Shown in pieces: positions 1-64,000 of a stretch of DNA of 64,000 bases (positions within the stretch are counted from its first letter, which is position 1; each line of letters starts with the position of its first letter). The notes beneath the pieces were generated by a model. The model made no database searches, was not told the origin of the DNA, and worked only from the letters and a program-made list of their open reading frames with translations. The translations under genes and the position numbers were made by a program. This DNA comes from an uncultured delta proteobacterium (lineage in GTDB: Bacteria > Desulfobacterota > Binatia > UBA9968), in assembly GCA_963816145.1 (NCBI GenBank), contig CAWFJP010000015.1, positions 165,940 through 229,939 of the forward strand, given 5' to 3'.

Positions 1-273
1 GATCTCATCGGCCGCCAACGCCGCCGCAGCAACGTTGCCGCCGCGCACGACGATATGCTCGGCGTTGACACCATATTTTTCGAACAGCTTGTTATCGAGG
101 GCGGCATACAAATGAATAAACCCGCCGGTGATAGCACAGGTGCCAATGCGCGCCCGGACCAACGGCTCGCCAGGCTTGGCGAGATAGGGATTGGCCTGAA
201 CCTTGTCCGCATAGGACATGGCGGCAACAGCCAAAACGAAATATCGCATCCAATAAGCGGTCATCCAGCGCAT
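1..273 (-). CDS. NitT/TauT-type ABC transporter substrate-binding protein, N-terminal part (runs off window)
   Basis: Manual translation MRWMTAYWMRYFVLAVAAMSYADKVQANPYL...LYAALDNKLFEKYGVNAEHIVVRGGNVAAAALAADEI; signal-peptide-like start; AGGAG upstream. Confidence 0.65.
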   Translation of the reverse strand, partial: MRWMTAYWMRYFVLAVAAMSYADKVQANPYLAKPGEPLVRARIGTCAITGGFIHLYAALDNKLFEKYGVNAEHIVVRGGNVAAAALAADEI

Positions 274-410
274 GCGGCACTCCTATTCAATCGCTCAACC
301 TGCGCCTATATACGAGGTTTCATTCGATGGGGTCAATGGAATAACCACGGTTCTGCAAAACTAGCAAACACAGACGCGCATCAGCGCGTCCGCACCGGGA
401 AGACACTGAA

Positions 411-999
411 TCACTCCTTGAACCACCAGCATTCCCAACCGTCGACCAGCGCGGCGAATTTCGCGTAGCCCGCCGCTCCGGGATGCGCGCCATCCCCAGC
501 CGACACCTCGGCCATCCATACCGGGTCTACGACTAAGACATCGAAGGTCGACAGAAACGGGACTCCTTGATCTGCGGCAACTTGCCCCATGGCAAGCGAC
601 AATTGACGAGTGCGCTCGTTGTGCTGCCGATCGCCGATCGGCGGCGGGCCGATCAGCGCAGTTCGGTAGCCGCGCTGCTGTGCCGTTCGCAGAATCTGCC
701 GAGTGTTCTGGATACTGACTAACTCAGGTACACGCGTGCGGCTGTCCTCGATCATCGTGTCGTTGACGCCATACGAAAAGACCACGTAAGGCGTACAAGA
801 GGTCGGCAAGCGGCGCTGCGATTCCGACTCCCAGCGCGCGGCAATCTCGCTACTGGTATCGCGCCGCACTCCCAGGTTGTAACAAGTCAGTTGGTGGCCT
901 CGCTGCCCAGGCGAGGATCGATACCCGTCCGGTCCAGCCGAGATACTCCGGATCGTTGGTACCGTGGACGAAGGAATCGCCGACGAAGCACAATCGCAT
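411..999 (-). CDS. SGNH/GDSL hydrolase, one frameshift near 905
   Basis: N-terminal MRLCFVGDSFVHG in one frame; YNLGVR, FSYGVND, DGAHP motifs in ORF 411..1199. Confidence 0.75.
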
Positions 1000-1297
1000 A
1001 TCGTCAACTTGCATGACTCTCTTAAAATATTCGATGGCAGAACGGTGATGGGAACAGAGTACCGTGGCGATCGGCGAACTTCGACACCGCCGTCGTCCTT
1101 TCGATACGGCGCGAGGAACTCACTGGCCCAACCGGGCCCGCTCCTGCGAAACCTGTGAAATCTCGATCTCGTGATCCGAGGGAGTTGAGCATCGCCCACG
1201 AAAGTTTAATTTGACATCAGAGGATCGGGTTGGATACTGTCAACCCCAAAGCCGGATGACCGGCCAAACTGACCGCACCGTCGCCAAGGAGATTCCT

Positions 1298-1786
1298 ATG
1301 CCGAAGATCACCAGCATCAGCCATGTCGTGCTTTATGTAAGAGATCTCGACAAGATGGTCGACTTCTACACCAACATGTTGGGGCTGATTAAGTACCGTG
1401 AAAACCCCGGTCGCATGGTTTTCCTCACCCCTGACCCGGAACTCGACGACCACCAACTCGCCCTGGTCAAAGGCCGCGAAGGCGATGCCAAGCTCATCGC
1501 CCATATCGCCTGGAAGGTCGAAACCCCCGCGGAGATCAAAGAGTTCTATGAACGCTTCAAAACCGCAGGCGTGCCCATCGACCATTGCGTCAGCCATGCC
1601 TATACCGAAATGGGCAATACCGTCTCATGCTACTTCCTCGACCCCGAAGGCAACCGCATCGAAGTCTACGCCCTGGTCGCCGAGCGCGACGACGCGCGGG
1701 AAAACCGCCCGTTGGACTTGGACAAGAGCTTAAGTGAAATCGTCGCCGTGGCGAGCGGCCGGGCGCCCGCGAGCGGCATGCATTGA
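1298..1786 (+). CDS. VOC/glyoxalase family protein
   Basis: ISHVVLYVRDLDKMVDFY...YFLDPEGNRIEVY; AGGAG RBS. Confidence 0.85.
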   Translation: MPKITSISHVVLYVRDLDKMVDFYTNMLGLIKYRENPGRMVFLTPDPELDDHQLALVKGREGDAKLIAHIAWKVETPAEIKEFYERFKTAGVPIDHCVSHAYTEMGNTVSCYFLDPEGNRIEVYALVAERDDARENRPLDLDKSLSEIVAVASGRAPASGMH

Positions 1787-1930
1787 TAGTTCTTTTGCAG
1801 CTGACGAAATTTCAAAGGGGTCGATCAACGGCGGACGAGTCCGGCGGTAAATGCCGGTTGTTTTTACGGTACTCTGACTGAATGACCCTCGGCTTTTGAA
1901 TTTGTCGACTGGAAGTAGAATCTACCGTTC

Positions 1931-2036
1931 GTCAGTCCGGCGCAGAGCCTGCCCCGGACTGGATCCGGAGTCGGAATCCAGTTTTTTCGGCATGGCAACA
2001 AAAGCGAAGATGGATGCCGGCCTTCGCCGGCATGAC
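1931..2036. repeat. REP/REPIN-like palindromic element
   Basis: GTCAGTCCGGCG...CGGAATCCA ... TGGATGCCGGCCTTCGCCGGCATGAC inverted pair between convergent genes. Confidence 0.6.
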
Positions 2037-2089
2037 AAATCTTCTGCTCGACTGAAGCATCCCTGAGAGGGACGCCAGCTTACCCACTA

Positions 2090-2809
2090 TCAATTTCCGA
2101 TTGGCTGCAAGCCGCTTTTTATAATCGCGCTGGCCGCCGCCGGCGACCCGAGGAATTTAATCACCGCACGAGCCGTATCGACGTCGGTGGTCGTAGCGGC
2201 GATTCCGGCCGAGAACACCGAGACTTTCTGCACTTCCGGCGGCAGCGGCGTGACATGGGCGATACCAGACACGGGCATCAGCTCGCTCATCTGCTGGAAA
2301 CCGATCTCCGCCTCACCGCGCGCAATCACCGCGCCGACGCGCTCGCCGCCGCCGATGAGCCGGCTCTTGCTCATCACCTGGTCGGCGATCCCTAACCGTT
2401 GGTAGAGTTCTTTAGTGAGATAGTCGCCGCTGACGCTGGCCGAGTACGCGATCGACTTGGCCAGCAAAAGCGTGCGCTTCAACGCATCGATGGAACCGAT
2501 GTCGGGCTTGGGTGCTCCGGCGCGCACGGCCATGCCGATGGCGGAGCGCACCAGGGGCGTATAGCTTTCAGACAAAACCAAACCGTCCTTGATGAAGCCG
2601 GTAAGCACACCATCCGCGACAATGATAACGTCAACGGCCTCGCCGCGTTTAAGCCGACTGGGAATAGAAGTATCACCCGTCCCGATGGAAGTTGCCGCAG
2701 TAACGATCTTTTTTTTGGTCAACGCTTCGAGTTGGGGAATCAACTCAAGATACGCCGCAGTAAAAGCCCCCGAGGTCATCACTCTGATTTCATTGGTCGC
2801 AGTATTCAT
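2090..2809 (-). CDS. ModA-like ABC substrate-binding protein
   Basis: MTSGAFTAAYLEL, GMAVRAGAPKPDI, GEAEIGFQQMSEL. Confidence 0.8.
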   Translation of the reverse strand: MNTATNEIRVMTSGAFTAAYLELIPQLEALTKKKIVTAATSIGTGDTSIPSRLKRGEAVDVIIVADGVLTGFIKDGLVLSESYTPLVRSAIGMAVRAGAPKPDIGSIDALKRTLLLAKSIAYSASVSGDYLTKELYQRLGIADQVMSKSRLIGGGERVGAVIARGEAEIGFQQMSELMPVSGIAHVTPLPPEVQKVSVFSAGIAATTTDVDTARAVIKFLGSPAAASAIIKSGLQPIGN

Positions 2810-2951
2810 GTTTGCTTTGTCTCCGTGGTTGCCGGCTCGAGCCGTAGATTGCAGACGTCCTTCTTAAAGTTGTTATCCCTGGACACAGAACACAATCAAG
2901 TCGCCACATTGTTCTGATTGGGTGGGCTGGATCCGATCCAGCGCCAGCGTT

Positions 2952-3434
2952 TCAATATAACGCACCGTTCTTATGTAAGAACCGCCATTTCCCGTCCTCG
3001 TCCAACACAGCTTGTAAATCGTCGTCGGGGTAGCTCACGGTGTCGCCCGCGCTACGGTCGCCCACTTCGAGATAAATAACATCTTCATCCGTTCGGTTGA
3101 CAAGATGATGGCCGTCTCCAGTACCGGCTTTGAAACCCGCGCACATTCCAGGCGAGAGCGGTGCCTCGCCGTCATCCGTGATGAGAACCGCGTGCCCCGC
3201 CAAGATGTAGACGAACTCATCTTGCTTTGAGTGAGCGTGGCGCAGCGCAGAGGATCCGCCAGGCGCAAGGCGCGTTAGATTGACACCGAAGTTGGATAAA
3301 CCGAACGGGTCGCCGAGCGGCCGCTTTTCTCGCCGAGCCATGCGCGAGAAAAATGGCTCCGGATAATTTGACGGCTTGGTTCGCGGCGCCGCTTCCTGGG
3401 CAACGACTGCGGTTGGGAAATTAGCATTTGGCAT
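2952..3434 (-). CDS. Cupin domain protein (terminal gene of array A)
   Basis: GLSNFGVNLTRLAPGGSSALRHAHSKQDEFVYIL; follows attC 3453-3581. Confidence 0.85.
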   Translation of the reverse strand: MPNANFPTAVVAQEAAPRTKPSNYPEPFFSRMARREKRPLGDPFGLSNFGVNLTRLAPGGSSALRHAHSKQDEFVYILAGHAVLITDDGEAPLSPGMCAGFKAGTGDGHHLVNRTDEDVIYLEVGDRSAGDTVSYPDDDLQAVLDEDGKWRFLHKNGALY

Positions 3435-3452
3435 AATGCCTCCTACTCATGG

Positions 3453-3581
3453 AGCTAACGATCCGGCCCGATAAGGCTCGGCAAGCAAAAGCGTAGCTTC
3501 GATCCGCAAAAGCGGATCTTGGCCTGGGCTACGCCGACCGTGCGGACGGCGAAGCCTTTAAGTTGGCCTGAGTTGTTAGGT
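3453..3581 (-). repeat. attC site
   Basis: AGCTAAC ... GGCCCGATAAGGCT / AGCCTTTAAGTTGGCC ... GTTAGGT. Confidence 0.65.
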
Positions 3582-3850
3582 TTCGCCACTATTGCCTTGA
3601 ATGCAAGCGACCATATTGCCTTCCGTATCAAAGGCCAAGGCAACGAAACCGTATTGACCGATGGATGTCTTCTCTCGTTGCATGCGCCCACCGGATGCCG
3701 TAACCCGCTCCGTCTCTACGTCGCAATCCAAGCAAGTGGAGTAAACCAGCGTACTGTTTCCGCCGGACGGGAAACCATCCATTTTGACTAAGGCACCCGA
3801 GGCCCCCACACGGTCCATGGCCATCGGAAAACTCCACATCTCCAGTCTCA
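3576..3850 (-). pseudogene. VOC family fragment
   Basis: GASGALVKMDG...GGNSTLVY...KTSIGQYGFVALAFDTEGN; N-terminus missing. Confidence 0.6.
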
Positions 3851-3879
3851 GCGCTTGGCGAACTTGAGGTCGTCACCTT

Positions 3880-4430
3880 TGGCGCGGCGACCGTTCGCAC
3901 CAACTCGAGTCCGTGCAGGTTGTCGCCGACCCCATCGAACAACCGCTCGCCGCTGCCGAGGAAGCCGGCACGAGATTGATCTCCATCTCGTCCACGAGGC
4001 CGGCAGCGAGATACTGCTGTGCGGCACTCGCGCCGGCGCCGAGCGAGACGTCTTTACCGCCAGCGGCGCGCCTCGCCAGATCGAGCGCCGTCTCGATGCC
4101 GCTGGTGACAAACGTGAAGGTCTCCCGCCTTTAAGTTTAAGCGGTTCACGGGCGTGGTGCGTGAACACAAAACCGGGTGATGGAATGGCGGATCAACTCC
4201 CCACCAACCGGTCCATGGATTCTTGCCATCTCAAGGGCCGGGGTGGCCGCCAAACATGTTGCGCCCCATCACCGTGGCGCCGATGTTGGCGAGCGATTCC
4301 TCGACGACCGGGGTGCTTTCATTGACCTCGCCGCCTTCAAGGCCGAGAAGCGATCGCAACACGGCAAGTTGAAATACCCACTCATGCAGACGCCCGCCGC
4401 CGACAGTTTGCCCTTTGGCCCACACGCTTC
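3880..4430 (-). pseudogene. DHFR/RibD C-terminal family, frameshifted remnant
   Basis: NIGATVMGRNMFGGHPGP, FTHHAREPLKLKGG, AGLVDEMEINL in shifting frames. Confidence 0.65.
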
Positions 4431-4572
4431 CGTCTCAATGATACAAGGTATGCGGTTTGGCGGAGGTAGTTTTCGCAGCCATCGTCATTGAATCCAGAAA
4501 AAGCGAGCGCTTTCGGTTAAGGCCTTAACCGCCGTGTGCTTGCGGGTTCGATGGATAACAACCGACTCGACG

Positions 4573-5301
4573 CTAAAGTTCGAGATCCGCCAGGACTTCG
4601 TACCAGCTGTTCTGGCCCTTACGGACGGGGTCGATGTTTAGTTCTTGGCGCCAGACAGCGAGCGGCTTGTCGAGCCCTTCCTCCCAACGGATACCCATCA
4701 ACGGTTTGATGCGCTCGGCCATGTCCCAGCCGGCGCGCACCGAGTGGACTTGCTGCCCCCACCCTTCGACGCGCAACATGCTCAACGCGATGGCGCCGAG
4801 ATCGATGGTCATGAAAGCCGGGTAGCCGTATTGCAGCGCGGTGATCGCGATGACTCCCAGTTCGCCGGGACCGATCATGGAAAAGCCGGTGACAATGTGA
4901 TGAAAGTCGTGGGTCTTGCGCACGCGCATGGTGACGTAGTCGGTCTCCTCGTCGATGCTCGGGCGGTCGCCGTAGAAGTGGGCCGCATAGCCGAGGCGCT
5001 TCATCACCTTGGCGTAGACATAACCGAGGGAGTCGCGCGGATATGTAACTAACTCGTCAAGGTTCAGTTCAGGTCCCATGTATCGCTCTTCAATGCATTT
5101 CCGAGCCGGTGGGTCTGCGCGCATGCGCTCTATGCAGGTTTTCATCACAGGCCGGTTGCGGAAATGGTCCTCCAACCGCCCCACCGTGGCAGTGTCCTTG
5201 CCTTGGCCGAGCGCGAACTCCACCGTCATCTCAAACGCCCGCGCTGCCGGCACAGTGAGAGCAATCGCCTTTAGTGTGTTTTGCAAATGTTGGTAGCCCA
5301 T
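4573..5301 (-). CDS. Coq4 family protein
   Basis: YPRDSLGYVY, RVRKTHDFHHIVTGF...GELG (HDxxH motif). Confidence 0.75.
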   Translation of the reverse strand: MGYQHLQNTLKAIALTVPAARAFEMTVEFALGQGKDTATVGRLEDHFRNRPVMKTCIERMRADPPARKCIEERYMGPELNLDELVTYPRDSLGYVYAKVMKRLGYAAHFYGDRPSIDEETDYVTMRVRKTHDFHHIVTGFSMIGPGELGVIAITALQYGYPAFMTIDLGAIALSMLRVEGWGQQVHSVRAGWDMAERIKPLMGIRWEEGLDKPLAVWRQELNIDPVRKGQNSWYEVLADLEL

Positions 5302-5474
5302 TCGGGTCCCCTTTCGCGTTGGCGCCAATCATTAGGCCGATAGCCCATATAAGCACCCGATTCAACAGTTCGGCAGGCTCTGGCTTCACATCCGCACGGC
5401 GTATGGGTGCAGCGATTTCACGGCAGCCTGACGTTCGATATGAGGTAATGGTCAAGTTGGCGTGGTTCCATGTG

Positions 5475-5549
5475 TTCTAACTCCAGGCATCAGGCGCGGT
5501 GGGAGCGCAGCGGATACTGTACGCCGTCGCCGGCAAGCGTTTGTTAGGC
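5475..5549 (-). repeat. attC site
   Basis: TTCTAAC ... GTTAGGC downstream of ORF 5584..6105. Confidence 0.6.
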
Positions 5550-5583
5550 TGGCTACATTACCTGTACCAGTTACGCCGGCAAG

Positions 5584-6105
5584 TTAGCCGTGATTTGCAT
5601 ACTTGTACCTCAGGCCGAGACTTGTGGCGAATGCGCGAACGCGCGACTCTGCGATGACAGGGGCGATCCACATGCAGTTCGAAAACGCGTCCGGCCACTC
5701 AAGCAGAGCCAAGGAGTTGGCGTAGAGGAAGATGTGATCAAAGAGCTCAGGCTCGGCGTGGTGCAGCGAGGCGTTCGCAAGCACCTCACACAGCAGAGGC
5801 GCGAAGCGACAGCGGAACCGCAAAATGCTGCCGGTAGACCAGAGCGTCTGCGGCTTTGGCAGATATGGACCATCATCGACGTGTTGCTCGAAGATCCGCA
5901 CGATATCCGGAGCGATCGATGAACCTTCGAAGAAAACCGCAGTCGCTTCGGAAAATGCTGAAGAAATCGCGTGGAGAAATATCGCGCAGTCAACTGTACC
6001 TTCCTCGATCTCCCAGCATGGTCCCATCGGGAGCGAAAGCGGAATTTGCATTGAGCGTGGGGCGCGCAGCGTCGTTGGGTCTTGGCTAACGCTCGTCCGC
6101 TGCAT
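5584..6105 (-). CDS. Hypothetical cassette protein (true start probably downstream of attC 6084)
   Basis: ORF between two attC-like sites. Confidence 0.55.
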   Translation of the reverse strand: MQRTSVSQDPTTLRAPRSMQIPLSLPMGPCWEIEEGTVDCAIFLHAISSAFSEATAVFFEGSSIAPDIVRIFEQHVDDGPYLPKPQTLWSTGSILRFRCRFAPLLCEVLANASLHHAEPELFDHIFLYANSLALLEWPDAFSNCMWIAPVIAESRVRAFATSLGLRYKYANHG

Positions 6106-6118
6106 GCCGTTGTTGGGC
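6084..6118 (-). repeat. Minimal or internally deleted attC-like site
   Basis: GGCTAAC GCTCGTCCGCTGCATGCCGTT GTTGGGC. Confidence 0.45.
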
Positions 6119-6155
6119 GCGGATAGCGCTTGACCACATCCTGCTTGAACCTCGT

Positions 6156-8761
6156 CTAAGCAATAGCATTCTCCACCCGGGAGTAGAAATACTTCTTGGC
6201 CAACTCAGCGGCCAGGACGTAGAATGCCGTTAGTCCGAGCAATGTCAGCATGAGCGATGCGGGCAACGGGATGAAGCCAAACAGCGAACTGAACGGCAGA
6301 TACGGCAGTACGAGCGTAACGCCAATGAAGACCAACGTACTCACCAGCAAGAGCGTGCCCGGGCGGCTGCGGAAGAACGGATGGCGCGTGCGCACGACCA
6401 GCGCGATGACGAGCTCGGTCAACAGCGATTCGATAAACCAGCCGGTGCGAAACTCCACCGGCGCAGCGCGAAATAAAAACAACAATATCCCGAAGGTCAG
6501 GAAGTCGAAGAGCGAGCTGACCAGGCCGAAGAGCACCATGTAGTTGCGGATGAACTTGGTATTCCAGCGGCGCGGCTTTTCCACCCATTCCGGGTCGACA
6601 TTGTCGCCGGCGATGGTTATGCCGGGAATGTCGGAAAGAAAGTTGTTGAGCAGGATTTGTGAAGCGAGCAGGGGCAGAAATGGCAGGAACATCGAAGCGC
6701 CGGCCATGCTGAACATGTTGCCGAAGTTGGCGCTGAGTGGTCGTGAGAATGTACTTGAGTGTATTGGCGAACGTCCTGCGGCCTTCATCGATGCCCTCGC
6801 GCAATATGCCCAAATCCGTTTTGAGCAGGACAAAGTCGGCGGCGTCTTTGGCCACATCCACCGCGGTGTCCACCGAGAGGCTCACGTCGGCGGCATGCAG
6901 GGCCGGCGCGTCGTTGATGCCATCGCCCATATAGCCGACCACGTGCCCGGTCTTGCGCAGCGCAAGGATGATGCGTTCCTTCTGGTTGGGATCCACTTCC
7001 GCGAAGATCGTGGTGCGTTCGGCAAGATGCCAGAGGGCCTCGTCACGCAGGTCGGCCAGCTCACTGCCGGTCAACACACCCGTGACCTGCAACTTCACCG
7101 CCTCCGCGACGTGCCGCGCCACCTTCTGATTATCGCCGGTGACGAGTTTGATTTGCACACCGCGTTTCGCCAGATCGACGATGACTTGCTGCACATCGGA
7201 TTTTGGCGGATCGAAGAAGAGCAGAAAGCCGGCGAAAGCGAGGGCGTTTTCATCGGCGCGCGAATAGGCTTCAGGCCGCCCGTCTACCGTCTTCGTCGCC
7301 ACACCGAGCACACGGAAGCCTTTGGCGCTCCATTCACTGATACCGCTGCTCGATCCCTGCCCGCCTCGCCGCATCCAGCGGCCGGACTCCCTCCCCAGTT
7401 TGCACGCTGTCACAGATGCTCAGGACGTTATCCAGGGCGCCCTTGGTGATGAGAGTGCGCTCGCCTTGGGGACCGGCAGTGACCACACTCAGGCGCTTGC
7501 GCACGAAGTCATAGGGGATCTCGTCCACCTTTTGTTCGGCGCTGATGTCCGGCCCCGCCTGTAGCGCGTAAGCTTGAATCGCCTCGTCCAGAGGATTGTT
7601 CATACCGGTCTGGAAGTGTGCGTTGAGATAGGCGTAGCGCAGAACGGCCTTGGACGGTTGCCCCGTTGTATCGAGTGCGCCGTCGAGTCGGACGACACCT
7701 TCGGTGAGCGTGCCGGTCTTATCGGTGCACAGCACATCCATGCTGCCGAAGTTTTCGATGGAGTTCAGGTGGCGCACGATAACGCCGCGTTTGGCCATAC
7801 GCTGTGCCCCGTGCGAGAGCGTAATGCTGATGATGGCCGGCAAGAGTTCGGGCGCCAGGCCCACCGCCAGCGCGAGCGAAAAGAGCAGCGAGTCGATCAG
7901 CGGCTTGGCAAGGAAAAGGTTGACCGCCAAGACGATAATCACCATCACCAGCATGACCTGTGTGAGCAGATTTCCGAACCGATGAATGCCGCGTTCGAAC
8001 TCGGTCTCCAACCGGCGCAGGCTCAGCCGTAGGGCGATCTGGCCGAACACGGTGGCCTTACCCGTCTGGACAAGCAGCATCTGGGCGGTTCCGCTCCTGA
8101 CACTGGTGCCCATGAAGACGGAGTTGGTGCGTTCCGCCAGGCTGGCGTTCGCTGGGACCGTCCCCGGCTGCTTTTCCACCGGGAAGGTTTCGCCAGTGAG
8201 CACGGCCTGGTTGACAAAGAAGTCATTTGCCGCGAGCACGACACCATCGGCGGGGATCAGGCTACCCGCAGAGAGCAGTACCACATCGCCTGGCACTACT
8301 TGCTCGGAGGGCAGCATTTGCGGCTGACCGCCACGTAGCACGCTGGATTTGATAGTGATCCGTGACCGTAGTTTCTCGACGGCATTGCTGGCACGGTACT
8401 CCTGCGCGAAGCCAAGCACCGTGCTGCCGAGCACCACAGCCAGCACAATGCTGGCATCGGTCCACTCGCCGACAACGAGGGAGACAACCGCGGCGAAGAT
8501 GAGGATGAGAACAAGCGGGCTTTTGAACTGGTTCAGGAACAGCCCCAATGCGGTGGTCTGCTGTTGTGCTTTAATCGTGTTCAGCCCGTATCGCATCAGA
8601 CGTTGTTTAACGTCCGCTGGTTCAAGGCCCTTGTTGGTGGTGCGCAACGCGGCAAGGAGCTGCTCGGGCGCGCGGCTCCAATAAGCCGCCAGAGTTCCCT
8701 GGGCGTCCTGTTGCCCAGCTTGTGGCGGTTTGCGGGGAAAGAAACTGGCGAAGGGTTTCAT
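6156..8761 (-). CDS. mgtA: Magnesium-translocating P-type ATPase, two frameshifts (~7330, ~6740)
   Basis: LTGETFP, PELLP, DKTGTLT, PYDFVRKR, TGDN, GDGINDAPAL, SANFGNMFS across three ORFs. Confidence 0.85.
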
Positions 8762-8929
8762 CTCATTCGATTTCTCTGGAACACGTCTGGTTCCCATCTC
8801 CCGGAGGCAGCGGCAGGTTCATGGACAAGGAACAGCCTACCCTGGCTCGTTCACGAGCACTTGCGCATCACCGCCCAGCGTGACAAGCACCCCAAAGCCC
8901 CCTGTTGGGCGGTCCGGTTCACGCCATGG

Positions 8930-9532
8930 TTAGTCCTTCCGCGCGACGATTGCATAGCGTCCTTTATCATGCCCCGTTGTCGGTAGGTTCATGAATTCTC
9001 CAATGACAATTCGACAACCCAGGCCCTGAAGAATGCGACTCGTCTCCTCCGGAGTGTTTGAGTCGTAGAAAAACTCTTGCCCAAACATATGGTCGGTAAA
9101 CGGCGGCTGCTCAGAACCACCAACCGTAAGCATAATCTTCCCGCCTCCAGGGAGCGTCTCGACAACTCTGCGTAGTATTTTGGCGTGCGTTGCGCGGTCA
9201 ATGTGAAAAAGTGAATCCCAGACGATAGCGGCAGCAAATCCGATACTGAATTCGTACTGCTCAATGGGCGAGAGAATCCACCGCTCGCTTGGGAAGCGAG
9301 CCTTGGCCAGCTTTATGAGTTCCTCGGCCTGATCGATTCCGAGGACTTTATGCCCCCTGGAAATTACATACTCTGCCATCGGACGACCCGCACCACAGCC
9401 GACATCGACTACCAGAGAGTTATCCGGCAGATCAGCCAAAAGAATATCCAGGTAGTCTTTTTCTCGGCCGTAGAATTTTGTCCGGGCTTCATCCCACTGA
9501 CCGGCAATCCTATTGTAGGAAGCGCGGTTCAT
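8930..9532 (-). CDS. Class I SAM-dependent methyltransferase
   Basis: VVDVGCGAG, WDSLFHI. Confidence 0.85.
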   Translation of the reverse strand: MNRASYNRIAGQWDEARTKFYGREKDYLDILLADLPDNSLVVDVGCGAGRPMAEYVISRGHKVLGIDQAEELIKLAKARFPSERWILSPIEQYEFSIGFAAAIVWDSLFHIDRATHAKILRRVVETLPGGGKIMLTVGGSEQPPFTDHMFGQEFFYDSNTPEETSRILQGLGCRIVIGEFMNLPTTGHDKGRYAIVARKD

Positions 9533-9538
9533 ATGAAG

Positions 9539-9631
9539 GCCTAACGACCCAAGCCCAACGGCCCCGCCCATGAGGGGCCACGATTGCAACCACAATGCGA
9601 TGGCCGAGTTCGCCGCAGCGCAAGGTTAGGC
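9539..9631 (-). repeat. attC site
   Basis: GCCTAAC ... GTTAGGC. Confidence 0.7.
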
Positions 9632-9759
9632 ATCATCATCGTCATCTGTATCATGTCACTTCTGCTCGGCGTCGAGTCGCCAGCCGTCGTCGGTGTGGCC
9701 TTTGGCGGCGGAAGCTCACAATACGACTGAAAATCAATCATGCTCATGGTCCCACGCCA

Positions 9760-9925
9760 AGCGAGTGCCTAAATTCACAGACCCAGTGCAAAAGATATGG
9801 CTAAGGTGTTGCATGGAACACTACTACGAACAGTTTTCGCTTGAAGAGCGCTATACGGTTTCCCAACTTAGCCAAGCCGGGAAAACAATCCGCCAAATCG
9901 CGGCAGCTATGGATGGCGCGCCTAG
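9760..9925 (+). mobile_element. IS30-family transposase N-terminal remnant
   Basis: MEHYYEQFSLEERYTVSQLSQAGKTIRQIAAAMDGAPS resembles the IS30 N-terminal HTH; truncated. Confidence 0.6.
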
Positions 9926-10230
9926 CGCTTTTCCGGCGGTATGGATCTGATTGCGGCTGAAAACTCTGCATGAGCCACCGGATCAACCGGCCTATGCTTG
10001 ACCTTGGTACTCGCAGGGTCCTTGCCAAGAAAGTTGTCGCCTTTCCAGTTCCTTATCGGTCTGATCGGTCTCGGCACAAAGCCGCCCCCGCAGTTCGGGC
10101 AGACGTTTTCCAGGACGTTATCGACACACGTGGCGCAAAACGTACACTCATAAGTGCAGATGCGCGCTTCAAGCGAGTCGGGAGGCAACGCCTTGTTGCA
10201 GTTCTCGCAAGTGGGTCTGAGTTCGAGCAT
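9922..10230 (-). CDS. DUF1272 protein (copy 1)
   Basis: MLELRPTCENC...ICTYECTFC...CPNCGGGFVPRP. Confidence 0.9.
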   Translation of the reverse strand: MLELRPTCENCNKALPPDSLEARICTYECTFCATCVDNVLENVCPNCGGGFVPRPIRPIRNWKGDNFLGKDPASTKVKHRPVDPVAHAEFSAAIRSIPPEKR

Positions 10231-10310
10231 GGTGTCCCTCTATGACGACTAAGGTTCGCGATACGCAGCCGCGAAGAAGCGGTCCGGCCGATCGCGGGGC
10301 TGGGCATCGC

Positions 10311-11114
10311 CTAGTTCGCGACGACTGCTCGGACTGCCCAGGCCCGAGCGGATAACGAAATCGAACCGTCCGCTTGCAGCGGGATGCGCTCTCGCAGGCG
10401 ATCGCGTAGGCGCGTCCGCGCGGTCTCCTCAAGGGCCATCGCATACGCAGGTGCTGGTCCCTGGCCGCCGAGAAACGGCCGCCAGTAGTCTTCGAAAGTG
10501 GCAAAGCTCGTCGCGATGTCGATCGCCGTCACTTCGGTTCCGCCCAATCCTGCGCTCGCGAAAAGCTCAGTGAGCGCCTCCGGACGGCACAATGGGAAAC
10601 GGGCCCCTTCGTCCAGCTTCGCTGCGTCTGGATTGAGATCAATTGCCGCATCCCAGAAATGGCGCATCATCTCCATCCTTCCCGCGTAGTCCCAGACGTA
10701 CGCCGCGATCGTTCCTCCGTCAGTCGTTACCCGCGCCATTTCGCGTACGGCAGCGAGTGCATCTGGAACGAAGTTCAAGACGAACCCCGAAACCGCGACG
10801 TCGACGGACCGGTCCTCGAGCGGAATCTCCGCAGCACTGCCGCGCCGTAGCAGCACCCGAGCGCCAAGCTGCTCTTTGGCCTTTTCGAGAAAGCCTTCCG
10901 AAGGCTCGACGCCGATGACTGACAGGGGCGAACAATTGTCCAGAATCGCGGCGCTGAGCGCACCCGTGCCGCATCCAACATCGAGCCAGCGGCGCTGGGC
11001 AGGAATCTTCAACCATGCGAGAAACAGCGGCGCAACCCGACGGCTCCAGCGGCCGACATACTGCTCATACGGATCGCCTCGTTCCCACCTGTCCGAGATC
11101 TGCGTCGAAACCAT
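10311..11114 (-). CDS. Class I SAM-dependent methyltransferase
   Basis: WLDVGCGTGAL, AYVWDY. Confidence 0.9.
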   Translation of the reverse strand: MVSTQISDRWERGDPYEQYVGRWSRRVAPLFLAWLKIPAQRRWLDVGCGTGALSAAILDNCSPLSVIGVEPSEGFLEKAKEQLGARVLLRRGSAAEIPLEDRSVDVAVSGFVLNFVPDALAAVREMARVTTDGGTIAAYVWDYAGRMEMMRHFWDAAIDLNPDAAKLDEGARFPLCRPEALTELFASAGLGGTEVTAIDIATSFATFEDYWRPFLGGQGPAPAYAMALEETARTRLRDRLRERIPLQADGSISLSARAWAVRAVVAN

Positions 11115-11336
11115 GAGATCCTCACTTCAGCGACCCCAATATTAAGGCAACCGGTGCGGCTTTGCGTGTCCTAGAATTGTATGAGATTTACGATCTCTCC
11201 GGCAACATCGGCCGGGGTTTATTCATTCAAGAATAACACGGAGTCAGCCGGGAGCGCCCGGGCGATTGGCGTCAAATAAATTTGCATTCTGCTCCAATCA
11301 GCACCGAGGACATTCTTAATTTGGTCTCGTAGCTAA

Positions 11337-11396
11337 TCTCAACGTTTGAGTGAAGCCGCGCACGCCTGGCGCGCCCGCTTGAACGACGGGTCAGAC
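11337..11396 (-). repeat. attC site (degenerate core)
   Basis: TCTCAAC ... GAAGC / GCTTGAAC ... GTCAGAC next to the stop codon at 11402. Confidence 0.55.
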
Positions 11397-11401
11397 GACG
11401 C

Positions 11402-11812
11402 TCATCCGTTGATTGGTATGCCCAACTGACGGGCCTGGGATGCAGCGTCCCTGGCGCCCCAGCGGCGCTTGATCTTGCCGCTGTCAATCTCGAACCACTC
11501 CATCGCGACCAATTGATAAGATTTGCCGGTGGGCTGATTGCCAAACGCCGGCGCGCGGAAGGTTCCCGATTCGATATAGCGCGCCGCCACGACGTTGCCT
11601 TCCGCTACCAACCCTTCGATCTTGAGTTGCATGCCGTAGCCCTCAATCAGTTGCCGCCAGATGGGCTCGATCTTCTCGAAGACGCCCTTGCCAAAGACAC
11701 CTTGAATCTCGGCGTCCTCAGCAAGCAATGACTTCAGTTCGTTCAAATCGCCGCGATTAAATGCCTCGACATACTGGCGCACAACCTGTTTGGCTTCTTC
11801 CTCGATTGACAT
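11402..11812 (-). CDS. SnoaL-like ester cyclase
   Basis: VVRQYVEAFNRGD, LVAEGNVVAAR, PTGKSY. Confidence 0.85.
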   Translation of the reverse strand: MSIEEEAKQVVRQYVEAFNRGDLNELKSLLAEDAEIQGVFGKGVFEKIEPIWRQLIEGYGMQLKIEGLVAEGNVVAARYIESGTFRAPAFGNQPTGKSYQLVAMEWFEIDSGKIKRRWGARDAASQARQLGIPING

Positions 11813-11919
11813 GATCACTGCCGTTCCTGTTTGCCGTCTAACATTCGCGCTCGTCGGCGCGTCGTTTCGAACCACGTCGGCGGCAAGCAATGGTGAGCCG
11901 CCTTCGCAACCTTTTCATA

Positions 11920-12228
11920 TCACCGCTTCTCGGGCGGGATGTCTCGGATCGCGGCCGCGAACTGCGCATGGACGTTCCGATCAACCGGCCTGTGTCTGAT
12001 TCGCGAGCTGGCGGGATCTTTGCCAAGGTAGTTGTCGCCTTTCCAGTTCTTCGATGGTCGGATCGGTCGGGGCACGAAGCCGCCGCCCCAATTCGGGCAG
12101 ACGTTGTCCAAGATCGTATCGACACATGCCGCGCAGAACGTGCATTCATAGGTGCAGATGCGCGCCTCAAGCGAATTGGGCGGCAAAGGCTTGTTGCAAT
12201 TTTCGCAAGTCGGTCTTAGTTCAAGCAT
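11920..12228 (-). CDS. DUF1272 protein (copy 2)
   Basis: Close paralog of 9922..10230; one Cys reads Trp (CPNWGGG). Confidence 0.85.
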   Translation of the reverse strand: MLELRPTCENCNKPLPPNSLEARICTYECTFCAACVDTILDNVCPNWGGGFVPRPIRPSKNWKGDNYLGKDPASSRIRHRPVDRNVHAQFAAAIRDIPPEKR

Positions 12229-12359
12229 GATCTCTCCCCGGCCCTCGCCTCGACGAAGTGATGAGGCCGCTGCACGACAGGACTGATACAGATGGCTGAC
12301 ACATTATGTCTAGGCGGACAGCTATTGGTCGCCACCGGCGATTGGAGTCTCGGTTGTCA

Positions 12360-12472
12360 CTGAAACGGTAAAAATTGTTGATCGCACCCTGTAGCCGTTC
12401 CGGAAACAAATCCTTATCCCACTTTTCTCGGCAAATAACGAGGTACTCGGATGGGCTGAACTTTTCTGCCAT
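12360..12472 (-). pseudogene. YciI-family N-terminal fragment
   Basis: SEYLVICREKWDKD...AINNFY, then degenerates. Confidence 0.4.
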
Positions 12473-12634
12473 GGCTTTGTCCTCTGAGTTCAAGATGGCG
12501 TGCGGCACGTAGGAGAGCCTAACGTTGGACGGAATCAGGCGATGACGTTGGAACGCCGTTGGCCGTCAGATTGACGGAGGGTTTCCCCGCTTTCCAGGCA
12601 TGACGAAGCACCACACTTACCTGCGGTAATTTGC

Positions 12635-13036
12635 CTACGACGATGCACCATTGCTCCATGCCGCGCGCTGCAGCACGACGCGGTACCCGTCGTGGTCCTC
12701 GAAGGTTCGCCCCAGTTGATCCCAATACGGGTTGAACGATTTGACCTCGACAAAACCGGCATCGAGGGCCGATCGGCATGCGCTCTCCCACTCGGATGCG
12801 TCTGGCAGATAGAAGACGATGAGGTCCTCAGCCGTTGGTGCCGGCGTGACCGGATGGACGCGGCAAAAGGTAAACTCGAAGTGATAGCTCAGTCCAGGCC
12901 TTCCGAGCATGACGCCATCAAATCCTTCGTGGTCGGCGAATCGTCCGATTTCAATGAGACCGAGGCCTTTGCAGTACATCCGTACCGACTTTTCCAGTTC
13001 CCTAACCGGGCGAGCGATGCGGAGATGAGCTTGCAT
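12635..13036 (-). CDS. VOC family (YycE-like) protein
   Basis: HLRIARPV...FADHEGFDGVMLG...YHFEFT...NPYW...TFEDHDGYRVVL. Confidence 0.9.
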   Translation of the reverse strand: MQAHLRIARPVRELEKSVRMYCKGLGLIEIGRFADHEGFDGVMLGRPGLSYHFEFTFCRVHPVTPAPTAEDLIVFYLPDASEWESACRSALDAGFVEVKSFNPYWDQLGRTFEDHDGYRVVLQRAAWSNGASS

Positions 13037-13362
13037 GGATATGATTCTGATCGATTGAACGGTGCAACGTCGCAAACAAACGGCCCGTACGGTCCGACGA
13101 GTCCCTGAACGCGGCCCGGGTAGACGTTCATCACGATCATCACAGCGGCCTGCTGAGTCAAGGCCGACGCCTGAGCGCGCAACACAGAAACGCTCCTGAA
13201 GCGCGCTAGCGTAAAGACAGCTAGCAATCGACGAGCCAGAGCAGGAGGCGCTTGGCATCGGCAGTGAGCGGGTTGAGGGAATTCGGCGCTCGGTCGCGGA
13301 CAAGCAAGCAGCAACGCCCGCTTGGTCCGGATAGCGCCCTTTGCGCGTTTATGCCTGTGCCA

Positions 13363-13713
13363 TCATAGCGCCACTCCAGCAGCATGCCGATCAACGCGCT
13401 TTTGAAATCGCTCGCTGCTCGCACTGCATGCGGCGCATTGGCCGGCATGGTAGATGGTTTCGCCCTCCTGCAGCCGGTATTTTTCCCCTGCTATTTCTAT
13501 CTCTGCTTCCCCTTCCACACAGATCACCAGCGCATCGAATGGGGCGGTGTGCTCGCTAAGCCCTTCTCCCTTGCTGAACGCAAATAGCGTCACTGTGCCG
13601 CCAGGATTCTTCAGTAGAATCCGGCTCACAATCGAACCCTTTTGATATTGCGCGAGACTCTTAAGACTCTTTGCTTCGGCAGCCTGCCGGTTTCTCACAT
13701 CGCTTTTTTCCAT
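13363..13713 (-). CDS. Cupin domain protein, C-terminal frameshift
   Basis: GTVTLFAFSKGEGLSEHTAPFDA; MPANAPHAV in another frame. Confidence 0.8.
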   Translation of the reverse strand: MEKSDVRNRQAAEAKSLKSLAQYQKGSIVSRILLKNPGGTVTLFAFSKGEGLSEHTAPFDALVICVEGEAEIEIAGEKYRLQEGETIYHAGQCAACSASSERFQKRVDRHAAGVAL

Positions 13714-13848
13714 CGGAATTCCTCGCTTCAAACGCTAGTCACCTCTAAACCGTCCCTCCGAATCGATAGCGCCCGCGGTATCATCTAACCCGGCTGACGT
13801 CGATCGCAAGCAGCAAGCCCAGGTCGTAGAATTGTACGCGTCAGTTCG

Positions 13849-14295
13849 CTACCCCGTAATCTCGGCTTCGACGAGTTGCGCAAGCAGGGTGAGCGATTCC
13901 TGCCACCCGAGATAGCAAGCCTGGGGCGGAATCGAGTCGGGTACCCCTTCTTGCAGGACGTTCAACTCGGTCCCACAGAATACCTTTTCCAGAGACACCG
14001 TCGTCTGCATTACTCCAGGCAAGTTCGGGTCGTCGAACTTGTCCGTGTGGCGAATGCGCTCGTATGGCACCAGTTCAAGGTACTCACCACCAAACGAGTG
14101 GCTTTGGCCGGTCGTGAAGTTCGTGAACGACATCTTGTAGGTGCCGCCGACCCTGGCATCCAGATGGTGAACTTTTCCGGTAAACCCATTCGGCGGAAGC
14201 CACTTGACCATTGCGTCGGCATCGAGGAAGGCCCGATAGACTCTTTCGGGCGTCGCACGGAGCACGCGGTGAAGCCGGATGATGTTTGTGGGCAT
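13849..14295 (-). CDS. SRPBCC/AHSA1 family protein
   Basis: LHRVLRATPERVYRAF...CYLGWQESL. Confidence 0.9.
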   Translation of the reverse strand: MPTNIIRLHRVLRATPERVYRAFLDADAMVKWLPPNGFTGKVHHLDARVGGTYKMSFTNFTTGQSHSFGGEYLELVPYERIRHTDKFDDPNLPGVMQTTVSLEKVFCGTELNVLQEGVPDSIPPQACYLGWQESLTLLAQLVEAEITG

Positions 14296-14375
14296 GATGA
14301 TTTCGCCTTTCTATGTGTGTTGCTTGGTGAGTTGGTCTCGCACTTGCGCAGCGGTACCGATGGATAAGTTGTGAC

Positions 14376-14466
14376 GCCTAACGGCCGCGACTCAGACGCC
14401 GCCGACCACTGCACGCGAACAAAGGTGCACGCTTCTTTGCGGTCGCTCTGAAGCCACCTGTTAAGT
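14376..14466 (-). repeat. attC site
   Basis: GCCTAAC ... GTTAAGT overlapping GFA stop. Confidence 0.75.
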
Positions 14467-14850
14467 GTCAAGCTTGATCCTGCTGCCATAAATTCTCTTG
14501 ATCGGAATCGACTCAAGATCGATTCCTTCGAGACACCTGACGTTAACCGCCCAACCGTCGAACGGCTCTACTCCTTCCTTCAATTCCTGTGACGTTGGGT
14601 CGCTTGGGCGTCTAAACGGAAGAATGCCGCAGACCGAACAGAAGTAGTCCTTTGCAGTTCGCGAACCCCATCGATAAAGCACGAGATCGTTCCACGACGT
14701 AAGCAGGCGGAGATTCTCTTTTGGCACCCGATGATTCAGCGCTCCTCGCCTGCGGCAAACCGAACAGTCGCACACTCGTACATGGTCGATTTGTGCATCT
14801 ACCTCAAAACGGACTCTCCCGCAATGACAAGAGCCTCGGTATGTCTTCAT
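14461..14850 (-). CDS. GFA family protein
   Basis: YRGSCHCG, CDCSVC, FCSVCG, AVNVRCL. Confidence 0.9.
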   Translation of the reverse strand: MKTYRGSCHCGRVRFEVDAQIDHVRVCDCSVCRRRGALNHRVPKENLRLLTSWNDLVLYRWGSRTAKDYFCSVCGILPFRRPSDPTSQELKEGVEPFDGWAVNVRCLEGIDLESIPIKRIYGSRIKLDT

Positions 14851-14853
14851 GAT

Positions 14854-14920
14854 ACTTAACGTTTGAATTCACCGGCCTGCGCGGCTTTTTGCGCAGGTTC
14901 GGTGGAATGATGGGTTGGGC
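14854..14920 (-). repeat. attC site
   Basis: ACTTAAC...TTCACCGGCCTGCGC / GCGCAGGTTCGGTGGAA...GTTGGGC. Confidence 0.85.
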
Positions 14921-14950
14921 CGCACTTTCTGCGCCATTTCTATGCTGCCC

Positions 14951-15292
14951 TCAGGACTGCGGATCGAACCCGAAGACACGTAGCTCTTGATCACAGCGAC
15001 AGGCCTTCGCGATGCGCGCGGCCCACGCGACGGCTTCTTCACGCGAGGGGAGTTCAAGCACAGTGAAGCCGCCGTCAATCGGGGGCGCCCATGGGTAGCC
15101 GCCCTCGGCGACTGAGCCGTCGGCCGCTACAAGCACAGGCGGCACGCCTTCGTCGATGCCACCGCCGAAAACGTAGACGCCGGCGTCCTTCGCCTCCTCG
15201 ATCACAGCGTGCGCGTCGCGGCCCACCGCCTCCCACGCGTCTTCGGGCACGACCATCGCAGCGCTGGGAAAGGAGATCAGGTACTTGGCCAT
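14951..15292 (-). CDS. YciI family protein
   Basis: MAKYLISFP...AGVYVFGGG...EEAVAWA...ACRCDQELR. Confidence 0.85.
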   Translation of the reverse strand: MAKYLISFPSAAMVVPEDAWEAVGRDAHAVIEEAKDAGVYVFGGGIDEGVPPVLVAADGSVAEGGYPWAPPIDGGFTVLELPSREEAVAWAARIAKACRCDQELRVFGFDPQS

Positions 15293-15340
15293 GGTGCTAT
15301 TTCCTTTGGAGATTGATGTCGGTCGTGAAGCAAGTGTGCG

Positions 15341-15438
15341 GCCCAACGCGCCGGCTAAGCAGCGGCCCGCGCCGAACTGGCGAATCCGTTTCTGATCAGC
15401 CCCACACACGGGCCGACTGCTTCAGCCGGATGTTGGGC
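15341..15438 (-). repeat. attC site
   Basis: GCCCAAC...CCGGCTAAGCAG / CTGCTTCAGCCGG...GTTGGGC. Confidence 0.85.
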
Positions 15439-15453
15439 TGGGTAGCCTGGACC

Positions 15454-16326
15454 TCATGACGTCGCCTCGCGGTACCCAGCCGCGATGGCTGCGCGAAATT
15501 CCTCGCTCTCGTGGCTCTCGAGATTCATCGTAATCAACTGGCGGAGTGCCTTGGACGAGTGAGCGAGAAGGTATTCCCCGCTGGGTTGGCCCTGGAAATG
15601 AAGAATCCCCGCAAGCGCAAGTTGCCGCTGAGCCGTCCAGAGCCTCCCACTCAAATCGTCAACGTACAAAAAGACGGGTCCGCCACTGAATCCACCAGCA
15701 TCCGGCGAGTCTTCATGCTTGCCGGTGTCCAGCTGAAAGACCTCCACCCAGTTAATGGCGACGTCGTCGGGTCGGGCACCTTCCGGGCACGCCACGAAGT
15801 GCGACGACACGATGTTCGTGGTAACTATCATGTCAGTCGATCGGTCTTGGAGGCGCCGCGGAAGGCCGGCGACGATACAGAACCGCCCAGATACGACCCT
15901 CGGATTCGCTTCCCGGAGCCGGAGATTGACTGCCGCGATGCCGGGGACGTCTATGAAGACCTCTGGTCGCGGTACTATCACGGCAAGGTCGAGTTCGTTC
16001 GACCGCCAGTTCCGACCACGACGGGAATCGGACCGTACCGTACAGAGCGGCGAGTACGTTCTCTTCGGGGCCGGTTGTGGTCCGGAGGCAGACTGAGGTC
16101 CTGGGAATACAAGACAAGGCGAATCAAGAAGCGAGAGTTTGGTGGCGACATGCGCGGCCGTTGCGATCGCCCAGGTACCTTCGATAGCGACGATTACGCC
16201 AGCCCCGAAGAAGTCAGCGTCTCCTTCCGAGATGAATCCCACGAGGTGTCGGGAGCAGTGCGCGTAGAGGAGTGCTCTCTCCTCGTCCTTGAGAATTGCG
16301 TACTTCGCGTCGGCCTTGGTCATCAT
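15454..16326 (-). CDS. Putative trypsin-like serine protease-fold cassette protein
   Basis: IATAAHV, DLAVI, GGFSGGPVF (His/Asp/Ser motifs). Confidence 0.6.
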   Translation of the reverse strand: MMTKADAKYAILKDEERALLYAHCSRHLVGFISEGDADFFGAGVIVAIEGTWAIATAAHVATKLSLLDSPCLVFPGPQSASGPQPAPKRTYSPLCTVRSDSRRGRNWRSNELDLAVIVPRPEVFIDVPGIAAVNLRLREANPRVVSGRFCIVAGLPRRLQDRSTDMIVTTNIVSSHFVACPEGARPDDVAINWVEVFQLDTGKHEDSPDAGGFSGGPVFLYVDDLSGRLWTAQRQLALAGILHFQGQPSGEYLLAHSSKALRQLITMNLESHESEEFRAAIAAGYREATS

Positions 16327-16344
16327 GCCTCTCAAGTCCCCTCA

Positions 16345-16431
16345 GCCCAACGCCATGCGGCTAAGCCGTGGCGAATCAGCGAGCCTGTAAGGCGAGCGTT
16401 TTCGACATCAGTCTTAAGCCGCGGGTTAGGC
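16345..16431 (-). repeat. attC site (family shared with 23343 and 25597)
   Basis: GCCCAACGCCATGCGGCTAAG...CTTAAGCCGCGGGTTAGGC. Confidence 0.85.
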
Positions 16432-16440
16432 AGTCGTCGG

Positions 16441-16792
16441 GATTCCGGGGACAGAATACCAGTTTTTTACGATGCATATTCATACCGACGTCCCGCTTTG
16501 TAATCAGATCACGCCCCGTTAACCGCTCAATCGTTTCGATGAACTGCTCGCTACCGGCGGGCCGACAGGCACGAATTCCTCGTAGCAAGGTCGGCCTTGC
16601 GATCGCTATCAGTTTGGAAAATGGGAATAAATCGTACGCCGCGCTGAGTGACGTGATGCGGATACCGGGCGCTACCTCTCTGGAAATTCGCGCCATCCAC
16701 GAAACCCTAGTCCAGCCCAATGTCTTCAGTCGAAAAAATTAGCATTGTGTCCGCGAAATTCTCCCCGGAATTCTGCCCCAGCGCCGGAATTG
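16441..16792 (-). mobile_element. Internally deleted REP-associated tyrosine transposase (RAYT) with REP-like flanks
   Basis: MARISREVAPG + PHHVTQRG (+1 frame) joined to C-terminal RPAGSEQFIETIERLTGRDL; flanks GATTCCGGGGACAG and CTCCCCGGAATT. Confidence 0.65.
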
Positions 16793-16810
16793 CCTGCAAA
16801 ACCGCTCAGG

Positions 16811-17251
16811 CTAGTCTTTGCCCCATCCGCTGACGACCTCGGGCCGCACCCGGAACTGCACCCGTCGCTCTCCCGGGGCGCGATACGGGTATTCTTCCAC
16901 TCCGAGATACTTCTTGGCAAGGCGGTTGATCCCCGCGCCGGCGCCCTGCTCTTCACTAATGACCTGGACCACGCGGCCACGCAGGCCGAGGTTGCGGTAG
17001 GGGTTTTCAGGATCAAGGACACTGAGCGCGACGGGGCTCCCGAGGCGAAGGGCGTTGGCCTTGGTCCGTCCCTCCGCTGTGTTGAGAATGATATCCTCAC
17101 CGTCCAGATCCACCCACATCGCCGATACGTGAGGTGTCCCGTCTGGCAAAACGATGCCAACGTGAACGAGCACCGGCTTCTCGAGCATCTGGCGCTCCTT
17201 CGCGGTCAACTGCCGATGCCCCACCGTCATGTTTGGATGCTGCAGAGCCAT
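16811..17251 (-). CDS. PPOX-class F420-dependent oxidoreductase-like protein (copy 1)
   Basis: DGTPHVSAMWVD...NTAEGRTK...VLDPENPYR...LAKKYLG. Confidence 0.85.
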   Translation of the reverse strand: MALQHPNMTVGHRQLTAKERQMLEKPVLVHVGIVLPDGTPHVSAMWVDLDGEDIILNTAEGRTKANALRLGSPVALSVLDPENPYRNLGLRGRVVQVISEEQGAGAGINRLAKKYLGVEEYPYRAPGERRVQFRVRPEVVSGWGKD

Positions 17252-17268
17252 CTCTCTCCTCCTGTCCT

Positions 17269-17366
17269 GTCTAACGGCTCAACGTTCAGCCGCAAGCCGC
17301 GCGCCCGACGTTTCATATTCGAATTCTCGTTGCACGCGGCTTGACGGCTGCAACGTTTTGTTAGGC
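17269..17366 (-). repeat. attC site
   Basis: GTCTAAC...CGTTCAGCCGCAAGCCGCG / CGCGGCTTGACGGCTGCAACG...GTTAGGC. Confidence 0.9.
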
Positions 17367-17379
17367 CAAACTCCCGTAA

Positions 17380-17904
17380 TCATTTGTCTCTTAGGGTTCG
17401 TGGAGCTTGAAAATGTTGCGCGCTACGTTTTGCCCAATACGCATGCTGCATTTCTACAAGCGGGATCAACGCCGCATCAGCGGCATTTATGGTTTTATGT
17501 ACTTCCAAAGTTCCGCCAAGCAATATCTGTCTATCTCGGAAGACTGTTACGGACTGCGCCACCTGAATAGTCGGCCCAGTTGGTCCTGACGCATCAACCC
17601 AAGGTTCGTGTTTTGAGTTCATGCCTAGATAGTTATCGTCATGCTCCCTTTTGTTTCGTAGGAATTGAGCATCTACCGACGCTAGAAAAACATCCATATC
17701 AGTCACTGCAACGTTAAGTGTCTTTAGTTTTGACGCCCACCTACAAGCCTTGTAGGCGACATTGATAAAAAACTGTTCCTCCATCCGCGATGTAGTGTGG
17801 GTAACATGTCCTTCTGCCTTGTATGATTCAAGAAGGCGATTTCCCTGATATATCACCGCTTGAAGCCAGTAAATCGCTTGTTCAAGATCCTGTAATTCTT
17901 CCAT
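17380..17904 (-). CDS. Hypothetical protein, first cassette of array A
   Basis: 174 aa ORF, visibly AT-richer than flanks, between attI and attC. Confidence 0.7.
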   Translation of the reverse strand: MEELQDLEQAIYWLQAVIYQGNRLLESYKAEGHVTHTTSRMEEQFFINVAYKACRWASKLKTLNVAVTDMDVFLASVDAQFLRNKREHDDNYLGMNSKHEPWVDASGPTGPTIQVAQSVTVFRDRQILLGGTLEVHKTINAADAALIPLVEMQHAYWAKRSAQHFQAPRTLRDK

Positions 17905-17913
17905 ATACAGATG

Positions 17914-17945
17914 GCCTAACCAAGATTATCGAGTTCCGTATAGAC
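17914..17945 (-). other. Putative attI-A crossover region
   Basis: Minus strand TATACGGAACTCGATAATCTTG-GTTAGGC; unpaired core site between the intI 3' end and the first cassette. Confidence 0.6.
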
Positions 17946-18081
17946 CCGCAGTTCGGCAGTTCTTCAGTATAGTATGGTTCGTGGTTTGTCAGTTGGCCTG
18001 CTTTTACAATAGGGACCACTGACTTGTAAAGCGTTCTCTGATGACCTAATCCGATAAATACCGAAGGCTTCTTCTGTATAT

Positions 18082-19164
18082 TCAGACGCCTTTGATTTCG
18101 GAGTTTAATACCGAGCCTAAACTGTCGGCAGGGCTCCGTACTCCCCGTCCACCCCGATTTAATACGTGGGTATAAACCATCGTCGTACTGACATCCCTGT
18201 GACCCAATAGCTCTTGGACCGTCCGGATATCGTAGCCGTCTTCAAGCAGGTGAGTGGCAAAAGAATGGCGAAAAGTGTGCGGGCTTGCCGGTTTGGGTAT
18301 CCCCGCTTTCTGTGCAGCCTCTTTCACCGCTCTCTGTAACACAGACTCATGAAGATGATGCCGGCGTTTCTCGCCAGTAACGCGATCGGTGAAGTGGTGG
18401 GGCGCTGGGAATACCCACTGCCAGCCCCACTCTTTGCCGGCGTTCGGATACTTGCGATCGAGAGCGTTCGGCAATGCAACGCGACCCAGTCCTTTCTCGA
18501 TATCTTCCTGATGTTGACCTCGAACCGCTTCGATATGTCTGAATAGAGATTCTTTGATCGCTCTCGGCAGCATCGTGTGACGATCTTTATCGCCTTTGCC
18601 GGCTCGCACGACGATCTCGTTGCGGGAGAAATCGATATCCTTGACCCGCAGATGACAGCATTCCATCAGTCGCAAACCACCACCGTACAGAAGTATCGCC
18701 ATCAAACGTGGCGCCCCGCTCATCCGATCGATCACTTTTTTCACTTCCTCCTTCGTGAGCACGACCGGCAATCTCAGGGGCCGCTTCGCACGGACGACGC
18801 CGTCGATCAGTCCGATCTTTTTGTCCAGCACTTCTTTGTAAAGAAATAGAAGCGCGTTGAAGGCTTGGTTCTGTGTCGATGCACTAACGTGGCCGTCGCT
18901 CGCCAAGCTTGAAAGAAAGCTCGCGATCTCCGCCTCCGCCATTTCTTGTGGGTGCCGCTTGTCATGGAAAAAGATATAACGCTTGATCCAATGAACATAG
19001 GCTTTTTCGGTCTTATCGCTGTAGTGCCGCGTGCGGATCGCTTGCCTCACTTGGTCGATTAGTTTTGGTTTCTGACTCATTGGAAGCAGCTGAGAATTCA
19101 AGCCACCCTCGATTGCTGCCAGCGTGGGATTTATTGAACTCGGCGCATTGGTGGCGTTAATCAT
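18082..19164 (-). CDS. intI: Integron integrase A
   Basis: [33 protein letters not shown], integron-specific [23 protein letters not shown] insert, [17 protein letters not shown]. Confidence 0.97.
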
Positions 19165-19178
19165 GACATCCTCCTACG

Positions 19179-19478
19179 TCATCCCGCGTAACGCAGCGAT
19201 TGCTTCCCCACCGGCTGCCTCGCTATATTCTCCTCCCGCTTCCCCTCATACCGCGCCTGCAAATCGAGCCAGTAGCGCTCCGACATGCCGAAGTAATGCG
19301 CCAGTCGGTGCGCGATGTCGGCGTCGATGGCGCGCTGGCCCTGGACGATCTCGTACACCCGCCGCGTCGGCACACCGATGTCGCGGGCGAGATGCCAAAC
19401 GCTGATTCCTTTCGGAGCTAAAAACTCCTCCAATAAAACTCTACCTGGGTGCGTCTTCGAAAAGCGATTAGTGGTCAT
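19179..19478 (-). CDS. higA: HigA family antitoxin (no adjacent toxin)
   Basis: HPGRVLLEEFLAP...LARDIGVP...RLAHYFGMSERYWLDLQARY. Confidence 0.85.
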   Translation of the reverse strand: MTTNRFSKTHPGRVLLEEFLAPKGISVWHLARDIGVPTRRVYEIVQGQRAIDADIAHRLAHYFGMSERYWLDLQARYEGKREENIARQPVGKQSLRYAG

Positions 19479-19503
19479 CGTTACTCCTTGTCTAGTTTAC
19501 TGA

Positions 19504-19548
19504 GGTTCAATACGTTCAAATCGTTCAAGCCGTTCAAAACGTTTCGGA
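19504..19548. repeat. 9-bp tandem repeat array (CGTTCAAnn), left arm
   Basis: ggttcaata cgttcaaat cgttcaagc cgttcaaaa cgtttcgga. Confidence 0.9.
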
Positions 19549-19554
19549 TCGGAT

Positions 19555-19971
19555 TTAAGGTGTCGAACCTTTGGATTTGTTCGACGCACTATACTTTGGT
19601 CCCTTCAGTGAGCTGCGTTTTAGGTAGTCGATCAGGTTACTGATCATGATGGATAAGCGACGAAATGATTGGCTGGCATCGTCACAATCTTTCTGCGCGA
19701 CATAAGCCTGATCAAAAGCTACGTAAAGTTGTGAGCGCACCTCGCCACACGACGCTTTGGCAACATAAAGAAATTGAATAAACTCTTGGTTTCCGCCGCG
19801 TTCGAATCCTTCGGCGATATTGGACATGACCGACATTGACGCCCGGCGAATTTGATCCCGCAACGCGAAGTCCTTAGCGAACCCGGTGTCTTTGGTCATC
19901 TGGTAAATTGCCTTTGTAAGCAGTCGCGCATCTTTCCAAATCTCGAGGTCTTCAAAGTTTTTCACTTCCAT
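19555..19971 (-). CDS. Four helix bundle protein A (TIGR02436 / 23S rRNA IVP-like)
   Basis: [10 protein letters not shown]...[21 protein letters not shown]...[19 protein letters not shown]. Confidence 0.92.
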   Translation of the reverse strand: MEVKNFEDLEIWKDARLLTKAIYQMTKDTGFAKDFALRDQIRRASMSVMSNIAEGFERGGNQEFIQFLYVAKASCGEVRSQLYVAFDQAYVAQKDCDDASQSFRRLSIMISNLIDYLKRSSLKGPKYSASNKSKGSTP

Positions 19972-19984
19972 TGTCTCCCCCTCC

Positions 19985-20025
19985 TTAACGATTTGAACGT
20001 TTTGAACGGCTTGAACGATTGGAAC
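19985..20025. repeat. 9-bp tandem repeat array (TTGAACG), right arm, inverted
   Basis: 19996-20020 is the exact reverse complement of 19519-19543. Confidence 0.9.
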
Positions 20026-20032
20026 TCATTTT

Positions 20033-21577
20033 TCATTCGGTCATTCGACCGCGCCCTGTAAGAAACCACCGCCGTCTCACCCGGTCGTAATAGAGCCAAA
20101 GCAAATCGCCGCCGCGGGTTTCGGCGTAGTAGTATTCGCGCTGGATCTCGCGGTTCCACCAGCCGCCGGCGAAGACGTAGGGGCCGGTGAGTTTGTCGAT
20201 GTTGCCGTGCTTGGGGCCCAAGACGAGCCAGCCGTCTTCGTGGCTGTGATACGGACCGCCGGCAAGACGCTGCGGTTTTTGGCTCACGCGGCGGATCAAT
20301 GTTTTCGAATTGGCGAGGTTCAATTCGTTTAAATCGTTCAAACCGTTCAAAACGTTTTGGGGAAGACGAATACGAGTCACAGGCTCCCAGGTAAATCTCG
20401 CTTCGGGCAGATGGCCGTCGGTGAGCTTGGCCGAGACCACCGCGTCGTCGCCGAACTCGGCACGCAAACGCGCCAGCGCGCGGTTGGCGGCTTCGAGATC
20501 GCGCGTCGGTTTTTCGTTGAACAAACGCAACTGTTCGCTGGTCGCCGTGCAGGCTTCGGCGCTGAGTTCGATTTCGATGGCGCCGGCGGCGAGCCGAAGC
20601 GACTCCAGGCGCAGCCGGACGAGATCGAGAAGCTGCACCGCATCGAGGGTCGGCACCGCGGGACGCAGCGATTCTTTGAAACGGTCGCCGTGATCGATCA
20701 GCAACGACAACCAGAGAACGACCAGCGCCTGATGGCGCGCGGCGAGTGTGCTCAACAAGGGATGGAGCAACTGCTTGATCAAAAACAACAGCCGGGTGCT
20801 GTCGCTCTCGGCGTCGTCGAGAATTATCGTCTGGCGCGCCGGTTCCACTGGCGCGTTCGGCGCCAGCGGCGCCCACAGTTCGCCGGCAGCCATGCGGTGG
20901 AGACGATAAGCTTCCTTGCCGAAACGCTCGCGCAACCCGCCCGGCGGCAAGGACAACAGCGCGCCGACGGTGGTGATGCCGAGCTTGAATAGCGCATCGC
21001 GAAACTTGGGCTCGATGTTCAAACGGTTGAGCGGCACGGCGCCGGCCGCCTGCCGTTCTTCAGCGCCGTTGCGAAAGATGGTGATCCCCGCCTTGTTTTT
21101 GGCGATCGCATAGCTGCCGAAGCGGCTGAAACCGACGGCGAGATTGGCATTGAATCCCTGGGCTCCGAGATCTTGCTGTATAACGCTGGCCCACTGTTTG
21201 GGCGAAGCATAGAGACGCTGCAGACCGCTGCCGTTCAACCAAAAGACGCCGGGCTCCTGCGCCGCCGGCTCGACCTCGGGAGTAAAGCGCATCAGCCGCT
21301 CGGTCAATTCGCCCAGCGCTGTTTCACTCTCAGCCGCCGACACTTCGCCGGCGCGCAGCGTCGACGCGAGGGAGAACGCCGCGGCGTAGCGCAGACCGGG
21401 CAGCACCCCCTGCCGGCGCGCGCTTTCATTGACCCACAGCACTAAACCCTGCGGCTTGTCCTGCGTCACCACCGCCGCCGGATAACCGGCCCAGTCGGGA
21501 TGACGCCTGAGCAAGAGCTGCAATGGGAACGCCGGCAGATCAACACAGGCCAGCCGGCCCGCTATAGAGCTCTTCAT
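20033..21577 (-). CDS. imuB: ImuB, catalytically inactive Y-family polymerase-like protein
   Basis: RLACVDLPAFPLQ, ARRQGVLPG, FTPEVE, LARLRAEFG, HLPE, GPY..GGWW..EIQREYY; true end probably WFLQGAVE at 20041 (1-nt indel). Confidence 0.85.
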   Translation of the reverse strand: MKSSIAGRLACVDLPAFPLQLLLRRHPDWAGYPAAVVTQDKPQGLVLWVNESARRQGVLPGLRYAAAFSLASTLRAGEVSAAESETALGELTERLMRFTPEVEPAAQEPGVFWLNGSGLQRLYASPKQWASVIQQDLGAQGFNANLAVGFSRFGSYAIAKNKAGITIFRNGAEERQAAGAVPLNRLNIEPKFRDALFKLGITTVGALLSLPPGGLRERFGKEAYRLHRMAAGELWAPLAPNAPVEPARQTIILDDAESDSTRLLFLIKQLLHPLLSTLAARHQALVVLWLSLLIDHGDRFKESLRPAVPTLDAVQLLDLVRLRLESLRLAAGAIEIELSAEACTATSEQLRLFNEKPTRDLEAANRALARLRAEFGDDAVVSAKLTDGHLPEARFTWEPVTRIRLPQNVLNGLNDLNELNLANSKTLIRRVSQKPQRLAGGPYHSHEDGWLVLGPKHGNIDKLTGPYVFAGGWWNREIQREYYYAETRGGDLLWLYYDRVRRRWFLTGRGRMTE

Positions 21578-22136
21578 AATTCCAGGTCGGACCGCGCCGC
21601 TTGTCCTTGAGCACGCGCAAAGCGCACGCGAAGCGATTACCTTCGACGCGTTTTTTCTCGGCATGGGCGCGCAGGGAAACCAGCGAACCGAGAGAAAAAG
21701 CCCCGTGCGTTTTTTCCGTCAAACAAATCAGCGCCGTGTGATGACGATGCGCCAGGCCGGTCAAGCGCGTCTGCAGCGGCATCGGAATATCGGCAGCGCC
21801 GAGATCGAGCACAATGACGCCGAAACCGCCGGAGCGCAGGAGCTTTTCGCCGGCGCGGGCGATGCTGTCGGCGCGGGCTAAACGCACCACCACCAACGCC
21901 GCCAGATCGGTGCCGCCTTGAGCGACATCCGGCGGATAGAAAGAATGTTCCGCCAAAGTAATCCAACCCACCGGCTCGCCATGCGCCTGCGCCTCGCGAA
22001 TCAAAGTAAACGTCAGCGTCAACGCTGCTGAAGCCGCCGCTCCGGAGATCTCGACGAATCGCCCGGCGACCTCGTCAAGCGTCCACGGCGTCGCTACAGC
22101 AGCGGGACGAAGTCTTTGTGTGGAAGATAACGCCAT
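21540..22136 (-). CDS. imuA: ImuA / RecA-like protein
   Basis: GRFVEISG with degenerate Walker A, FYPPD, LLRSGGFGVIVLD; overlaps imuB start. Confidence 0.8.
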   Translation of the reverse strand: MALSSTQRLRPAAVATPWTLDEVAGRFVEISGAAASAALTLTFTLIREAQAHGEPVGWITLAEHSFYPPDVAQGGTDLAALVVVRLARADSIARAGEKLLRSGGFGVIVLDLGAADIPMPLQTRLTGLAHRHHTALICLTEKTHGAFSLGSLVSLRAHAEKKRVEGNRFACALRVLKDKRRGPTWNYEELYSGPAGLC

Positions 22137-22292
22137 AGATGAAAACTCCAGGAAAGCTGTCCTGCCTTGAGTGGGACACAAACGAACGGAGATCAGCAAC
22201 CGACAACAGCTTCAGATCGGCAGGATCGAACTGCTACAGAAAAGTAACGTCGCGTTCGAAAAATGTAGAAAATGGTGGAAGGGGGAAGCTTT

Positions 22293-22342
22293 ATTTAACG
22301 CTATGCCGCTGACCTGGAATCGGGTCAAGCGGTGGGTTAGGC
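22293..22342 (-). repeat. attC site, last of array B
   Basis: ATTTAAC...CCGCTGACC / GGTCAAGCGG...GTTAGGC. Confidence 0.75.
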
Positions 22343-22546
22343 TCTGCGCGACCGTTTGTGTTTTGCGATCAGCTCCCGAACCGTTGCAACCAACTCTTTC
22401 GGCACTTCCATGAGGGCTTGAGTAGAATCCTCATATACCGCCTCATCCTCGGCGACCGCCTCTTCTTCCGTTTGCTGCTCGTAATGCTTGAGCACTCGAC
22501 GTACTTTTCGCTCGTCCCAACCGGTTGGAAATTTACTCTGTTTCAT
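22337..22546 (-). CDS. Probable antitoxin, small protein
   Basis: FPTGWDERKVRRVLKHYEQQTEEEAVAEDEA; overlaps upstream toxin-like gene. Confidence 0.65.
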   Translation of the reverse strand: MKQSKFPTGWDERKVRRVLKHYEQQTEEEAVAEDEAVYEDSTQALMEVPKELVATVRELIAKHKRSRRA

Positions 22547-22839
22547 CTCTTTCCTTTTCTACGTAAGCGTCTTCGATAGGCTAATAATGGCTTGCCGCGC
22601 AACTCGTATGCTGTAATCACAAAGACGCTGTCCGGTTGCGGGTCTGGAACATAAATCACCCGAAGATAACGCCCGGCTCGTGTTTTACCTATTGCTACAC
22701 GTGCCCCTTCCCGGCCGGGACGATCCTCCCCGGGGGATGAAAGCACATCGATAACTTCTTCCTCATCGATTCCGTGATTGTGGATGTGAGGAACTTCCGT
22801 TTGCTGCAGCGCATGGTTAGGCTCTTCTTTCTTCGTCAT
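22543..22839 (-). CDS. BrnT/DUF4258-like toxin, 5' end fused to a half attC
   Basis: HIHNHGIDEEEV...AIGKTRAGRYLRVIY...VITAYEL; N-terminal PNHALQ is attC-derived. Confidence 0.65.
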   Translation of the reverse strand: MTKKEEPNHALQQTEVPHIHNHGIDEEEVIDVLSSPGEDRPGREGARVAIGKTRAGRYLRVIYVPDPQPDSVFVITAYELRGKPLLAYRRRLRRKGKR

Positions 22840-22840
22840 G

Positions 22841-23332
22841 TCAAATCTTGGCCAATGCCTCGCGGCGGCGCTGCCCTGCTAACACATATTGTCGTGAAAG
22901 CTCGAATCCCTCTTTGCGCGAAATGTTCGGGTTGGGTGTGCAAGTGATGGATCCATCGGCATTTGTCTCAATGATATCACCAGCCGCACGATGAGAGCCA
23001 AGCATGTCGTGTCCGAGCTCTTTCTCCAGCGCATCGTAGTTCGGATGCACCGGCAGTATCGTGATGCGTGATGGAACTCGGCGGCGCTCAATAAAGCCAG
23101 ACTGGCTACCCCAGCCGTCGGAACTCTTGTAGTTGCTCTTGATGTAGGGGCGACCGCTGTCACCGCCTGAAAACTGCTCGGAAAGATAGGCCTGCTCACC
23201 AGGTGAAAGCTCCCTGGCGGAGCCGTCCTGATTCACGTAAACAAACTTAAAGCCCGGCTCGTTACCGCGGCGCGGGACGAACATCCAAACGAGGCCTACG
23301 ATAACAATGACTGAAATCGCCGCGATGAGCAT
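22841..23332 (-). CDS. Hypothetical protein with N-terminal TM helix
   Basis: Cassette ORF with hydrophobic N-terminus. Confidence 0.65.
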   Translation of the reverse strand: MLIAAISVIVIVGLVWMFVPRRGNEPGFKFVYVNQDGSARELSPGEQAYLSEQFSGGDSGRPYIKSNYKSSDGWGSQSGFIERRRVPSRITILPVHPNYDALEKELGHDMLGSHRAAGDIIETNADGSITCTPNPNISRKEGFELSRQYVLAGQRRREALAKI

Positions 23333-23342
23333 AGGTTTCTTA

Positions 23343-23428
23343 GCCTAACGCGATGCGGCTAAGCGTGGCGAAAGAGCGAGCCTGAAAGGCCAGCGCTCCC
23401 GACATCGGTCTTAAGCCGCGGGCTAGGC
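23343..23428 (-). repeat. attC site
   Basis: GCCTAACGCGATGCGGCTAAG...CTTAAGCCGCGGGCTAGGC. Confidence 0.8.
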
Positions 23429-23438
23429 GTCAATTTCC

Positions 23439-23945
23439 TTATCCGCGATTCTTACGCTCCCAAGCCTCTCGTTCTTCACGGCCTTCCCAAATCGTTTCAC
23501 GCGGAAAGTGTCCTGTGCCAACCCAGCAAAGCAACGGCTTCACTTCTCCGTAATTGAGAAAATGCTCCAATGTCTCCGTCGCGAGATCTTCCGAGACAAA
23601 TAATTCGCGAGGCCATCGTTCCAGAGTCTGCCCACCGAGATTGATTTCAACGCTGGGATTAGAGAACTCGATCCGAGTCACAAGAAATTCACCCGACGAT
23701 ACGTCGTTCTCGAAACACTGCAGATAGAAGCCTGCGCACTCACGCCAGCTAATGTGAACGCGAGGGAAATCGCTGTCCGCCCGACGAATTGATGCCTCGT
23801 CCCAGACCGCAGCCGATCGTAGCCGCGATAAAACTTCTGAAGGCGGCGGCACAACAACCTCGCTTGTGCTTGAGATAAATGAGAGCCGAAAAGTGTGTCG
23901 AAGAGTGTCGGTCCTATCGGTGTACGTCTGACGGACGGTGCGCAT
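23439..23945 (-). CDS. Hypothetical cassette protein
   Basis: ORF ending next to attC. Confidence 0.5.
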   Translation of the reverse strand: MRTVRQTYTDRTDTLRHTFRLSFISSTSEVVVPPPSEVLSRLRSAAVWDEASIRRADSDFPRVHISWRECAGFYLQCFENDVSSGEFLVTRIEFSNPSVEINLGGQTLERWPRELFVSEDLATETLEHFLNYGEVKPLLCWVGTGHFPRETIWEGREEREAWERKNRG

Positions 23946-23968
23946 GTTCGTTGGCCGGACGCCAGCCT

Positions 23969-24361
23969 TTACCGCCGGCTTCCGACCGGCAACCATCGGG
24001 CAGCAGCATCGGCGCTATCCTCGGGCCGCGTGTTGAATGCAATCGCCGCGCCTGGGGCAGCCTTGTGGATAGCGTTGATGACGGCTTCGAATATTGCAAG
24101 GCGCCGGGGCGGCAGGCGGATGCCGGCTCCGATTACAACACAATCATAAGTCGTCGAAGCTAATTGACGCTCTGCTGTCGGCCCAGCGGTTTCATCAGGC
24201 CGGATGAAACCAACGTCGGCCTCCCATCCGCGTTCAGCAAACTGCTTCAGCGCAACCGCAATGCCGGCGCGAACCTTCTCCGCCGTCATACCTGGTGGCA
24301 AAGCAGGGTCGGAAAAATCCACAGTCTCCGGATCGTAGCCAATCAACAAAACCCGCGCCAT
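23969..24361 (-). CDS. Conserved-looking hypothetical protein
   Basis: MARVLLIGYDPETVDFSDP...DCVVIGAGIR...IAFNTRPEDS; GGAGG RBS. Confidence 0.75.
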   Translation of the reverse strand: MARVLLIGYDPETVDFSDPALPPGMTAEKVRAGIAVALKQFAERGWEADVGFIRPDETAGPTAERQLASTTYDCVVIGAGIRLPPRRLAIFEAVINAIHKAAPGAAIAFNTRPEDSADAAARWLPVGSRR

Positions 24362-24557
24362 GAGCCCTCCCTCCTTTTCCGTTAGCTTAGTGCAACCGTC
24401 TCGGACATACGAGGCAAGCCAATCATAAATGCCTCGCTTGGATCCTGGCCTTTCGACATGATTTTCATGACATGCCAATCGTGGGTATTGACGACATAGA
24501 TGATCTTTCGGTCGGGCGCGGCGGCACAATCCGTCACATCGGTTATGACCTCCGGCG

Positions 24558-24607
24558 GCCTAACGCGGTGCCGCTGAGCCGGAATCGGGTCCAGCGGCAG
24601 GTTAGGC
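24558..24607 (-). repeat. attC site (short, similar to 22293)
   Basis: GCCTAAC...GCCGCTGAGCCGGAATCGGGTCCAGCGGC...GTTAGGC. Confidence 0.8.
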
Positions 24608-24610
24608 TCT

Positions 24611-24874
24611 CTATCGGTAAACGTCTTTTCTGTGGCCAACTTTGACGATGTCGACCAGAAATTTCTTATCGTCGATGGAATACAAGATACGATAGTTACC
24701 CTCTCGCACCCTGTACCGGTCGAGGTGACCTGATAATTTTTCACAACCAAACGGTCTGGGATTTTCACCTAGAGATTGAATCCGTAAGACAATTCGCTGT
24801 CGGTCTTTCTTTTGTCCAACCGTATCAATCTCTTTGCTTGCAGATTGCTTGATGACTACCTTATATCTTGCCAC
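24611..24874 (-). CDS. RelE/ParE family toxin
   Basis: NPRPFGCEKLSG...YRVREGNYRILYSIDD...VKVGHRKDVYR. Confidence 0.9.
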   Translation of the reverse strand: MARYKVVIKQSASKEIDTVGQKKDRQRIVLRIQSLGENPRPFGCEKLSGHLDRYRVREGNYRILYSIDDKKFLVDIVKVGHRKDVYR

Positions 24875-25091
24875 GCCGTCTCAACGACCTCACCACGGTT
24901 TCAAAGTCGACGCTCTTTTCGTGAGCACGTTCTTCAAACGCAGCGAGATCTTCCGCATCCTCGGCCAACGCCAGTTTCACAGCGTCATTGACCATGTCAG
25001 AAATGGAACGATCGGCAGCTGCTGCCTTGAGTCGCAGGGCTCGGTGAATCTCCGGCTCGAAATAAACGGTAGCTCGTTTCGGTAAACTCAT
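24861..25091 (-). CDS. CopG/RHH antitoxin
   Basis: KRATVYFEPEIHRALRLKAA...SISDMVNDAV. Confidence 0.85.
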   Translation of the reverse strand: MSLPKRATVYFEPEIHRALRLKAAAADRSISDMVNDAVKLALAEDAEDLAAFEERAHEKSVDFETVVRSLRRRGKI

Positions 25092-25093
25092 AT

Positions 25094-25130
25094 GGTTATA
25101 TTAACGTTACAACGTCATAACGTCAACGTG
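25094..25130 (-). promoter_or_regulatory. TA cassette promoter/operator
   Basis: Minus strand TTGACG...TATAAC, with repeated AACGT motifs. Confidence 0.5.
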
Positions 25131-25137
25131 GCTAAGA

Positions 25138-25219
25138 GCCTAACGTTATGCCATTGAGCCGCTATCAGAAAAGGGAATCATCCGTCAAAACTCGTCGTCG
25201 GCTCAAGCGGCGGTTAGGA
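25138..25219 (-). repeat. attC site
   Basis: GCCTAAC...TTGAGCCG / CGGCTCAA...GTTAGGA. Confidence 0.8.
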
Positions 25220-25230
25220 CCTTTGTTGTG

Positions 25231-25545
25231 TCACTTGGCTTTGAGTCCGTCACGAAAGGCGATGGATTCCAATTCGACCCGGACAGCGTCCTCGATTGGA
25301 ATCACCGGACGGGCCTCGAAGACAAACGCCGGCAGCAGCGAGCAGAACTTGTGGACCGCTGTGGGATCATCGCAATCCAGCATCATATATCCACCCCAGT
25401 CTCCCACTCGGATCACGAACAACTCGATCTTGAAATTGACCGGCGCCTTCCATTGTGTGAAGACCTCTAGGATCCGCTTCTGGGCGTTCTCGTATTCCAT
25501 CGGTGAGCCTTGCGGACGTTCGGACCAAGTGAGCATGTACTTCAT
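25231..25545 (-). CDS. DUF3303-like protein
   Basis: MKYMLTWSERP...GGYMML...F..RPVIPIEDA. Confidence 0.7.
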   Translation of the reverse strand: MKYMLTWSERPQGSPMEYENAQKRILEVFTQWKAPVNFKIELFVIRVGDWGGYMMLDCDDPTAVHKFCSLLPAFVFEARPVIPIEDAVRVELESIAFRDGLKAK

Positions 25546-25596
25546 GGGTATTCTCCGTTATTGAGGTGATGTGATTGGACGTAATTGTTTCAATCG

Positions 25597-25683
25597 ACCT
25601 AACGCTATGCGGCTAAGCCGTGGCGAAAAAGCGAGCCTTTAAGGCGAGCGTTCTCGACATCAGTCTTAAGCGGCAGGTTCAAG
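25597..25683 (-). repeat. attC site interrupted at its right core
   Basis: ACCTAACGCTATGCGGCTAAG...CTTAAGCGGCAG-GTTCAAG. Confidence 0.75.
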
Positions 25684-25788
25684 TAAAGCCGCTGCGCGGC
25701 AGTTAATCCCACCTGACAATCGATTCTATCCTATTACCAGCGTTGTTCGGTAAAAGCTTCTCCTATCTTTTACAGAAGGAGAAGTTTT

Positions 25789-26220
25789 ATGAACGATTGG
25801 TATCAACGCATGATGGCAACTCTGCAACTCAATGGGAAAGGAGAGCCCACGCAGAAAGCCTACACCCGCGCGGTCCGTATGCTTTGTGAGTTCTACGATA
25901 AAACCCCTGATCTGATCTCCGAGCCCGAGCTCCAAGAGTACTTCCTGCATCGCAAAAACGTCAACCGCTGGGTGCCCAAGACCATGCGCATCTGCTACGG
26001 CGGTATTCGCTTCTTCTACGTCCATGTGCTGGCCCGCGATTGGCACATCTTGTCGATCCTGCGCGCTCAGAACGAACACCGCCTGCCCGCCGTGCTGAGC
26101 GTCGAAGAAGTCGGTGGCATTTTGGCACACGTCAGAAACTCCCCCCACCACGTCTTCCTCTCGACCGTCTACTCCTGCGGACTGCGTCTCGACGAAGCCC
26201 GCCACCTCGAAGTCTCCGAA
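25789..26220 (+). pseudogene. Truncated tyrosine recombinase of the type paired with IS91-family transposases
   Basis: QRMMATLQLNG...TQKAYTRAV...LQEYFLH...IRFFY...LPAVLSVEEV...YSCGLRLDEA, then truncated; opposite strand to cassettes. Confidence 0.75.
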
Positions 26221-26266
26221 ACAAAAAATCAACCGGGTTTTTCAGCAGAATCATCCCTGGACCACG

Positions 26267-26563
26267 TCACGCCCGGGTGTTTTCCACGAGCGAGGCAATC
26301 TGCACGAACTCGACGCTAGGGCGCACACCGTAGAGACCGGCCACCTGCTCGAGTAACTGATCAGTGAAGAACGCTTTGGCCGCGTCCTCGGAATCCCAAA
26401 CGTAGAAGTTCGCGGCCTCACGCTTTCCGGAATTGAGCGTGAAGGCCTTTGAGCGCAGGCCCGGCATTCCTTCAAACCTTGCGCGTGCAGTCTCAGCGAT
26501 CTTCCGCACGGCTTGCTCGTCGAAATTGTCTCCGTAGCGAAACGTCACGAATACACCGATCAT
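26267..26563 (-). CDS. YdhR-like putative monooxygenase
   Basis: FEGMPGLRSKAF...NFYVWDSEDAAKAFF. Confidence 0.7.
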   Translation of the reverse strand: MIGVFVTFRYGDNFDEQAVRKIAETARARFEGMPGLRSKAFTLNSGKREAANFYVWDSEDAAKAFFTDQLLEQVAGLYGVRPSVEFVQIASLVENTRA

Positions 26564-26614
26564 GTCGCACTCCTTTCGATGTAGTTGCTAAGGTCACCGC
26601 GTCATTGTCGTGAC

Positions 26615-26708
26615 GCCTAACATCAAGCATCACCGGGCCGGCACGACGGCATTGGGAGTAACCTGAAAAACCAGGCTGTGCCGGCTCCGGTGCATGCGCT
26701 AGTTCGGC
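26615..26708 (-). repeat. attC site
   Basis: GCCTAAC...GCATCACCGGGCCGGCAC / GTGCCGGCTCCGGTGCATGC...GTTCGGC. Confidence 0.85.
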
Positions 26709-26791
26709 GGCGCCGTCAAAAGTCGGCTGTTCTACAATCGGCCCAAACACAAAACCGTTCGGACGAGACCTTAGAGAAAGACTTCGAGGTT

Positions 26792-27067
26792 CTACTTTGC
26801 GTGCACCTTAGCCAAACTGCTTGCAGCTTCGGCGTCCTCAATCACAGGCGTGATTTGGAGTTCCAGCAGATCTCCCCACACCGTCTCGAGTTCTGCTATC
26901 CCCGTGGCGTCTCCGTCGACGACATGCCAGCCGTACGTTGAACCTGGCGCGTGCCAGCGACCGATTGTGGTTACTCCGGGGGGGTTGGGAGCGCCGGTGG
27001 TCAAGAATCGTTCGACTGCCACCTTGTAGTTACCAGGCGGAATCTTCCAAGCAACCATGAACTTCAT
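26792..27067 (-). CDS. DUF3303 protein
   Basis: MKFMVAW...ERFLTTGAP..GV..IGRWH...ITPVIED. Confidence 0.8.
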   Translation of the reverse strand: MKFMVAWKIPPGNYKVAVERFLTTGAPNPPGVTTIGRWHAPGSTYGWHVVDGDATGIAELETVWGDLLELQITPVIEDAEAASSLAKVHAK

Positions 27068-27230
27068 TTTGTGTCCTCCTATGATGTTGGGCCGTTCTCG
27101 AAAGCCTTAGGGGGTCAGTGCCGACCTCGATAAAGAATACTCCACGCACTTGACGAGAGTAACGGAATCTGAACCACGATTCTTTATGTGATCGCGAATA
27201 GCCTCGCCCTTGTTCACGATGCCGATAGCC

Positions 27231-27317
27231 GTCTAACGCAAAAGTTCACCCGCCGGGTCTTGCCTCCGCCGCTTTGCGCCTCCAGCAAGGGCCGGCGGGT
27301 GGAACGCCTTGTTGGGC
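27231..27317 (-). repeat. attC site
   Basis: GTCTAAC...TTCACCCGCCGG / CCGGCGGGTGGAA...GTTGGGC. Confidence 0.85.
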
Positions 27318-27369
27318 GTCTGCGCACAAACATGTGGAACATCTGGTTCTCACCAAGGGATCACCGTGC

Positions 27370-27822
27370 CTACGCCCCCCAGGCCGCACTCCATTGGCGA
27401 CGCCGGGTGTAGAAGTACGCCGCCATGCACCAATCGTATGTCGCACAGAAGGCCCCATATGCCAACGGAATCTCGGTCCCCGTACTTGGGCCGAAGTCCA
27501 CGCCTGCATGGGCATGCAGCTCATGAAGTAGATCCCAAAGGCCATGCAGGACGTACCCAAGCATAAGCACAACAGGCACTCGACTACCCAATACGCCGAG
27601 AACAGCAAATACGGCTACAGCGACGACTTCGAGTCGCCATGCTCCTTCATTGCCGAAGTAGGCAGTGAACGCCAAATAGAAGCCAGCGATTGGAACGAGG
27701 AAGAGACCGAAGAAGATCTGCTCTGCCTTTGCAGAGAACAGCTTCTTTGAAATAGCGACAGACCCAGCTGCTGACATCAACCCAATGCTTACATATAGGG
27801 CCATGATCACGGAAAGTGCCAT
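27370..27822 (-). CDS. Membrane protein (DUF6010-like)
   Basis: Several TM helices; GYVLHGLWDLLH...PLAYGAFCATYD. Confidence 0.7.
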   Translation of the reverse strand: MALSVIMALYVSIGLMSAAGSVAISKKLFSAKAEQIFFGLFLVPIAGFYLAFTAYFGNEGAWRLEVVAVAVFAVLGVLGSRVPVVLMLGYVLHGLWDLLHELHAHAGVDFGPSTGTEIPLAYGAFCATYDWCMAAYFYTRRRQWSAAWGA

Positions 27823-27832
27823 TTCTGTCCCT

Positions 27833-28150
27833 TCAGCGCTCGCCGTTATGGCCGCGCGTTTTTCGCGCCCGCTCCATCCTTTTGTTAGCCGCGCGGCGAG
27901 GTAGAACCGCCTTTTTCATCTCTTCTAGAGACAAAGTTTTGCCAGCAGCAAATTGCCGCCGTGACTTCGTGATGATTTTCAAAAACTCTGGATGTGAACT
28001 CAACGCTAGGGATTCTCGATCCACATTCTTTAATGGAACAACTGCCGCAATGGGTCTGTTGCGCTCGGTGACGAGTACTATTTGCTCATCCAATTCCTTC
28101 GCGTACTCCGCCAGTGACCGAGAAGCGCTCGCAAGCTTAATGGTTTTCAT
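27833..28150 (-). CDS. Phd/YefM-like antitoxin
   Basis: ASRSLAEY...VLVTERNRPIAAVVPL. Confidence 0.75.
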   Translation of the reverse strand: MKTIKLASASRSLAEYAKELDEQIVLVTERNRPIAAVVPLKNVDRESLALSSHPEFLKIITKSRRQFAAGKTLSLEEMKKAVLPRRAANKRMERARKTRGHNGER

Positions 28151-28445
28151 AACTCGATCTCCTTACCGGCTATTCGAACAACATTTCCTTCCTTTTTCCC
28201 CACGGCCACGGTGCGGACCACGTCAGGGTCGCCAGGAACGACTTCATAGAATGCCCGAAGGTTTCCGATTCGTAACTCCCAAGGCGCAACGGGATTCGGA
28301 CGCAAAGGTTTTCGATTCCGTGTTTCGACCAGTGGCTCGTGCGAAAGCTGTTGCTCGATCACAGCCAACGCCGTTGATCGTTCTCTAGCCGTCAATGCCT
28401 CAACTGTTGCCTCACATCGGCGGCAAACCTAATCTCATACGGCAT
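28147..28445 (-). CDS. RelE/ParE family toxin, frameshift near 28395
   Basis: MPYEIRFA + QLSHEP..ETRNRKPLRPNP.APWELRIG. Confidence 0.75.
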
Positions 28446-28524
28446 TGCCGGTAGTTTACCAGAAATGAGAGCGAAGGTCTGTAAGCAGAAAAAACATCGT
28501 TGAAATGCTGGGTATCGTCCGTGT

Positions 28525-28659
28525 GGCGAACGAGTCGGCGGGTGAGCTGTGGCCCGCAGGGCCATCGGTTCCATCCGCTGGTTCGACCGCCGCAGGCGGT
28601 CGCAACCAGCGTGGCTCACCCGCCGACTCGTTCGCACGACCGTCTGCGGTCGGGCGAAC
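28525..28659. repeat. ORF-less compound attC module, copy 1
   Basis: attC 28525-28587, hairpin, inverted internally deleted attC copy, hairpin; near-identical to 34753-34887. Confidence 0.8.
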
Positions 28660-28749
28660 GCTCGCGGTGAGCGGGCGGGCCACATCCGCAGATGCCCACA
28701 TGTGTACGAGCCTACACTGTGGCCCGTACGCTCCACTGCGTGGTTAGGT
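28653..28749 (-). repeat. attC site
   Basis: GGCGAAC...GAGCGGGCGGGCCACA / TGTGGCCCGTACGCTC...GTTAGGT. Confidence 0.8.
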
Positions 28750-28864
28750 TCCGACCGGACTGGGACAGAATTCTACCTCGCCTTTCTATACCCTCCGACA
28801 TTGGGACAGGATGTAGGAATGCATACGCATCTACCCAAGTTTCTGCAGCCAACCCGCAATGTCA

Positions 28865-29878
28865 TTACGGAGCGTCCACTCCGTCGAGGAGGTGTTGTGT
28901 CCTGAGGTACTTGGCAAAGTATGTAGCAGCCTCACGGCTTGGGTGCCAGAAAAGATTGTCGCCAGTCTCGGTCACGACGACGCCATCTGCCAGCGCCTCG
29001 TTCAAAGGCTTCAGCAGGTCGAAATAGTGGAGCCGCAGGGATTCGAGTGTGCCGAGAATCAGGCGCCGGTACTCTTGGTACTCAGGCTTCCAGTCGCTGT
29101 ACGGCCGTAGAATCGGCAACACCAAGACCGTGAGCCGCGCCCTATCGACGCCGACCATGCGCTGCAAGTCTGTCAGGCTCGCGCGGACCTCTGCAATGAT
29201 CTCAGAGCGCGCGGTCTTCCTTGGGGTTACAAGTCCGAGCCAGTAACGGTAGGTGTAACTGTGCTGGAAGAGCCACGGGTTCAGGCGACGAACCGGCCAG
29301 TTGGGTGCGAAGACGACCAAGGTCCCGTCGGACTCCCGAAACGCCACTGGCGTCGTCTCGAAATCGTTGAGGTGAAACGTCAAGATGACGTGATCAGGAT
29401 GAATAGCTCGATTGAATCGCCTGTAATACTCGACTTCTTGCACGGTATTGAAGGACTCGACTCCCGCATTCCAGTACTCATACTTCTGCGAGCCATACAC
29501 GGCTCTGAGGGCCTCGACAATCTGACCACGATGGGTGACGGAGTCTCCGATGAACAGGAGCCGATTCACCCCCGGGGGCTTCGCTGCAGCATAGTCGTTT
29601 GCGTGCGTGCCAAAGCGCGTGTAGGGGCCATCGCCGAGCACAGGTCGGAAGCCGAAGCTAGGATCTACTACGAAGGAGAGCCCATTGGGTGCGCTCTGTC
29701 GGAACTGGGTGAGTTCGTAGGCTCCGCCGAAAGCTCGATATGGTGCCTTGAGCCTTTGGAATACCTCGATACCGAGAATCAAGAGAGCGCTGCTCAGGCC
29801 AGCGACCAGGAGGTTCACGAGTAGTAAGCGTACCGTTGGTAATCCCTTCCACCTCAAAGGGTTGAGCAAAGGACACAT
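28865..29878 (-). CDS. SGNH/GDSL hydrolase with N-terminal TM anchor
   Basis: LFIGDSVT, NAGVESF, FHLND, WHPS. Confidence 0.85.
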   Translation of the reverse strand: MCPLLNPLRWKGLPTVRLLLVNLLVAGLSSALLILGIEVFQRLKAPYRAFGGAYELTQFRQSAPNGLSFVVDPSFGFRPVLGDGPYTRFGTHANDYAAAKPPGVNRLLFIGDSVTHRGQIVEALRAVYGSQKYEYWNAGVESFNTVQEVEYYRRFNRAIHPDHVILTFHLNDFETTPVAFRESDGTLVVFAPNWPVRRLNPWLFQHSYTYRYWLGLVTPRKTARSEIIAEVRASLTDLQRMVGVDRARLTVLVLPILRPYSDWKPEYQEYRRLILGTLESLRLHYFDLLKPLNEALADGVVVTETGDNLFWHPSREAATYFAKYLRTQHLLDGVDAP

Positions 29879-29925
29879 GCTAGTCCGCCTTCTCCTTTCG
29901 TATGCCTAAGCCGACTTCGTGTGGC

Positions 29926-30006
29926 ACCTAACGCTCAGGCTGAGAAGCCGCGGCCCGCGAGCGTCGCGAGCGGGTCCGAAGGTCTGTCTCAAGCCGATCG
30001 TTAGAC
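29926..30006 (-). repeat. attC site
   Basis: ACCTAAC...GGCTGAGA / TCTCAAGCC...GTTAGAC. Confidence 0.8.
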
Positions 30007-30149
30007 AGCATTCGCATCTGCTGCTACCGCGAACGATTAGCACCAACCTTGTGTAGCTTCTTGAACTGATCGCCTTTGGACCGCTGCAATGACCATCGAC
30101 GCGGTTTATTTAGTATTGTTCCCCGGAATTGCCCGCAACACCGCTCAGG

Positions 30150-30590
30150 TTAGTCGTTGCCCCAACCGCTGACGACCTCGGGCCGCACCCGGAACTGCAC
30201 CCGTCGCTCTCCCGGGGCGCGATACGGGTATTCCTCGACTCCGAGATACTTCTTGGCAAGGCGGTTAATCCCTGCGCCGGCCCCCTGCTCTTCACTAGTG
30301 ACCTCGACCACGCGGCCGCGCAGGCCCAGGTTGCGGTAGGGGTTTTCAGGATCAAGGACACTGAGCGCGACGGGGCTCCCGAGGCGCAGGACGTTGGCCT
30401 TGGTCCGCCCCTCCGCTGTGTTGAGAATGATATCCTCACCGTCCAGACCCACCCACATCGCCGATACGTGAGGTGTCCCATCTGGCAAAACGATGCCAAC
30501 GTGAACGAGCACCTGCTTCTCGAGAATCTGACGCTCCTTCGCGGTCAACTGCCGATGCGCTACTGTCATGTTTGGATGCTGCAGAGCCAT
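30150..30590 (-). CDS. PPOX-class F420-dependent oxidoreductase-like protein (copy 2)
   Basis: Near-identical to 16811..17251. Confidence 0.85.
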   Translation of the reverse strand: MALQHPNMTVAHRQLTAKERQILEKQVLVHVGIVLPDGTPHVSAMWVGLDGEDIILNTAEGRTKANVLRLGSPVALSVLDPENPYRNLGLRGRVVEVTSEEQGAGAGINRLAKKYLGVEEYPYRAPGERRVQFRVRPEVVSGWGND

Positions 30591-30607
30591 CTCTCCTCCT
30601 CTGTCCT

Positions 30608-30665
30608 GTCTAACGCAGCGCTTAGGCGTCGCCCTTCGCGATCGCTCCGAAGCGGCTGGTTAGAC
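30608..30665 (-). repeat. attC site
   Basis: GTCTAAC ... GTTAGAC. Confidence 0.7.
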
Positions 30666-30670
30666 GCCCC

Positions 30671-30892
30671 TCAAGCAGCGTAACGAATCACTTCAAGCTC
30701 CGCAGTGCTGTCGCCTCGGGCGAGTAGGATGTCGATACGTGCCATGACGGCATCTTCGATCAGATACTCGCAGCAGGCTTCACACTGTAAAACCGGCAAT
30801 TGCTTCAAAATGACAATGCGATCGTCCGACAGTTTAAATGGTAAATCGGTGCTGATCGCATTCATGCGAGCCCCGCAAACCGTGCACTTCAT
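30671..30892 (-). CDS. YgiT-type zinc finger (MqsA-like) antitoxin
   Basis: MKCTVCG...VILKQLPVLQCEACCEY. Confidence 0.8.
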   Translation of the reverse strand: MKCTVCGARMNAISTDLPFKLSDDRIVILKQLPVLQCEACCEYLIEDAVMARIDILLARGDSTAELEVIRYAA

Positions 30893-31229
30893 CAGGTTCT
30901 CCTTCGAGTTTTTAGATCTGGCTCCCATTCCCCTAAGCTCGGATGATATGCTGTGACAATTCGAACGTTCTGACCGTCGACATCCGTACCAAACAGCACA
31001 TGAAACGCGTCGTCGCCCGCTCGCCCAAGAAGTAGATAGCTCGGAAAGTATTTGTCGTCTGGGTATGCCTCAACGATTTCGTAGCTGTTGGCGGCTGAGA
31101 TAATCGCTTCACGGGCAATAAACCTCCGTCCCAAGCGCATGTTAACATGGTACGTCCACAGAATCCGACCACCGCGAAGACACTCCGAATAAATGATAGG
31201 GGATCGGCAGGAAACTTACGTTCGGCCAC
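30892..31229 (-). CDS. DUF4258 toxin-like protein, frameshift near 31185
   Basis: WTYHVNMR..R, EAYPDDKYFPSYLLLG, RIVTAY.P. Confidence 0.75.
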
Positions 31230-31259
31230 ATTTCATATATAGCTGAAGTTTGTCGGATC

Positions 31260-31357
31260 GTCTAAGGCCTGAGTTCAGCTGCGGGCGAGTGCAACCAATG
31301 CGGCGGCGGAGCCGCCGCTCCCAAAGCTCGCCCGTCTGCTGCAACGCTTCGTTGGGC
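31260..31357 (-). repeat. attC site
   Basis: GTCTAAG...CAGCTGCGGGCGAG / CTCGCCCGTCTGCTG...GTTGGGC. Confidence 0.8.
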
Positions 31358-31413
31358 GGCTGCTGCAAGAACCTCAACCGTGCAGTGCACCCGCGAGATG
31401 CGTGCGTTCACCC

Positions 31414-32592
31414 TCATTGCTGCGACAGATGGTAGTGCGGGAGCACGATGTCGTCCCGAAGATCGCGGCCGATCACAAAGTCGGCGACCAAAGGGACTCG
31501 TAGCAGCTGTGTGATCACGTTGCGGAAGGTGATCCCGAACGAAGTCTTCGGTGCGAACGCCGAGGCAAACTTCTTCGCCGTTTGCTGCTTCTTCTTCAGA
31601 AACGGCATGAGCCGCCGCTCGTACCGCGCAAACGCCGTCGAGAAGTCGCCGCCGCAGGCGTGCAGTTCGCCCGCGAGAACATACGCCTCGACAATCGCCA
31701 GTCCCGTCCCTTCGCCGGCCATGAGCGACACGCAGGCCGCGGCGTCGCCGACCAGCGCGATCCGCCCATTCGTCCAGTGATGCATCCGAATTTGGCTCAC
31801 GCTGTCGAAGTAGATGTTGGTCGCCCGCTCGATCTCTGCCTCTATCTGCGGCCATTCCCAACCGGCGCCAGCAAAGACACGCCGCAGAACCGACTGCGGT
31901 TCCTCATGGCGGGGCATGAGCTCGTCGCGGAAGATGAAGAGGAACAGCGTCTTGTCATCGCGCATCGAAAAACGCGAGATCTGGCGGCCCGGCAGACTAT
32001 GAATCGTATAGACAAGCTCTTCGCGCGCCCGATACCTGTCCGCCTCGAACGCGGCGACGTGATAGCCGAGCGGGGTCTCGAACTCCGAGTCCGGCCCGAA
32101 GGCGAGTCGGCGGACGCGAGAATGCAGGCCGTCAGCGCCGATGACGAGATCGACTTCTCGTTCTGCCGCGTGGTCGAAGCAGACGCGCACGTGCTGCGCC
32201 GTATCCTCGATCTGGGCCACGGAATCGCCGAAGATCGTCTCGACCTTCCCGTCGATCGCGTCGTAGATGGTCGTTGACACGTCGGAGCGTCCCACACTCG
32301 TGAAGCGGTCGTTGGTCATCCGGCGAAAGACGTCGACATCGAAGCCACCTCTCGTCCGCCCCTTGCGATCGACGAAGCGCACCTCGCGCACTTGATATCC
32401 GAGGGCACGGATGTCGCCGATGAGGCCCATCCGCTCTGCGATATCGTAGCCGGTGCCCCAGAAATCGATGATGTAGCCGCCGACGCGAAGCTGCGGCGCC
32501 TCTTCAACGAGCAGGACCTCGTGCCCCGACCTGCTCAGCCAGTACCCGAGAGCGGGCCCGGCGACACCGATGCCGTTGATGACGATTCGCAA
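31414..32592 (-). CDS. FAD-dependent monooxygenase
   Basis: GIGVAGPAL, IGADGLHS, ALVGDAA..SLMAGEG. Confidence 0.9.
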   Translation of the reverse strand: MRIVINGIGVAGPALGYWLSRSGHEVLLVEEAPQLRVGGYIIDFWGTGYDIAERMGLIGDIRALGYQVREVRFVDRKGRTRGGFDVDVFRRMTNDRFTSVGRSDVSTTIYDAIDGKVETIFGDSVAQIEDTAQHVRVCFDHAAEREVDLVIGADGLHSRVRRLAFGPDSEFETPLGYHVAAFEADRYRAREELVYTIHSLPGRQISRFSMRDDKTLFLFIFRDELMPRHEEPQSVLRRVFAGAGWEWPQIEAEIERATNIYFDSVSQIRMHHWTNGRIALVGDAAACVSLMAGEGTGLAIVEAYVLAGELHACGGDFSTAFARYERRLMPFLKKKQQTAKKFASAFAPKTSFGITFRNVITQLLRVPLVADFVIGRDLRDDIVLPHYHLSQQ

Positions 32593-32613
32593 TGGACATC
32601 CTGTGGGTAGTCC

Positions 32614-32693
32614 GCCCAACGCCAAGAATGTGCGGCGGCGGCTATCAAGATATTCCTCACCGGGCCGCCGGCCGCACAATCCAATGGTTCGGC
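32614..32693 (-). repeat. attC site
   Basis: GCCCAAC...TGTGCGGCGGCGGC / GCCGCCGGCCGCACA...GTTCGGC. Confidence 0.8.
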
Positions 32694-32703
32694 GGCCCTC
32701 ATT

Positions 32704-33204
32704 TTATGAGTTTCTCGATCGTTTTAAATCGTTCTCGGATTTTATATCCACGGCATTCTGTGAAACCTGTTCAAACATCGCTGCCGCAGTGGCGATAACG
32801 GCAGAGCCGAAAGTGATGAGGATGCCCATAAAAACTCCGCCTGCGCGATCATCACTATTGCCCAACATAATGAAAAGTTCTCCTAACGCAACGAAACCGA
32901 TAATGGCTAACGCACAAAATTTTATTGTCCGCAGAGCTTTCACGGTCGCCTGCGAGAATGCCTTATCTTGTCCGATGTATCCCAACACCTTGAATGCCTG
33001 GTAGAGCGCCACGAAAAATGGAGTGGACGCCAAATACGCGTACGCCAAAAAGGGATCTTTAAAATAGATCTCAAAGAGCGTGGCGTGCGCGTTTCTGCCT
33101 TCAATGTGGGGCTCCCAAAGCATCAGAGCAAGAGCGCCAATGCCGATGAATACAATGACTACCTGAAGAAATATCGTTGGGCCTATTATCTTGGGTGATT
33201 TCAT
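32704..33204 (-). CDS. DUF2975 membrane protein
   Basis: FLQVVIV...ALYQAFKVL..I....AFS..TVKALRTIK...AVDIKSENDL. Confidence 0.85.
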   Translation of the reverse strand: MKSPKIIGPTIFLQVVIVFIGIGALALMLWEPHIEGRNAHATLFEIYFKDPFLAYAYLASTPFFVALYQAFKVLGYIGQDKAFSQATVKALRTIKFCALAIIGFVALGELFIMLGNSDDRAGGVFMGILITFGSAVIATAAAMFEQVSQNAVDIKSENDLKRSRNS

Positions 33205-33251
33205 GCAGTTATCAAGCCAATGACGAGTGACCGCATTTTCACTTTAAGGCC

Positions 33252-33332
33252 GCCGAACGTGAAGGCTGAACGGACGAGGCCAGCGAGCGAAGCGAGCGGG
33301 TCCGAAGATCCGTTTCAAGCCGTTTGGCGGAC
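33252..33332 (-). repeat. attC site (degenerate core)
   Basis: GCCGAAC...GGCTGAACGGA / TCCGTTTCAAGCC. Confidence 0.65.
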
Positions 33333-33367
33333 GTTGCAAATTCGCAGCTCCTGAACGTAGGTTAAAA

Positions 33368-33990
33368 TCACGCAGGTGCAAGCGCCTTGATCGCATTGGC
33401 CCGCGCTGAATAAGTGATGCGGCCATCGGGGCCAGCTGGCAATCTTGCGCGTACCCAGTCAATCACGTTCTCACGATCCGTCTCCGACAGTGCTGCAATC
33501 ATCTTGCCCATGGTAGTATAACTAGGCGTTTGCGACACCCAGAACTCGTTGAAATCCGCAAAGGACATCGTAACATCGATTGTCCTGCTGCCGATCTCTG
33601 TTAATTTCGCTCGAGCAAACAACGAAGTTAATGCATCAAGCCCCGAATGCTCGGTGCCCGGCACAGGCGGAGGTTTAGCGCCGACCTGATGCAATCCGTG
33701 CCGAATAAGGGAAACCGGCTCACGCTGCGCCGCGAAATCCCAAACATAGCCGGCGATTACACCATGGGGCCGACAAACGCGGCACATTTCAGTAAGCGCC
33801 TGAGGTCGATCCGAAATAAAGTTAATCACAAGAGCGGAAACAACGACGTCGAAGGCTTTATCTGAGAACGGTAATTCCTGCACGTCCGCAACGCGGAAAT
33901 CCGCACGTTGCGCGATTGCTTTCTTGCGCGCAATTTCGATTTGTGGCTCCGACGGATCGATCGCGACTACTGTCGCGGGAGAGCACGTAC
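33368..33990 (-). pseudogene. SAM methyltransferase, 5' truncated
   Basis: AIDPSEPQI...ELPFSDKAFDVVVSALVINF...GYVWD; motif I absent. Confidence 0.65.
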
Positions 33991-34050
33991 TGACAGCATT
34001 GTGTCTCCACGACAGGTCGACTGCGGAGTTTAACGCGAATCGTCGCTGCC

Positions 34051-34087
34051 GCCTAACGGGTCGTCCGTTGCAACCGGTTGGTTAGGC
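34051..34087 (-). repeat. Minimal attC-like site
   Basis: GCCTAAC GGGTCGTCCGTTGCAACCGGTTG GTTAGGC. Confidence 0.5.
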
Positions 34088-34146
34088 CGCACTGAGTTGC
34101 ACCTTTCGACACGCCAGCGGCGATGGCTATCTGGGGACGCGAGAGA

Positions 34147-34677
<531 letters not shown>

Positions 34678-34752
34678 GTCACTCCCTTTCCTCGCACGGC
34701 ACATCCGGCGGTTTTGAGCATCGTTGATGACTGAGACGTTGCGAGTTGTGCG

Positions 34753-34887
34753 GCCTAACGGGTCGGCGGGTGAGCCGTGGCCCGCAGGGCCATCGGTTCC
34801 ATCCGCTGGTTCGACCGCCGCAGGCGGGCGCAACCAGCGTGGCTCACCCGCCGACCCGTTCGCACGACCGTCTGCGGTCGGGCGAAC
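34753..34887. repeat. ORF-less compound attC module, copy 2
   Basis: AACGGGTCGGCGGGTGAGCC ... GGCTCACCCGCCGACCCGTT. Confidence 0.8.
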
Positions 34888-34892
34888 GGTCT

Positions 34893-34947
34893 CGCTAACC
34901 GGCGTGCGCTGACTTGGCGCGCGTCCGTGTTGAGCGGGTGGTTAGAC
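34893..34947 (-). repeat. attC site
   Basis: CGCTAAC ... GTTAGAC. Confidence 0.65.
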
Positions 34948-35221
34948 GTGACTTCGTCTCGCGCAAACGTCCCGAAACGTACTTATGCAGCACGCTCGCG
35001 ATCAGAGTCTGATAAGGAACTCCTTCCTCATAAGCACGAGCTTGAAGATCCATCAGGTCGGCTGCCGAAAGTCGGATGTTTACACGCTTGTTCTTCACAA
35101 AGGTGGCACGCGCAGCCTCCCGAAATCCGGCAAGTTGGGCTTTTGTTGGACGCGCAGATACCAGTACCCCGTTTTCATACGCGCCAAGTATCTCCCGCTC
35201 AAATCGGTCAAGTTTCTTCAT
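34895..35221 (-). CDS. CopG-like antitoxin
   Basis: KNKRVNIRLS..DL..LQ..A.EEGVPYQTLIASVLHKY. Confidence 0.85.
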   Translation of the reverse strand: MKKLDRFEREILGAYENGVLVSARPTKAQLAGFREAARATFVKNKRVNIRLSAADLMDLQARAYEEGVPYQTLIASVLHKYVSGRLRETKSRLTTRSTRTRAKSAHAG

Positions 35222-35501
35222 CGGTCTCTCCGCCTCCAAGATAGTCTCGCGTCGCCTTCCGGCTTGGAATGATGGTCTTCAGAAAATAATATGTTTTCTC
35301 TTCGACAGACGGAACGAGAAAAATATAGCTGCGATAAGCCACAACGAGCACAACCTGACCTGGGTACCGCCGCTGGTTCGGGTGAACGAGAACGTCCTTT
35401 AGGCCGTCTTCCTCAACCGCAGCGACGATTTCTTCAAAGGATATCCCACGCCCGGCCTTCAGCCGTTCGTTCTTATCCGGATCCCACCGGAACGGCTTCA
35501 C
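35208..35501 (-). CDS. BrnT-like toxin
   Basis: FRWDPDKNERLK..RGISFEEI...HPNQ..YPGQ...LKTIIPSRKAT. Confidence 0.85.
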   Translation of the reverse strand: MKPFRWDPDKNERLKAGRGISFEEIVAAVEEDGLKDVLVHPNQRRYPGQVVLVVAYRSYIFLVPSVEEKTYYFLKTIIPSRKATRDYLGGGETDEET

Positions 35502-35559
35502 AAAGGCATCATATCAGTATGTGTGCCTTTTGTCATCACCCTGGCACTACTGTGGTTAC

Positions 35560-35623
35560 GTCCAACGCTCCTGTTCAGCGGCGGGACGCGCAGCGGGCCG
35601 TCCGCTGCAACCGATGGTTAGGC
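35560..35623 (-). repeat. attC site
   Basis: GTCCAAC...TTCAGCGGCGG / CCGTCCGCTGCAA...GTTAGGC. Confidence 0.85.
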
Positions 35624-36094
35624 GTCATTGTGCCCTTGGCGCCGGAGTACAACATGGGTGGCTTTCTCCGACGCAACGAACTGAACGCATTCGTATCCCA
35701 GAGCGCGCACGTCAATCCCCTCGAACAGTCGCTCTCCCCCGCCCAGCAGGACCGGCGAGATAGCGACGTGCAGCTCATCGATGAGGCCCGTACGAAGATA
35801 TTGCTGGATCGTGTTAGGTCCGCCGCCAATGCGCACATCCATTCCGTTGGCTGCGTCGCGCGCCCGGTCAAGCGCCTCGTGAATACCGCCCGTGACGAAG
35901 TAGAATGTCGTTCCGCCTTCCATCTGGATGGGCGGGCGCGCGTGATGAGTCAAGATGAAAGTTGGAACGTGATAAGGTGGGTTGTCCCCCCACCAGCCTT
36001 TCCAGTTCATGTCGGACCAGGAACCGCGAATCGGTCCGAACATGTTTCTTCCGAGAATCCAGGCGCCAACATTCTTGAAGCCCCGCGCAACCAT
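35618..36094 (-). pseudogene. DHFR-family gene truncated at attI-B
   Basis: Begins ARGFKNVGAWILGRNMFGP; the family N-terminal SLDG segment is absent. Confidence 0.7.
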
Positions 36095-36095
36095 T

Positions 36096-36227
36096 GAGTG
36101 AACAGATCTCGTATATTGGATATCCAATAATCATCAATTTGAAACTACTCTTACAATCAATAAGTTGTCAATTGTCAGCGTTGCTCGTATATCCAATATC
36201 GCTGGTCTCGTATATTCAATATACGAG
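36096..36227 (-). other. Putative attI-B region with CTCGTATAT repeats
   Basis: Minus strand TATACGAGATCT-GTTCAC; CTCGTATAT at 36108, 36184, 36207 and inverted at 36219. Confidence 0.6.
36142..36171 (-). promoter_or_regulatory. Candidate cassette promoter Pc for array B
   Basis: Minus strand TTGACA-18 bp-TAGTTT pointing into the array. Confidence 0.45.
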
Positions 36228-36244
36228 CAGCACGGGACCACGAT

Positions 36245-37297
36245 TCACAGCCCATCCGCGGGGCTGCGCACGCCTTGGCCGCCTCGATTCAGCACATGGG
36301 TGTAAATCATCGTGGTACTTACGTCGTTGTGGCCCAATAGTTCTTGAACTGTTCTGATATCGTAGCCATTCTCCAATAAGTGCGTGGCAAAGGAATGGCG
36401 CAACGTGTGGCAGCCGGCATGTTTGAAAACGCCGGCTTTCAGCCGCGCCTCTCTAAACGCACGTTGTAGTACAGATTCGTGGAGATGGTGTCTGCGCCGC
36501 TCGCCGGTAATGCGGTCTACGAAATGACTCGTTGCCGGGAAAACCCACTGCCATCCCCATTCTTTCCCGGCATTCGGATACTTCCGGTCAAGCGCGTTGG
36601 GTAACGAAATTCGACCTAGACTAGCTTTGAGGTCGGCTTCGTGTTGCGACTTGACAGTTCGAAGATGCTCAATGAGTGGATCTCGGACTGTAGTTGGCAA
36701 GGGCGTATGGCGATCTTTGTTCCCTTTGCCGGCGCGAACCAAGATTTCGTTTTGATAAAAATCAATATCCTTGACGCGCAACCGGCAGCACTCCATCAAG
36801 CGCAAGCCAGCACCATAAAGTAAGATCACCATCAAGCGCGGAACGCCGCTCATATGGTTAATGATTTCCTTAACTTCGTCTTTCGTCAGTACGACCGGCA
36901 GCCGCTGCGGCCGCCTTGCGCGAACAACGCCGTCAATGAGTCCGATTTTCTTGCCCAAGACTTGATCGTAAAGAAATAAGATCGCGTTGAAGGCTTGGTT
37001 CTGCGTAGAAGCACTAACGTGCCCGTCCATCGCAAGGCTTGAAAGGAATTGGCCGATCTCTGCCTCAGCCATTTCCATCGGATGCCGTTTATTATGGAAA
37101 AATATGAAGCGCTTGATCCAATGGACATAAGCTTTTTCGGTCTTACCGCTGTAATGCCGCGTGCGGATCGCTTCGCGGACTTGGTCGAGCAACTTGGGCT
37201 TTGGCACAATCGGCGGTGTCCGCGTTCCGCTTTGCCCGCCATCGATCACAGCCAACGGTTGGTTCCTGGCTCTGCTTGCGTTGACGGTTTCCATCAT
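36245..37297 (-). CDS. intI: Integron integrase B
   Basis: Same catalytic motifs and [23 protein letters not shown] insert; [18 protein letters not shown]. Confidence 0.97.
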
Positions 37298-37350
37298 TGA
37301 CCGTCCTCCTCGCACGGCATGCGGATAAGCTTCCGCCAAGACGGCATGGC

Positions 37351-37396
37351 ACCGTTCAAATAGTTCAAATTGTTCAAGTCGTTCAAAACGTTGCAG
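37351..37396. repeat. 9-bp tandem repeat array, left arm
   Basis: accgttcaaa tagttcaaat tgttcaagtc gttcaaaacg tt. Confidence 0.9.
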
Positions 37397-37403
37397 ATCG
37401 GAT

Positions 37404-37820
37404 TTAAGGTGTCGCGCTTTTTAATTGGTTCGATGCCGTATACTTTGGGCCTTTCAAGGAACTGCGCTTTAGGTAGTCGATCAGGTTGCTGATCATAATG
37501 GATAGGCGACGAAACGATTGGCTGGCGGCGTCACAATCTTTCTGCGCGACATAGGATTGATCCAGGGCTACGTAAAGGTGCGAGCGCACTTCCCCGCAGG
37601 AGGCTTTGGCAACATAGAGAAATTGAATAAACTCTTGGTTCCCGCCGCGTTCGAATCCTTCGGCGATGTTCGACATGATCGACACTGCGGCCCGCCGAAT
37701 TTGATCCCGCAACGCAAAGTCCTTGGCAAAGTCACCATCCTTCGTCATTTGATAAATCGCTTTCGTAAGCAGTCGCGCATCTTTCCAAATCTCAAGGTCT
37801 TCAAAATTCTTCACTTCCAT
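37404..37820 (-). CDS. Four helix bundle protein B
   Basis: About 14 of 138 aa differ from 19555..19971 (manual count). Confidence 0.92.
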
Positions 37821-37833
37821 CGTCTCCTCCTCT

Positions 37834-37883
37834 TTAACGACTTGAGCGTTTTGAACGGAGCGTAGCGGTTGAACAATTTGAAC
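37834..37883. repeat. 9-bp tandem repeat array, right arm (inverted)
   Basis: ttaacga cttgagcgtt ttgaacgg...ttgaacaatttgaac; starts 3 bp after the lexA stop. Confidence 0.85.
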
Positions 37884-37886
37884 TTC

Positions 37887-38495
37887 TTAGAATTTTCGGA
37901 GCAGCCCGACAATTTTTCCGGCGATGCGGAACTCGCCTTCGGCGACGACGATGGGCGCGTATTTGTCATTTTCCGCTTTGAGCGTGACCACGCCGTCTTT
38001 TTTGTAGAAGCGTTTGAGCGTCGCTTCACCGTCGATCAGAGCGCAGACGATCTCGCCGTTCTCCGCCGTGGCCTGCTGCTTGACGATCACCCGGTCGCCA
38101 TCCAGGATGCCGGCGCCGATCATACTGTCGCCTTGGACTTGGAGGGCGAACTGTTTACCGCTGCCCATGTCGCTGGGAATCGATAAGAACCCTTCGGTAT
38201 TTTCCTCGCTCAAAAACGGCTTGCCGGCGGGGACCCGGCCGACAATCGGCACTTCGTGGGTGACGTTGATGACCGCCTTGCCGAGAGCATTGACGACTTC
38301 GATGGCGCGCTTGCCGACCCGGCGGATATAGCCCTTTTTCTCCAGCGCTTTCAGATGATCGGAAACCCCGTTGGTCGAAGCGATCTTGAACTTCCGGCCG
38401 ATCTCAGGGATCGACGGCGCAAAGCCCTGCTCGCGAATACTCTTCAAGAGAAAATCGTAGATCGCCTTTTGCCGGTCGGTCAGGGGCGTGAGCAT
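37887..38495 (-). CDS. lexA: SOS repressor LexA
   Basis: LTDRQKAIYDF, PSIPEIG, HLKALEKKGYI, VPAG cleavage site, GDSMIGAGI, ATLKRF. Confidence 0.95.
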   Translation of the reverse strand: MLTPLTDRQKAIYDFLLKSIREQGFAPSIPEIGRKFKIASTNGVSDHLKALEKKGYIRRVGKRAIEVVNALGKAVINVTHEVPIVGRVPAGKPFLSEENTEGFLSIPSDMGSGKQFALQVQGDSMIGAGILDGDRVIVKQQATAENGEIVCALIDGEATLKRFYKKDGVVTLKAENDKYAPIVVAEGEFRIAGKIVGLLRKF

Positions 38496-38501
38496 GAAGG
38501 C

Positions 38502-38530
38502 TATATACTGAAAATAATTTCAGTAGTCAA
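38502..38530 (-). promoter_or_regulatory. lexA promoter overlapped by a palindromic operator
   Basis: TACTG-AAAATAATTT-CAGTA at 38506-38525; minus strand TTGACT-17 bp-TATATA. Confidence 0.7.
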
Positions 38531-38551
38531 GCATGCGGCAAATCTACGGCA

Positions 38552-38662
38552 GGTTCAAGCCGTTCAAAACGTTCAAATAGTTCGAGTCGTTAAAACTCAA
38601 CCCGGTTCAAACCGTTCGGAAACGATTTGAACGACTTGAACGTTTTGAACTATTTGAACGGT
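38552..38662. repeat. Empty palindromic 9-bp repeat array
   Basis: GTTCAA units followed by TTGAAC units with no ORF between. Confidence 0.9.
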
Positions 38663-38679
38663 CTAACGCGCGCCACGCG

Positions 38680-40272
38680 TTAGACCTTCTTGCGTTGATG
38701 CGACAGATAGTCGACGAGCATGTACTCGCCGAGGCGGTCGGGGCGGCTGTAGAAGGCGCGGCCTTTGTTGATGCGGGTGAGATCGTCGACGAAGCCGCGC
38801 AGCACCGGGCTGTCGTCGAGCATGAAGGTGTTGATGGTGATGCCCTTGCGGGTGATCCGTTCGGCTTCTTTCAAAGTTTCTTCGGCGGCGCGCTGGCTGA
38901 TGCCGCCGAAACTGAGCGGCCATTCGCAGTAAAGCCGTCCTTGCCGGCAGTAGGCCGTGGGCTGGCCGTCGGTGATGACGATGATCTGCTGATTGGCGCT
39001 CGGTTTGCGGTCGAGCATGGTCGAGGCCAGGTGCAAGCCGTCCTGCAAGTTTGTAAACGGATCGCCCATGTTCCAGGTCGCCTGGGGCAAGTCTTTGGCC
39101 TTGAGTTCGACGGCGCGGGTGAAGAAACCGACGATGCCGAAGTAGTCGCGCGGATAGAGCGCCCGCACCAGACTCTCCATCGCCAGGGCGACTTTTTTCG
39201 CCGCGGCGAAGCGCCCTTCCCAGCTCATCGACCAGCTCATGTCTAACAACAACACGGTGGCAGCCCGGGTATTGAGCTCGGTTTCGTAAACCGAAAAATC
39301 CCTGGGGCTGATCCGGACCGGCACGCCGCCGCCGCGCACCAGCGCGTTCTTCAAAGTCTGGATCATGTTGATGTGCAAGGGATCGCCCTGCACATAGGGC
39401 TTGTTGCTTTCAAGGATAAGTTCTTGGCTGCCGCGTTTGCTCGTCGAGTGGCGCCCCATGCCGTCGCGGCGCAATTGTTTATAAATATCCCGCAGGGCGA
39501 GTTGGCCGATGCGGCGCACGCCTTTGGGCGTCAACTCGAAGCGATCGCCGCTCTCCAGCACATAACCGCCCTCTTCGAGCAGCGACTGCATGCGCATGAT
39601 GCCCTCGAAATCCTGCTTGGGATCGCCGCCGAGAAGCTTTTCCAACAGATCCTTATCGACATCCTTCAACTGCATGCTCGACAGCTGCGACTCGAGCTTG
39701 CGCAGGTCTTCCATGCGCTCCATCATCTCCTGCGACTGCTGGAAGTCCATCGGCGTTTGGCCGCGGAACAAGCTGCCTTCCCGGCGCAGCCAGTTCTCGA
39801 GCTTGCGGATCTGTTCGAGCTGCATCACCAACTGCTCGAAATCTTTTTCAGCGCCGGAGTCTTCAAACCGGTAGGACGTGAGCTTGTCGATGGCGTCGCT
39901 AGTCTTGCCCGGCAGATCGTTCAAGAACTGTTTCTTTTCCTGAACATCTTGGCCCGATTGATCCATCTGTTCGAGCGTCTGCTGCTCTTGATCGACCACC
40001 GAGTCAAGCTTCTCCTGCACCTCGTCCATCGCCGATTGCAGCTTGTACTCGTCGTAGAGTTTGCGCATCTCGCGCGCCACTTGCGCCAACAGATCTTCGA
40101 TGCCCTTGGTCTGCTTCTCGCCCTGCTTGAGCCCCTTCTGCATCAGCCGGCGCATCGCCTGCTGCAGATCGCCCGTGTCGTTCATGTTGTCGTTCAACTG
40201 ATCGAACACCGACTCGGGATCGAGGGAATCTCCGCCGCTGGCGGTCCAGCGGCTATAGCGAATATGCACCAT
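38680..40272 (-). CDS. VWA domain-containing protein
   Basis: LLDMSWSM, TNLQDGL, VITDGQPTA MIDAS motifs. Confidence 0.9.
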   Translation of the reverse strand: MVHIRYSRWTASGGDSLDPESVFDQLNDNMNDTGDLQQAMRRLMQKGLKQGEKQTKGIEDLLAQVAREMRKLYDEYKLQSAMDEVQEKLDSVVDQEQQTLEQMDQSGQDVQEKKQFLNDLPGKTSDAIDKLTSYRFEDSGAEKDFEQLVMQLEQIRKLENWLRREGSLFRGQTPMDFQQSQEMMERMEDLRKLESQLSSMQLKDVDKDLLEKLLGGDPKQDFEGIMRMQSLLEEGGYVLESGDRFELTPKGVRRIGQLALRDIYKQLRRDGMGRHSTSKRGSQELILESNKPYVQGDPLHINMIQTLKNALVRGGGVPVRISPRDFSVYETELNTRAATVLLLDMSWSMSWEGRFAAAKKVALAMESLVRALYPRDYFGIVGFFTRAVELKAKDLPQATWNMGDPFTNLQDGLHLASTMLDRKPSANQQIIVITDGQPTAYCRQGRLYCEWPLSFGGISQRAAEETLKEAERITRKGITINTFMLDDSPVLRGFVDDLTRINKGRAFYSRPDRLGEYMLVDYLSHQRKKV

Positions 40273-40316
40273 TAAATATCTTTCGGGGGTTCGGTTGAGC
40301 CGCGACGGCCCTGCGC

Positions 40317-41714
40317 CTACTTGCCGTAGGTGACCCGGCCGCCTTCCATTTCTTTGTTGAGCTTCTGATGCAGATGCAGTCCTTCGAGGACGAACTCCGT
40401 GGCCGAGGCCATCAGCGCCGGCGACTCTTGGATGCCCAAAGTTTTAATCGCCTCCTTGAGTCCGGGTATCTCTTTAATGCCTTCAAGGTAATCCTGCGCG
40501 GCCATCTGATCGGAGACCTCGACGCCCCAGCCGGAATTGAAATACTCGATCACCTTCTGCAACGAGTTGAGGCTGAAATGCTGGTCGAAGACTTTTACGA
40601 TGGAGCGGTTAATCAACTTCTCGACCAACTCGTCTTCTTTCTTTTCTTCGCCGACATATTCCATCTCGATCTTGCCGGCGGTGGAAGCCATCAACGCATG
40701 CAGGTCGCTCACCCGCGGCACGATGTCGTTCTCCTTGCAGCGCAACGAGCGTTTCTCGGCGTTGCTGATCAAGCTCTCATAGTTGTTGATGGTCACGCGC
40801 ACGCTGACGCCCGACGACTGGTTGATCTCGTTGGATTTGCGCGCCTCGAAGGTCAGATTACCGAGGATCTCCTTCATGAAGCGCGGCACTTCGACTTTGC
40901 GGCTGCGGCTGTCGGTCCACAACGCTTCCTGCTCCATGATGTTGATCTCGTCTTCGATATTTTTCGGATAATGCGTGCGGATCTGCACGTCGAAGCGGTC
41001 CTTGAGCGGCGTGATGATGCGGCCGCGGCTGGTATAATCTTCCGGGTTGGCGCTGGCGACGATCACGACATCGAGGGGCAGGCGGATCTTGTAGCCTTTG
41101 ATCTGAACGTCTTTTTCTTCCATCAGGTTGAACAGGCCGACTTGAACTTTTTCCGTCAAGTCGGGCAGCTCATTGATGGCGAAGATGCCGCGGTTGGTGC
41201 GCGGCACCAAGCCGTAATGGATCGTTTCCTCGTCGGCGAGATAGCGCCCTTCGGCAACTTTGATCGGATCGATTTCGCCGACTATATCGGCGATCGAGAC
41301 ATCGGGTGTAGCGAGTTTCTCGCCGTAGCGCTGGTCGCGGTCGATCCAGCGAATCGGCAAGGCATCGCCGAGTTCAGCCGCCTTTTTACGGCAGCCGCTG
41401 CAAATCGGCGCCATCGGGCTATCGTTGATTTCACAGCCATCGACGATGGGAATCCGCTCATCGAGCAAATTTAACAAGCCGCGGATGATGCGTGATTTAC
41501 CTTGGCCCCGTTCGCCCAAAAACACCATGTGATGGCCGGACAGAATCGCGTTTTCGATTTCCGGTATGACCGTGTCCTGGTAGCCGACGATTCCAGGCAG
41601 GATGGGCTCGCCGCTTTCCAGATGGCGCACCAAATTTTTGCGCATCTCATCACGCACAGTCAACACCGCAACCCCGCTCTTTTTGAGTTCCCCTAAAGTT
41701 TTTGCCTCACTCAC
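40317..41714 (-). CDS. AAA+ ATPase (Mg-chelatase-like), VWA partner
   Basis: GERGQGKS, EKLATPD, INELPDL, ANPEDY. Confidence 0.88.
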   Translation of the reverse strand: MSEAKTLGELKKSGVAVLTVRDEMRKNLVRHLESGEPILPGIVGYQDTVIPEIENAILSGHHMVFLGERGQGKSRIIRGLLNLLDERIPIVDGCEINDSPMAPICSGCRKKAAELGDALPIRWIDRDQRYGEKLATPDVSIADIVGEIDPIKVAEGRYLADEETIHYGLVPRTNRGIFAINELPDLTEKVQVGLFNLMEEKDVQIKGYKIRLPLDVVIVASANPEDYTSRGRIITPLKDRFDVQIRTHYPKNIEDEINIMEQEALWTDSRSRKVEVPRFMKEILGNLTFEARKSNEINQSSGVSVRVTINNYESLISNAEKRSLRCKENDIVPRVSDLHALMASTAGKIEMEYVGEEKKEDELVEKLINRSIVKVFDQHFSLNSLQKVIEYFNSGWGVEVSDQMAAQDYLEGIKEIPGLKEAIKTLGIQESPALMASATEFVLEGLHLHQKLNKEMEGGRVTYGK

Positions 41715-41802
41715 TTGACTTGGCCTCCCCTTGGAAGAGTTATTATTGACAGTTCCCGTTTTGCGCTTGGCAGTGCCAAGCTATCACGTTGCCCTAGCGA
41801 AC

Positions 41803-42297
41803 TTAAACCATAAGTTTTTGAAAATGCGGCGCCAGCCGGTCGTAGCTGTCGGCCAAATGCTGCGGCATCACCCGAGTCTCCGCCACCACCGGCATGAAAT
41901 TGGTGTCGCCGTCCCAGCGCGGCACGATATGCCAGTGCAGATGATCGTCGATACCGGCGCCGGCGCATTTGCCGAGATTCATCCCGACATTGACGCCGCC
42001 GGGATGATAGACTTGTTTGGTGATCTCGATGGCGCGGCGCAGGACCTCACTTAGATCGCTATATTCTTCCGGCGTTAAATTGGCCAGACTATTCTCATGA
42101 TGCTTGGGCGCGACCAGCAGGTGACCATTGTTGTAGGGATACTTGTTCATCATGACGACCGTGTACCGGCTATGCGCCAGCACTAATCCCGCTTTCAAGT
42201 CACCCTGCCGATACTTGGTGCAAAAGATACAACCCGGCTCCTTGGCGCCGTCATCGATATACGCCATTCGCCAAGGCGCCCACAGCTGCTGCATCAA
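41803..42297 (-). CDS. HIT family hydrolase
   Basis: LWAPWRMAY, NKYPYNNGH, HLHWHIVPRW. Confidence 0.92.
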   Translation of the reverse strand: MMQQLWAPWRMAYIDDGAKEPGCIFCTKYRQGDLKAGLVLAHSRYTVVMMNKYPYNNGHLLVAPKHHENSLANLTPEEYSDLSEVLRRAIEITKQVYHPGGVNVGMNLGKCAGAGIDDHLHWHIVPRWDGDTNFMPVVAETRVMPQHLADSYDRLAPHFQKLMV

Positions 42298-42605
42298 TCC
42301 TCTCCGTCAATCTCCGGGTCGTATGGCTTGCCGTCAACGCGCAAGCGCAGCTCTTTGCCGACCTTGAAAAATGGCACTCGTTTTGCCGCTACCGACACCA
42401 ACGCGCCGCTTTTCGGATTGCGTCCCTGCCGGGCACGGCGGTTCTTGACGACGAAACTACCAAAGCCACGGATCTCGATGCGGTCGCCGCCGGCAAGAGC
42501 ATCGACCATCGAATCGAAGATGGCGTTGATAATTACCTCCGAGTCTCGCCGTGAGAGATGAGGGAATCGCTTGTTCACCTCATCGATCAAGTCTCTTTTG
42601 GTCAT
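42294..42605 (-). CDS. ihfB: Integration host factor beta
   Basis: IEIRGFGSF, GRNPKSG, PFFKVGKEL. Confidence 0.9.
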   Translation of the reverse strand: MTKRDLIDEVNKRFPHLSRRDSEVIINAIFDSMVDALAGGDRIEIRGFGSFVVKNRRARQGRNPKSGALVSVAAKRVPFFKVGKELRLRVDGKPYDPEIDGED

Positions 42606-42669
42606 AGCATCACCCTCACAACAACAAAGGATTTTTTAGTTGGTTACGAAATTAAGCGGGTAACGGCTC

Positions 42670-43569
42670 TCACTGCAACAACGATAGCGACCATTCATAA
42701 CGCAGCCAGCCGCGCTCCGAGACCGGTAGCCGTACTCCAAACACTCCCATGAACAGCCGATCCCAAAAGTGCTCCCGCTCCGGGCGTGAATAATACACCG
42801 CAGGCTCAGCGTCCAGACCGACCCGCTTGGCCGCCAGATCGATGGCGTCCTCTAAAGTGCCGAATTGATCGACCAAACCGAGTTCCTTGGCTTGGGCACC
42901 GGAATAGATGCGACCGTCGGCAAGTTTGCGCACGCGCGCTTCGTCCATGCCGCGCCCCTTGGCAACGGCGCTGACAAACTGGCTATGTACATTGTCAACC
43001 AACGATTGCAAGATGTCGCGGCCCTCCGGCGACAACGGCTGAAACGGCGAGCCTATATCCTTATTGGCGCCGCTTTTGATATTGATGCCTTTGACGCCGA
43101 CTTTTTTCATCAACTCTTCGACGTTACTGAGCTGCATGATGACACCGATGGAACCGGTCATAGTGCCGGGATTGGCCAAGATCTTGTCGCAGGCGCTGGC
43201 GATATAATAACCGCCCGACGCAGCGACACTGCCCATGGACGCGATGCAAGGTTTTTTCTTTTTGGTTCGTTGAATCTCCTCGAAGATCTCTTGGGTGGGC
43301 GCCACGGCGCCCCCAGGACTATCGATCCGCACCACCACCGCCTTGATCCAGGGTGTCTGGCGAAAGCGCCGCAGCTCGCTAAGCACGACGCGCGGGTCGT
43401 CGATCGCCCCTTCAATCTGCAAAACCCCGACGCCGTCGCCCGAGAATAGCGACAACACTTTGGAGTCGCCACCGCTGAAATAAGCGTAGAAGAACGTGCC
43501 GCAAAAAACCACCAGGATAAATACGAACAAAATCCCCAGTCCGCGCAGGACCGAATGCTTGGTTGCCAT
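42670..43569 (-). CDS. sppA: Signal peptide peptidase SppA
   Basis: RIDSPGG, AASGGYYIA, GSIGV. Confidence 0.93.
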   Translation of the reverse strand: MATKHSVLRGLGILFVFILVVFCGTFFYAYFSGGDSKVLSLFSGDGVGVLQIEGAIDDPRVVLSELRRFRQTPWIKAVVVRIDSPGGAVAPTQEIFEEIQRTKKKKPCIASMGSVAASGGYYIASACDKILANPGTMTGSIGVIMQLSNVEELMKKVGVKGINIKSGANKDIGSPFQPLSPEGRDILQSLVDNVHSQFVSAVAKGRGMDEARVRKLADGRIYSGAQAKELGLVDQFGTLEDAIDLAAKRVGLDAEPAVYYSRPEREHFWDRLFMGVFGVRLPVSERGWLRYEWSLSLLQ

Positions 43570-43596
43570 AATCGCTCTAATCCGCTGCGCCGCTGG

Positions 43597-45342
43597 CTAG
43601 GTGCGCCCTTTGCGGCCGCGGCCGCTCTCATCGTCGCGATCCAAGCGCAGCTCATCGCCCAAAAGCGACTCGAAGGAAAACCGGCCGCCCTCTTTTTCCC
43701 GTTTGAGATAGCTCTCCATCTCTTGACGCTCTTCGGAGCGACGCAGCGCCCTTACGCTGAGTCCGATCTTGCGGTCGTTGAGATCGATGCTCACGACCTC
43801 GGCTTCGACCTCGTCGCCGACTTTGTACAGGCTCGACGGTTTGTCGACCCGCTCGGTGCTCAATTGCGACACATGGATCAATCCTTCGACGCCCTCGTCG
43901 ATCCGCACGAACACGCCGAAGTCCGGCACGCTGGTAACCTGGCCCCTGAGCTTAGAACCGACAGGATACTTGTCAGCCACAGCTTTCCAGGGATCCGGAG
44001 TGATCTGTTTGATGCCGAGTGAGAAGCGTTCATTCTCGACATTGACGCCCAACACTTTGGCTTCGACGATGTCACCCTTTTTGTAGAGTTCCGATGGGTG
44101 TTTGACCTTCTTGGTCCAGTGCAGGTCCGATATATGAACCAGGCCATCAATGCCTTCCTCGATACCGACAAAAATACCGAAATCGGTGATGTTGCGCACC
44201 GGGCCGCTGACCACGGTCCCGACCGGATATTTGTCCCGTGCGGCTTCCCAAGGATTGGCCATCACCTGCTTTAAGCCCAAGGATATCCGCCGGTGGCCCG
44301 GGTCGACGTTGAGCACGACGACTTCGACTTGCTGGTTCACCTGCAAGAGCTTCGATGGATGGGTCACTTTACGCGTCCAGGACATCTCGGAGATATGAAT
44401 CAATCCTTCGATGCCGCTTTCCAACTCCACGAACGCGCCGTAGTCCATGATGCTGATCACTTTGCCCTGCACCCGGGCACCGATGCGGTATTTCTCCGCC
44501 ACGGTTTGCCAGGGGTCCGGCGTGAGCTGCTTCATGCCGAGGGAGATGCGCTCCTTCTCGGTGTCGAACTTGAGCACGACGACCTTGACGGTTTCGCCGA
44601 CTTGGACGATTTCGGAAGGATGGCTGATTCGCCCCCAAGACATATCGCTGATATGCAGAATACCGTCGATGCCACCGAGATCGACGAAAGCGCCGTAACC
44701 GGTGATGTTCTTGATCACGCCTTCGAGAATCACGCCTTCTTCAAGAACCTTGAGAATCTCTTGCTTGAGCTCGCCGCGTTCCTTTTCCAGGAGTTCGCGC
44801 CGCGACAACACGACATTGCCGCGCATGCGGTTGAATTTTAGAATCGCGAAGCGATCCTTGGTGCCGATGAAACGGTCGAGGTTGCGGTTGGGCCGAATAT
44901 CAACATGGGAGCCCGGCAAAAATGCCGGGATGCCGATATCGACTTTAAAGCCGCCTTTGACCTTGCCAACGATCAGCCCCTCGATGCCGCGGCCTTCATT
45001 GAACGCCTTTTCGATCTCATCCCAGACTTTGAGATTCTCGGCGCGCAAGCGCGACAGTTGAATGCCACCGCTCTCGCTCTCCGAAGAGTCAAAATAGACA
45101 TCGACATCGTCGCCGACTTTGACGTTGACGTTGCCTTCCCGGTCGGTGAACTCATGGATTGGGATCTGCCCCTCGGACTTGTAGCCGACATCGATCAAAA
45201 CATGGGTCGAGGTAATACCGACGACCCGGCCTTTGACGATGCCGCCGGGCTTTACCGTACGCAGGCTCTCTTCAAACATCGCTTCGAATTCACTGGCGCC
45301 GCCTGCCGCTGCGCGGTCTTTTTGTTGTTCCTGTTCAGCCAT
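43597..45342 (-). CDS. rpsA: 30S ribosomal protein S1
   Basis: Repeated S1 domains; DVGYKSEG, GAFVDLGG. Confidence 0.97.
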   Translation of the reverse strand: MAEQEQQKDRAAAGGASEFEAMFEESLRTVKPGGIVKGRVVGITSTHVLIDVGYKSEGQIPIHEFTDREGNVNVKVGDDVDVYFDSSESESGGIQLSRLRAENLKVWDEIEKAFNEGRGIEGLIVGKVKGGFKVDIGIPAFLPGSHVDIRPNRNLDRFIGTKDRFAILKFNRMRGNVVLSRRELLEKERGELKQEILKVLEEGVILEGVIKNITGYGAFVDLGGIDGILHISDMSWGRISHPSEIVQVGETVKVVVLKFDTEKERISLGMKQLTPDPWQTVAEKYRIGARVQGKVISIMDYGAFVELESGIEGLIHISEMSWTRKVTHPSKLLQVNQQVEVVVLNVDPGHRRISLGLKQVMANPWEAARDKYPVGTVVSGPVRNITDFGIFVGIEEGIDGLVHISDLHWTKKVKHPSELYKKGDIVEAKVLGVNVENERFSLGIKQITPDPWKAVADKYPVGSKLRGQVTSVPDFGVFVRIDEGVEGLIHVSQLSTERVDKPSSLYKVGDEVEAEVVSIDLNDRKIGLSVRALRRSEERQEMESYLKREKEGGRFSFESLLGDELRLDRDDESGRGRKGRT

Positions 45343-45362
45343 GAAAACCAACTCCGATCTAT

Positions 45363-46088
45363 TTAATTTTCTCTTGCTTTGTTCTTAATTTGATTGAGCA
45401 CCAACGCCGCCACTTGCTCGGCATCGACCGACGACGAATCGACCAGCAGCGCGTCCGCCGCCTTGCACAGCGGCGCAATGTCGCGCCCGCGATCGCGCTG
45501 GTCGCGCTCCTCGATCTCGCGCAAGGTCTCCTGCAAATCCACTTGGCGGCCGGCCGCCGTGAGTTCCTGGCAACGGCGCCGAGCCCGCTCTTCCGGCGAG
45601 GCATCGAGATAGATTTTCACGTCGGCCCCGGGAAAAATCACCGTGCCGATATCGCGCCCTTCGGCCACCACACTGCCGCGCCGGCCCAGGGCACGCTGGA
45701 GTACCAACATGCGGTCACGGACTTTTTTCAGCGCCGATACTTTCGACGCCATCTGGCTAACCGCCGGCGTCCGGATCTGCCCACTGACATCCTCGCCGTC
45801 TAGCAGCACATCGAGGTTTCCGTCACGATGGCGCAGATCGATCTCCGTTTCATCTACCAGCTGGCCAAGGCGGCTATCATCCGCCAAGTCTACCGCCTGA
45901 CGCAAGACCTTCAAGGCCAACGCCCGGTACATCGCGCCAGTATCGAGGTAAATGAATCCGAGGTCCTTAGCCAAACGTTTGGCTAAAGTGCTTTTGCCGG
46001 CTCCCGACGGCCCGTCGATGGCAATAATCAACCGATTCCCCTTTGGTTTGGGCCGACTATCCTCTCTCCCTGCCGCTATTGCAAACAA
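45363..46088 (-). CDS. cmk: Cytidylate kinase (start uncertain)
   Basis: IAIDGPSGAGKST, LDTGAMYR, EGRDIGT. Confidence 0.95.
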   Translation of the reverse strand: MFAIAAGREDSRPKPKGNRLIIAIDGPSGAGKSTLAKRLAKDLGFIYLDTGAMYRALALKVLRQAVDLADDSRLGQLVDETEIDLRHRDGNLDVLLDGEDVSGQIRTPAVSQMASKVSALKKVRDRMLVLQRALGRRGSVVAEGRDIGTVIFPGADVKIYLDASPEERARRRCQELTAAGRQVDLQETLREIEERDQRDRGRDIAPLCKAADALLVDSSSVDAEQVAALVLNQIKNKAREN

Positions 46089-47362
46089 ATTTGCTCCAGC
46101 AAATCGAAGAAGGTCGGGAACGAAATACTGGCGCAGCGCGGATCGTCGATCTCGACCCCGTCCCGGCTAGTCAGGCCTGCGATGGCAAACGACATCGCCA
46201 CTCGATGGTCGGCAAAACTGCGCACCGCGCCGCCACTTAACTTCGACCCGCCGAAAATCGTCATGCTGTCTTCGCTTTCCTCGACTTTGACACCCAGGTT
46301 GCGCAGCCCCTCGGTCATTGCGGCGATGCGGTCGGACTCTTTGACGCGCAATTCCTTGACATCGACAAAGCGGGTGACGCCATCGGCAACTGCGCCGGCG
46401 ATCGCCAGGATCGGATATTCATCGATGGTGCGCGCCACCAATTCGGCGCCGACATTGACGCCGCGCAGTGGACCGCCGGTAACACGAATGTCGACCACCC
46501 GCTCCCCCGCCTCGGTGCGTTCATTGAACAATTCAAGCGCCGCGCCCATGGCACGCAACACCGCGACGACGCCATCGCGGGTCGGATTACAGCCGACGTT
46601 GCGGACCGTCACGTCCGAGCCGGGAATCATCGCCGCGGCGACCAGAAAAAACGCCGCCGAAGAAATGTCACCGGGTATCCGCAGATCTTGGCCGCGCAAG
46701 AGCTGCCCGCCTTTGAGCGAAATATGCGCGCCATCCACGCCGACTGCGCCACCGAAACCGCGGATCATCACTTCCGTGTGATCGCGCGAGCGCTGCGGCT
46801 CCTCGATTTGGGTTTCCCCGTCGGCCTGCAGCGCCGCCAGCAGAATCGCCGATTTCACCTGAGCGCTGGCGATCGGCATGCAATAGTGCATGCCATGGAG
46901 GCCACCGCCGTCGATTTCCAGCGGCGCCAAACCGTTGCCGGTCTTGCTGCGAATCTTGGCGCCCATCCGAGTCAACGGATCGATCACCCGCTGCATCGGC
47001 CGTTGGCGGATCGAAGCGTCGCCGTCGAGTTCACTGTGAAACGGTAAACCGGAGAGCAGCCCGGACATGAGCCGGATGGTCGTGCCGGAGTTGCCGCAGT
47101 CGATCGCTTCGCTCGCCTGGCGCAGCCCGGCGAACCCCTTGCCCTCGACGCACAGCGCATCACCATCGCGGCCGATCTCCACACCCAACTGGCGAAACGC
47201 CCGCACCGTGCGCGAATTATCCTCGCCGCCGGATAAGTTGAAGATCCGCGTGCGCCCTTGGGCGATACTGCCAAAGATCACCGCCCGGTGGGCGATCGAC
47301 TTGTCGCCCGGCACGGCGATGACGCCATGGAGCGGTTTCTTGATCGGCTCGATCCGTTTCAT
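46076..47362 (-). CDS. aroA: EPSP synthase
   Basis: PGDKSIAHR, GNSGTT, SAQVKSA, KESDRI, DHRVAMS. Confidence 0.96.
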   Translation of the reverse strand: MKRIEPIKKPLHGVIAVPGDKSIAHRAVIFGSIAQGRTRIFNLSGGEDNSRTVRAFRQLGVEIGRDGDALCVEGKGFAGLRQASEAIDCGNSGTTIRLMSGLLSGLPFHSELDGDASIRQRPMQRVIDPLTRMGAKIRSKTGNGLAPLEIDGGGLHGMHYCMPIASAQVKSAILLAALQADGETQIEEPQRSRDHTEVMIRGFGGAVGVDGAHISLKGGQLLRGQDLRIPGDISSAAFFLVAAAMIPGSDVTVRNVGCNPTRDGVVAVLRAMGAALELFNERTEAGERVVDIRVTGGPLRGVNVGAELVARTIDEYPILAIAGAVADGVTRFVDVKELRVKESDRIAAMTEGLRNLGVKVEESEDSMTIFGGSKLSGGAVRSFADHRVAMSFAIAGLTSRDGVEIDDPRCASISFPTFFDLLEQICLQ

Positions 47363-47462
47363 GGTCAGATCTCTAGGGGATCTGCGCGCGAGTTTCGTAG
47401 GCGCGCGTGAACTCCTTTTCCAGCAAGCCGCCCTTTTCATCGTGAATCCAACCTGAGGACGG

Positions 47463-47826
47463 GTGGAAACGAAGAGATTCATCTACTATCAGGAAGACGA
47501 CATGTTTGTCGGCTGGCTGGAGGAGTTTCCAGACTACCGCACCCAGGGAGAAACACTCGAGCAACTTTCAGGAAAACCTGAAAGACATCTATAGCGAACT
47601 CACAAGCGGAGAGATCCCTTGTGTACATAGGGTTGGGGAACTCATTCCTGGGATGAAGCGGACAGCACTCGTTCACATACTTGAGCAAAGGGGCTGTGTG
47701 TTGATTTGTCATGGCGGTTGCCATGACTGGTACTAAAATCCAGAGACCAAGACATCGCAACCCGTCCCAAGGCATCGCGAGATCAAAGACGAGTCTCGCA
47801 ACGCACATCATTAAGATGCTGAGTTG
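47463..47826 (+). pseudogene. HicB-HicA toxin-antitoxin pair with indels and a stop
   Basis: FVGWLEEFPDYRTQGETLE...ENLKDIY; MKRTALVH.LEQ.GC...HGG.HDWY*NP...VPRHREI. Confidence 0.7.
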
Positions 47827-47858
47827 ATCGGCTGGCTGAGGAGAGAATTGTTTGGGCT

Positions 47859-49221
47859 ATGGTGATGAGAGTGAACCCGCCGCAAGCTTGTGCGCCCGCG
47901 ACGTAGAGGATCCTGTCCCGGCCCCTCTGGTCCGTCCAGCTCCGCCAACTTCTGGCTGGCCGTGGCCAATGGCACGCTGGCCGTAGGCGGGACCGCCTTT
48001 TTCGCCTCGGAAACGGTGATGGCCGGATTGGTCCACAAGCTGACGGGTTCACCGTTCTGCGTGGGCCTGACCTGTACGGTCTTCGCGGTGGGGTGGCTTT
48101 GGCCGGCCGTGTTTGTGGGCAGCCTCATCGAACACCAGCAACGCAAAATGCCGATGTATATCCTGTCGGCCTTTGGCCGGCTGCTGGGCCTGATGCTCGT
48201 GCGCCACAGTCATCCTCTTCTGGCGCGGCAGTCCTATGACGCTTTTTCTCATAGTGCTCGCATGCTATGCGGTGTACTCGACTTCCGGCGGGGTCTGCAC
48301 GATTCCGTTCATGGACATTGTGGCAAAGACCGTGCCCCGCCGCCGTATGCACATGCTCTTCTCATACCGCCAACTGTTCGGCGGCGTCGTGGGATTTCTG
48401 GCGGGGGTCGTGGTGGTCAAGCTGCTTTCCGTAACCACCGAGCCGCGGCAATACGCCTTTCTTATCCTGCTCGGCACGTTCGTGTCCGTCCTCGCGTATC
48501 TCGCCTTTATGAACGTTCGGGAACCGGTCGAACCTGTGCCTGCCCGTCGCGTCCCGTTCATGGACTTTCTCAAACGCGGCCCGGTTATCTTCCGTCGCGA
48601 CAGCGACTACCGGCGCCTGTTCCTGTATCGGTGCTTCTGGTCATTCGCGGCGATGTCGCAGGCGGTATTCGTCTTTGTACGGCGTCGAATATCTCGACAC
48701 CCCTTACTCCCGGACCGGCTGGTTTGCGGCAGTGGTGGCGCTGGCCGGGGGGTTGTCCAGCATCGTCTGGGGCAGGGTGTCCCAGCGGTTTGGCGAGGTG
48801 GCTTTGTTGCGGTTATCTGCCGCGGCCCTGTTGCTGAGCCCATTGACGGCACTCGTCCTGGCTGTGCTGCTTCAATGGGAGGTAACGCATGCCTTCACCC
48901 TGGCCCATTATTTCCCCGCCTATCTGGTAATGTTCGGATTGCGCCACGGTCGCCTATAACGGATACGCCATCGCCGGCAGTATCTACCTGCTGTCGTTGT
49001 CGCCCCCTGACCGCCGCCCTACCTATGTCGGGTTCATGAACACCGTCTGCACCCCGCTCACGCTTGCCACCATCATGGCCGGGCTGCTTGCCGAACACGT
49101 TTCGTACACGCTGACATTTGCCTGCTTGGTTGTTGCAGGGGTCGTGGCACTGGCGGTTGCCCTGAAAATGCGCCCGCGCAAGGACGGCGATTATCCGGCG
49201 CTTGGGTTGGATAGCGTGTGA
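47859..49221 (+). CDS. MFS transporter, multiple frameshifts
   Basis: Hydrophobic segments across frames; FMDIVAKTVP, DSDYRRLFLYR, PPDRRPTYVG. Confidence 0.65.
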
Positions 49222-49237
49222 CGGCGTCGTCAACGAC

Positions 49238-50393
49238 TCAATCCAGCGTGCCCTCGTAAGCCTGCTCGTAAAACCGGACCAAGTCCTCCAAGTCAACCGG
49301 ACCAATCTGGTTCTGAAACCGCGCTTTGTTGGCAAAGACCTGTTCGGCGCACCAGCCCAGGCGGTCATGGTCTACGCCGTGGTCTCGGGCGGCAGGCGAG
49401 ACGCCCAGGTCGGCAAGAAAACGCGTACAGGGCGGCGACGATCTTCTCCGGCGTCTGCTGGCGTCGGTTCGGCGGGATAGCCCAAGGCGGTGGCCAGCGC
49501 CGCGACTTCCTTGGGGGCGTACCGGGCGTTATGACGGACACAGCGGGCGCGAGCAGCACCCCGTTGGCAAGCCCGTGGGGCACGCCAAACTCAAGAGTCA
49601 GGTGGTAGCCCAGACCGTGGACCAGGGTGGTCCCGCTCTGTGCAATCACGCACCCCGACAGCATGGCCGCAAACAGCATTTCGCCGCGCGCCTCGAGGTC
49701 CTGCCCGCTCTTGACCGCAACCGGTAGCCAATGCCTGACCCGCCGGCAGGCTTCAACCGCCAGGACGTTTCCGAACGCGGTTGATTTCACGGCCACCATG
49801 CCCTCCATGGCCTGACTCAGGGGCGTCAATCCCCGTGTTCGCCGTCACATGAGCGGGCATCGACACCGACAATTCGGGGTCGAGCAAAGCCAGCGCCGGA
49901 AACAGCGCACGGCCGCCAATGGTGCATTTCTGGTTCTTCTCGGGATTGACCAGTACGGCATAGGGTGTGACTTCGCTTCCGGTGCCGGCCGTCGTAGGCA
50001 CGGCGATGACGGGTAGCGCGCCCCGCACAAACGTGTCCGTGCCCACAAATCGAGGCAGCGACCGCCGTTCAGGGCCAGGCCCGCGATAGCCTTGGCCGCG
50101 TCCATGGCGCCCTCCCGCCAATGGCGATCACGGCAATCACAGCCCCCTGGCCGACAGACTGCGGCCCCTCGCTCGCAGGTCTCGGTTGTCGGATTCTCCT
50201 CGATGCCTTCGAAAATTCTGGTGGAAGCAGGGAGCTGAGCCAGTGCGCGTTCGAGCAGTCCCGAGGTTCGCGCAAACTGCCGGCCCACGACCACTAACGG
50301 CGCGCGGCCGAAGCTGGATGCATGTTCCCCCAAAACATTGAAGGTACCCTCGCCCATCACCACTTCGGTGGGCATGAAATACCGGAAGCTCAT
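49238..50393 (-). CDS. Iron-containing alcohol dehydrogenase, frameshifted
   Basis: FRYFMPTEVVMGEG, EENPT, VPTTAGTGSEVT, LDPEL, HGLGY..VPHG. Confidence 0.85.
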
Positions 50394-50680
50394 CAACTTA
50401 CCGTCCTTTGGAGCGTTGCTGGAGTTGGGCCGATGACGTTCTGCTTGCTCCGCCCAACGTTTTGGATTTTCTTGCGTGCCATGGCGGCCGCATCGGAATG
50501 GGGGACCACCTCGTCGGCCCGTTGCCAGGACGCGATGGCCTCGACCACTCGGCCCTGCTGGTACAGCGCATGGCCCAGATAGGTGTGCGCCCACGGATAG
50601 TGGTCATCGCTCATGGTAGCGGGGCGAAACTTGTCTTCGGCGGCCTCGTAGTCGTGGGCATGTTATAGGACTTTCGCCCG
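50393..50680 (-). CDS. Small TPR protein (frameshifted)
   Basis: AHTYLGHALYQQGRVVEAIASW. Confidence 0.55.
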
Positions 50681-51294
50681 CTCTCGACGAGATGTTCCGC
50701 GTCCTTTCGACCGCCCGGACTTGGTCGCTTCCGCAAGACGTTTCTTCAACTTCCGCGTATCTTTGGTGACGCCCGCCCACGCCTCTCCCGCACTCTCCTG
50801 ACGTGTCACCACGTTTCGGATGTGCTCGAAGATCCTTTTCGCATACGACTTGGCATTTGATACGAGACTTTTTCCCATTCGGTCTCCCCCGGGAGTTTAA
50901 TTCCCACTATTCTACCATATACCTACAAACTACGCAAACTACGCACTCTGTGCGCGAACGCTATGTGCGCGCACAGAGTGCGCCCACTCAATGTGATTCA
51001 GGACATAACCAATTTTGGGTGCAGTTCTCTTACGTCCACATCCCCGGGCGACGTGGAGGAAAACATGACGGAATCAGGATGACGAGCTCGAGCCAGTCTC
51101 AGCGGAGACGTGGTCTGTCCTTATTTTGCGGCCTGCTGCAATCGTGACGACCTTCTTGGTTTCGCACACGATAGGCCGATACACTCAGCCAAATTGTCGG
51201 TCGTCTTGGCGGTAGTAAGAGAACAGCAGCCCCGATTTTGCCACTGAGGAGACCCGTAAGGTACCATGGGGCCTCTATCGAGGGAGATTTGAGC

Positions 51295-52502
51295 ATGAAA
51301 GCTGTCATTATGGCCGCGGGCAAGTCAACCCGCACGTATCCGCTGACCCTGACCAAACCCAAGCCGCTTCTCAAAGTGGCTAACAAACCCATCCTGGCGC
51401 ATCAATTGGATGCTCTCGAGGGGGTCGTTGGCGAGGTTATTGGTCCGTTGTCGGATACCTCAAGGAAATGATCGGAACACACTTCGGGTCGCGCTACAAC
51501 GGGATTGCGCTCCAGTACGTCGAACAAACCGAACAATTGGGGACCGGCCACGCGGTCCTGCAGTGCGCGAAGCACATCGAGGCTCCCTTTCTGGTGATGA
51601 ACGGCGACGACTTGTACGACCCCGCCGACCTCAGGAAGCTGGCCCAGGCCCCCTGGCCCGCCGCCCTGGTAAAGGGAAGTGTCGGACCCGCGCGCGTTCG
51701 CCATTTACGAGGTAACCGCTGACAACCGCGTGGTGCGTCTGGTGGAAAAGCCCACCGAGATCTTCTCGCACCTGTCCAACGTGGGCGTGTACCGGTTCAC
51801 CCCCGAGGTCTTTGATGTCCTGGCCCACACGCCCAAATCGGTCCGCGGCGAAATCGAAATCACGAGCGCCATCGAGACGCTCGCCAGTCGTTCCGAATTC
51901 CGCGTTATCGAGATGGCCGGGTACTGGCTTCCGATCGGGTACTCCTGGCACCTGCTCGACGCCAATCGTAGTGATGCTGAAGACCGCCTTGACCCCGGCC
52001 ATTCACGGGGAAGTCAGCCCCGCCGCCCATCTCAGCGGGCCCGTGTACGTGGGCAAAGGGAGCGTCATCCGGCCCGGCGTCGTCATCGACGGCCCGGTGT
52101 ACATCGGCGAGAACTGCCAGATCGGACCCAACTGCTGGCTCCGCCCATACACCACCATCGGAGACGGTTGCCGCATCGGCCAGGCTGTCGAGGTGAAAGC
52201 CAGCATCTTCATGGACGGCGTCAACGCGTGCCACTTGTCCTATATCGGCGACAGCGTAATCGGCGACCATGCCAACCTCGGCTGCGGCACCATCACCGCC
52301 AACGTCCGCCACGACGGCTCCACCGACCGCTCGCTGGTTGGCGAAAAGACGATCTGGTTGACACAGGCCGCAGAAAAGTTCGGCGCCATCGTCGGCGACC
52401 ACGCCCACACCGGCATCCACACCTGCATCTATCCGCCGCAAACTATGGCCCCACACCAGCACCCGCCCCGGCGCCATCGTGGACCGGGACATCACGGAAT
52501 AG
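51295..52502 (+). CDS. GlmU-like bifunctional sugar-1-phosphate nucleotidylyltransferase/acetyltransferase, frameshifted
   Basis: MKAVIMAAGKSTRTYPLT..KPKPL, EQLGTGHA, VEKP, RGEIEIT, hexapeptide repeats, HLSYIGDS. Confidence 0.85.
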
Positions 52503-52509
52503 TTCGTCG

Positions 52510-52580
52510 ACCACGAAACACACGAACGACACGAAAACAGCTCAGTGTATTTCTTTCGTGTCTTTCGACTATTTCGTGGT
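52510..52580. repeat. Inverted 9-bp-period CACGAA repeat hairpin
   Basis: ACCACGAAACACACGAACGACACGAAA ... TTTCGTGTCTTTCGACTATTTCGTGGT. Confidence 0.75.
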
Positions 52581-52907
52581 TTGCAAAATTCCGGAACAGG
52601 GACCTTCAGGTTGTGCTTGAGAACTGATGGGGACATCCTGTAGCATTTCCGTGGCAAAGGTGAAGAGGTCATGATTCCTAAGAGATTAAACATAGAACGC
52701 TTGTGGTGGTGGAGCCCGTAGGGCTGCCACTGTAGCGTTGTTCTTTGTTGGTCGTGGTGAGCCCGAGTTCGCCACGGCCTTTTCTTTGTGCCGCGGCGAT
52801 GCTCGTCGCGGTTTTGTTTTTGTGTGGGCCAGGAGCAGCAAGAAACTGCGATTGGACACAAAATGGGCCTGATTCGGTCGCTGATGTTGCCTAGCATGGG
52901 GTGCTAC

Positions 52908-54044
52908 TCAGGGCGATGAGCCCTCATTGCGGCGAGGCAGGCGCACTGCGAACACGGTTTCTGCCTTGTCGGAACGCACGTCGACCTCGCCCCCATGCGC
53001 CCGGGCAACTTCGCGCACGATATACAGTCCGAGCCCGAGGCCGCTGTCGGTATTCTGGCTGTCCGGTTGCGCAGGGCCTCGCTTGAGTGGATCAAAGATC
53101 TGGTCCAACGCCGATCGCTCGATGGCCGGCCCGCTGTTCGTGACCTCCAAGCGAACGTCGGCCTCTTCGCCGGTAAGCACCACACGGACCGGCGCGTCTG
53201 GCGCCCCGTACTTGATCGCGTTCGAAACGAGGTTGCGGAGCAGTTGCTGCAGGCGCAGGCCGTCCCATGGGCCCCGAGTGTCGCCTACCACCTCCAGCTC
53301 GAGCCGGCGGGCTGGATGCGCTCCACGCAGTTGTTCTAGCTCATCAGCAAACACTGCCGCCAAGTCAACATCGGCCAATGCAATATTGATACCCAAGCCC
53401 AATTGAGTTCGATTGAAATCAACTAAGTCGTCCAGCAGCGCTTTCATGCAAGCTCCGCTGCGGATTAGTCGGGACGCTGCTTCCGATACCTCCGTCCCGG
53501 CGTTCAACGCCGCCAAGTACGAGGCTGTCATCTGAATCGCGTTTAGCGGGTTGCGCATGTCATGACCCAGCATCCCGAGCAACAAGTTGCGCGCCCGGTC
53601 CACTTGTTCGCTAAAAAATCCGATCGATTCGGCGAGCGCTTGGTCGATGGCCTCATTGAAGCGGATGAGATCCTCCAGATTAAGTTCATTGGGCTGACAC
53701 GCTTCGGTCCATAGGCGAAGGACGCTGGCGCGCAGAGCGCGGTACTCGGCGGCCAGCTGGCTGATGTCGAATCCGCTTCGCGCCCGCAGAACCGCGTGCG
53801 TTTGTGCTGCTGTCTCCGGGGCTTCCATCAATTTCGGGGCTCTCCCCAGGGATTTGTCGGCCTGAGCTTGCTTCGTCTGCGAGGTTGACAAATCTTTCGC
53901 CACAGCCTCCAGAATTTGTTTCGCGTGATCGCGCAAGGCCAGTGGGGTCATGCTCGCCGCAGCCGGGAATAGGGTGGAAGCAAACGCCTCCCATTCCACC
54001 AGGATACTTTCCATGTCACGCAAGATGAAGTCGGCCAGTCGCAT
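52908..54044 (-). CDS. Sensor histidine kinase with RsbRD-like N-terminal domain
   Basis: MRLADFI...WEAFA, GHDMRNPL, NLVSNAIKYG, GLGLGLYI. Confidence 0.9.
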   Translation of the reverse strand: MRLADFILRDMESILVEWEAFASTLFPAAASMTPLALRDHAKQILEAVAKDLSTSQTKQAQADKSLGRAPKLMEAPETAAQTHAVLRARSGFDISQLAAEYRALRASVLRLWTEACQPNELNLEDLIRFNEAIDQALAESIGFFSEQVDRARNLLLGMLGHDMRNPLNAIQMTASYLAALNAGTEVSEAASRLIRSGACMKALLDDLVDFNRTQLGLGINIALADVDLAAVFADELEQLRGAHPARRLELEVVGDTRGPWDGLRLQQLLRNLVSNAIKYGAPDAPVRVVLTGEEADVRLEVTNSGPAIERSALDQIFDPLKRGPAQPDSQNTDSGLGLGLYIVREVARAHGGEVDVRSDKAETVFAVRLPRRNEGSSP

Positions 54045-54409
54045 GTCTCTCCCTGTTAATCGGATAGGCTGTGCGCGTCAAGATGTTGGCGCGGATGGTG
54101 GGTGCCGAACGACCCCGAGCTCAGCGACTGCCTCGAAGTGCGCTCATAGCCCAAAAGGTTCTCATGCGGGCTTGGCGCAGCGGAAGACGGAATGATTTGC
54201 GAGCACCTCAGGCGCTATCATGAGCATGGTTACAAAGGCATAATCGCGCAGGTGGGCGGCATCCGTCCCAAGGATGCGACCTAAGATCAGCTTTGGCGTG
54301 ACCCGACGCATTGTCCCCGAACTTTTTGACGCTCTCGGCTTTGGCATGCGCAACGCTTTCATCGTGCAGAATTGACTCGTGAAACCAAACACCTTGTAGT
54401 TCAGGCACA

Positions 54410-56869
54410 ATGTCCTCAGTGTTTCAATCCTCGCTCGAAAAGTCCGTTACCGGACTTAAAGGTCTAATCCTAAACAGCCTGAAATTCAGGTTGGCCCGCG
54501 ATACTTCGACCGCATCGAAGCGCGACTGGTGGCTGGCCACGTCCAAAGCGGTTCAGAGCATCGTTGTCGAACGCATGATTGCCACCGCCACCGTTAATAA
54601 CGATAAGAACGCCAAGCGGGTCTATTATCTCTCCTTGGAATTCCTCATGGGGCGGCTCTTTTCCAACAGTCTCCACAACGCGGGAGTCATCCACAATATG
54701 GTGCATGCCCTCGAGGAACTGGGTCTGGACTACGAGGGACTCCGAGAGGAGGAGTACGACATGGGGCTGGGCAATGGCGGTCTTGGCCGTCTCGCGGCGT
54801 GCTTCCTCGACTCGTTGGCGACGCTCGATTTACCAGCCATCGGCTACGGAATCCATTACCAATACGGACTCTTCAAGCAGAAATTCCTTAATGGCTATCA
54901 GGTCGAACTGCCGGACGCATGGATGCAATACGGAACGCCTTGGGAAATCGTCCGGCCGGAGCAGACCACGGAAATTCAAGTTTATGGTTACGTCGAGAAC
55001 ATCTTCGACGACAGGGGCAACTACGTCCCGCGCTGGATGGGCTGGAGAAAATTGCTCGGCGTTCCCTATGACATTCCAGTCCCCGGCTACGGAACCGAAA
55101 CCGTCAACTTCCTGCGCCTCTGGGAATCGCGGGCGTCGGAGGAATTCGACTTTGAGGCCTTCAACCGCGGCGGTTACGAGGAAGCCGTTCGCGAAAAGAA
55201 TCACAGTGAAACCATTTCGAAAGTTCTTTACCCGAATGACAAGACCGAGAGCGGAAAAGAGCTTCGCCTGCTCCAGCAGTATTTTTTCGTTGCCTGTTCG
55301 CTCAAGGACATCATCCGTCGCTTTCGCAGGACGAACGATGACTGGGAAGACTTCCCGGAGAAGGTCGCCATCCAGCTCAACGACACGCACCCAGCCATCG
55401 CAGTGGTCGAGCTTCAGCGCATTCTGCATGATGAATACGGAATTGCCTGGGAAAAGGCCTGGTCAATTGTCATCCGCACCTTTGCATACACCAATCACAC
55501 CCTCCTGCCGGAAGCTCTGGAAAAATGGAGTGTGGGAATCTTCCAGAAGGTCGTGCCGCGTCACCTGCAGATCATTTTCGAGATCAACGAGCGCTTCATG
55601 GAGGAAGTGGAAGCGAAGTGGCCGGGAGACACGGAGAAGAAGCAGATCCTGTCCCTGATAGAAGAAGGCTCTCCGCAGATGGTACGAATGGCGCATCTTT
55701 CGGTCGTTGGCGGCCATTCGGTCAATGGAGTGGCCGCGCTGCATACCAAGCTTCTCAAAAAGGATCTCTTCCCCGAATTCGACGCTCTCTATCCGGGCAA
55801 ATTTAACAACAAGACTAACGGAATTACTCCGCGACGCTGGCTCTTGGCCTGCAATCCTCGCCTCAGCGGGCTAATTACTTCAAAAATCGGTCATGGCTGG
55901 GAACGTGATCTCGACAAGCTTCGCACTCTTGAAGAGTTCGCGGACGATTCGCAATTCCAGATAGATTTCATGAACATCAAGCACGCGAACAAGGTCGATC
56001 TGGCAAGTATCATCAAAAGAGACTGCGGCGTCGCGGTAAATCCCACCGCACTTTTCGATGTGCAAATCAAACGTCTGCACGAATACAAACGTCAGCACCT
56101 TAACCTCCTGCACATCCTCGCGCTTTACCGCCGCCTATTACAAAACCCGGATCTCGAAATCACGCCGCGAGTCTTCGTCTTTGCCGCCAAGGCCGCGCCC
56201 GGATACGACATGGCCAAGTGTATCATCAAGGCTATCAACGCGGTGGGCAACTGTATCAACAACGACAAGCGCATTGAGGACAGGATAAAAGTCGTTTTCC
56301 TTCCGAACTATCGCGTCTCTCTCGCCCAACGCATTGTGCCCGCAGCCGACCTCTCCGAACAAATTTCCACGGCGGGCAAGGAGGCCTCAGGCACCGGCAA
56401 CATGAAACTCGCTCTCAATGGAGCCGTGACGATTGGCACGCTGGACGGTGCAAACGTCGAGATCAAGGAGGAGGTCGGTGAGGACAACATCTTCATCTTC
56501 GGAATGACCGTCGAAAAAGTCGCCGAACTGTTTAAGAAAGGTTACGACCCGCAGGAATACTTAAAAAAGAATGAGGAATTGCGCGCCGTCGTGGACTGGG
56601 TGGGGTCGAACTACTTCACTCCCGACGAGCCGCCCGGCGTCCTGACAATGCTCCGCGACAACCTTTACTATAGCGATCCGTTCCTCTGCTTGCCGGACTT
56701 CGAGTCTTACAGCGAGTGCCAGAAAAAAGTGGACGCCGCCTTCCGTGAGAAATCGCGCTGGTCGAAAATGGCCATTCTAAACACCGCTCGAATGGGAAAA
56801 TTCTCAAGCGACCGCACCATTAAGGAATACGCGCGCGATATCTGGAAGGTCGAGCCGGTCCGTATTTGA
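54410..56869 (+). CDS. glgP: Glycogen/starch phosphorylase
   Basis: [42 protein letters not shown]. Confidence 0.97.
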
Positions 56870-57684
56870 GGGGACGGTGGTCTCCCTTTGGGGCACCCCG
56901 GTGACGTTCCAATATTTTCCATTCCACGGATAACACACACGTTGATTCCCCTTTCGAAGAAACCTTCGGAGGGATCCCCGCCTACCGGCGAATTAGCGAA
57001 CACCGATCCAGAATCGAGGTGCATAGCGTTCCCGTGCCACACCCAACATCCAGGCAGCGCCGCCCGGCGGGAACGTCCAGCCAGGAGAGGAACAGCGGTG
57101 CGACCTAGCGACTCCGGCGGCCGATATATTCCTCGTAAGGATCACCTCGCTTCCAGGTGTCCGATGGCTGCTTCGGTGGAATTATTTTCTGTGAAGATGA
57201 AACGTAGCTGTCTTTCGTTCAATCGATAGCAGCAGACTACGCCCACCTTTCAACGCCCGAACTCCTGGCGGTGGAGTGGTGAACAACAATGCCGCAAGCA
57301 AGATAATTAGCCGTCAGCGAGTGCAGTTGTTAGGGAAACGCAGAAAACCGCCGCTTCGCGAACGACAGCCTGGCTTGCAGGAAGACATCGCGGGATGGGC
57401 AAGGCTCCTGTTTTTCCTGAGTTAGCCGGAAAGGCAATCGCGGGCGGCGGAGGCTTGTGTGTTCAGTTTCGTGAATGAGCTACAGTACCGCATTGCAAGG
57501 CAATTCTCGCTGGGATGTCTCCAGGCTAGCCTTGATTTGCTCAAGGGCAAAGAGAATCCCCACAGATGCTTAAATCGTCGACAGAGACAAGGATCCGAAC
57601 GGCCGGAAGGCGGCCGAGGTTCGATTAATTCGCGTCTATTGGAATCATTCCCAGTTTCAAAACAACAACAAACATAAACAGAAT

Positions 57685-58176
57685 ATGGAACTTAATACCC
57701 TCAAAGACCTTTACGTTCACGAGCTAAAGGACCTCTACAGCGCAGAGAAACAAATCATTGCAGCTCTGCCCAAAATGGTCAAAGCGGCGAGCAATGAGCA
57801 GCTCGCGGCCGGTTTCAAAGAGCATCTTGAACAAACCAAAGAACATGCAGTTCGTTTGGAGAAGATTCTCAGCAGCCATGATCAAGCGACGCGAGGCCCC
57901 AAGTGTAAAGGCATGGAAGGCGTGCTTAAGGAAGGGGCGGAGATGATAGAGGAGGAAGCGGACGATGAAGTGCGTGACGCCGGCCTGATTGCCGCCGCCC
58001 AACGTGTCGAGCATTACGAAATGGCTGGTTACGGGTGTGCTCGAACCTACGCCCAATTGCTGGGCGATAACGAAGGGGCGCAACTACTTCAGACGACATT
58101 TACCGAAGAGTCTGATACCGACAGAAAGCTCACCAAGCTCGCAACTTCCGTGATCAACGTCGCGGCGGCGAAATAG
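57685..58176 (+). CDS. Ferritin-like YciF/DUF892 protein
   Basis: LKDLYSAEKQI, CKGMEG, AQRVEHYE. Confidence 0.92.
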   Translation: MELNTLKDLYVHELKDLYSAEKQIIAALPKMVKAASNEQLAAGFKEHLEQTKEHAVRLEKILSSHDQATRGPKCKGMEGVLKEGAEMIEEEADDEVRDAGLIAAAQRVEHYEMAGYGCARTYAQLLGDNEGAQLLQTTFTEESDTDRKLTKLATSVINVAAAK

Positions 58177-58621
58177 GGCTCTTGGCACGCTGTATATCGC
58201 CATATCAAACTCATGTTCGAAGACGGCCGACGGCATTACGGTGATTGAATCCCCAGCGCTCAAGGAGTTTCAAGTATTGAGTTGCTGTGCCAAAGGCAGC
58301 GGAGACCACATCGGACCAGGCCCGAGGTAAACCAAAGGAAAAATATTATATGCCATGATTTATCCAGCTGCGAGGCGCGCCAACGGCAAGGTCGAGTGCG
58401 GCGAGCGCCAAAGGGATGAGCAGATCTCGCGTGCAAAATAATTGTGGCGATGACGACCACCATGAGCAGGACGTTCGTAGTCCCGACAAGCCTTTGGCCT
58501 ACGTTTTATTCGGCCGCGTCCCCTAGCTTGCGGATTGACAATGATGTCCGGGTCACGAGTTGGATTCTTTTAAAAAATGGGCATGAGCGGATTGCCTCGC
58601 CCTAGCTTCTCCAATCCCTGA

Positions 58622-60564
58622 TCAACTATTGACGGTAGTGCCGACTGGCGCTTCGGATGAATGGTATTTCGCCTGGCTAATGTCCAGGTCATGCGGGAGT
58701 TTGCGAGCCCAGGCGCGCTCCTCAGCGTCCGCGGAGAGCTGGAGGACGGCATCATTTAGGGTAGTCACAACCTTGTTCGCCCCGGAATCGCGCAGACGCT
58801 GCGCCGCCTGGGTGATGTTTTCAGTAGCGCCCCACAGGCCCACGACGATCTTGAGATTCGGAAGTTGTGCGCGCAGTTTCCCGCAGAGATAGCGCGCGTG
58901 GATGACCGTGGAGGGCGCGACGACAGAGATGCAAACGGCATCCCCGTCAGCTTCACCGACCATTTTGACCAATTCACCGGCTGCTAATTCCGCCGATGCG
59001 TTCTGCGCCTGGAAGCCTTGTTGCTCAAGCAAGCGCGCAAGCATGGTTCCCGCGATTTCATCCCGGTCCGCCCGCGCCGGCAGGCAACAGACACGGCGAG
59101 CTGGAACTAGAGCGGGCGGCGGCGAACCCTCAGTCTCCCTTTTGTCCTCGATAGGACTGGATTCAGGAGCCGGGCCCGTCCCGACGTCTTCGATGATGTC
59201 GCGGATGCCCTGCTCGACGAAATCTCGCTGTTCATTGTCCAGCGACCCTCGCTGGTGATCGGTCTCAGCGGCTGTAATGACGGGGATGAGCACAGCATCG
59301 TAAAGCGCAGTCAGCGAATTTGCCTTCAGGTAGGTGTCGGTTAGCTCGCTTGCTTCATTCAAGCCAACCGTGAGCAGTCGATGGTAACACTCTTCTGCAC
59401 GGGAGAGCGCCTCCTCATCACTGAGCATGACGCTCAGAAAGGCGAGCTGTGGGACGTGCCGCCCCATGACGACCAGACATACGGTGAGCGGCGTTGCAAG
59501 CAGGAGTCCAATCGCTCCCCACAACCAGGTCCAAAAGACCGCGGCGACCACGAGCGCGATCGAAGAAACCCCGTGCTTGAGCCATAAAGCCAGGGCTCAA
59601 TCATGTTGCTGCAAATCAATTCAAGCAAAACGAAAAGCCCTAGCGTGATCAGGGGCATCATCCAGCTCGGCGAGACCGCGAGGGAAAGGATAACGGGGAA
59701 TGCCGCTGCAATCCACGGGCCAATATAGGGAATGAAGCGCAGCGCAGTGGCGAAAGCCCCCCAAAGGATTGCATTTGGCACGCCGATGAAGAAAAGACCG
59801 ATGGCCACGGCCGTGCCGTAGATCACATTGACCACGAACTGCATGAGCAGGTAGCGCGAGACGCGCTGGTTTGCATCGTCCATCGCGCGAGTGGTGACAC
59901 TGATGTTTCCCTGACCGATGAGCCGGATGAGTCGGCTGCGGAGATCTTCGCGCTTTAGGAGCATAAAAATGACGAGTAGAACGACGAGCCCGGTAGTGCC
60001 CAGCGGCCCTAGGAGCGGCGAAATTATGACCTGCAAAAGCTGCAGGGGATTCGCCTTTGAAGTCTCGACGACTTGCACCGGTAGCTTAGGGGATGCTTTG
60101 GCCGGCAGGGCAACGGCGGTAGCCGGTTTTCCCGAGCTCTCGGAAACTGTCGGCTCATCGGAACCGCGGAGATCCTTCTTTAGTTCCTCCACCGTTTCGG
60201 AGAGGCGCTTAAACACGCCGCCGCTTGGCAATTGGAAGGAACAGATTTTGGTTTCGATGTTGACCTTGTAGTCTGGGAGCCTCGCCGCGAGATCCACGAG
60301 TTGCCGAGTGAGCACCCAACCAGCCATCGCAATTACGCTGAAGATCATCGCCGCCACCAGCAGGACTGCGGCTATGCGCCCCATCCAACGTTCGAGCCTG
60401 CTGACCAGCGGCGCCAACAGAAAGGTTAAAAGGGCAGCAAGGGCCAGGGGAATGAGCAGATCGCGTGCAAAATAGAGTATGGCCACGACGAATGCCGTGA
60501 GTAGGACGTTTCTTATGCTGACAAGGGCGGAGGCGGCGTCACTTTTTGTTTTTGGTGGCTTCAT
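58622..60564 (-). CDS. AI-2E family transporter with C-terminal soluble domain, frameshift near 59570
   Basis: IPLALAALLTFLL, REDLRSRLIRL, LRFIPYIGPW, FWTWLWG. Confidence 0.88.
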
Positions 60565-60985
60565 CGAGAAAGGGGTATGCATCTAAAACATCGCATAAAG
60601 ATGTTCGCTTCAATCTTACGCCCCAGGTTCTTAGTTCGTTCCGAGATGAAGGCGAGCTCTTCCAACCGGAGTCGTAGCTCAGATTTAAGGATGAACCCGC
60701 AGAACGTCAGTTATAAGCGTCTCATCTACGGGGGTCATGCCAAACCCAGCCAGGACCCCATATTTTCCATTAGTCTACCACGTCACCCGAGGGGGCGACA
60801 CCTCAGCTAAGCAAAATGCCCTTGTGATCTTTAACACTGTTGTTGATAACTGCGTGTCGTCGGCATATCGGCTCTAACAAATATTAAGAAAGCAAGCGCA
60901 GGTCACTCCTTGGTTCAATATTCCGTGCGAACTCTCACACGCGAAAAACTTTGAGCATGTTGATGGATAAGCTGGGAGGCCGTTT

Positions 60986-62083
60986 TTATCCCTCGTCCGA
61001 TTTTTTCTGTACGCTGCCTTTTCGATCCTGCTTGCCGCCTTCGGCAGCGGACGAGGCTTCTGCCTTCAGTTGCTCTACGGTTAGTTTCTCATCTTTTGCC
61101 GCCGTTCCTACCTCTTCCTTGGCCTTCTGAACTACCTCTCCGACTTTTCCGGCGAATTCGGATATTCTCTCACCCACTGTTTCTGGCGTGAGGCCCTGCT
61201 CGCGGCTTCTTCCACCGCGCTCTCGGTGACGCGTTGCGCGACTGCCTTGCCGCGTTGGAGCAGTTCTTCGCCTTTTGCTTTGGTCGCCTTGACCAGTTGA
61301 TCTGAATGCTCGCCCAGCAGCTCGTCCTCCCGACGGGTGCCTGGAAGAAGCACACCAATTAAGGCCCCCAAAGCAGCGAAACCGATCCCACGGCGAGAGG
61401 ATATTCCTCCATGGCGTTCTCCACCTGTTCCGCGCTTGAGTGGTATCCACTCTCGATGTTGCGGCCAACCTTCGTCGCAGTCGAGCGGCCTTCTTGATAC
61501 ACATCTTGTGCGCCTCGACCGAGGTCCTCCGGCAGTCTGGTTTGCCGCCTCACCCAAAGCAGCCACCTTCTCCTTAGCGCTCCCTGCAACTTCGGAAACT
61601 GCTTCTTTTGCTTCTCCGAGTTTGTTTTTCGCGTTCTCAGCCAAGCCGCCCGTGCCCGATCGCCGATCTCCTTTTGCTCTTCCAAGTATTCGTCGGGGTA
61701 GAGGAAGGCGTGCCGCCGCTCTCGAGCGCGTCCCTTTATACGGAGAATGATCCCCAGCGATCGATCCCGTTTCCTCGTCATCGTTGGTGGCGGCCTCAGT
61801 GATCATCCAAACCACACCAGCCCCGACAACAGAGATGGGAGTGGGATTCTCCTTGACACGCCGACGCGACGGTCTCGTAAGCGTCCCTTGCCGCACTGCG
61901 ACTGCGAGCGTCTGCGTCTCGCGATTCCCACCAGTCCAGGGCGGAGTTTAACAGTGAGCGCGCCGTCATGCGATCGCTTAGCTCATCGAGGGTCGCGTCC
62001 ATTCGACCACGTGTCTGGCGGATGTCAGATTCAATTTCGGTTGAAGAGCGAGGCTCTTGATCGTGGAGGTCTTCGTTTGTCAT
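60986..62083 (-). CDS. DUF3618 domain protein, frameshifted
   Basis: EIESDIRQTRGRMDATLDEL; ENPTP; LLPGTRREDELLG. Confidence 0.7.
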
Positions 62084-62499
62084 GGACTTTGCTCTGGACC
62101 CATTCTTTGTCTTCTTTGAGGGTCTCGGCGGTTTTGGTTGGAGTAAGGGTTCTTTTTTCAGCGTGTCCAGGGCCTTGACAATCAGGACTGGCGCCAATCA
62201 TGCCGACTACGGCCCCGACAATGAGAAAACCGAGCAGAGTCGCACTGGCCTCGTTCATACCTCCCAATATGAACAGCTCCCGAAGCAGTAAGCTAATGCC
62301 CTGAAGGATTAGGATCAGGGCGGCATAGGCAACAAGCGCCCCGGCGGCAAGGTAGCCGACGTTGCGGGAGGTGGTGGCAATTTTCTCGCTGATCTCTGTT
62401 TTCGCGAGCGAGATCTCATCGCGGACCAGAGCGGTCGTATCGTCTCTGAGCTTTTTGAGGAGATAGACGATGCTGGATTCCTCGTCTATTCATGGCATC
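62080..62499 (-). CDS. Phage holin-like (DUF1469) membrane protein, frameshifted
   Basis: LLKKLRDDTTALVRDEISLAKTEI...TKTAETLKEDKEW. Confidence 0.7.
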
Positions 62500-62506
62500 G
62501 AAGAGT

Positions 62507-63144
62507 TTAAAACGTCGACGGTGACGTCGGCTGGAGGCCAAAGCCTGGTTGAGGGGCGGCAAGGCTGCACCGGCGAGGTGGGATTCGCTCGCACGATGTC
62601 TTCGGCCCGGACGCGGTCGTTTTCCGGGATGCCTTAAAGAATCTCGCCGCGGCTAAACCCACGACAAAAAGACCTCCGAATACCACCTCGGGTCTGCGGC
62701 GCGCATATGATTCTAGATCATCGAGAACGTCAGCGGGCTGTTTTTCGCGCAGGTAGCCGGACATTCGTTCGAGTTGGTCGACCGCCTTTTGGGCTGGACC
62801 TGCGAGCACATTGCCTTCCTCGCTACGGAGCTTTTCACAAGCCGCACGCATCGCCTCCGGTGTATTGGTCCACCTTCTGAGCAAGATTTTCCTTTTGCTC
62901 GATGGATAAAGTCGCGCCCAGCCTCCTGAGCCTGTCGAGTCGCGGATTGCGCAACCGTCTTAATTTCCTCGACTGCTGCGCCTCCCTGCTCCTGAGCTGC
63001 GCTCTTTAGCGTTTCAATTTTGGTTTTTGCAGTTTGGGCGGCCTCCTTCGCCATTTGTTGCGAACCGCTGCCAGACGGCCGTGGCGTACCTGAAGGGGTT
63101 TCGGGTGTAGTTATACCGGGTGGCGAAATTTTCTCCTCGTTCAT
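62507..63144 (-). CDS. Hypothetical membrane-anchored protein, frameshifted
   Basis: LESYARRRPEVVFGGLFVVGLAAARFFKAS. Confidence 0.6.
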
Positions 63145-63249
63145 GGCGTCTCTGGTTTCAGTTCTGGCTACCGCCTCTATGGCTGGGTGCAACAGTGAAA
63201 CGGATCAATAGCCTCGACGGCCGCATATTCCATATGGATGAAGTGATAT

Positions 63250-64000
63250 TCAGGGAAAACCCCTATGAGACTTCAAAACAGACAAGCCATCAAAGGGCCG
63301 TGAGTGGATGGCCGCTCCTCGCCCTCTTTTCACGAAACAACTTCCTTTCCTCCTGACAGAGGCTGATCGCCCGGCCGCGCAGTCTGAGGCTTGAAGGTGC
63401 CTCGGGACGGCAACCGCATTGTCGGCAGGAGCCACGCGTGAGCCGAATCGGCTTGCATAAACCTGGGTGAACTCCGCTCCGAAAAAAAGGATCTGCGAGG
63501 AATAATATACCCATAAGAGCAACACAATGAGTGAGCCTGCTGCGCCGTAGGAAGAGCTAACGCCGCTCTTTCCAAGATAAAGTCCCAGCACAAGCTTCCC
63601 AACCGTGAAGAGCACAGCGGTAATGAAGGCGCCGATCCATACGTCGTGCCACGCGATCTTGGCGTCAGGCAGGAACTTGAATATCATGGCGAAGAGCACT
63701 GTGATCAGCGCCAGCGACAGAATAGAGTTCACGATTTGGGCCAATGTCTCCATTCCCGGGACCGTCCCGCCTACGATCCTCCCCACAAGAGAGACGGCTG
63801 CCGTGAGAAGAAGGGAAACCAAGAGCAGGAAGCCAACCACCAGGAAAAAACCAAAGGAGAGGATTCGATCTTGGACAATGCCGAGGATGCCCCGCCCTTG
63901 CTTGGGTTGAACGCCCCAGATTGTGTTGAGCGAGGTCTGCAACTGCCCGAGAACTCCAGACGCTCCAAAAAGCAGTGTCACGACCCCGATTAAGGCCGCA
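63250..64000 (-). CDS. YihY/BrkB family protein (5' end outside window)
   Basis: LQTSLNTIW, FKFLPDAKIAWHDVW.GA, YGAAGSLIVLLLWVYYS. Confidence 0.9.
   Translation of the reverse strand, partial: AALIGVVTLLFGASGVLGQLQTSLNTIWGVQPKQGRGILGIVQDRILSFGFFLVVGFLLLVSLLLTAAVSLVGRIVGGTVPGMETLAQIVNSILSLALITVLFAMIFKFLPDAKIAWHDVWIGAFITAVLFTVGKLVLGLYLGKSGVSSSYGAAGSLIVLLLWVYYSSQILFFGAEFTQVYASRFGSRVAPADNAVAVPRHLQASDCAAGRSASVRRKGSCFVKRGRGAAIHSRPFDGLSVLKSHRGFP

Follow-up and report, generated by a model that had tools for sequence, protein, structure and literature searches.

Genes and order at the locus

The window, a stretch of 64,000 nucleotides, belongs to a metagenome-assembled genome (MAG) of 31 contigs with an estimated contamination of 6.7%; its host is an uncultured bacterium of soil or wetland. 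The minus strand of the window carries, in order, lexA, a four-helix-bundle (4HB) gene, the integrase gene intI-B, array B with 18 attC sites, imuA, imuB, a second 4HB gene, higA, intI-A and array A (Table 1). Profile matches and attC models recovered all ten elements named in a preliminary description of this DNA, on that strand and in the same order, and the ends of the interval it had delimited coincide with a weak attC-like site (3456-3578) and with the -35 hexamer of the lexA promoter (38530). The remaining mutasome gene, dnaE2, is found outside the window on the same strand, about 30 kb past imuB. Two integrons truly break up a lexA-imuA-imuB...dnaE2 locus, and we hold the anatomy described here to be almost certain.

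Table 1. Positions of features at the locus, all on the minus strand; numbering is that of the window except for dnaE2
Feature	Position	Details
lexA promoter	38501..38530	-35 TTGACT 38525-38530; -10 TATATA 38502-38507
LexA-box-like palindrome	38508-38523	CTGAAATTATTTTCAG; between -35 and -10 of lexA promoter
lexA	37887-38495	202 aa; TIGR00498 210.7 bits (cut-off 110.95); PF01726, PF00717
4HB-B cassette	37340..37886	gene 37404-37820; PF05635 117 bits; TIGR02436
intI-B	36245-37339	TIGR02249 465.6 bits (cut-off 265)
intI-B-to-cassette region	36085..36244	three direct repeats (...ATATACGAG)
Promoter-like element past intI-B	36142-36171	TTGACA 36166-36171, 18 nt, TAGTTT 36142-36147
Putative attI-B core	36085-36092	GGTT-GCGC
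Array B	22293..35623	18 attC model matches
Array B attC starts, first nine		35560, 34881, 34753, 34028, 33252, 32614, 31260, 30608, 29926
Array B attC starts, last nine		28653, 28525, 27231, 26615, 25597, 25138, 24558, 23343, 22293
imuA leader	22137..22292	156 nt, conserved; between last attC (R' GTTAAAT) and imuA ATG
imuA-like gene	21540-22199	RecA fragment; PF00154 33 bits; likely start ATG 22136
imuB	20033-21664	Y-family polymerase-like; IMS domain PF00817 41.5 bits
4HB-A cassette	19479..20032	gene 19555-19971; PF05635 116 bits
higA-like HTH gene	19179-19478	TIGR02607 77.7 bits (cut-off 47.7)
intI-A	18082-19164	TIGR02249 468 bits (cut-off 265); begins 14 nt past higA
intI-A-to-cassette region	17914..18081	ATATACAGAAG-type repeats
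Promoter-like element past intI-A	18001-18030	TTTACA 18025-18030, 18 nt, TAAAAG 18001-18006
Putative attI-A core	17914-17920	GTTAGGC
Array A	3456..17366	seven attC model matches within 5475-17366
Array A attC starts		17269, 16345, 15341, 14854, 14376, 9553, 5475
Weaker attC-like sites, array A	~13785-13850, 11340-11411, 10247-10305, 3456-3578	by eye only
dnaE2	C15:152235-154889 (contig)	11.05 kb below window start

lexA is the only copy that tblastn found in the genome, and its product has the A-G cleavage site, the GDSM serine and the LKRF lysine, as read by eye. The ATG follows the -10 hexamer by 6 nt, so that the mRNA is probably leaderless. The imuA-like gene scores 25.6 bits against NF033429, far under the cut-off of 150, and precedes imuB in all relatives examined. 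imuB, matched in 30 of 41 related genomes, carries an in-frame run of a 9-nt repeat (20306-20360). The dnaE2 frame shifts three times near codon 860-930, near the C-terminus, which could reflect either decay or long-read sequencing error.

Erill et al. are said to have described in 2006 an imuA-imuB-dnaE2 cassette that often accompanies lexA. The predicted RecA/SulA-like ImuA, Y-family-like ImuB and DnaE2, a Pol III alpha paralogue, encoded together here are, judged by their profile matches, this cassette, with the caveats of a weak imuA match and a broken dnaE2 frame. A review (PMC9578287) presents imuA-imuB-dnaE2 (imuABC) as a damage-inducible mutagenesis cassette, often with lexA. The genes and their order are the same at our locus, and three related genomes (G037, G038 and G008; G and L handles denote related genomes and loci compared, G000 being this genome) carry a compact operon headed by a LexA box. 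In contrast, what splits the set here is a pair of cassette arrays, each about 14 kb long, together with two 4HB hairpin cassettes and a higA-like gene.

Integrases, attachment sites and cassettes

Residues 38-347 of IntI-A align end to end with 2a3v_A, the solved chain of Vibrio IntI4 (E 1e-88), and the alignment also covers the stretch that separates the catalytic boxes. The two predicted proteins, 74% identical to each other, are by their sequences true integron integrases, tyrosine recombinases of the IntI subfamily with its specific insertion. The likely start of intI-B is an in-frame ATG at 37297, preceded by AGGAGGA.

attC sites have RYYYAAC...GTTRRRY cores and form an imperfect hairpin with extra bases on one arm. 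We searched 84 kb on both strands with our own covariance models and obtained 24 matches in search R1 (E<0.03) and 25 in search R2 (E<=0.03), all on the minus strand and all within 5475-35623; the best plus-strand match reached 15.9 bits (R2). In R2, 18 matches fell in array B and seven in array A. Single sites fold with bulged bases near positions 16 and 21-23 of the 5' arm, and an Rfam search for attC returned no match. Because all 25 sites are on the gene strand, the same as intI, these are 'inverted-integrase' integrons, with which they share the placing of the array downstream of the intI stop; they differ from them in having a putative attI and a putative promoter-like element within the 160-170 nt past that stop.

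A 132-nt repeat occurs twice in array B; two pairs of attC matches map to its two copies and may belong to long composite sites. The cassette genes of array B encode two RibD_C proteins, a BrnT/CopG-like pair, a methyltransferase fragment, DUF2975, an FAD monooxygenase and a GDSL protein; those of array A encode PNPOx, GFA, AHSA1, cupin, glyoxalase and SnoaL proteins, methyltransferases, DUF1272 and a split P-type ATPase. The arrays share a PNPOx cassette (16784-17276 in array A, 30123-30615 in array B; 94.5% identical), and in each array the homology sets in precisely with the R' GTTAGAC core of the attC site that precedes it.

The attI and promoter roles of the regions past both intI genes are predicted from sequence. 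Direct repeats before both putative attI GTT cores are conserved in relatives; the layout downstream of intI-B recurs in L064, L068 and L072, and that downstream of intI-A in L063, L065 and L066. Contigs of sequencing runs X16 and X17 diverge from the window exactly at 36089, within the putative attI-B core. In 11 of 14 loci a TTGACA or TTTACA hexamer, followed after 17/18 nt by an A/T-rich hexamer, lies 35-85 nt past the intI stop; the shuffle mean was 0.19 and the reverse strand gave one of 14, the pattern having been written after the sequences were seen. Since such an element follows each intI and faces the cassettes, cassette expression need not depend on read-through from the SOS genes, and parts of the locus may be transcribed independently.

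Both 4HB genes, whose proteins are 90% identical, lie between inverted arms built from a 9-nt repeat, of which this genome has about 80 copies. For 4HB-B the arms consist of GTTCAAnnn / nnnTTGAAC repeats (families D6 and D7) and pair at -36.1 kcal/mol, enclosing the open reading frame (MFE fold, 556 nt); those of 4HB-A pair at -53.4 kcal/mol. Relatives either carry or lack the cassette at these same slots of the operon. By these features the 4HB gene is a separate, predicted hairpin-enclosed cassette, gained or lost as a unit (IVS-like). The likeness is to ORF-bearing 23S rRNA intervening sequences, in which a PF05635 gene occupies the loop of a long inverted-tandem-repeat stem; the difference is that it sits here in an mRNA operon, not in rRNA, and that its arms consist of the 9-nt repeat. 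The long stems could block or process a read-through transcript. No toxin gene was found beside higA, which is kept after imuB or 4HB in seven relatives (G003, G006, G008, G014, G017, G018 and G019).

Linkage of intI and mutasome genes in relatives

Comparison of lexA/imuAB synteny, proposed as a check in the preliminary description, revealed both uninterrupted and interrupted operons. The former read lexA-imuA-imuB-dnaE2 in G037 and G038, and lexA-4HB-imuA-imuB-higA-dnaE2 in G008; the operon is interrupted in G003, G014, G018 and G019. In other relatives intI follows lexA, imuB or dnaE2 co-directionally: we found imuB-4HB-higA-intI in G006 and G014, lexA-intI...imuA-imuB in G018, and imuA-imuB-dnaE2-intI in G027 and G029, which belong to another family. 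In G003 and G019 an intI remnant after lexA precedes 13-20 kb of attC sites. All 69 attC matches in the relatives (E<0.01, 780 kb) were on the strand of the local operon and sat between lexA and imuA, past intI or directly before dnaE2.

All 41 genomes were searched with both queries, and 16 have matches to both imuB and intI; in ten of these, one of them an unpublished genome (G005), the two matches share a contig and a strand and are less than 15 kb apart. Sixteen of the 80 closest IntI loci in a public species-representative collection adjoin lexA, imuA, imuB or dnaE2, always co-directionally, this set overlapping the genomes above so that the counts are not additive. We are highly confident that linkage of intI to the mutasome is conserved across the lineage. 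The linked integrases all fall in one IntI clade (SH-aLRT 98), and since the relatives are kin, one insertion or a few may account for many of the linked loci.

The preliminary description had a single 4HB/intI/attI module entering the operon twice. This does not hold: lexA-4HB-imuA occurs without any intI in G008, G017, L063, L074 and L076, the 4HB gene is its own cassette, and a sister relationship between IntI-A and IntI-B was rejected, each grouping in the IntI tree with imuB-side integrases of other genomes. A literature search yielded no paper describing integrons linked to a lexA/imuAB/dnaE2 operon and no description of inverted-integrase integrons nested in an SOS operon.

Proposed LexA control and alternative explanations

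The palindrome in the lexA promoter is the only copy in the window with 0 mismatches. A scan of the window for CTGAAA-N4-TTTCAG with <=2 mismatches found this copy (38508) and one within the next gene (39836), and none near intI-A or intI-B. The sequence TTGAC(T/A)(A/C)CTGAAA-N4-TTTCAGTATA is conserved 5' of lexA in 16/16 genus-level loci, and exactly one perfect palindrome was present in each of the six such loci whose scanned stretch included lexA. recA was without such a palindrome, and genome-wide matches gave no clear regulon. Its conservation and position suggest that the palindrome is a LexA binding site, and this element over the lexA promoter is the basis on which damage induction through LexA is proposed. 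The 156-nt imuA leader carries what looks like a relic of the box, with 3 mismatches (CTGAAGCTGTTGTCGG); the leader is common to G000, G003 and G019, and partial in G014, where the box has 2 mismatches.

As the preliminary description had noted, both intI genes run in the direction of the SOS genes behind short spacers, of 14-106 nt. It had named terminators or independent promoters as counter-evidence, and nothing terminator-like or sigma-70-like was found on the gene strand of the lexA-to-intI-B and imuB-to-intI-A spacers, nor an intI-specific LexA box with <=2 mismatches. RNA-library contigs were found, but they are short and mostly from relatives at 90-95% likeness, with DNA carry-over possible.

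We propose that intI, having no SOS box of its own, would be expressed as the distal gene of a LexA-repressed mutasome transcript. DNA damage would lead to LexA self-cleavage and opening of the lexA promoter, giving lexA-4HB-intI-B here and lexA-(4HB)-imuA-imuB-(4HB)-(higA)-intI in simpler relatives; error-prone synthesis would thereby be switched on together with the excision and integration of cassettes. The cassettes themselves would be read from their own promoter-like element, past the intI stop and before the putative attI. In this genome, array B (14 kb) would have grown between the lexA promoter and imuA, so that SOS control of the imuAB-4HB-higA-intI-A unit and of the far-off dnaE2 is probably weak at best. 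In G000, 16.4 kb separate the sole predicted LexA box from imuA and 19.3 kb separate it from intI-A, which makes their SOS control doubtful. The original idea of cassette shuffling under read-through SOS control is therefore plausible for intI-B only. SOS co-transcription of intI-B is, in our estimate, moderately probable; SOS control of intI-A in this genome is rather doubtful. If co-transcription occurs, a single stress switch may govern both point mutagenesis and gene shuffling.

Guerin et al. reportedly showed in 2009 that integron integrases are under SOS (LexA) control. The proposed arrangement would resemble class 1 and Vibrio integrons in tying the integrase to the DNA-damage response via LexA. 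In those, however, a LexA box overlaps the promoter of intI itself and intI diverges from the cassettes, whereas here no box adjoins intI, which would be a distal and co-directional gene of a lexA/imuAB unit. LexA-controlled intI of class 1 and Vibrio chromosomal integrons is treated by Cambray et al. 2011 (PMC3108266), whose text lacks the words imuA, dnaE2 and operon.

Two sedentary inverted-integrase chromosomal integrons are embedded in a lexA-imuA-imuB-dnaE2 SOS locus, and on balance we consider it reasonably likely that intI is co-expressed with the mutasome. The layout might instead be a historical accident, an integron having entered an ancestor's mutasome operon, or the DNA next to it, once or a few times and been inherited vertically, with intI and cassettes under their own promoters, no regulatory meaning to the linkage, and the growing arrays damaging the operon. 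That all linked loci found belong to a single IntI clade and a single order-level group would fit this, as would the promoter-like element past intI and the 16-50 kb by which the arrays of G000 separate the LexA box from imuA, intI-A and dnaE2. The same is true of intI being decayed in G003, G017 and G019 and absent from the G008 operon, which argues against strong selection. An accident accounts less readily for intI occupying three slots (past lexA/4HB, imuB/4HB/higA and dnaE2), always co-directional and near the preceding gene, for a lexA-side position with three or more origins on the IntI tree, and for the finding of no intI-specific promoter-like site or LexA box. We regard it as less probable than co-expression.

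It is quite improbable that the locus is simply decaying, with a non-functional mutasome and a region that serves as a tolerated dump for cassettes and hairpin elements. The dnaE2 frameshifts, the repeat run within imuB, the low imuA score and the split ATPase of array A would all be consistent with decay, but imuB is open over 543 aa with the repeat in frame, lexA, both intI, imuA and imuB are full length, and the same weak imuA type is kept in relatives with intact compact operons. Moreover, frame breaks elsewhere in these MAGs (for example in imuB and dnaE2 of G019) suggest indel errors. That assembly or binning united unrelated pieces, a concern given the contig number, the contamination estimate and the repeat-rich arrays, is highly improbable: the entire 50-kb region is on one contig, the junctions of lexA-4HB-intI remnant and of last attC (GTTAAAT)-leader-imuA recur nearly base for base in G003 and G019, and 39-51% of the words sampled from 35500-38700 turn up in 14 DNA runs (X1-X14) spread over nine studies.

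Gene order of the SOS locus

Family searches bore out every gene named in the preliminary description, and the layout of two integrons lying on the strand of a lexA-imuA-imuB operon is real, far beyond chance. The window makes up the final 64 kb of its contig, C15, and nearly every long ORF between 3 and 47 kb of the window is on the minus strand. Both integrases exceed the cut-off of TIGR02249, the integron-integrase model, by about 200 bits, and Vibrio IntI4, whose structure is solved, aligns end to end with IntI-A.

Genes of the SOS locus (window coordinates; 4HB, four-helix-bundle gene)
Gene	Position	Strand	Identified by	Spacer to next gene (nt)
lexA	37887-38495	-	family search	66
4HB-B (PF05635/TIGR02436)	37404-37820	-	family search	106
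intI-B	36245-37339	-	TIGR02249	
imuA-like RecA fragment	21540-22199	-	family search	
imuB	20033-21664	-	family search	61
4HB-A	19555-19971	-	family search	76
higA-like gene	19179-19478	-	family search	14
intI-A	18082-19164	-	TIGR02249	

In the whole source genome (G000; 7.8 Mb in 31 contigs), tblastn found single copies of lexA, imuA and imuB, and two of intI plus a short intI fragment elsewhere on the same contig, C15. This fragment (C15:28719-28946), 155 kb away, is 49-61% identical to the IntI C-terminus, and its 20-kb bin had a small excess of matches in a crude attC scan. The mutasome gene dnaE2 lies on the contig and strand of imuB, 11 to 13.7 kb below the window start, and its product has PHP, Pol III alpha, finger and HHH domains. 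Three frame changes occur near its C-terminal HHH/OB part (C15:152070-152400, or about 6070-6400 of L003, the 20 kb of C15 below the window start); imuB and dnaE2 are likewise in pieces in G019, a relative of the same genus. These breaks may reflect decay or long-read indel errors. Between array A and dnaE2, a gene (L003 17912-19093) fuses a TIR domain to an FGE-sulfatase domain.

Cassette arrays and attachment sites

A search of the window at Rfam gathering thresholds gave no matches, and since Rfam holds no matching family we built our own attC covariance models, one from 18 hand-picked hairpins and a second from 24 matches. RNAalifold predicted no pairs from a MAFFT alignment of the 18 sites, and the structure from single folds was used instead. 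Three naive scans combining core motifs with fold energy were too noisy (1202 matches genome-wide, many in coding sequence) and served for picking seeds only. Searched with all filters off against both strands of the window and the 20 kb below it, the second model gave 25 matches at E<=0.03. All were on the minus strand, 18 between intI-B and imuA and 7 downstream of intI-A. Weaker attC-like sites, judged by eye only, extend array A to 3456-3578. Between the end of this array and dnaE2 (L003) no attC was found at E<=1, and we therefore do not claim that array A reaches dnaE2 in the source genome.

The attC cores are of the GCCTAAC and GTTAGGC types, and the bulged bases in single folds lie in the 5' arm, near positions 16 and 21-23. 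Canonical attC top strands have this same geometry. As each intI and its cassettes are co-directional, the layout is that of an inverted integrase, an already known type of integron (PMC13323075, PMC3575428). Small enzymes of the usual kinds and a toxin-antitoxin-like pair are encoded by the cassettes. Both arrays have a PNPOx cassette, the two copies being 94.5% identical; in each array the homology sets in precisely at the GTTAGAC core of the attC before it, where the cassette boundary is expected.

Array A carries, between attC sites 9553 and 5475, a P-type cation ATPase of about 890 aa (6205-8797), split into two frames that overlap around 7334-7413. Array B contains two 97% identical copies of a 132-nt repeat (28529-28660 and 34757-34888), each flanked by attC model matches and folding very stably into a hairpin (longer folds reach -89 to -100 kcal/mol); the repeat could represent a small mobile element or else a long, composite attC. 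The product of a plus-strand ORF in array B (25789-26319) has no part of a tyrosine recombinase beyond the N-terminal SAM-like domain (PF13495, 69 bits) and is 27% identical to IntI-A. A 25-nt palindrome, GTCTAAC-N11-GTTAGAC (38661-38685), has attC-like cores with almost no stem interior, scores about 14 bits with the model on both strands and shares bases with the stop codon of the VWA gene that lies upstream of lexA.

The 160-170 nt behind each intI stop contain direct repeats, a cassette-facing pair of promoter-like hexamers and, immediately ahead of the first cassette ORF, a GTT core. These regions are of two sequence types, with the A type common to the IntI loci L063, L065 and L066, and the B type to L064, L068 and L072. 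A loose promoter pattern matched 11 of 14 such regions, compared to a mean of 0.19 in shuffles and 1 of 14 on the opposite strand; as the pattern was composed after the sequences had been seen, the match is no more than suggestive of a cassette-facing promoter. The first cassette of array B (35618-36092) is a 5'-truncated RibD_C gene lacking the first ~30 profile positions. At 36089, the proposed crossover of attI-B, contigs of two runs part from the window; metagenome and metatranscriptome contigs with a fuller RibD_C gene diverge exactly here.

Relatives and the descent of the integrases

Of 41 genomes searched, 30 have imuB, the source genome included. We took 20-80 kb around imuB from 12 genomes and placed genes by tblastn. 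Both uninterrupted lexA-imuA-imuB-dnaE2 operons and forms interrupted by intI were found, and the co-directional nesting of integrons within an SOS mutagenesis operon, as first described from this DNA, is well supported by these comparative data.

Gene orders in relatives
Genome	Relationship	Order
G037, G038	another family	lexA-imuA-imuB-dnaE2, contiguous
G008	same genus	lexA-4HB-imuA-imuB-higA-dnaE2, without integron
G017	same genus	lexA-4HB-imuA-imuB-4HB-higA, then intI fragment
G006	same genus	imuA-imuB-4HB-higA-intI
G014	same genus	order of G006, about 32 kb before dnaE2
G018	same genus	lexA-intI, 3 kb, imuA-imuB-4HB-higA, 4 kb, dnaE2
G003, G019	same genus	intI remnant after lexA, 13-20 kb before imuA
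G027, G029	third family	imuA-imuB-dnaE2-intI

In 780 kb of these relatives, the attC model gave 69 matches at E<0.01, every one inside an operon gap and on the local operon strand. G000, G003 and G019 share an almost identical junction, in which a leader of about 150 nt connects the last attC (R' GTTAAAT) to imuA; integron B is therefore older than these species. In G014, a 5' fragment of dnaE2 (codons 5-55, 90% identical), with an attC site on either side, immediately precedes the full gene (3726-4808 of L028, a stretch of this genome), and may be a trace of integrase action at the border of dnaE2.

Matches to both imuB and intI occurred in 16 of the 41 genomes, and in ten of these (including the unpublished G005) the two are on one contig and one strand within 15 kb; the remaining six are mostly fragmented assemblies, plus G008, with its intact operon. 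Scanning a titled collection of species representatives with the IntI alignment gave 80 loci, which overlap the genomes already named and are not additional to them. In 16 of the 80, lexA, imuA, imuB or dnaE2 lies beside intI, always co-directionally, and five (L063, L064, L074, L076 and L077) show a contiguous run from lexA to intI.

A quick maximum-likelihood tree was made from 37 IntI sequences, leaving out 45 of the 80 loci as split, short or more distant matches; it places every linked integrase in a single clade (SH-aLRT 98). IntI-B clusters with the imuB-side integrases L072 and L068, and IntI-A with L063; the lexA-side position requires at least three changes on the tree. A simple tandem duplication of a 4HB-intI unit was considered and rejected: the 4HB copies are 86% identical in DNA vs. 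70-75% for the intI copies, and the IntI proteins are not sisters. Nor was the idea of a 4HB-intI module entering the operon twice supported, as relatives have lexA-4HB-imuA without any intI, placing the 4HB gene outside any integron module.

Possible SOS control and the hairpin-enclosed four-helix genes

Upstream of lexA, the sequence TTGAC(T/A)(A/C)CTGAAA-N4-TTTCAGTATA is kept in all 16 genus-level loci compared; two genomes of another family have a different palindrome at the same place. The palindrome, a candidate LexA operator, bridges the spacer from the -35 (TTGACT) to the -10 (TATATA) of a promoter. This -10 ends only 6 nt before the ATG (38493-38507), likewise in relatives, suggesting that the lexA message is probably leaderless. 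One perfect copy was present in each of the six genus-level loci whose scanned stretch took in lexA, and within 2 mismatches the only copies in the window are that of the lexA promoter and one in the adjacent VWA gene. The imuA leader retains a relic of it, with 3 mismatches in G000 and 2 in G014. Searching for a regulon with CTGAAA-N4-TTTCAG (up to 2 mismatches) gave 261 matches genome-wide, which do not add up to a recognisable set of SOS genes; CTG-N10-CAG with an AT-rich spacer told no more, and no palindrome box was found upstream of recA.

By consensus scans of the gene strand, no terminator-like or sigma-70-like site was found from lexA to intI-B or from imuB to intI-A. Fourteen DNA sequencing runs contain 39-51% of the sampled words of 35500-38700, and six RNA runs 10-14%. 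Four metatranscriptome runs aligned to 18600-38599 gave patchy cover by short contigs, mostly 90-95% alike and thus mostly from relatives. A 284-nt contig from RNA run X15 covers 37234-37478, joining the end of 4HB-B to the start of intI-B; it is compatible with DNA carry-over and is not proof of one transcript. The same limit applies to a 210-nt contig from run X16 that covers 36098-36307, from the intI-B stop to the promoter-like region, with no differences; neither contig is taken as evidence, and stretches lacking cover carry no information. RNA joints skipping the 4HB ORFs were discarded, their sides being just 21-27 letters in repeat DNA.

Read-through SOS control is a reasonable expectation for intI-B and in the compact relatives, and a doubtful one for intI-A, imuAB and dnaE2 in the source genome. 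We tentatively propose, while giving it somewhat less than even weight, that in this lineage intI was recruited as a structural gene of a LexA-controlled mutasome operon whose growing array uncouples the distal genes, causing conflict. Error-prone synthesis and cassette shuffling would both be turned on by a single damage-induced transcript, probably leaderless. The array fed by the integrase would then grow inside the operon, progressively uncoupling imuAB, the second intI and dnaE2 from the SOS switch; this built-in conflict could explain the frequent decay of intI.

To our knowledge, the only described form of SOS control in integrons is a LexA box in the promoter of intI itself, mainly in Proteobacteria. 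The whole uncultured lineage appears to place intI inside an error-prone polymerase operon. If so, the two main bacterial routes to stress-induced variation would be physically, and probably transcriptionally, coupled here. The series among relatives, from compact operon to operon with intI, array-split operon and decayed intI, is a natural experiment on the rise and break of this coupling, and the locus supplies a candidate LexA operator and candidate attI sites that are directly testable. Titles and abstract openings of the literature on integrons with imuABC genes, supplements apart, mention no integron inside or fused to an imuABC operon, and a full-text search for integrons in Binatota gave no papers. 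The words imuA, dnaE2 and operon do not occur in the excerpted text of Cambray et al. 2011 (PMC3108266), and an SOS review, in its excerpted parts, treats imuABC and integrons separately (PMC9578287).

Inverted runs of a 9-nt repeat, GTTCAAnnn, form a long stem around each 4HB gene, which occupies the loop (19479-20032 and 37340-37886). The stem duplexes have energies of -36 kcal/mol (4HB-B) and -53 kcal/mol (4HB-A), and form in the MFE fold of the whole 556-562-nt segment. In rRNA intervening sequences (IVS) a 4HB gene likewise occupies the loop of a long stem, and the genes here are hairpin-enclosed, IVS-like cassettes. Their stems may lead to processing of a read-through transcript or hold it up. 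Upstream of the lexA promoter (38541-38668) the 9-nt repeat also forms an empty hairpin, and an in-frame run within imuB (20306-20360) encodes (LNx)n. About 80 runs of at least three GTTCAAnnn or TTGAACnnn units, often in inverted pairs, are scattered over the 7.8-Mb genome as a REP-like repeat family, with six runs in the 19 kb from lexA to intI-A.

Follow-up and report, generated by a model that had tools for sequence, protein, structure and literature searches.

Units A and B are, on balance, best explained as two copies of an intervening-sequence (IVS)-like gene cassette that lives in operons and not in rRNA, a reading that we hold with moderate confidence. Each unit consists of a promoter-less gene for a four-helix-bundle protein, with its own ribosome-binding site, placed in the loop of a long hairpin. 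The arms of this hairpin are inverted arrays of about four GTTCMARHC copies each, and the unit sits, co-oriented, a few bases behind the stop codon of an SOS gene (lexA or imuB).

Anatomy of the two units

Re-reading of the window (the whole stretch of DNA that was analysed, 64,000 nt) confirmed the arm-enclosed gene layout at 19504..20025 and around gene B; in both, a PF05635/TIGR02436 gene lies between inverted arrays of the 9-mer GTTCMARHC. In unit A, which is read from the minus strand, the 5' arm in the gene sense (19987..20025) holds four GTTCMAnnC units and starts 7 nt after the stop codon of the imuB-like gene (20033-20035). The Shine-Dalgarno sequence AAGGAGG (19980..19986, minus strand) lies just inside this arm, 8 nt before the ATG, as in orthologous cassettes. 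Gene A itself (19555..19971, minus strand), encoding a 138-aa four-helix-bundle protein, is followed by the 3' arm (19505..19548, minus strand), which comprises four units plus CGTTTCGGA and ends 26 nt short of the start of the higA-like gene (19478). On the plus strand, the left array carries GTTCAA every 9 nt over 19505-19540 (GTTCAAtacGTTCAAatcGTTCAAgccGTTCAAaacGTT), and the right array carries TTGAAC units over 19993-20025. The enclosure of gene A by inverted 9-mer arrays and the perfect 25-bp inverted repeat (19519-19543 versus 19996-20020), both pointed out in the first-pass annotation, are read directly in the sequence; the extended arm pairs at 29 of 30 positions, and the arms at 19509-19543 and 19996-20030 are 91% complementary over 35 nt. 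The stem with the open reading frame (ORF) in its loop that had been pictured there also agrees with the anatomy, which combines an own Shine-Dalgarno sequence, inverted-repeat arms and, for unit A, an RNA fold that closes with a long stem. Unit A has the build of an ORF-bearing IVS, i.e., an S23p-type ORF between stem-forming terminal inverted repeats.

The same layout had been assigned to gene B (37404..37820, minus strand; 138-aa four-helix-bundle protein, PF05635). Arrays are indeed present on both sides, and the 3' arm (37354..37392, minus strand; left array at 37354-37386) has four units and lies directly before the intI_B reading frame, whose ORF starts at 37339, but the likeness is incomplete on the right, where the 5' arm (37833..37884, minus strand), 3 nt past the lexA stop codon (37887-37889), is more degenerate and composite, with two array pieces (37833-37856 and 37869-37883) around ...CCGCTACGCTCC... 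and perfect matches of 16 nt and 11 nt. The 9-mer pattern is not a product of chance, because GTTCAANNNGTTCAA occurs 15 times in the window versus 0 in each of 100 shuffles, and the three-unit pattern with at most one mismatch occurs 12 times versus 0. A search of the whole window against Rfam at gathering thresholds gave no match.

As the annotation had it, both units start shortly after the imuB and lexA stops and precede an intI gene, with a HigA-type antitoxin gene (19179-19478) standing between unit A and its integrase. Both recombinases that follow are genuine integron integrases, matching TIGR02249 at 468 and 466 bits (cut-off 265), and an attC site likewise sits as a hairpin right behind a stop codon; both observations would suit integron cassettes whose arms are attC/attI sites of the adjacent IntI. 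However, classical attC sites of the form RYYYAAC ... GTTRRRY, unlike the arms, lie downstream of both intI genes (e.g., 30608-30665, 29926-30006, 16345-16431 and 15341-15438), the ORF is inside the hairpin and not before it, the cassette region at 22-36 kb contains no GTTCAA array, and the same arrays are found on 25 of the 31 contigs, mostly within ordinary operons. We rejected the arms as attC sites, as they begin with GTTCAA, end with TTGAAC and enclose an ORF, and we regard the integron reading as having a negligible chance of being right.

Two further members of the word family occur in the window, neither of them recorded in the first-pass annotation. A gene-less hairpin (38553..38659, minus strand) lies between the stop of a VWA gene and the lexA promoter with its SOS box; its predicted RNA fold has an energy of -51 kcal/mol (z -6.1), and its 5' array is found right behind the VWA stop in 16 of 16 compared genomes, with the 3' arm present in most. 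A solo array (20318..20358, plus strand) is located inside the imuB-like reading frame, where it is translated as NVLNGLNDLNELN (aa 436-449), and arrays are found at the equivalent place in the imuB of relatives. The GTTC words were also considered as LexA boxes and rejected: the SOS palindrome TACTGAAATTATTTTCAGTA at 38506-38525, which precedes lexA, is the only match in the window, and the arrays mostly follow stop codons.

Both encoded proteins belong to PF05635 (116 bits for gene A and 117.3 bits for gene B; cut-off 33.8), and gene A also matches TIGR02436 at 110.8 bits (cut-off 24). They are identical at 125 of 139 aligned positions (138 residues plus the stop symbol), or about 90%, and the gene B ortholog at locus L001 is 95.7% identical. 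In a tree of the cassette proteins, used solely for the relation between A and B because most forks are open and the post-imuB row of L011, which has a wrong start, spans only 16 aa, gene A clusters together with gene B and L001 (support 89/99). Judged from these sequences, genes A and B are close paralogs of each other. Values of dN/dS range from 0.04 to 0.08, so that purifying selection on the protein is strong. For the pair of genes A and B dN/dS is 0.04 and dS is 0.89; the two copies are thus old, with no sign of recent movement.

Transcription and pairing of the arms

No sigma-70-like promoter on the minus strand was found within either unit or ahead of it. Transcription probably reaches the units by read-through from the host operon, starting in the case of unit B at the LexA-controlled lexA promoter. 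By analogy with the 23S rRNA IVS, the arms may pair in the transcript and RNase III, whose gene (rnc) is encoded in the genome, may cut the 25-bp duplex of unit A, which would uncouple the cassette mRNA from its neighbours. Such processing is plausible, and whether it happens and matters is nearly an even question, which we would answer slightly in the negative.

Two tests for selection on pairing lent it no support. Spacer complementarity in the 28 pairs was 0.624 within hairpins versus 0.621 +/- 0.018 between hairpins, and thus showed no excess. Among the arm mismatches of 52 of the 63 cassettes (the 11 with arm scores below 12 were dropped), 53 would be G-U in the sense RNA versus 48 reciprocal A-C (p = 0.69), alongside 126 transversions; as a selected RNA stem should give an excess of G-U, selection for pairing is not visible. 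RNA processing and transposase-less mobility, the two roles proposed in the first-pass annotation, stay at the level of inference. Assembled contigs from three metatranscriptome runs span the 3' half of imuB (20382-21061), but none of them covers gene A or its junctions. Apparent joints across 19528-19993 in public sequencing runs were rejected as unit joints, since their sides measure 20-30 nt with foreign letters between them, indicating other hairpins of the community; a joint from 19546 to 20382 in the RNA runs was also rejected, being a strain variant of the array inside imuB.

The published counterpart in rRNA is the helix-45 IVS of Coxiella burnetii, 428-444 nt in length, which contains an S23p ORF and forms a stem of 28 bp that RNase III cleaves in vitro (PMC4990558, which also cites an ORF-bearing 23S rRNA IVS in Leptospira). 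The units described here resemble these IVSs in having a PF05635-type ORF in the loop of a stem of terminal inverted repeats, in their sporadic distribution, and in size, with a unit of about 520 nt and a stem of 25 perfect bp (35 nt at 91%). In contrast, they are placed in an SOS operon, where protein-coding genes flank them, and tandem 9-mers belonging to a dispersed family make up their arms. Their ORF is under strong purifying selection, whereas the Coxiella ORF is described as decaying (PMC4990558), and cleavage by RNase III, demonstrated for the rRNA version, is for these units a proposal. They are not insertions in 23S rRNA, as unit A lies between imuB and higA and unit B between lexA and intI; the single 23S gene (C31:94633-97634) has only about 77 nt over a model of 2925 positions, and the nearest PF05635 match on its contig is at 434758.

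Distribution of the 9-mer arrays and the arm-enclosed genes

The genome contains 184 arrays of the GTTCMARHC type, with a modal length of four units (82 of 184), organised as 28 distinct convergent pairs and 127 solo arrays; no close divergent pair was found. Most of the pairs (26) are gene-less hairpins, in which 19-226 bp separate the two arrays; a gap near 450 bp is seen in units A and B alone. Thus, just 2 of 184 array loci, or 2 of the 28 convergent pairs, bear a gene, and the 9-mer array is not specific to four-helix-bundle genes. By our own codon-bias caller (6771 genes, 83% coverage), 147 of the 184 arrays are intergenic and 33 lie fully inside a called gene, figures in which distances to stops are mechanical while starts and the 'inside gene' class are rough. 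Of the solo arrays within 30 nt of a gene end, 46 of 57 follow a stop on the same strand. Array placement 2-22 nt past stop codons involves no common target sequence. Stem formation is impossible for the 127 solo arrays. Their orientation agrees with the GC skew by 71 to 19 when arrays of three or more units are counted and by 109 to 27 in a TRF-based count (p = 7e-13), whereas only 58% of genes are co-oriented with the skew; for solo arrays the polarity is 38 to 8 with a co-oriented upstream gene and 18 to 5 with an opposite one. The preponderance of solo arrays and their skew-following orientation, set against this low co-orientation of genes, point to a DNA-level process and weigh against the favoured reading.

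In their architecture the arrays fall in with the dispersed paired tandem-repeat sites reported for Geobacter metallireducens as 'putative global regulator binding sites', classes 1-3 (Aklujkar et al. 2009, PMC2700814), and with the GGGAATC heptamer arrays of Xanthomonas (Rehm et al. 2015, PMC4692102). As far as the available parts of these papers describe, all share 3-5 tandem units of 7-9 nt, opposite-strand pairs at variable distance, solo and convergent forms, and dozens to hundreds of intergenic copies, while the word, the replication polarity and the post-stop placement differ. The same parts make no link between the repeats and four-helix-bundle or GxxExxY genes ('intervening' and 'S23' occur 0 times in PMC4692102). 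Similarities also exist to REP/BIME/REPIN-RAYT systems, in which dispersed intergenic singlets and inverted doublets, often in the 3' untranslated spacers of operons, accompany a repeat-flanked gene. However, the arms here are non-palindromic direct tandem arrays and not imperfect palindromes, and the enclosed gene is not a Y1 transposase. RAYT-type mobilisation and REP/REPIN membership were rejected on account of these direct tandem arms and of the seven Y1_Tnp genes in the genome, none of which lies beside an array.

The arm-enclosed gene design extends beyond units A and B. All 13 genes of the genome in the two families concerned (8 PF05635 and 5 PF13366/TIGR04256 GxxExxY genes) are enclosed by inverted tandem-repeat arms, each with a private word. 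Their arm scores run from 10 to 27, and 12 of the 13 reach 14 or more, a level attained by just 2 of 400 control small genes, whose 99th percentile lies at 10. The statistic is an ungapped inverted-repeat score with controls, which replaced the energy of whole-flank RNA duplexes, a poor statistic whose control mean was -60 kcal/mol. The gene-between-tandem-arms design is general for the PF05635 and GxxExxY genes of this genome. The enclosed genes are co-oriented with their upstream gene in 12 of 13 cases and with their downstream gene in 10 of 13, and 13 of 28 PF05635 loci in other genomes of the phylum also exceed the 99th percentile of the controls. No paper tying PF05635 or GxxExxY genes to tandem-repeat arms was found among the openly accessible articles covered.

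These counts bear on the reading that genes A and B are merely resident genes lying by coincidence between independent REP-like arrays or terminators. Arrays are common past stops with or without a cassette, as the 46 of 57 solo arrays illustrate, and on contig C8 hairpins also lie between the ordinary paralogs of one operon, as this reading would have it. Nevertheless, the 13 of 13 enclosed genes against 2 of 400 controls, the fact that the only two convergent GTTCAA pairs with a gap above 230 bp hold genes A and B, and the co-variation of the arms between orthologs make coincidence very improbable.

The first-pass annotation also proposed to test whether the arrays co-occur with PF05635 genes, and named an independent distribution as refuting its reading; for this 9-mer the distribution is indeed independent, since, besides the scarcity of gene-bearing loci, only 2 of the 8 PF05635 genes use the GTTCMA word. 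These two, A and B, are the closest paralogs and have the word in common, whereas the other paralogs have words of their own, such as AGGCAAT and GGGTTTC. The word is confined to the genus, being present in 24 of 24 genus genomes (including G005); 16 genomes from elsewhere in the order contain 0-1 matches apiece. Within the genus, G004 and G023 contain 93 and 167 three-unit matches with no GTTCAA-armed PF05635 gene (15 loci in five genomes examined), and G008 has a 64% ortholog with only 3 matches, all of these being incomplete MAGs (92-99% complete). The persistence of arrays in genomes that lack a GTTCAA-armed gene argues against their dependence on the enclosed protein.

This distribution weighs on another explanation, in which the arms are binding-site arrays for the enclosed protein, each subunit of an Avd-like pentamer taking one word. 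On this view the unit would be a self-recognising nucleoprotein module for autoregulation or transcript protection, and the dispersed arrays would be its regulon or decoys. The 7-nt core of the word is conserved, with positions 7-8 variable and position 9 a C in 76% (positions 1-6 are partly fixed by the array-finding procedure), and the cores are intact between units A and B despite a dS of 0.89. Arrays have 3-5 words, most often four; each paralog has one word, which the closest paralogs share; and a period of 7-9 nt misfits the helical repeat of duplex DNA and may be better suited to single strands. The nearest solved relative, PDB 2gsc, has 5 chains in its entry and is matched by gene A at E 1.8e-12, by sequence only. 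The relation of the family to the Avd protein of diversity-generating retroelements (DGRs), stated in the first-pass annotation, is in print: bioRxiv 10.1101/2023.10.23.563531 describes Avd as a positively charged, RNA-binding pentamer of a related four-helix-bundle fold. The units themselves are not part of a DGR, their neighbours being lexA, imuB-like, HigA-like and IntI genes, with no reverse transcriptase or template/variable repeats nearby. Against the binding-array explanation stand, in addition to the array-rich genomes G004 and G023 and the array-poor G008, the GxxExxY genes, which have another fold and the same kind of arms, and the consideration that linkage alone would make word and protein diverge jointly. 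We consider it distinctly unlikely.

Inheritance of the cassette sites, mobility and significance

Across relatives, the post-lexA and post-imuB sites are filled, gene-less or left with a single arm. A four-helix-bundle gene is present at the post-lexA site in 7 of 23 evaluable loci of relatives, while gene-less GTTCAA-type hairpins or arrays occupy it in at least 8 other relatives; at L015 an arm, the Shine-Dalgarno sequence and the ATG plus 5 nt are followed by the other arm, a gene-less derivative with an SD-ATG remnant. The contrast of filled and empty orthologous sites that the first-pass annotation had called for is therefore seen in this form, with no target-site duplication or clean empty site among the 23 relatives' loci; inverted ends are present and the unit holds no transposase. 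The two cassette sites are old and vertically inherited, and where a lineage has lost the gene, a gene-less hairpin or a single arm is left behind.

The arms of the cassettes co-vary: L006 carries GTTCCA four times in both arms, L017 carries GTTCGA in both, L013 and L008 carry 7-mers in both, and the rest carry 9-mer GTTCAA arrays in both. Likewise, in the hairpin between the VWA gene and lexA, period and word agree between the arms wherever both could be read (11 genomes, compared by eye from printed sequences). Both arms change word and period together.

An alternative hypothesis is that the units are DNA-level mobile elements, with arms that serve as terminal arrays of binding words, like subterminal transposon repeats, and that spread via single-stranded DNA at the replication fork. 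Gene-bearing units would then be autonomous, gene-less hairpins MITE-like, and solo arrays half-relics. The replication polarity of solo arrays independently of gene direction, the private word of each paralog, the restriction of the word to the genus, and L015, which resembles an internal deletion of the gene, would all suit this hypothesis, as would the symmetric mismatch classes and the spacers without co-variation, which are expected if words and not pairs matter. However, the unit encodes neither a recombinase nor a transposase, the seven Y1-transposase genes all lack flanking arrays, relatives provide neither target-site duplications nor clean empty sites, two unrelated protein folds have the same packaging, and the placement past stops lacks a shared target sequence. 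Moreover, both sites are conserved across species with dS above 0.8-2, so that movement is rare at best. We regard the mobile-element hypothesis as unlikely.

For the favoured reading, that of an IVS-like cassette living in operons, the conserved 7-nt core with free spacers suggests that the word itself is read by a factor; that such a factor exists and is, most plausibly, the enclosed pentamer-type protein is a tentative and rather doubtful proposal. A wider and quite unlikely possibility is that cassettes with a gene, hairpins without one and solo arms all belong to a single undescribed class of genetic elements, in which the protein, a four-helix-bundle pentamer or a GxxExxY nuclease, would read a private single-strand word of 7-9 nt, one per subunit, and copies would be laid at replication forks behind stop codons.

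Tandem repeats of 7-9 nt in bacteria and intervening sequences in rRNA have long been curiosities, and PF05635 and GxxExxY are large families for which, to our knowledge, no function is known. This locus brings the two families, the tandem repeats and the rRNA-IVS type of design together in the genome of one soil bacterium. It also offers comparative material, with one word family in three states, two sites followed through about two dozen species and arms that co-vary, and the replication-strand polarity hints at how copies arise. As the cassettes lie inside a lexA-imuA-imuB SOS operon with an integron integrase at its end, their expression may be linked with DNA damage. Both the binding and the processing hypothesis are directly testable, for which a short oligonucleotide (RNA or DNA) and a single small protein would suffice. 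If true, a class of word-reading elements would account together for the rRNA IVSs, for the overrepresentation of heptamer-type repeats in bacteria and for two large families of proteins without a known function.

Architecture and setting of the two units

The first-pass annotation described gene A as enclosed by inverted 9-bp tandem repeats, and this layout was borne out: on the plus strand, GTTCAA recurs every 9 nt at 19505-19540 and TTGAAC every 9 nt at 19993-20025. The reported perfect 25-nt inverted core (19519-19543 versus 19996-20020) was read directly in the sequence, and a repeat search aligned the arms over 35 nt with 91% complementarity (19509-19543 versus 19996-20030). Gene A (19555-19971, minus strand), the 138-aa ORF between these arms, scored 116 bits against PF05635 (cut-off 33.8) and, in a profile search, 110.8 bits against TIGR02436, 'four helix bundle protein' (cut-off 24); the nearest solved relative of its protein is 2gsc (E 1.8e-12). 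Gene B (37404-37820, minus strand) was confirmed to have the same layout, with a composite and more degenerate upstream arm, and is about 90% identical to gene A (125 of 139 aligned positions, counting 138 residues and the stop symbol). A two-unit word pattern matched 15 times in the window versus 0 in 100 shuffles, far above chance. In the minus-strand sense, each unit (the gene plus its arms) runs from the upstream gene's stop codon through 3-7 nt, (GTTCMAnnC)x4, a Shine-Dalgarno sequence, ATG and the ORF to its stop, followed by (GnnTKGAAC)x4 and the next gene.

Both units had also been placed a few bases past the stop codons of imuB and lexA and ahead of an intI, and these positions held, the distance being 3-7 nt. 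An imuB-like Y-family polymerase homolog (20033-21664) lies upstream of unit A, which is followed by a HigA-type antitoxin gene and the integrase gene intI_A (18082-19164), while lexA (37887-38495) lies upstream of unit B, which is followed by a second integrase gene, intI_B (36245-37339); each integrase scores about 467 bits against TIGR02249 (cut-off 265). Two chromosomal integrons occupy 14376-37339, with intI co-oriented with the cassettes in each, and the small co-oriented genes downstream of the two integrases encode antitoxins, DUF3303 (two), RibD_C (two), PNPOx (two) and a methyltransferase piece. A third integrase piece, comprising the N-terminal SAM-like domain only (25789-26319, plus strand; PF13495, E 4e-19), lies within the cassette region on the opposite strand. 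Classical attC sites (RYYYAAC...GTTRRRY) were located among the integron genes (e.g., 30608-30665, 29926-30006, 16345-16431, 15341-15438 and 14376-14466); since these lie elsewhere in the window, the reading of the arms themselves as attC sites is excluded in practice and retains almost no credence. In this genome, intI_B plus about 14 kb of small genes separates unit B from imuA, and because lexA, imuA and imuB are contiguous in relatives, the SOS operon here appears to have received intI_B and its array of roughly 14 kb by insertion.

The perfect palindrome TACTGAAATTATTTTCAGTA before lexA (38506-38525) overlaps a TTGACT...TATA promoter-like stretch, is kept in the spacers of 16 of 16 relatives, and probably represents the SOS box of this group, of the CTG-N10-CAG type. 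Two further features were absent from the first-pass list: a gene-less hairpin in the interval from the VWA-gene stop to the lexA promoter (38553-38659; RNA fold -51 kcal/mol, z -6.1), and a solo (unpaired) array of four units inside the imuB-like gene (20318-20358). The latter is read in frame as NVLNGLNDLNELN, an LNx tripeptide repeat (aa 436-449), the reading frame being preserved because the array period is 9 nt; relatives L007, L008, L009, L011 and L017 have arrays at the equivalent place in imuB. The VWA stop codon lies within a 27-nt GC-rich palindrome (GGTCTAACGCG...CGCGTTAGACC; 38660-38686) that directly precedes the 5' array and is kept across relatives with compensating changes. Given that no minus-strand sigma-70-like promoter was found in or before unit A or unit B, and that the sole SOS-box-like palindrome of the window precedes lexA, the simplest reading is that both units would be transcribed by read-through, with unit B under LexA control.

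Inverted tandem arms around small genes

The genome of the window (C15:165940-229939 in a 7.82-Mb assembly of 31 contigs) is a MAG with an estimated contamination of 6.7%, and its gene calls are home-made. Its remaining six PF05635 genes each lie between inverted arrays of a private short tandem word (AGGCAAT, AGGGGTAA, GAGAGTT, GAGATAGA-like, TTAGTGA/TTAGGGG and GGGTTTC), and five of five GxxExxY genes are likewise enclosed. Arm scores were 10-27 in all 13 genes of the two families and at least 14 in 12 of them, a level reached by only 2 of 400 similar-sized control genes (99th percentile, 10). A TRF scan at a lenient threshold found 3330 arrays and 321 inverted pairs, of which 210 are separated by under 100 bp. 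Genes inside the pairs separated by 250-700 bp include PF05635 genes, one cupin gene and two PF13366/TIGR04256 'GxxExxY' nuclease-fold genes; within this range, several GC-rich pairs of low similarity have no called gene inside. With these counts, we consider it very improbable that the genes came to lie between arrays by chance. The cassette gene shares the orientation of its upstream neighbour in 12 of 13 cases and that of its downstream neighbour in 10. At 28 PF05635 loci in other genomes of the phylum, where the arm words are mostly heptamers, 13 scored above the 99th and 21 above the 95th percentile of a cross-paired control, and five extra genus genomes gave an arm score of at least 13 at 12 of 15 loci. 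The broader rule, inverted tandem arms with private words around these genes, holds. The 129-aa cupin gene (PF07883), between inverted GTTCCAACC arrays (C5:220398-221058), is the sole enclosed small gene found outside the two families.

The proposed co-occurrence of the 9-mer arrays with PF05635 genes, by comparison, was not borne out: the word is used by only two of the eight strong PF05635 genes of this genome. Matches to the three-unit pattern are present in all 24 other genus genomes (3-193 per genome), and the 16 genomes sampled elsewhere in the order, from other families, have 0-1 each; the reversed control pattern likewise gives 0-1. Close gene A orthologs (at least 60% identity) are present in 15 of the 24 genus genomes, both tallies including the unpublished genome G005. 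None was found in G004 (93 matches) or G023 (167 matches), while G008 carries a 64% ortholog yet just 3 matches; as these genomes are MAGs of 84-99% completeness, the gene absences are not proven. The 15 PF05635 loci inspected across G002, G004, G007, G013 and G023 all lack GTTCAA arms. This particular word is not tied to the enclosed four-helix-bundle gene, and the idea that the arms are binding words for an enclosed pentamer-type protein seems to us improbable.

Arrays, replication polarity and orthologous sites

Scanning for GTTCAA-type hexamers at 9-nt phase yielded 184 arrays in the genome, most commonly of four units (82 of 184); 147 are intergenic, 33 lie wholly inside a called gene and 127 are solo. 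The unit consensus is GTTCMARHC, with positions 7-8 variable, position 9 C in 76% of 515 units, and positions 1-6 partly fixed by the array-finding procedure. The 28 distinct convergent pairs are always GTTCAA...TTGAAC, the reverse order never occurring at close range; 26 have a gap of 19-226 bp and no gene, and a gap near 450 bp is found only in units A and B. Among intergenic solo arrays of at least three units that lie no more than 30 nt from a gene end, 46 of 57 begin just past a same-strand stop codon, the distance in the genome being 2-22 nt with no conserved intervening sequence. Solo-array orientation follows GC skew (71 versus 19 for arrays of at least three units; 109 versus 27 in a TRF-based count, p = 7e-13). 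Only 58% of genes follow skew, and the array bias is independent of upstream gene direction (co-oriented, 38 versus 8; otherwise, 18 versus 5).

Many other word families of the genome behave alike, the largest being CACGAAGGA (168 paired and 143 solo arrays by TRF count). Solo arrays favour the G-rich strand for GTTCCA (86 versus 46), AGGCAA (21 versus 6) and CGCAAAG (37 versus 13), with no such preference for CACGAAG (80 versus 63). In an operon of paralogous genes (C8:27500-41200; ~345-365 aa), nearly all spacers contain a GTTCAA-type hairpin, at a spacing of ~1.06-1.2 kb. There is also a gene-less sub-family of short hairpins with an asymmetric core (e.g., C11:238341 and C8:35157-35256), in which one arm leads into CCCTCCTTC or CCCACCTCT and its partner into CCGCTGCGCTCC; the last motif also occurs within the upstream arm of unit B (37858-37869).

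The 24 LexA loci (L001-L024) fetched from relatives, with titles such as 'Candidatus Binatia' and 62-94% identity, usually show the order VWA gene, hairpin, lexA, cassette, imuA, imuB, cassette, higA, intI. The suggested comparison of filled and empty sites proved positive: the post-lexA four-helix-bundle gene is present at 7 of 23 evaluable loci (L001, L003, L006, L007, L008, L011 and L013). At least eight others (L002, L004, L009, L012, L014, L015, L017 and L024) have a gene-less GTTCAA-type hairpin or array, L009 among them with a complete 9-mer hairpin and a loop of 130 nt, and hairpins of different tandem words occur in L010, L019 and L020, which are more distant. In L015, the arm, AGGAGG and ATG plus 5 nt are followed directly by the opposite arm, a structure that resembles an internally deleted gene. 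At the post-imuB site, L009 and L011 are filled and L017 partly so; L015 and L020 are empty there. In the VWA-lexA spacer, the 5' array opens right past the stop in 16 of 16 genomes compared, and the 3' arm is kept in most, with other sequence instead in L002, L006, L010 and L013.

The two arms of one cassette change together: both arms consist of GTTCCA x4 in L006, of GTTCGA words in L017, of a 7-nt period in L013 and L008, and of 9-nt GTTCAA in the remaining cassettes. For the VWA-lexA hairpin, period (7, 8 or 9 nt) and word (CAA or CCA) agree between arms in 11 of 11 genomes with both arms read, in a tally by eye. The dN/dS of gene A versus gene B is 0.04 (dS 0.89), and values against orthologs are 0.04-0.08; from this we conclude that the four-helix-bundle protein is functional and both copies old. 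Gene A groups with gene B and L001 (support 89/99) in a poorly resolved protein tree with one mis-started row.

Pairing of the arms and reading of the cassettes

Selection on pairing was not visible in the 28 pairs, spacer complementarity being 0.624 within a hairpin versus 0.621 +/- 0.018 between hairpins; the perfect 25-mer of unit A is an exception to this non-covariation. Nor was there a G-U excess in the sense RNA (53 G-U-type arm mismatches versus 48 of the reciprocal A-C class, p = 0.69), as counted in 52 of 63 cassettes, the other 11 having arm scores below 12. A DNA-level mobile element, spread via single-stranded DNA, offers the best account of these symmetric mismatches and of the replication polarity, and we regard it overall as unlikely.

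Folding of the unit A transcript gives a long closing stem, and RNase III is encoded in the genome. Contigs from public RNA data yielded no coverage of the unit. We lean slightly towards units A and B as operon-embedded, IVS-like cassettes whose arms would pair in the transcript, the likeliest molecular event being processing by RNase III. The processing step itself is more tentative, at a little short of even confidence. In PMC4990558, the Coxiella intervening sequence spans 428 nt, carries an S23p ORF, has a stem of 28 bp and is cut by RNase III in vitro. Here the cassette differs from 23S rRNA intervening sequences in lying outside rRNA: the single 23S gene of the genome (C31:94633-97634) is far from every PF05635 match. 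The cassette, mobile-element, binding-word, chance and attC readings are not mutually exclusive.

The gene-less forms match, as far as the covered text of each paper describes them, the 'putative global regulator binding sites' of Geobacter metallireducens (3-5 tandem units of 7-9 nt, paired on opposite strands; PMC2700814) and the Xanthomonas GGGAATC arrays (about 186 arrays, 70-75 convergent pairs; PMC4692102); that text links neither repeat to PF05635 or GxxExxY genes. No description of such genes within tandem-repeat arms was found in the literature, supplements and subscription journals aside. The units are members of a hairpin-armed small-gene cassette class, whose closest described relative is the ORF-bearing 23S rRNA intervening sequence. 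To this class, the window contributes the lack of word-gene co-occurrence, the negative pairing tests and the SOS-operon and integron setting, together with a word of 9 nt, a series of three states at tracked orthologous sites, the co-variation of arms and the replication polarity of solo arms.
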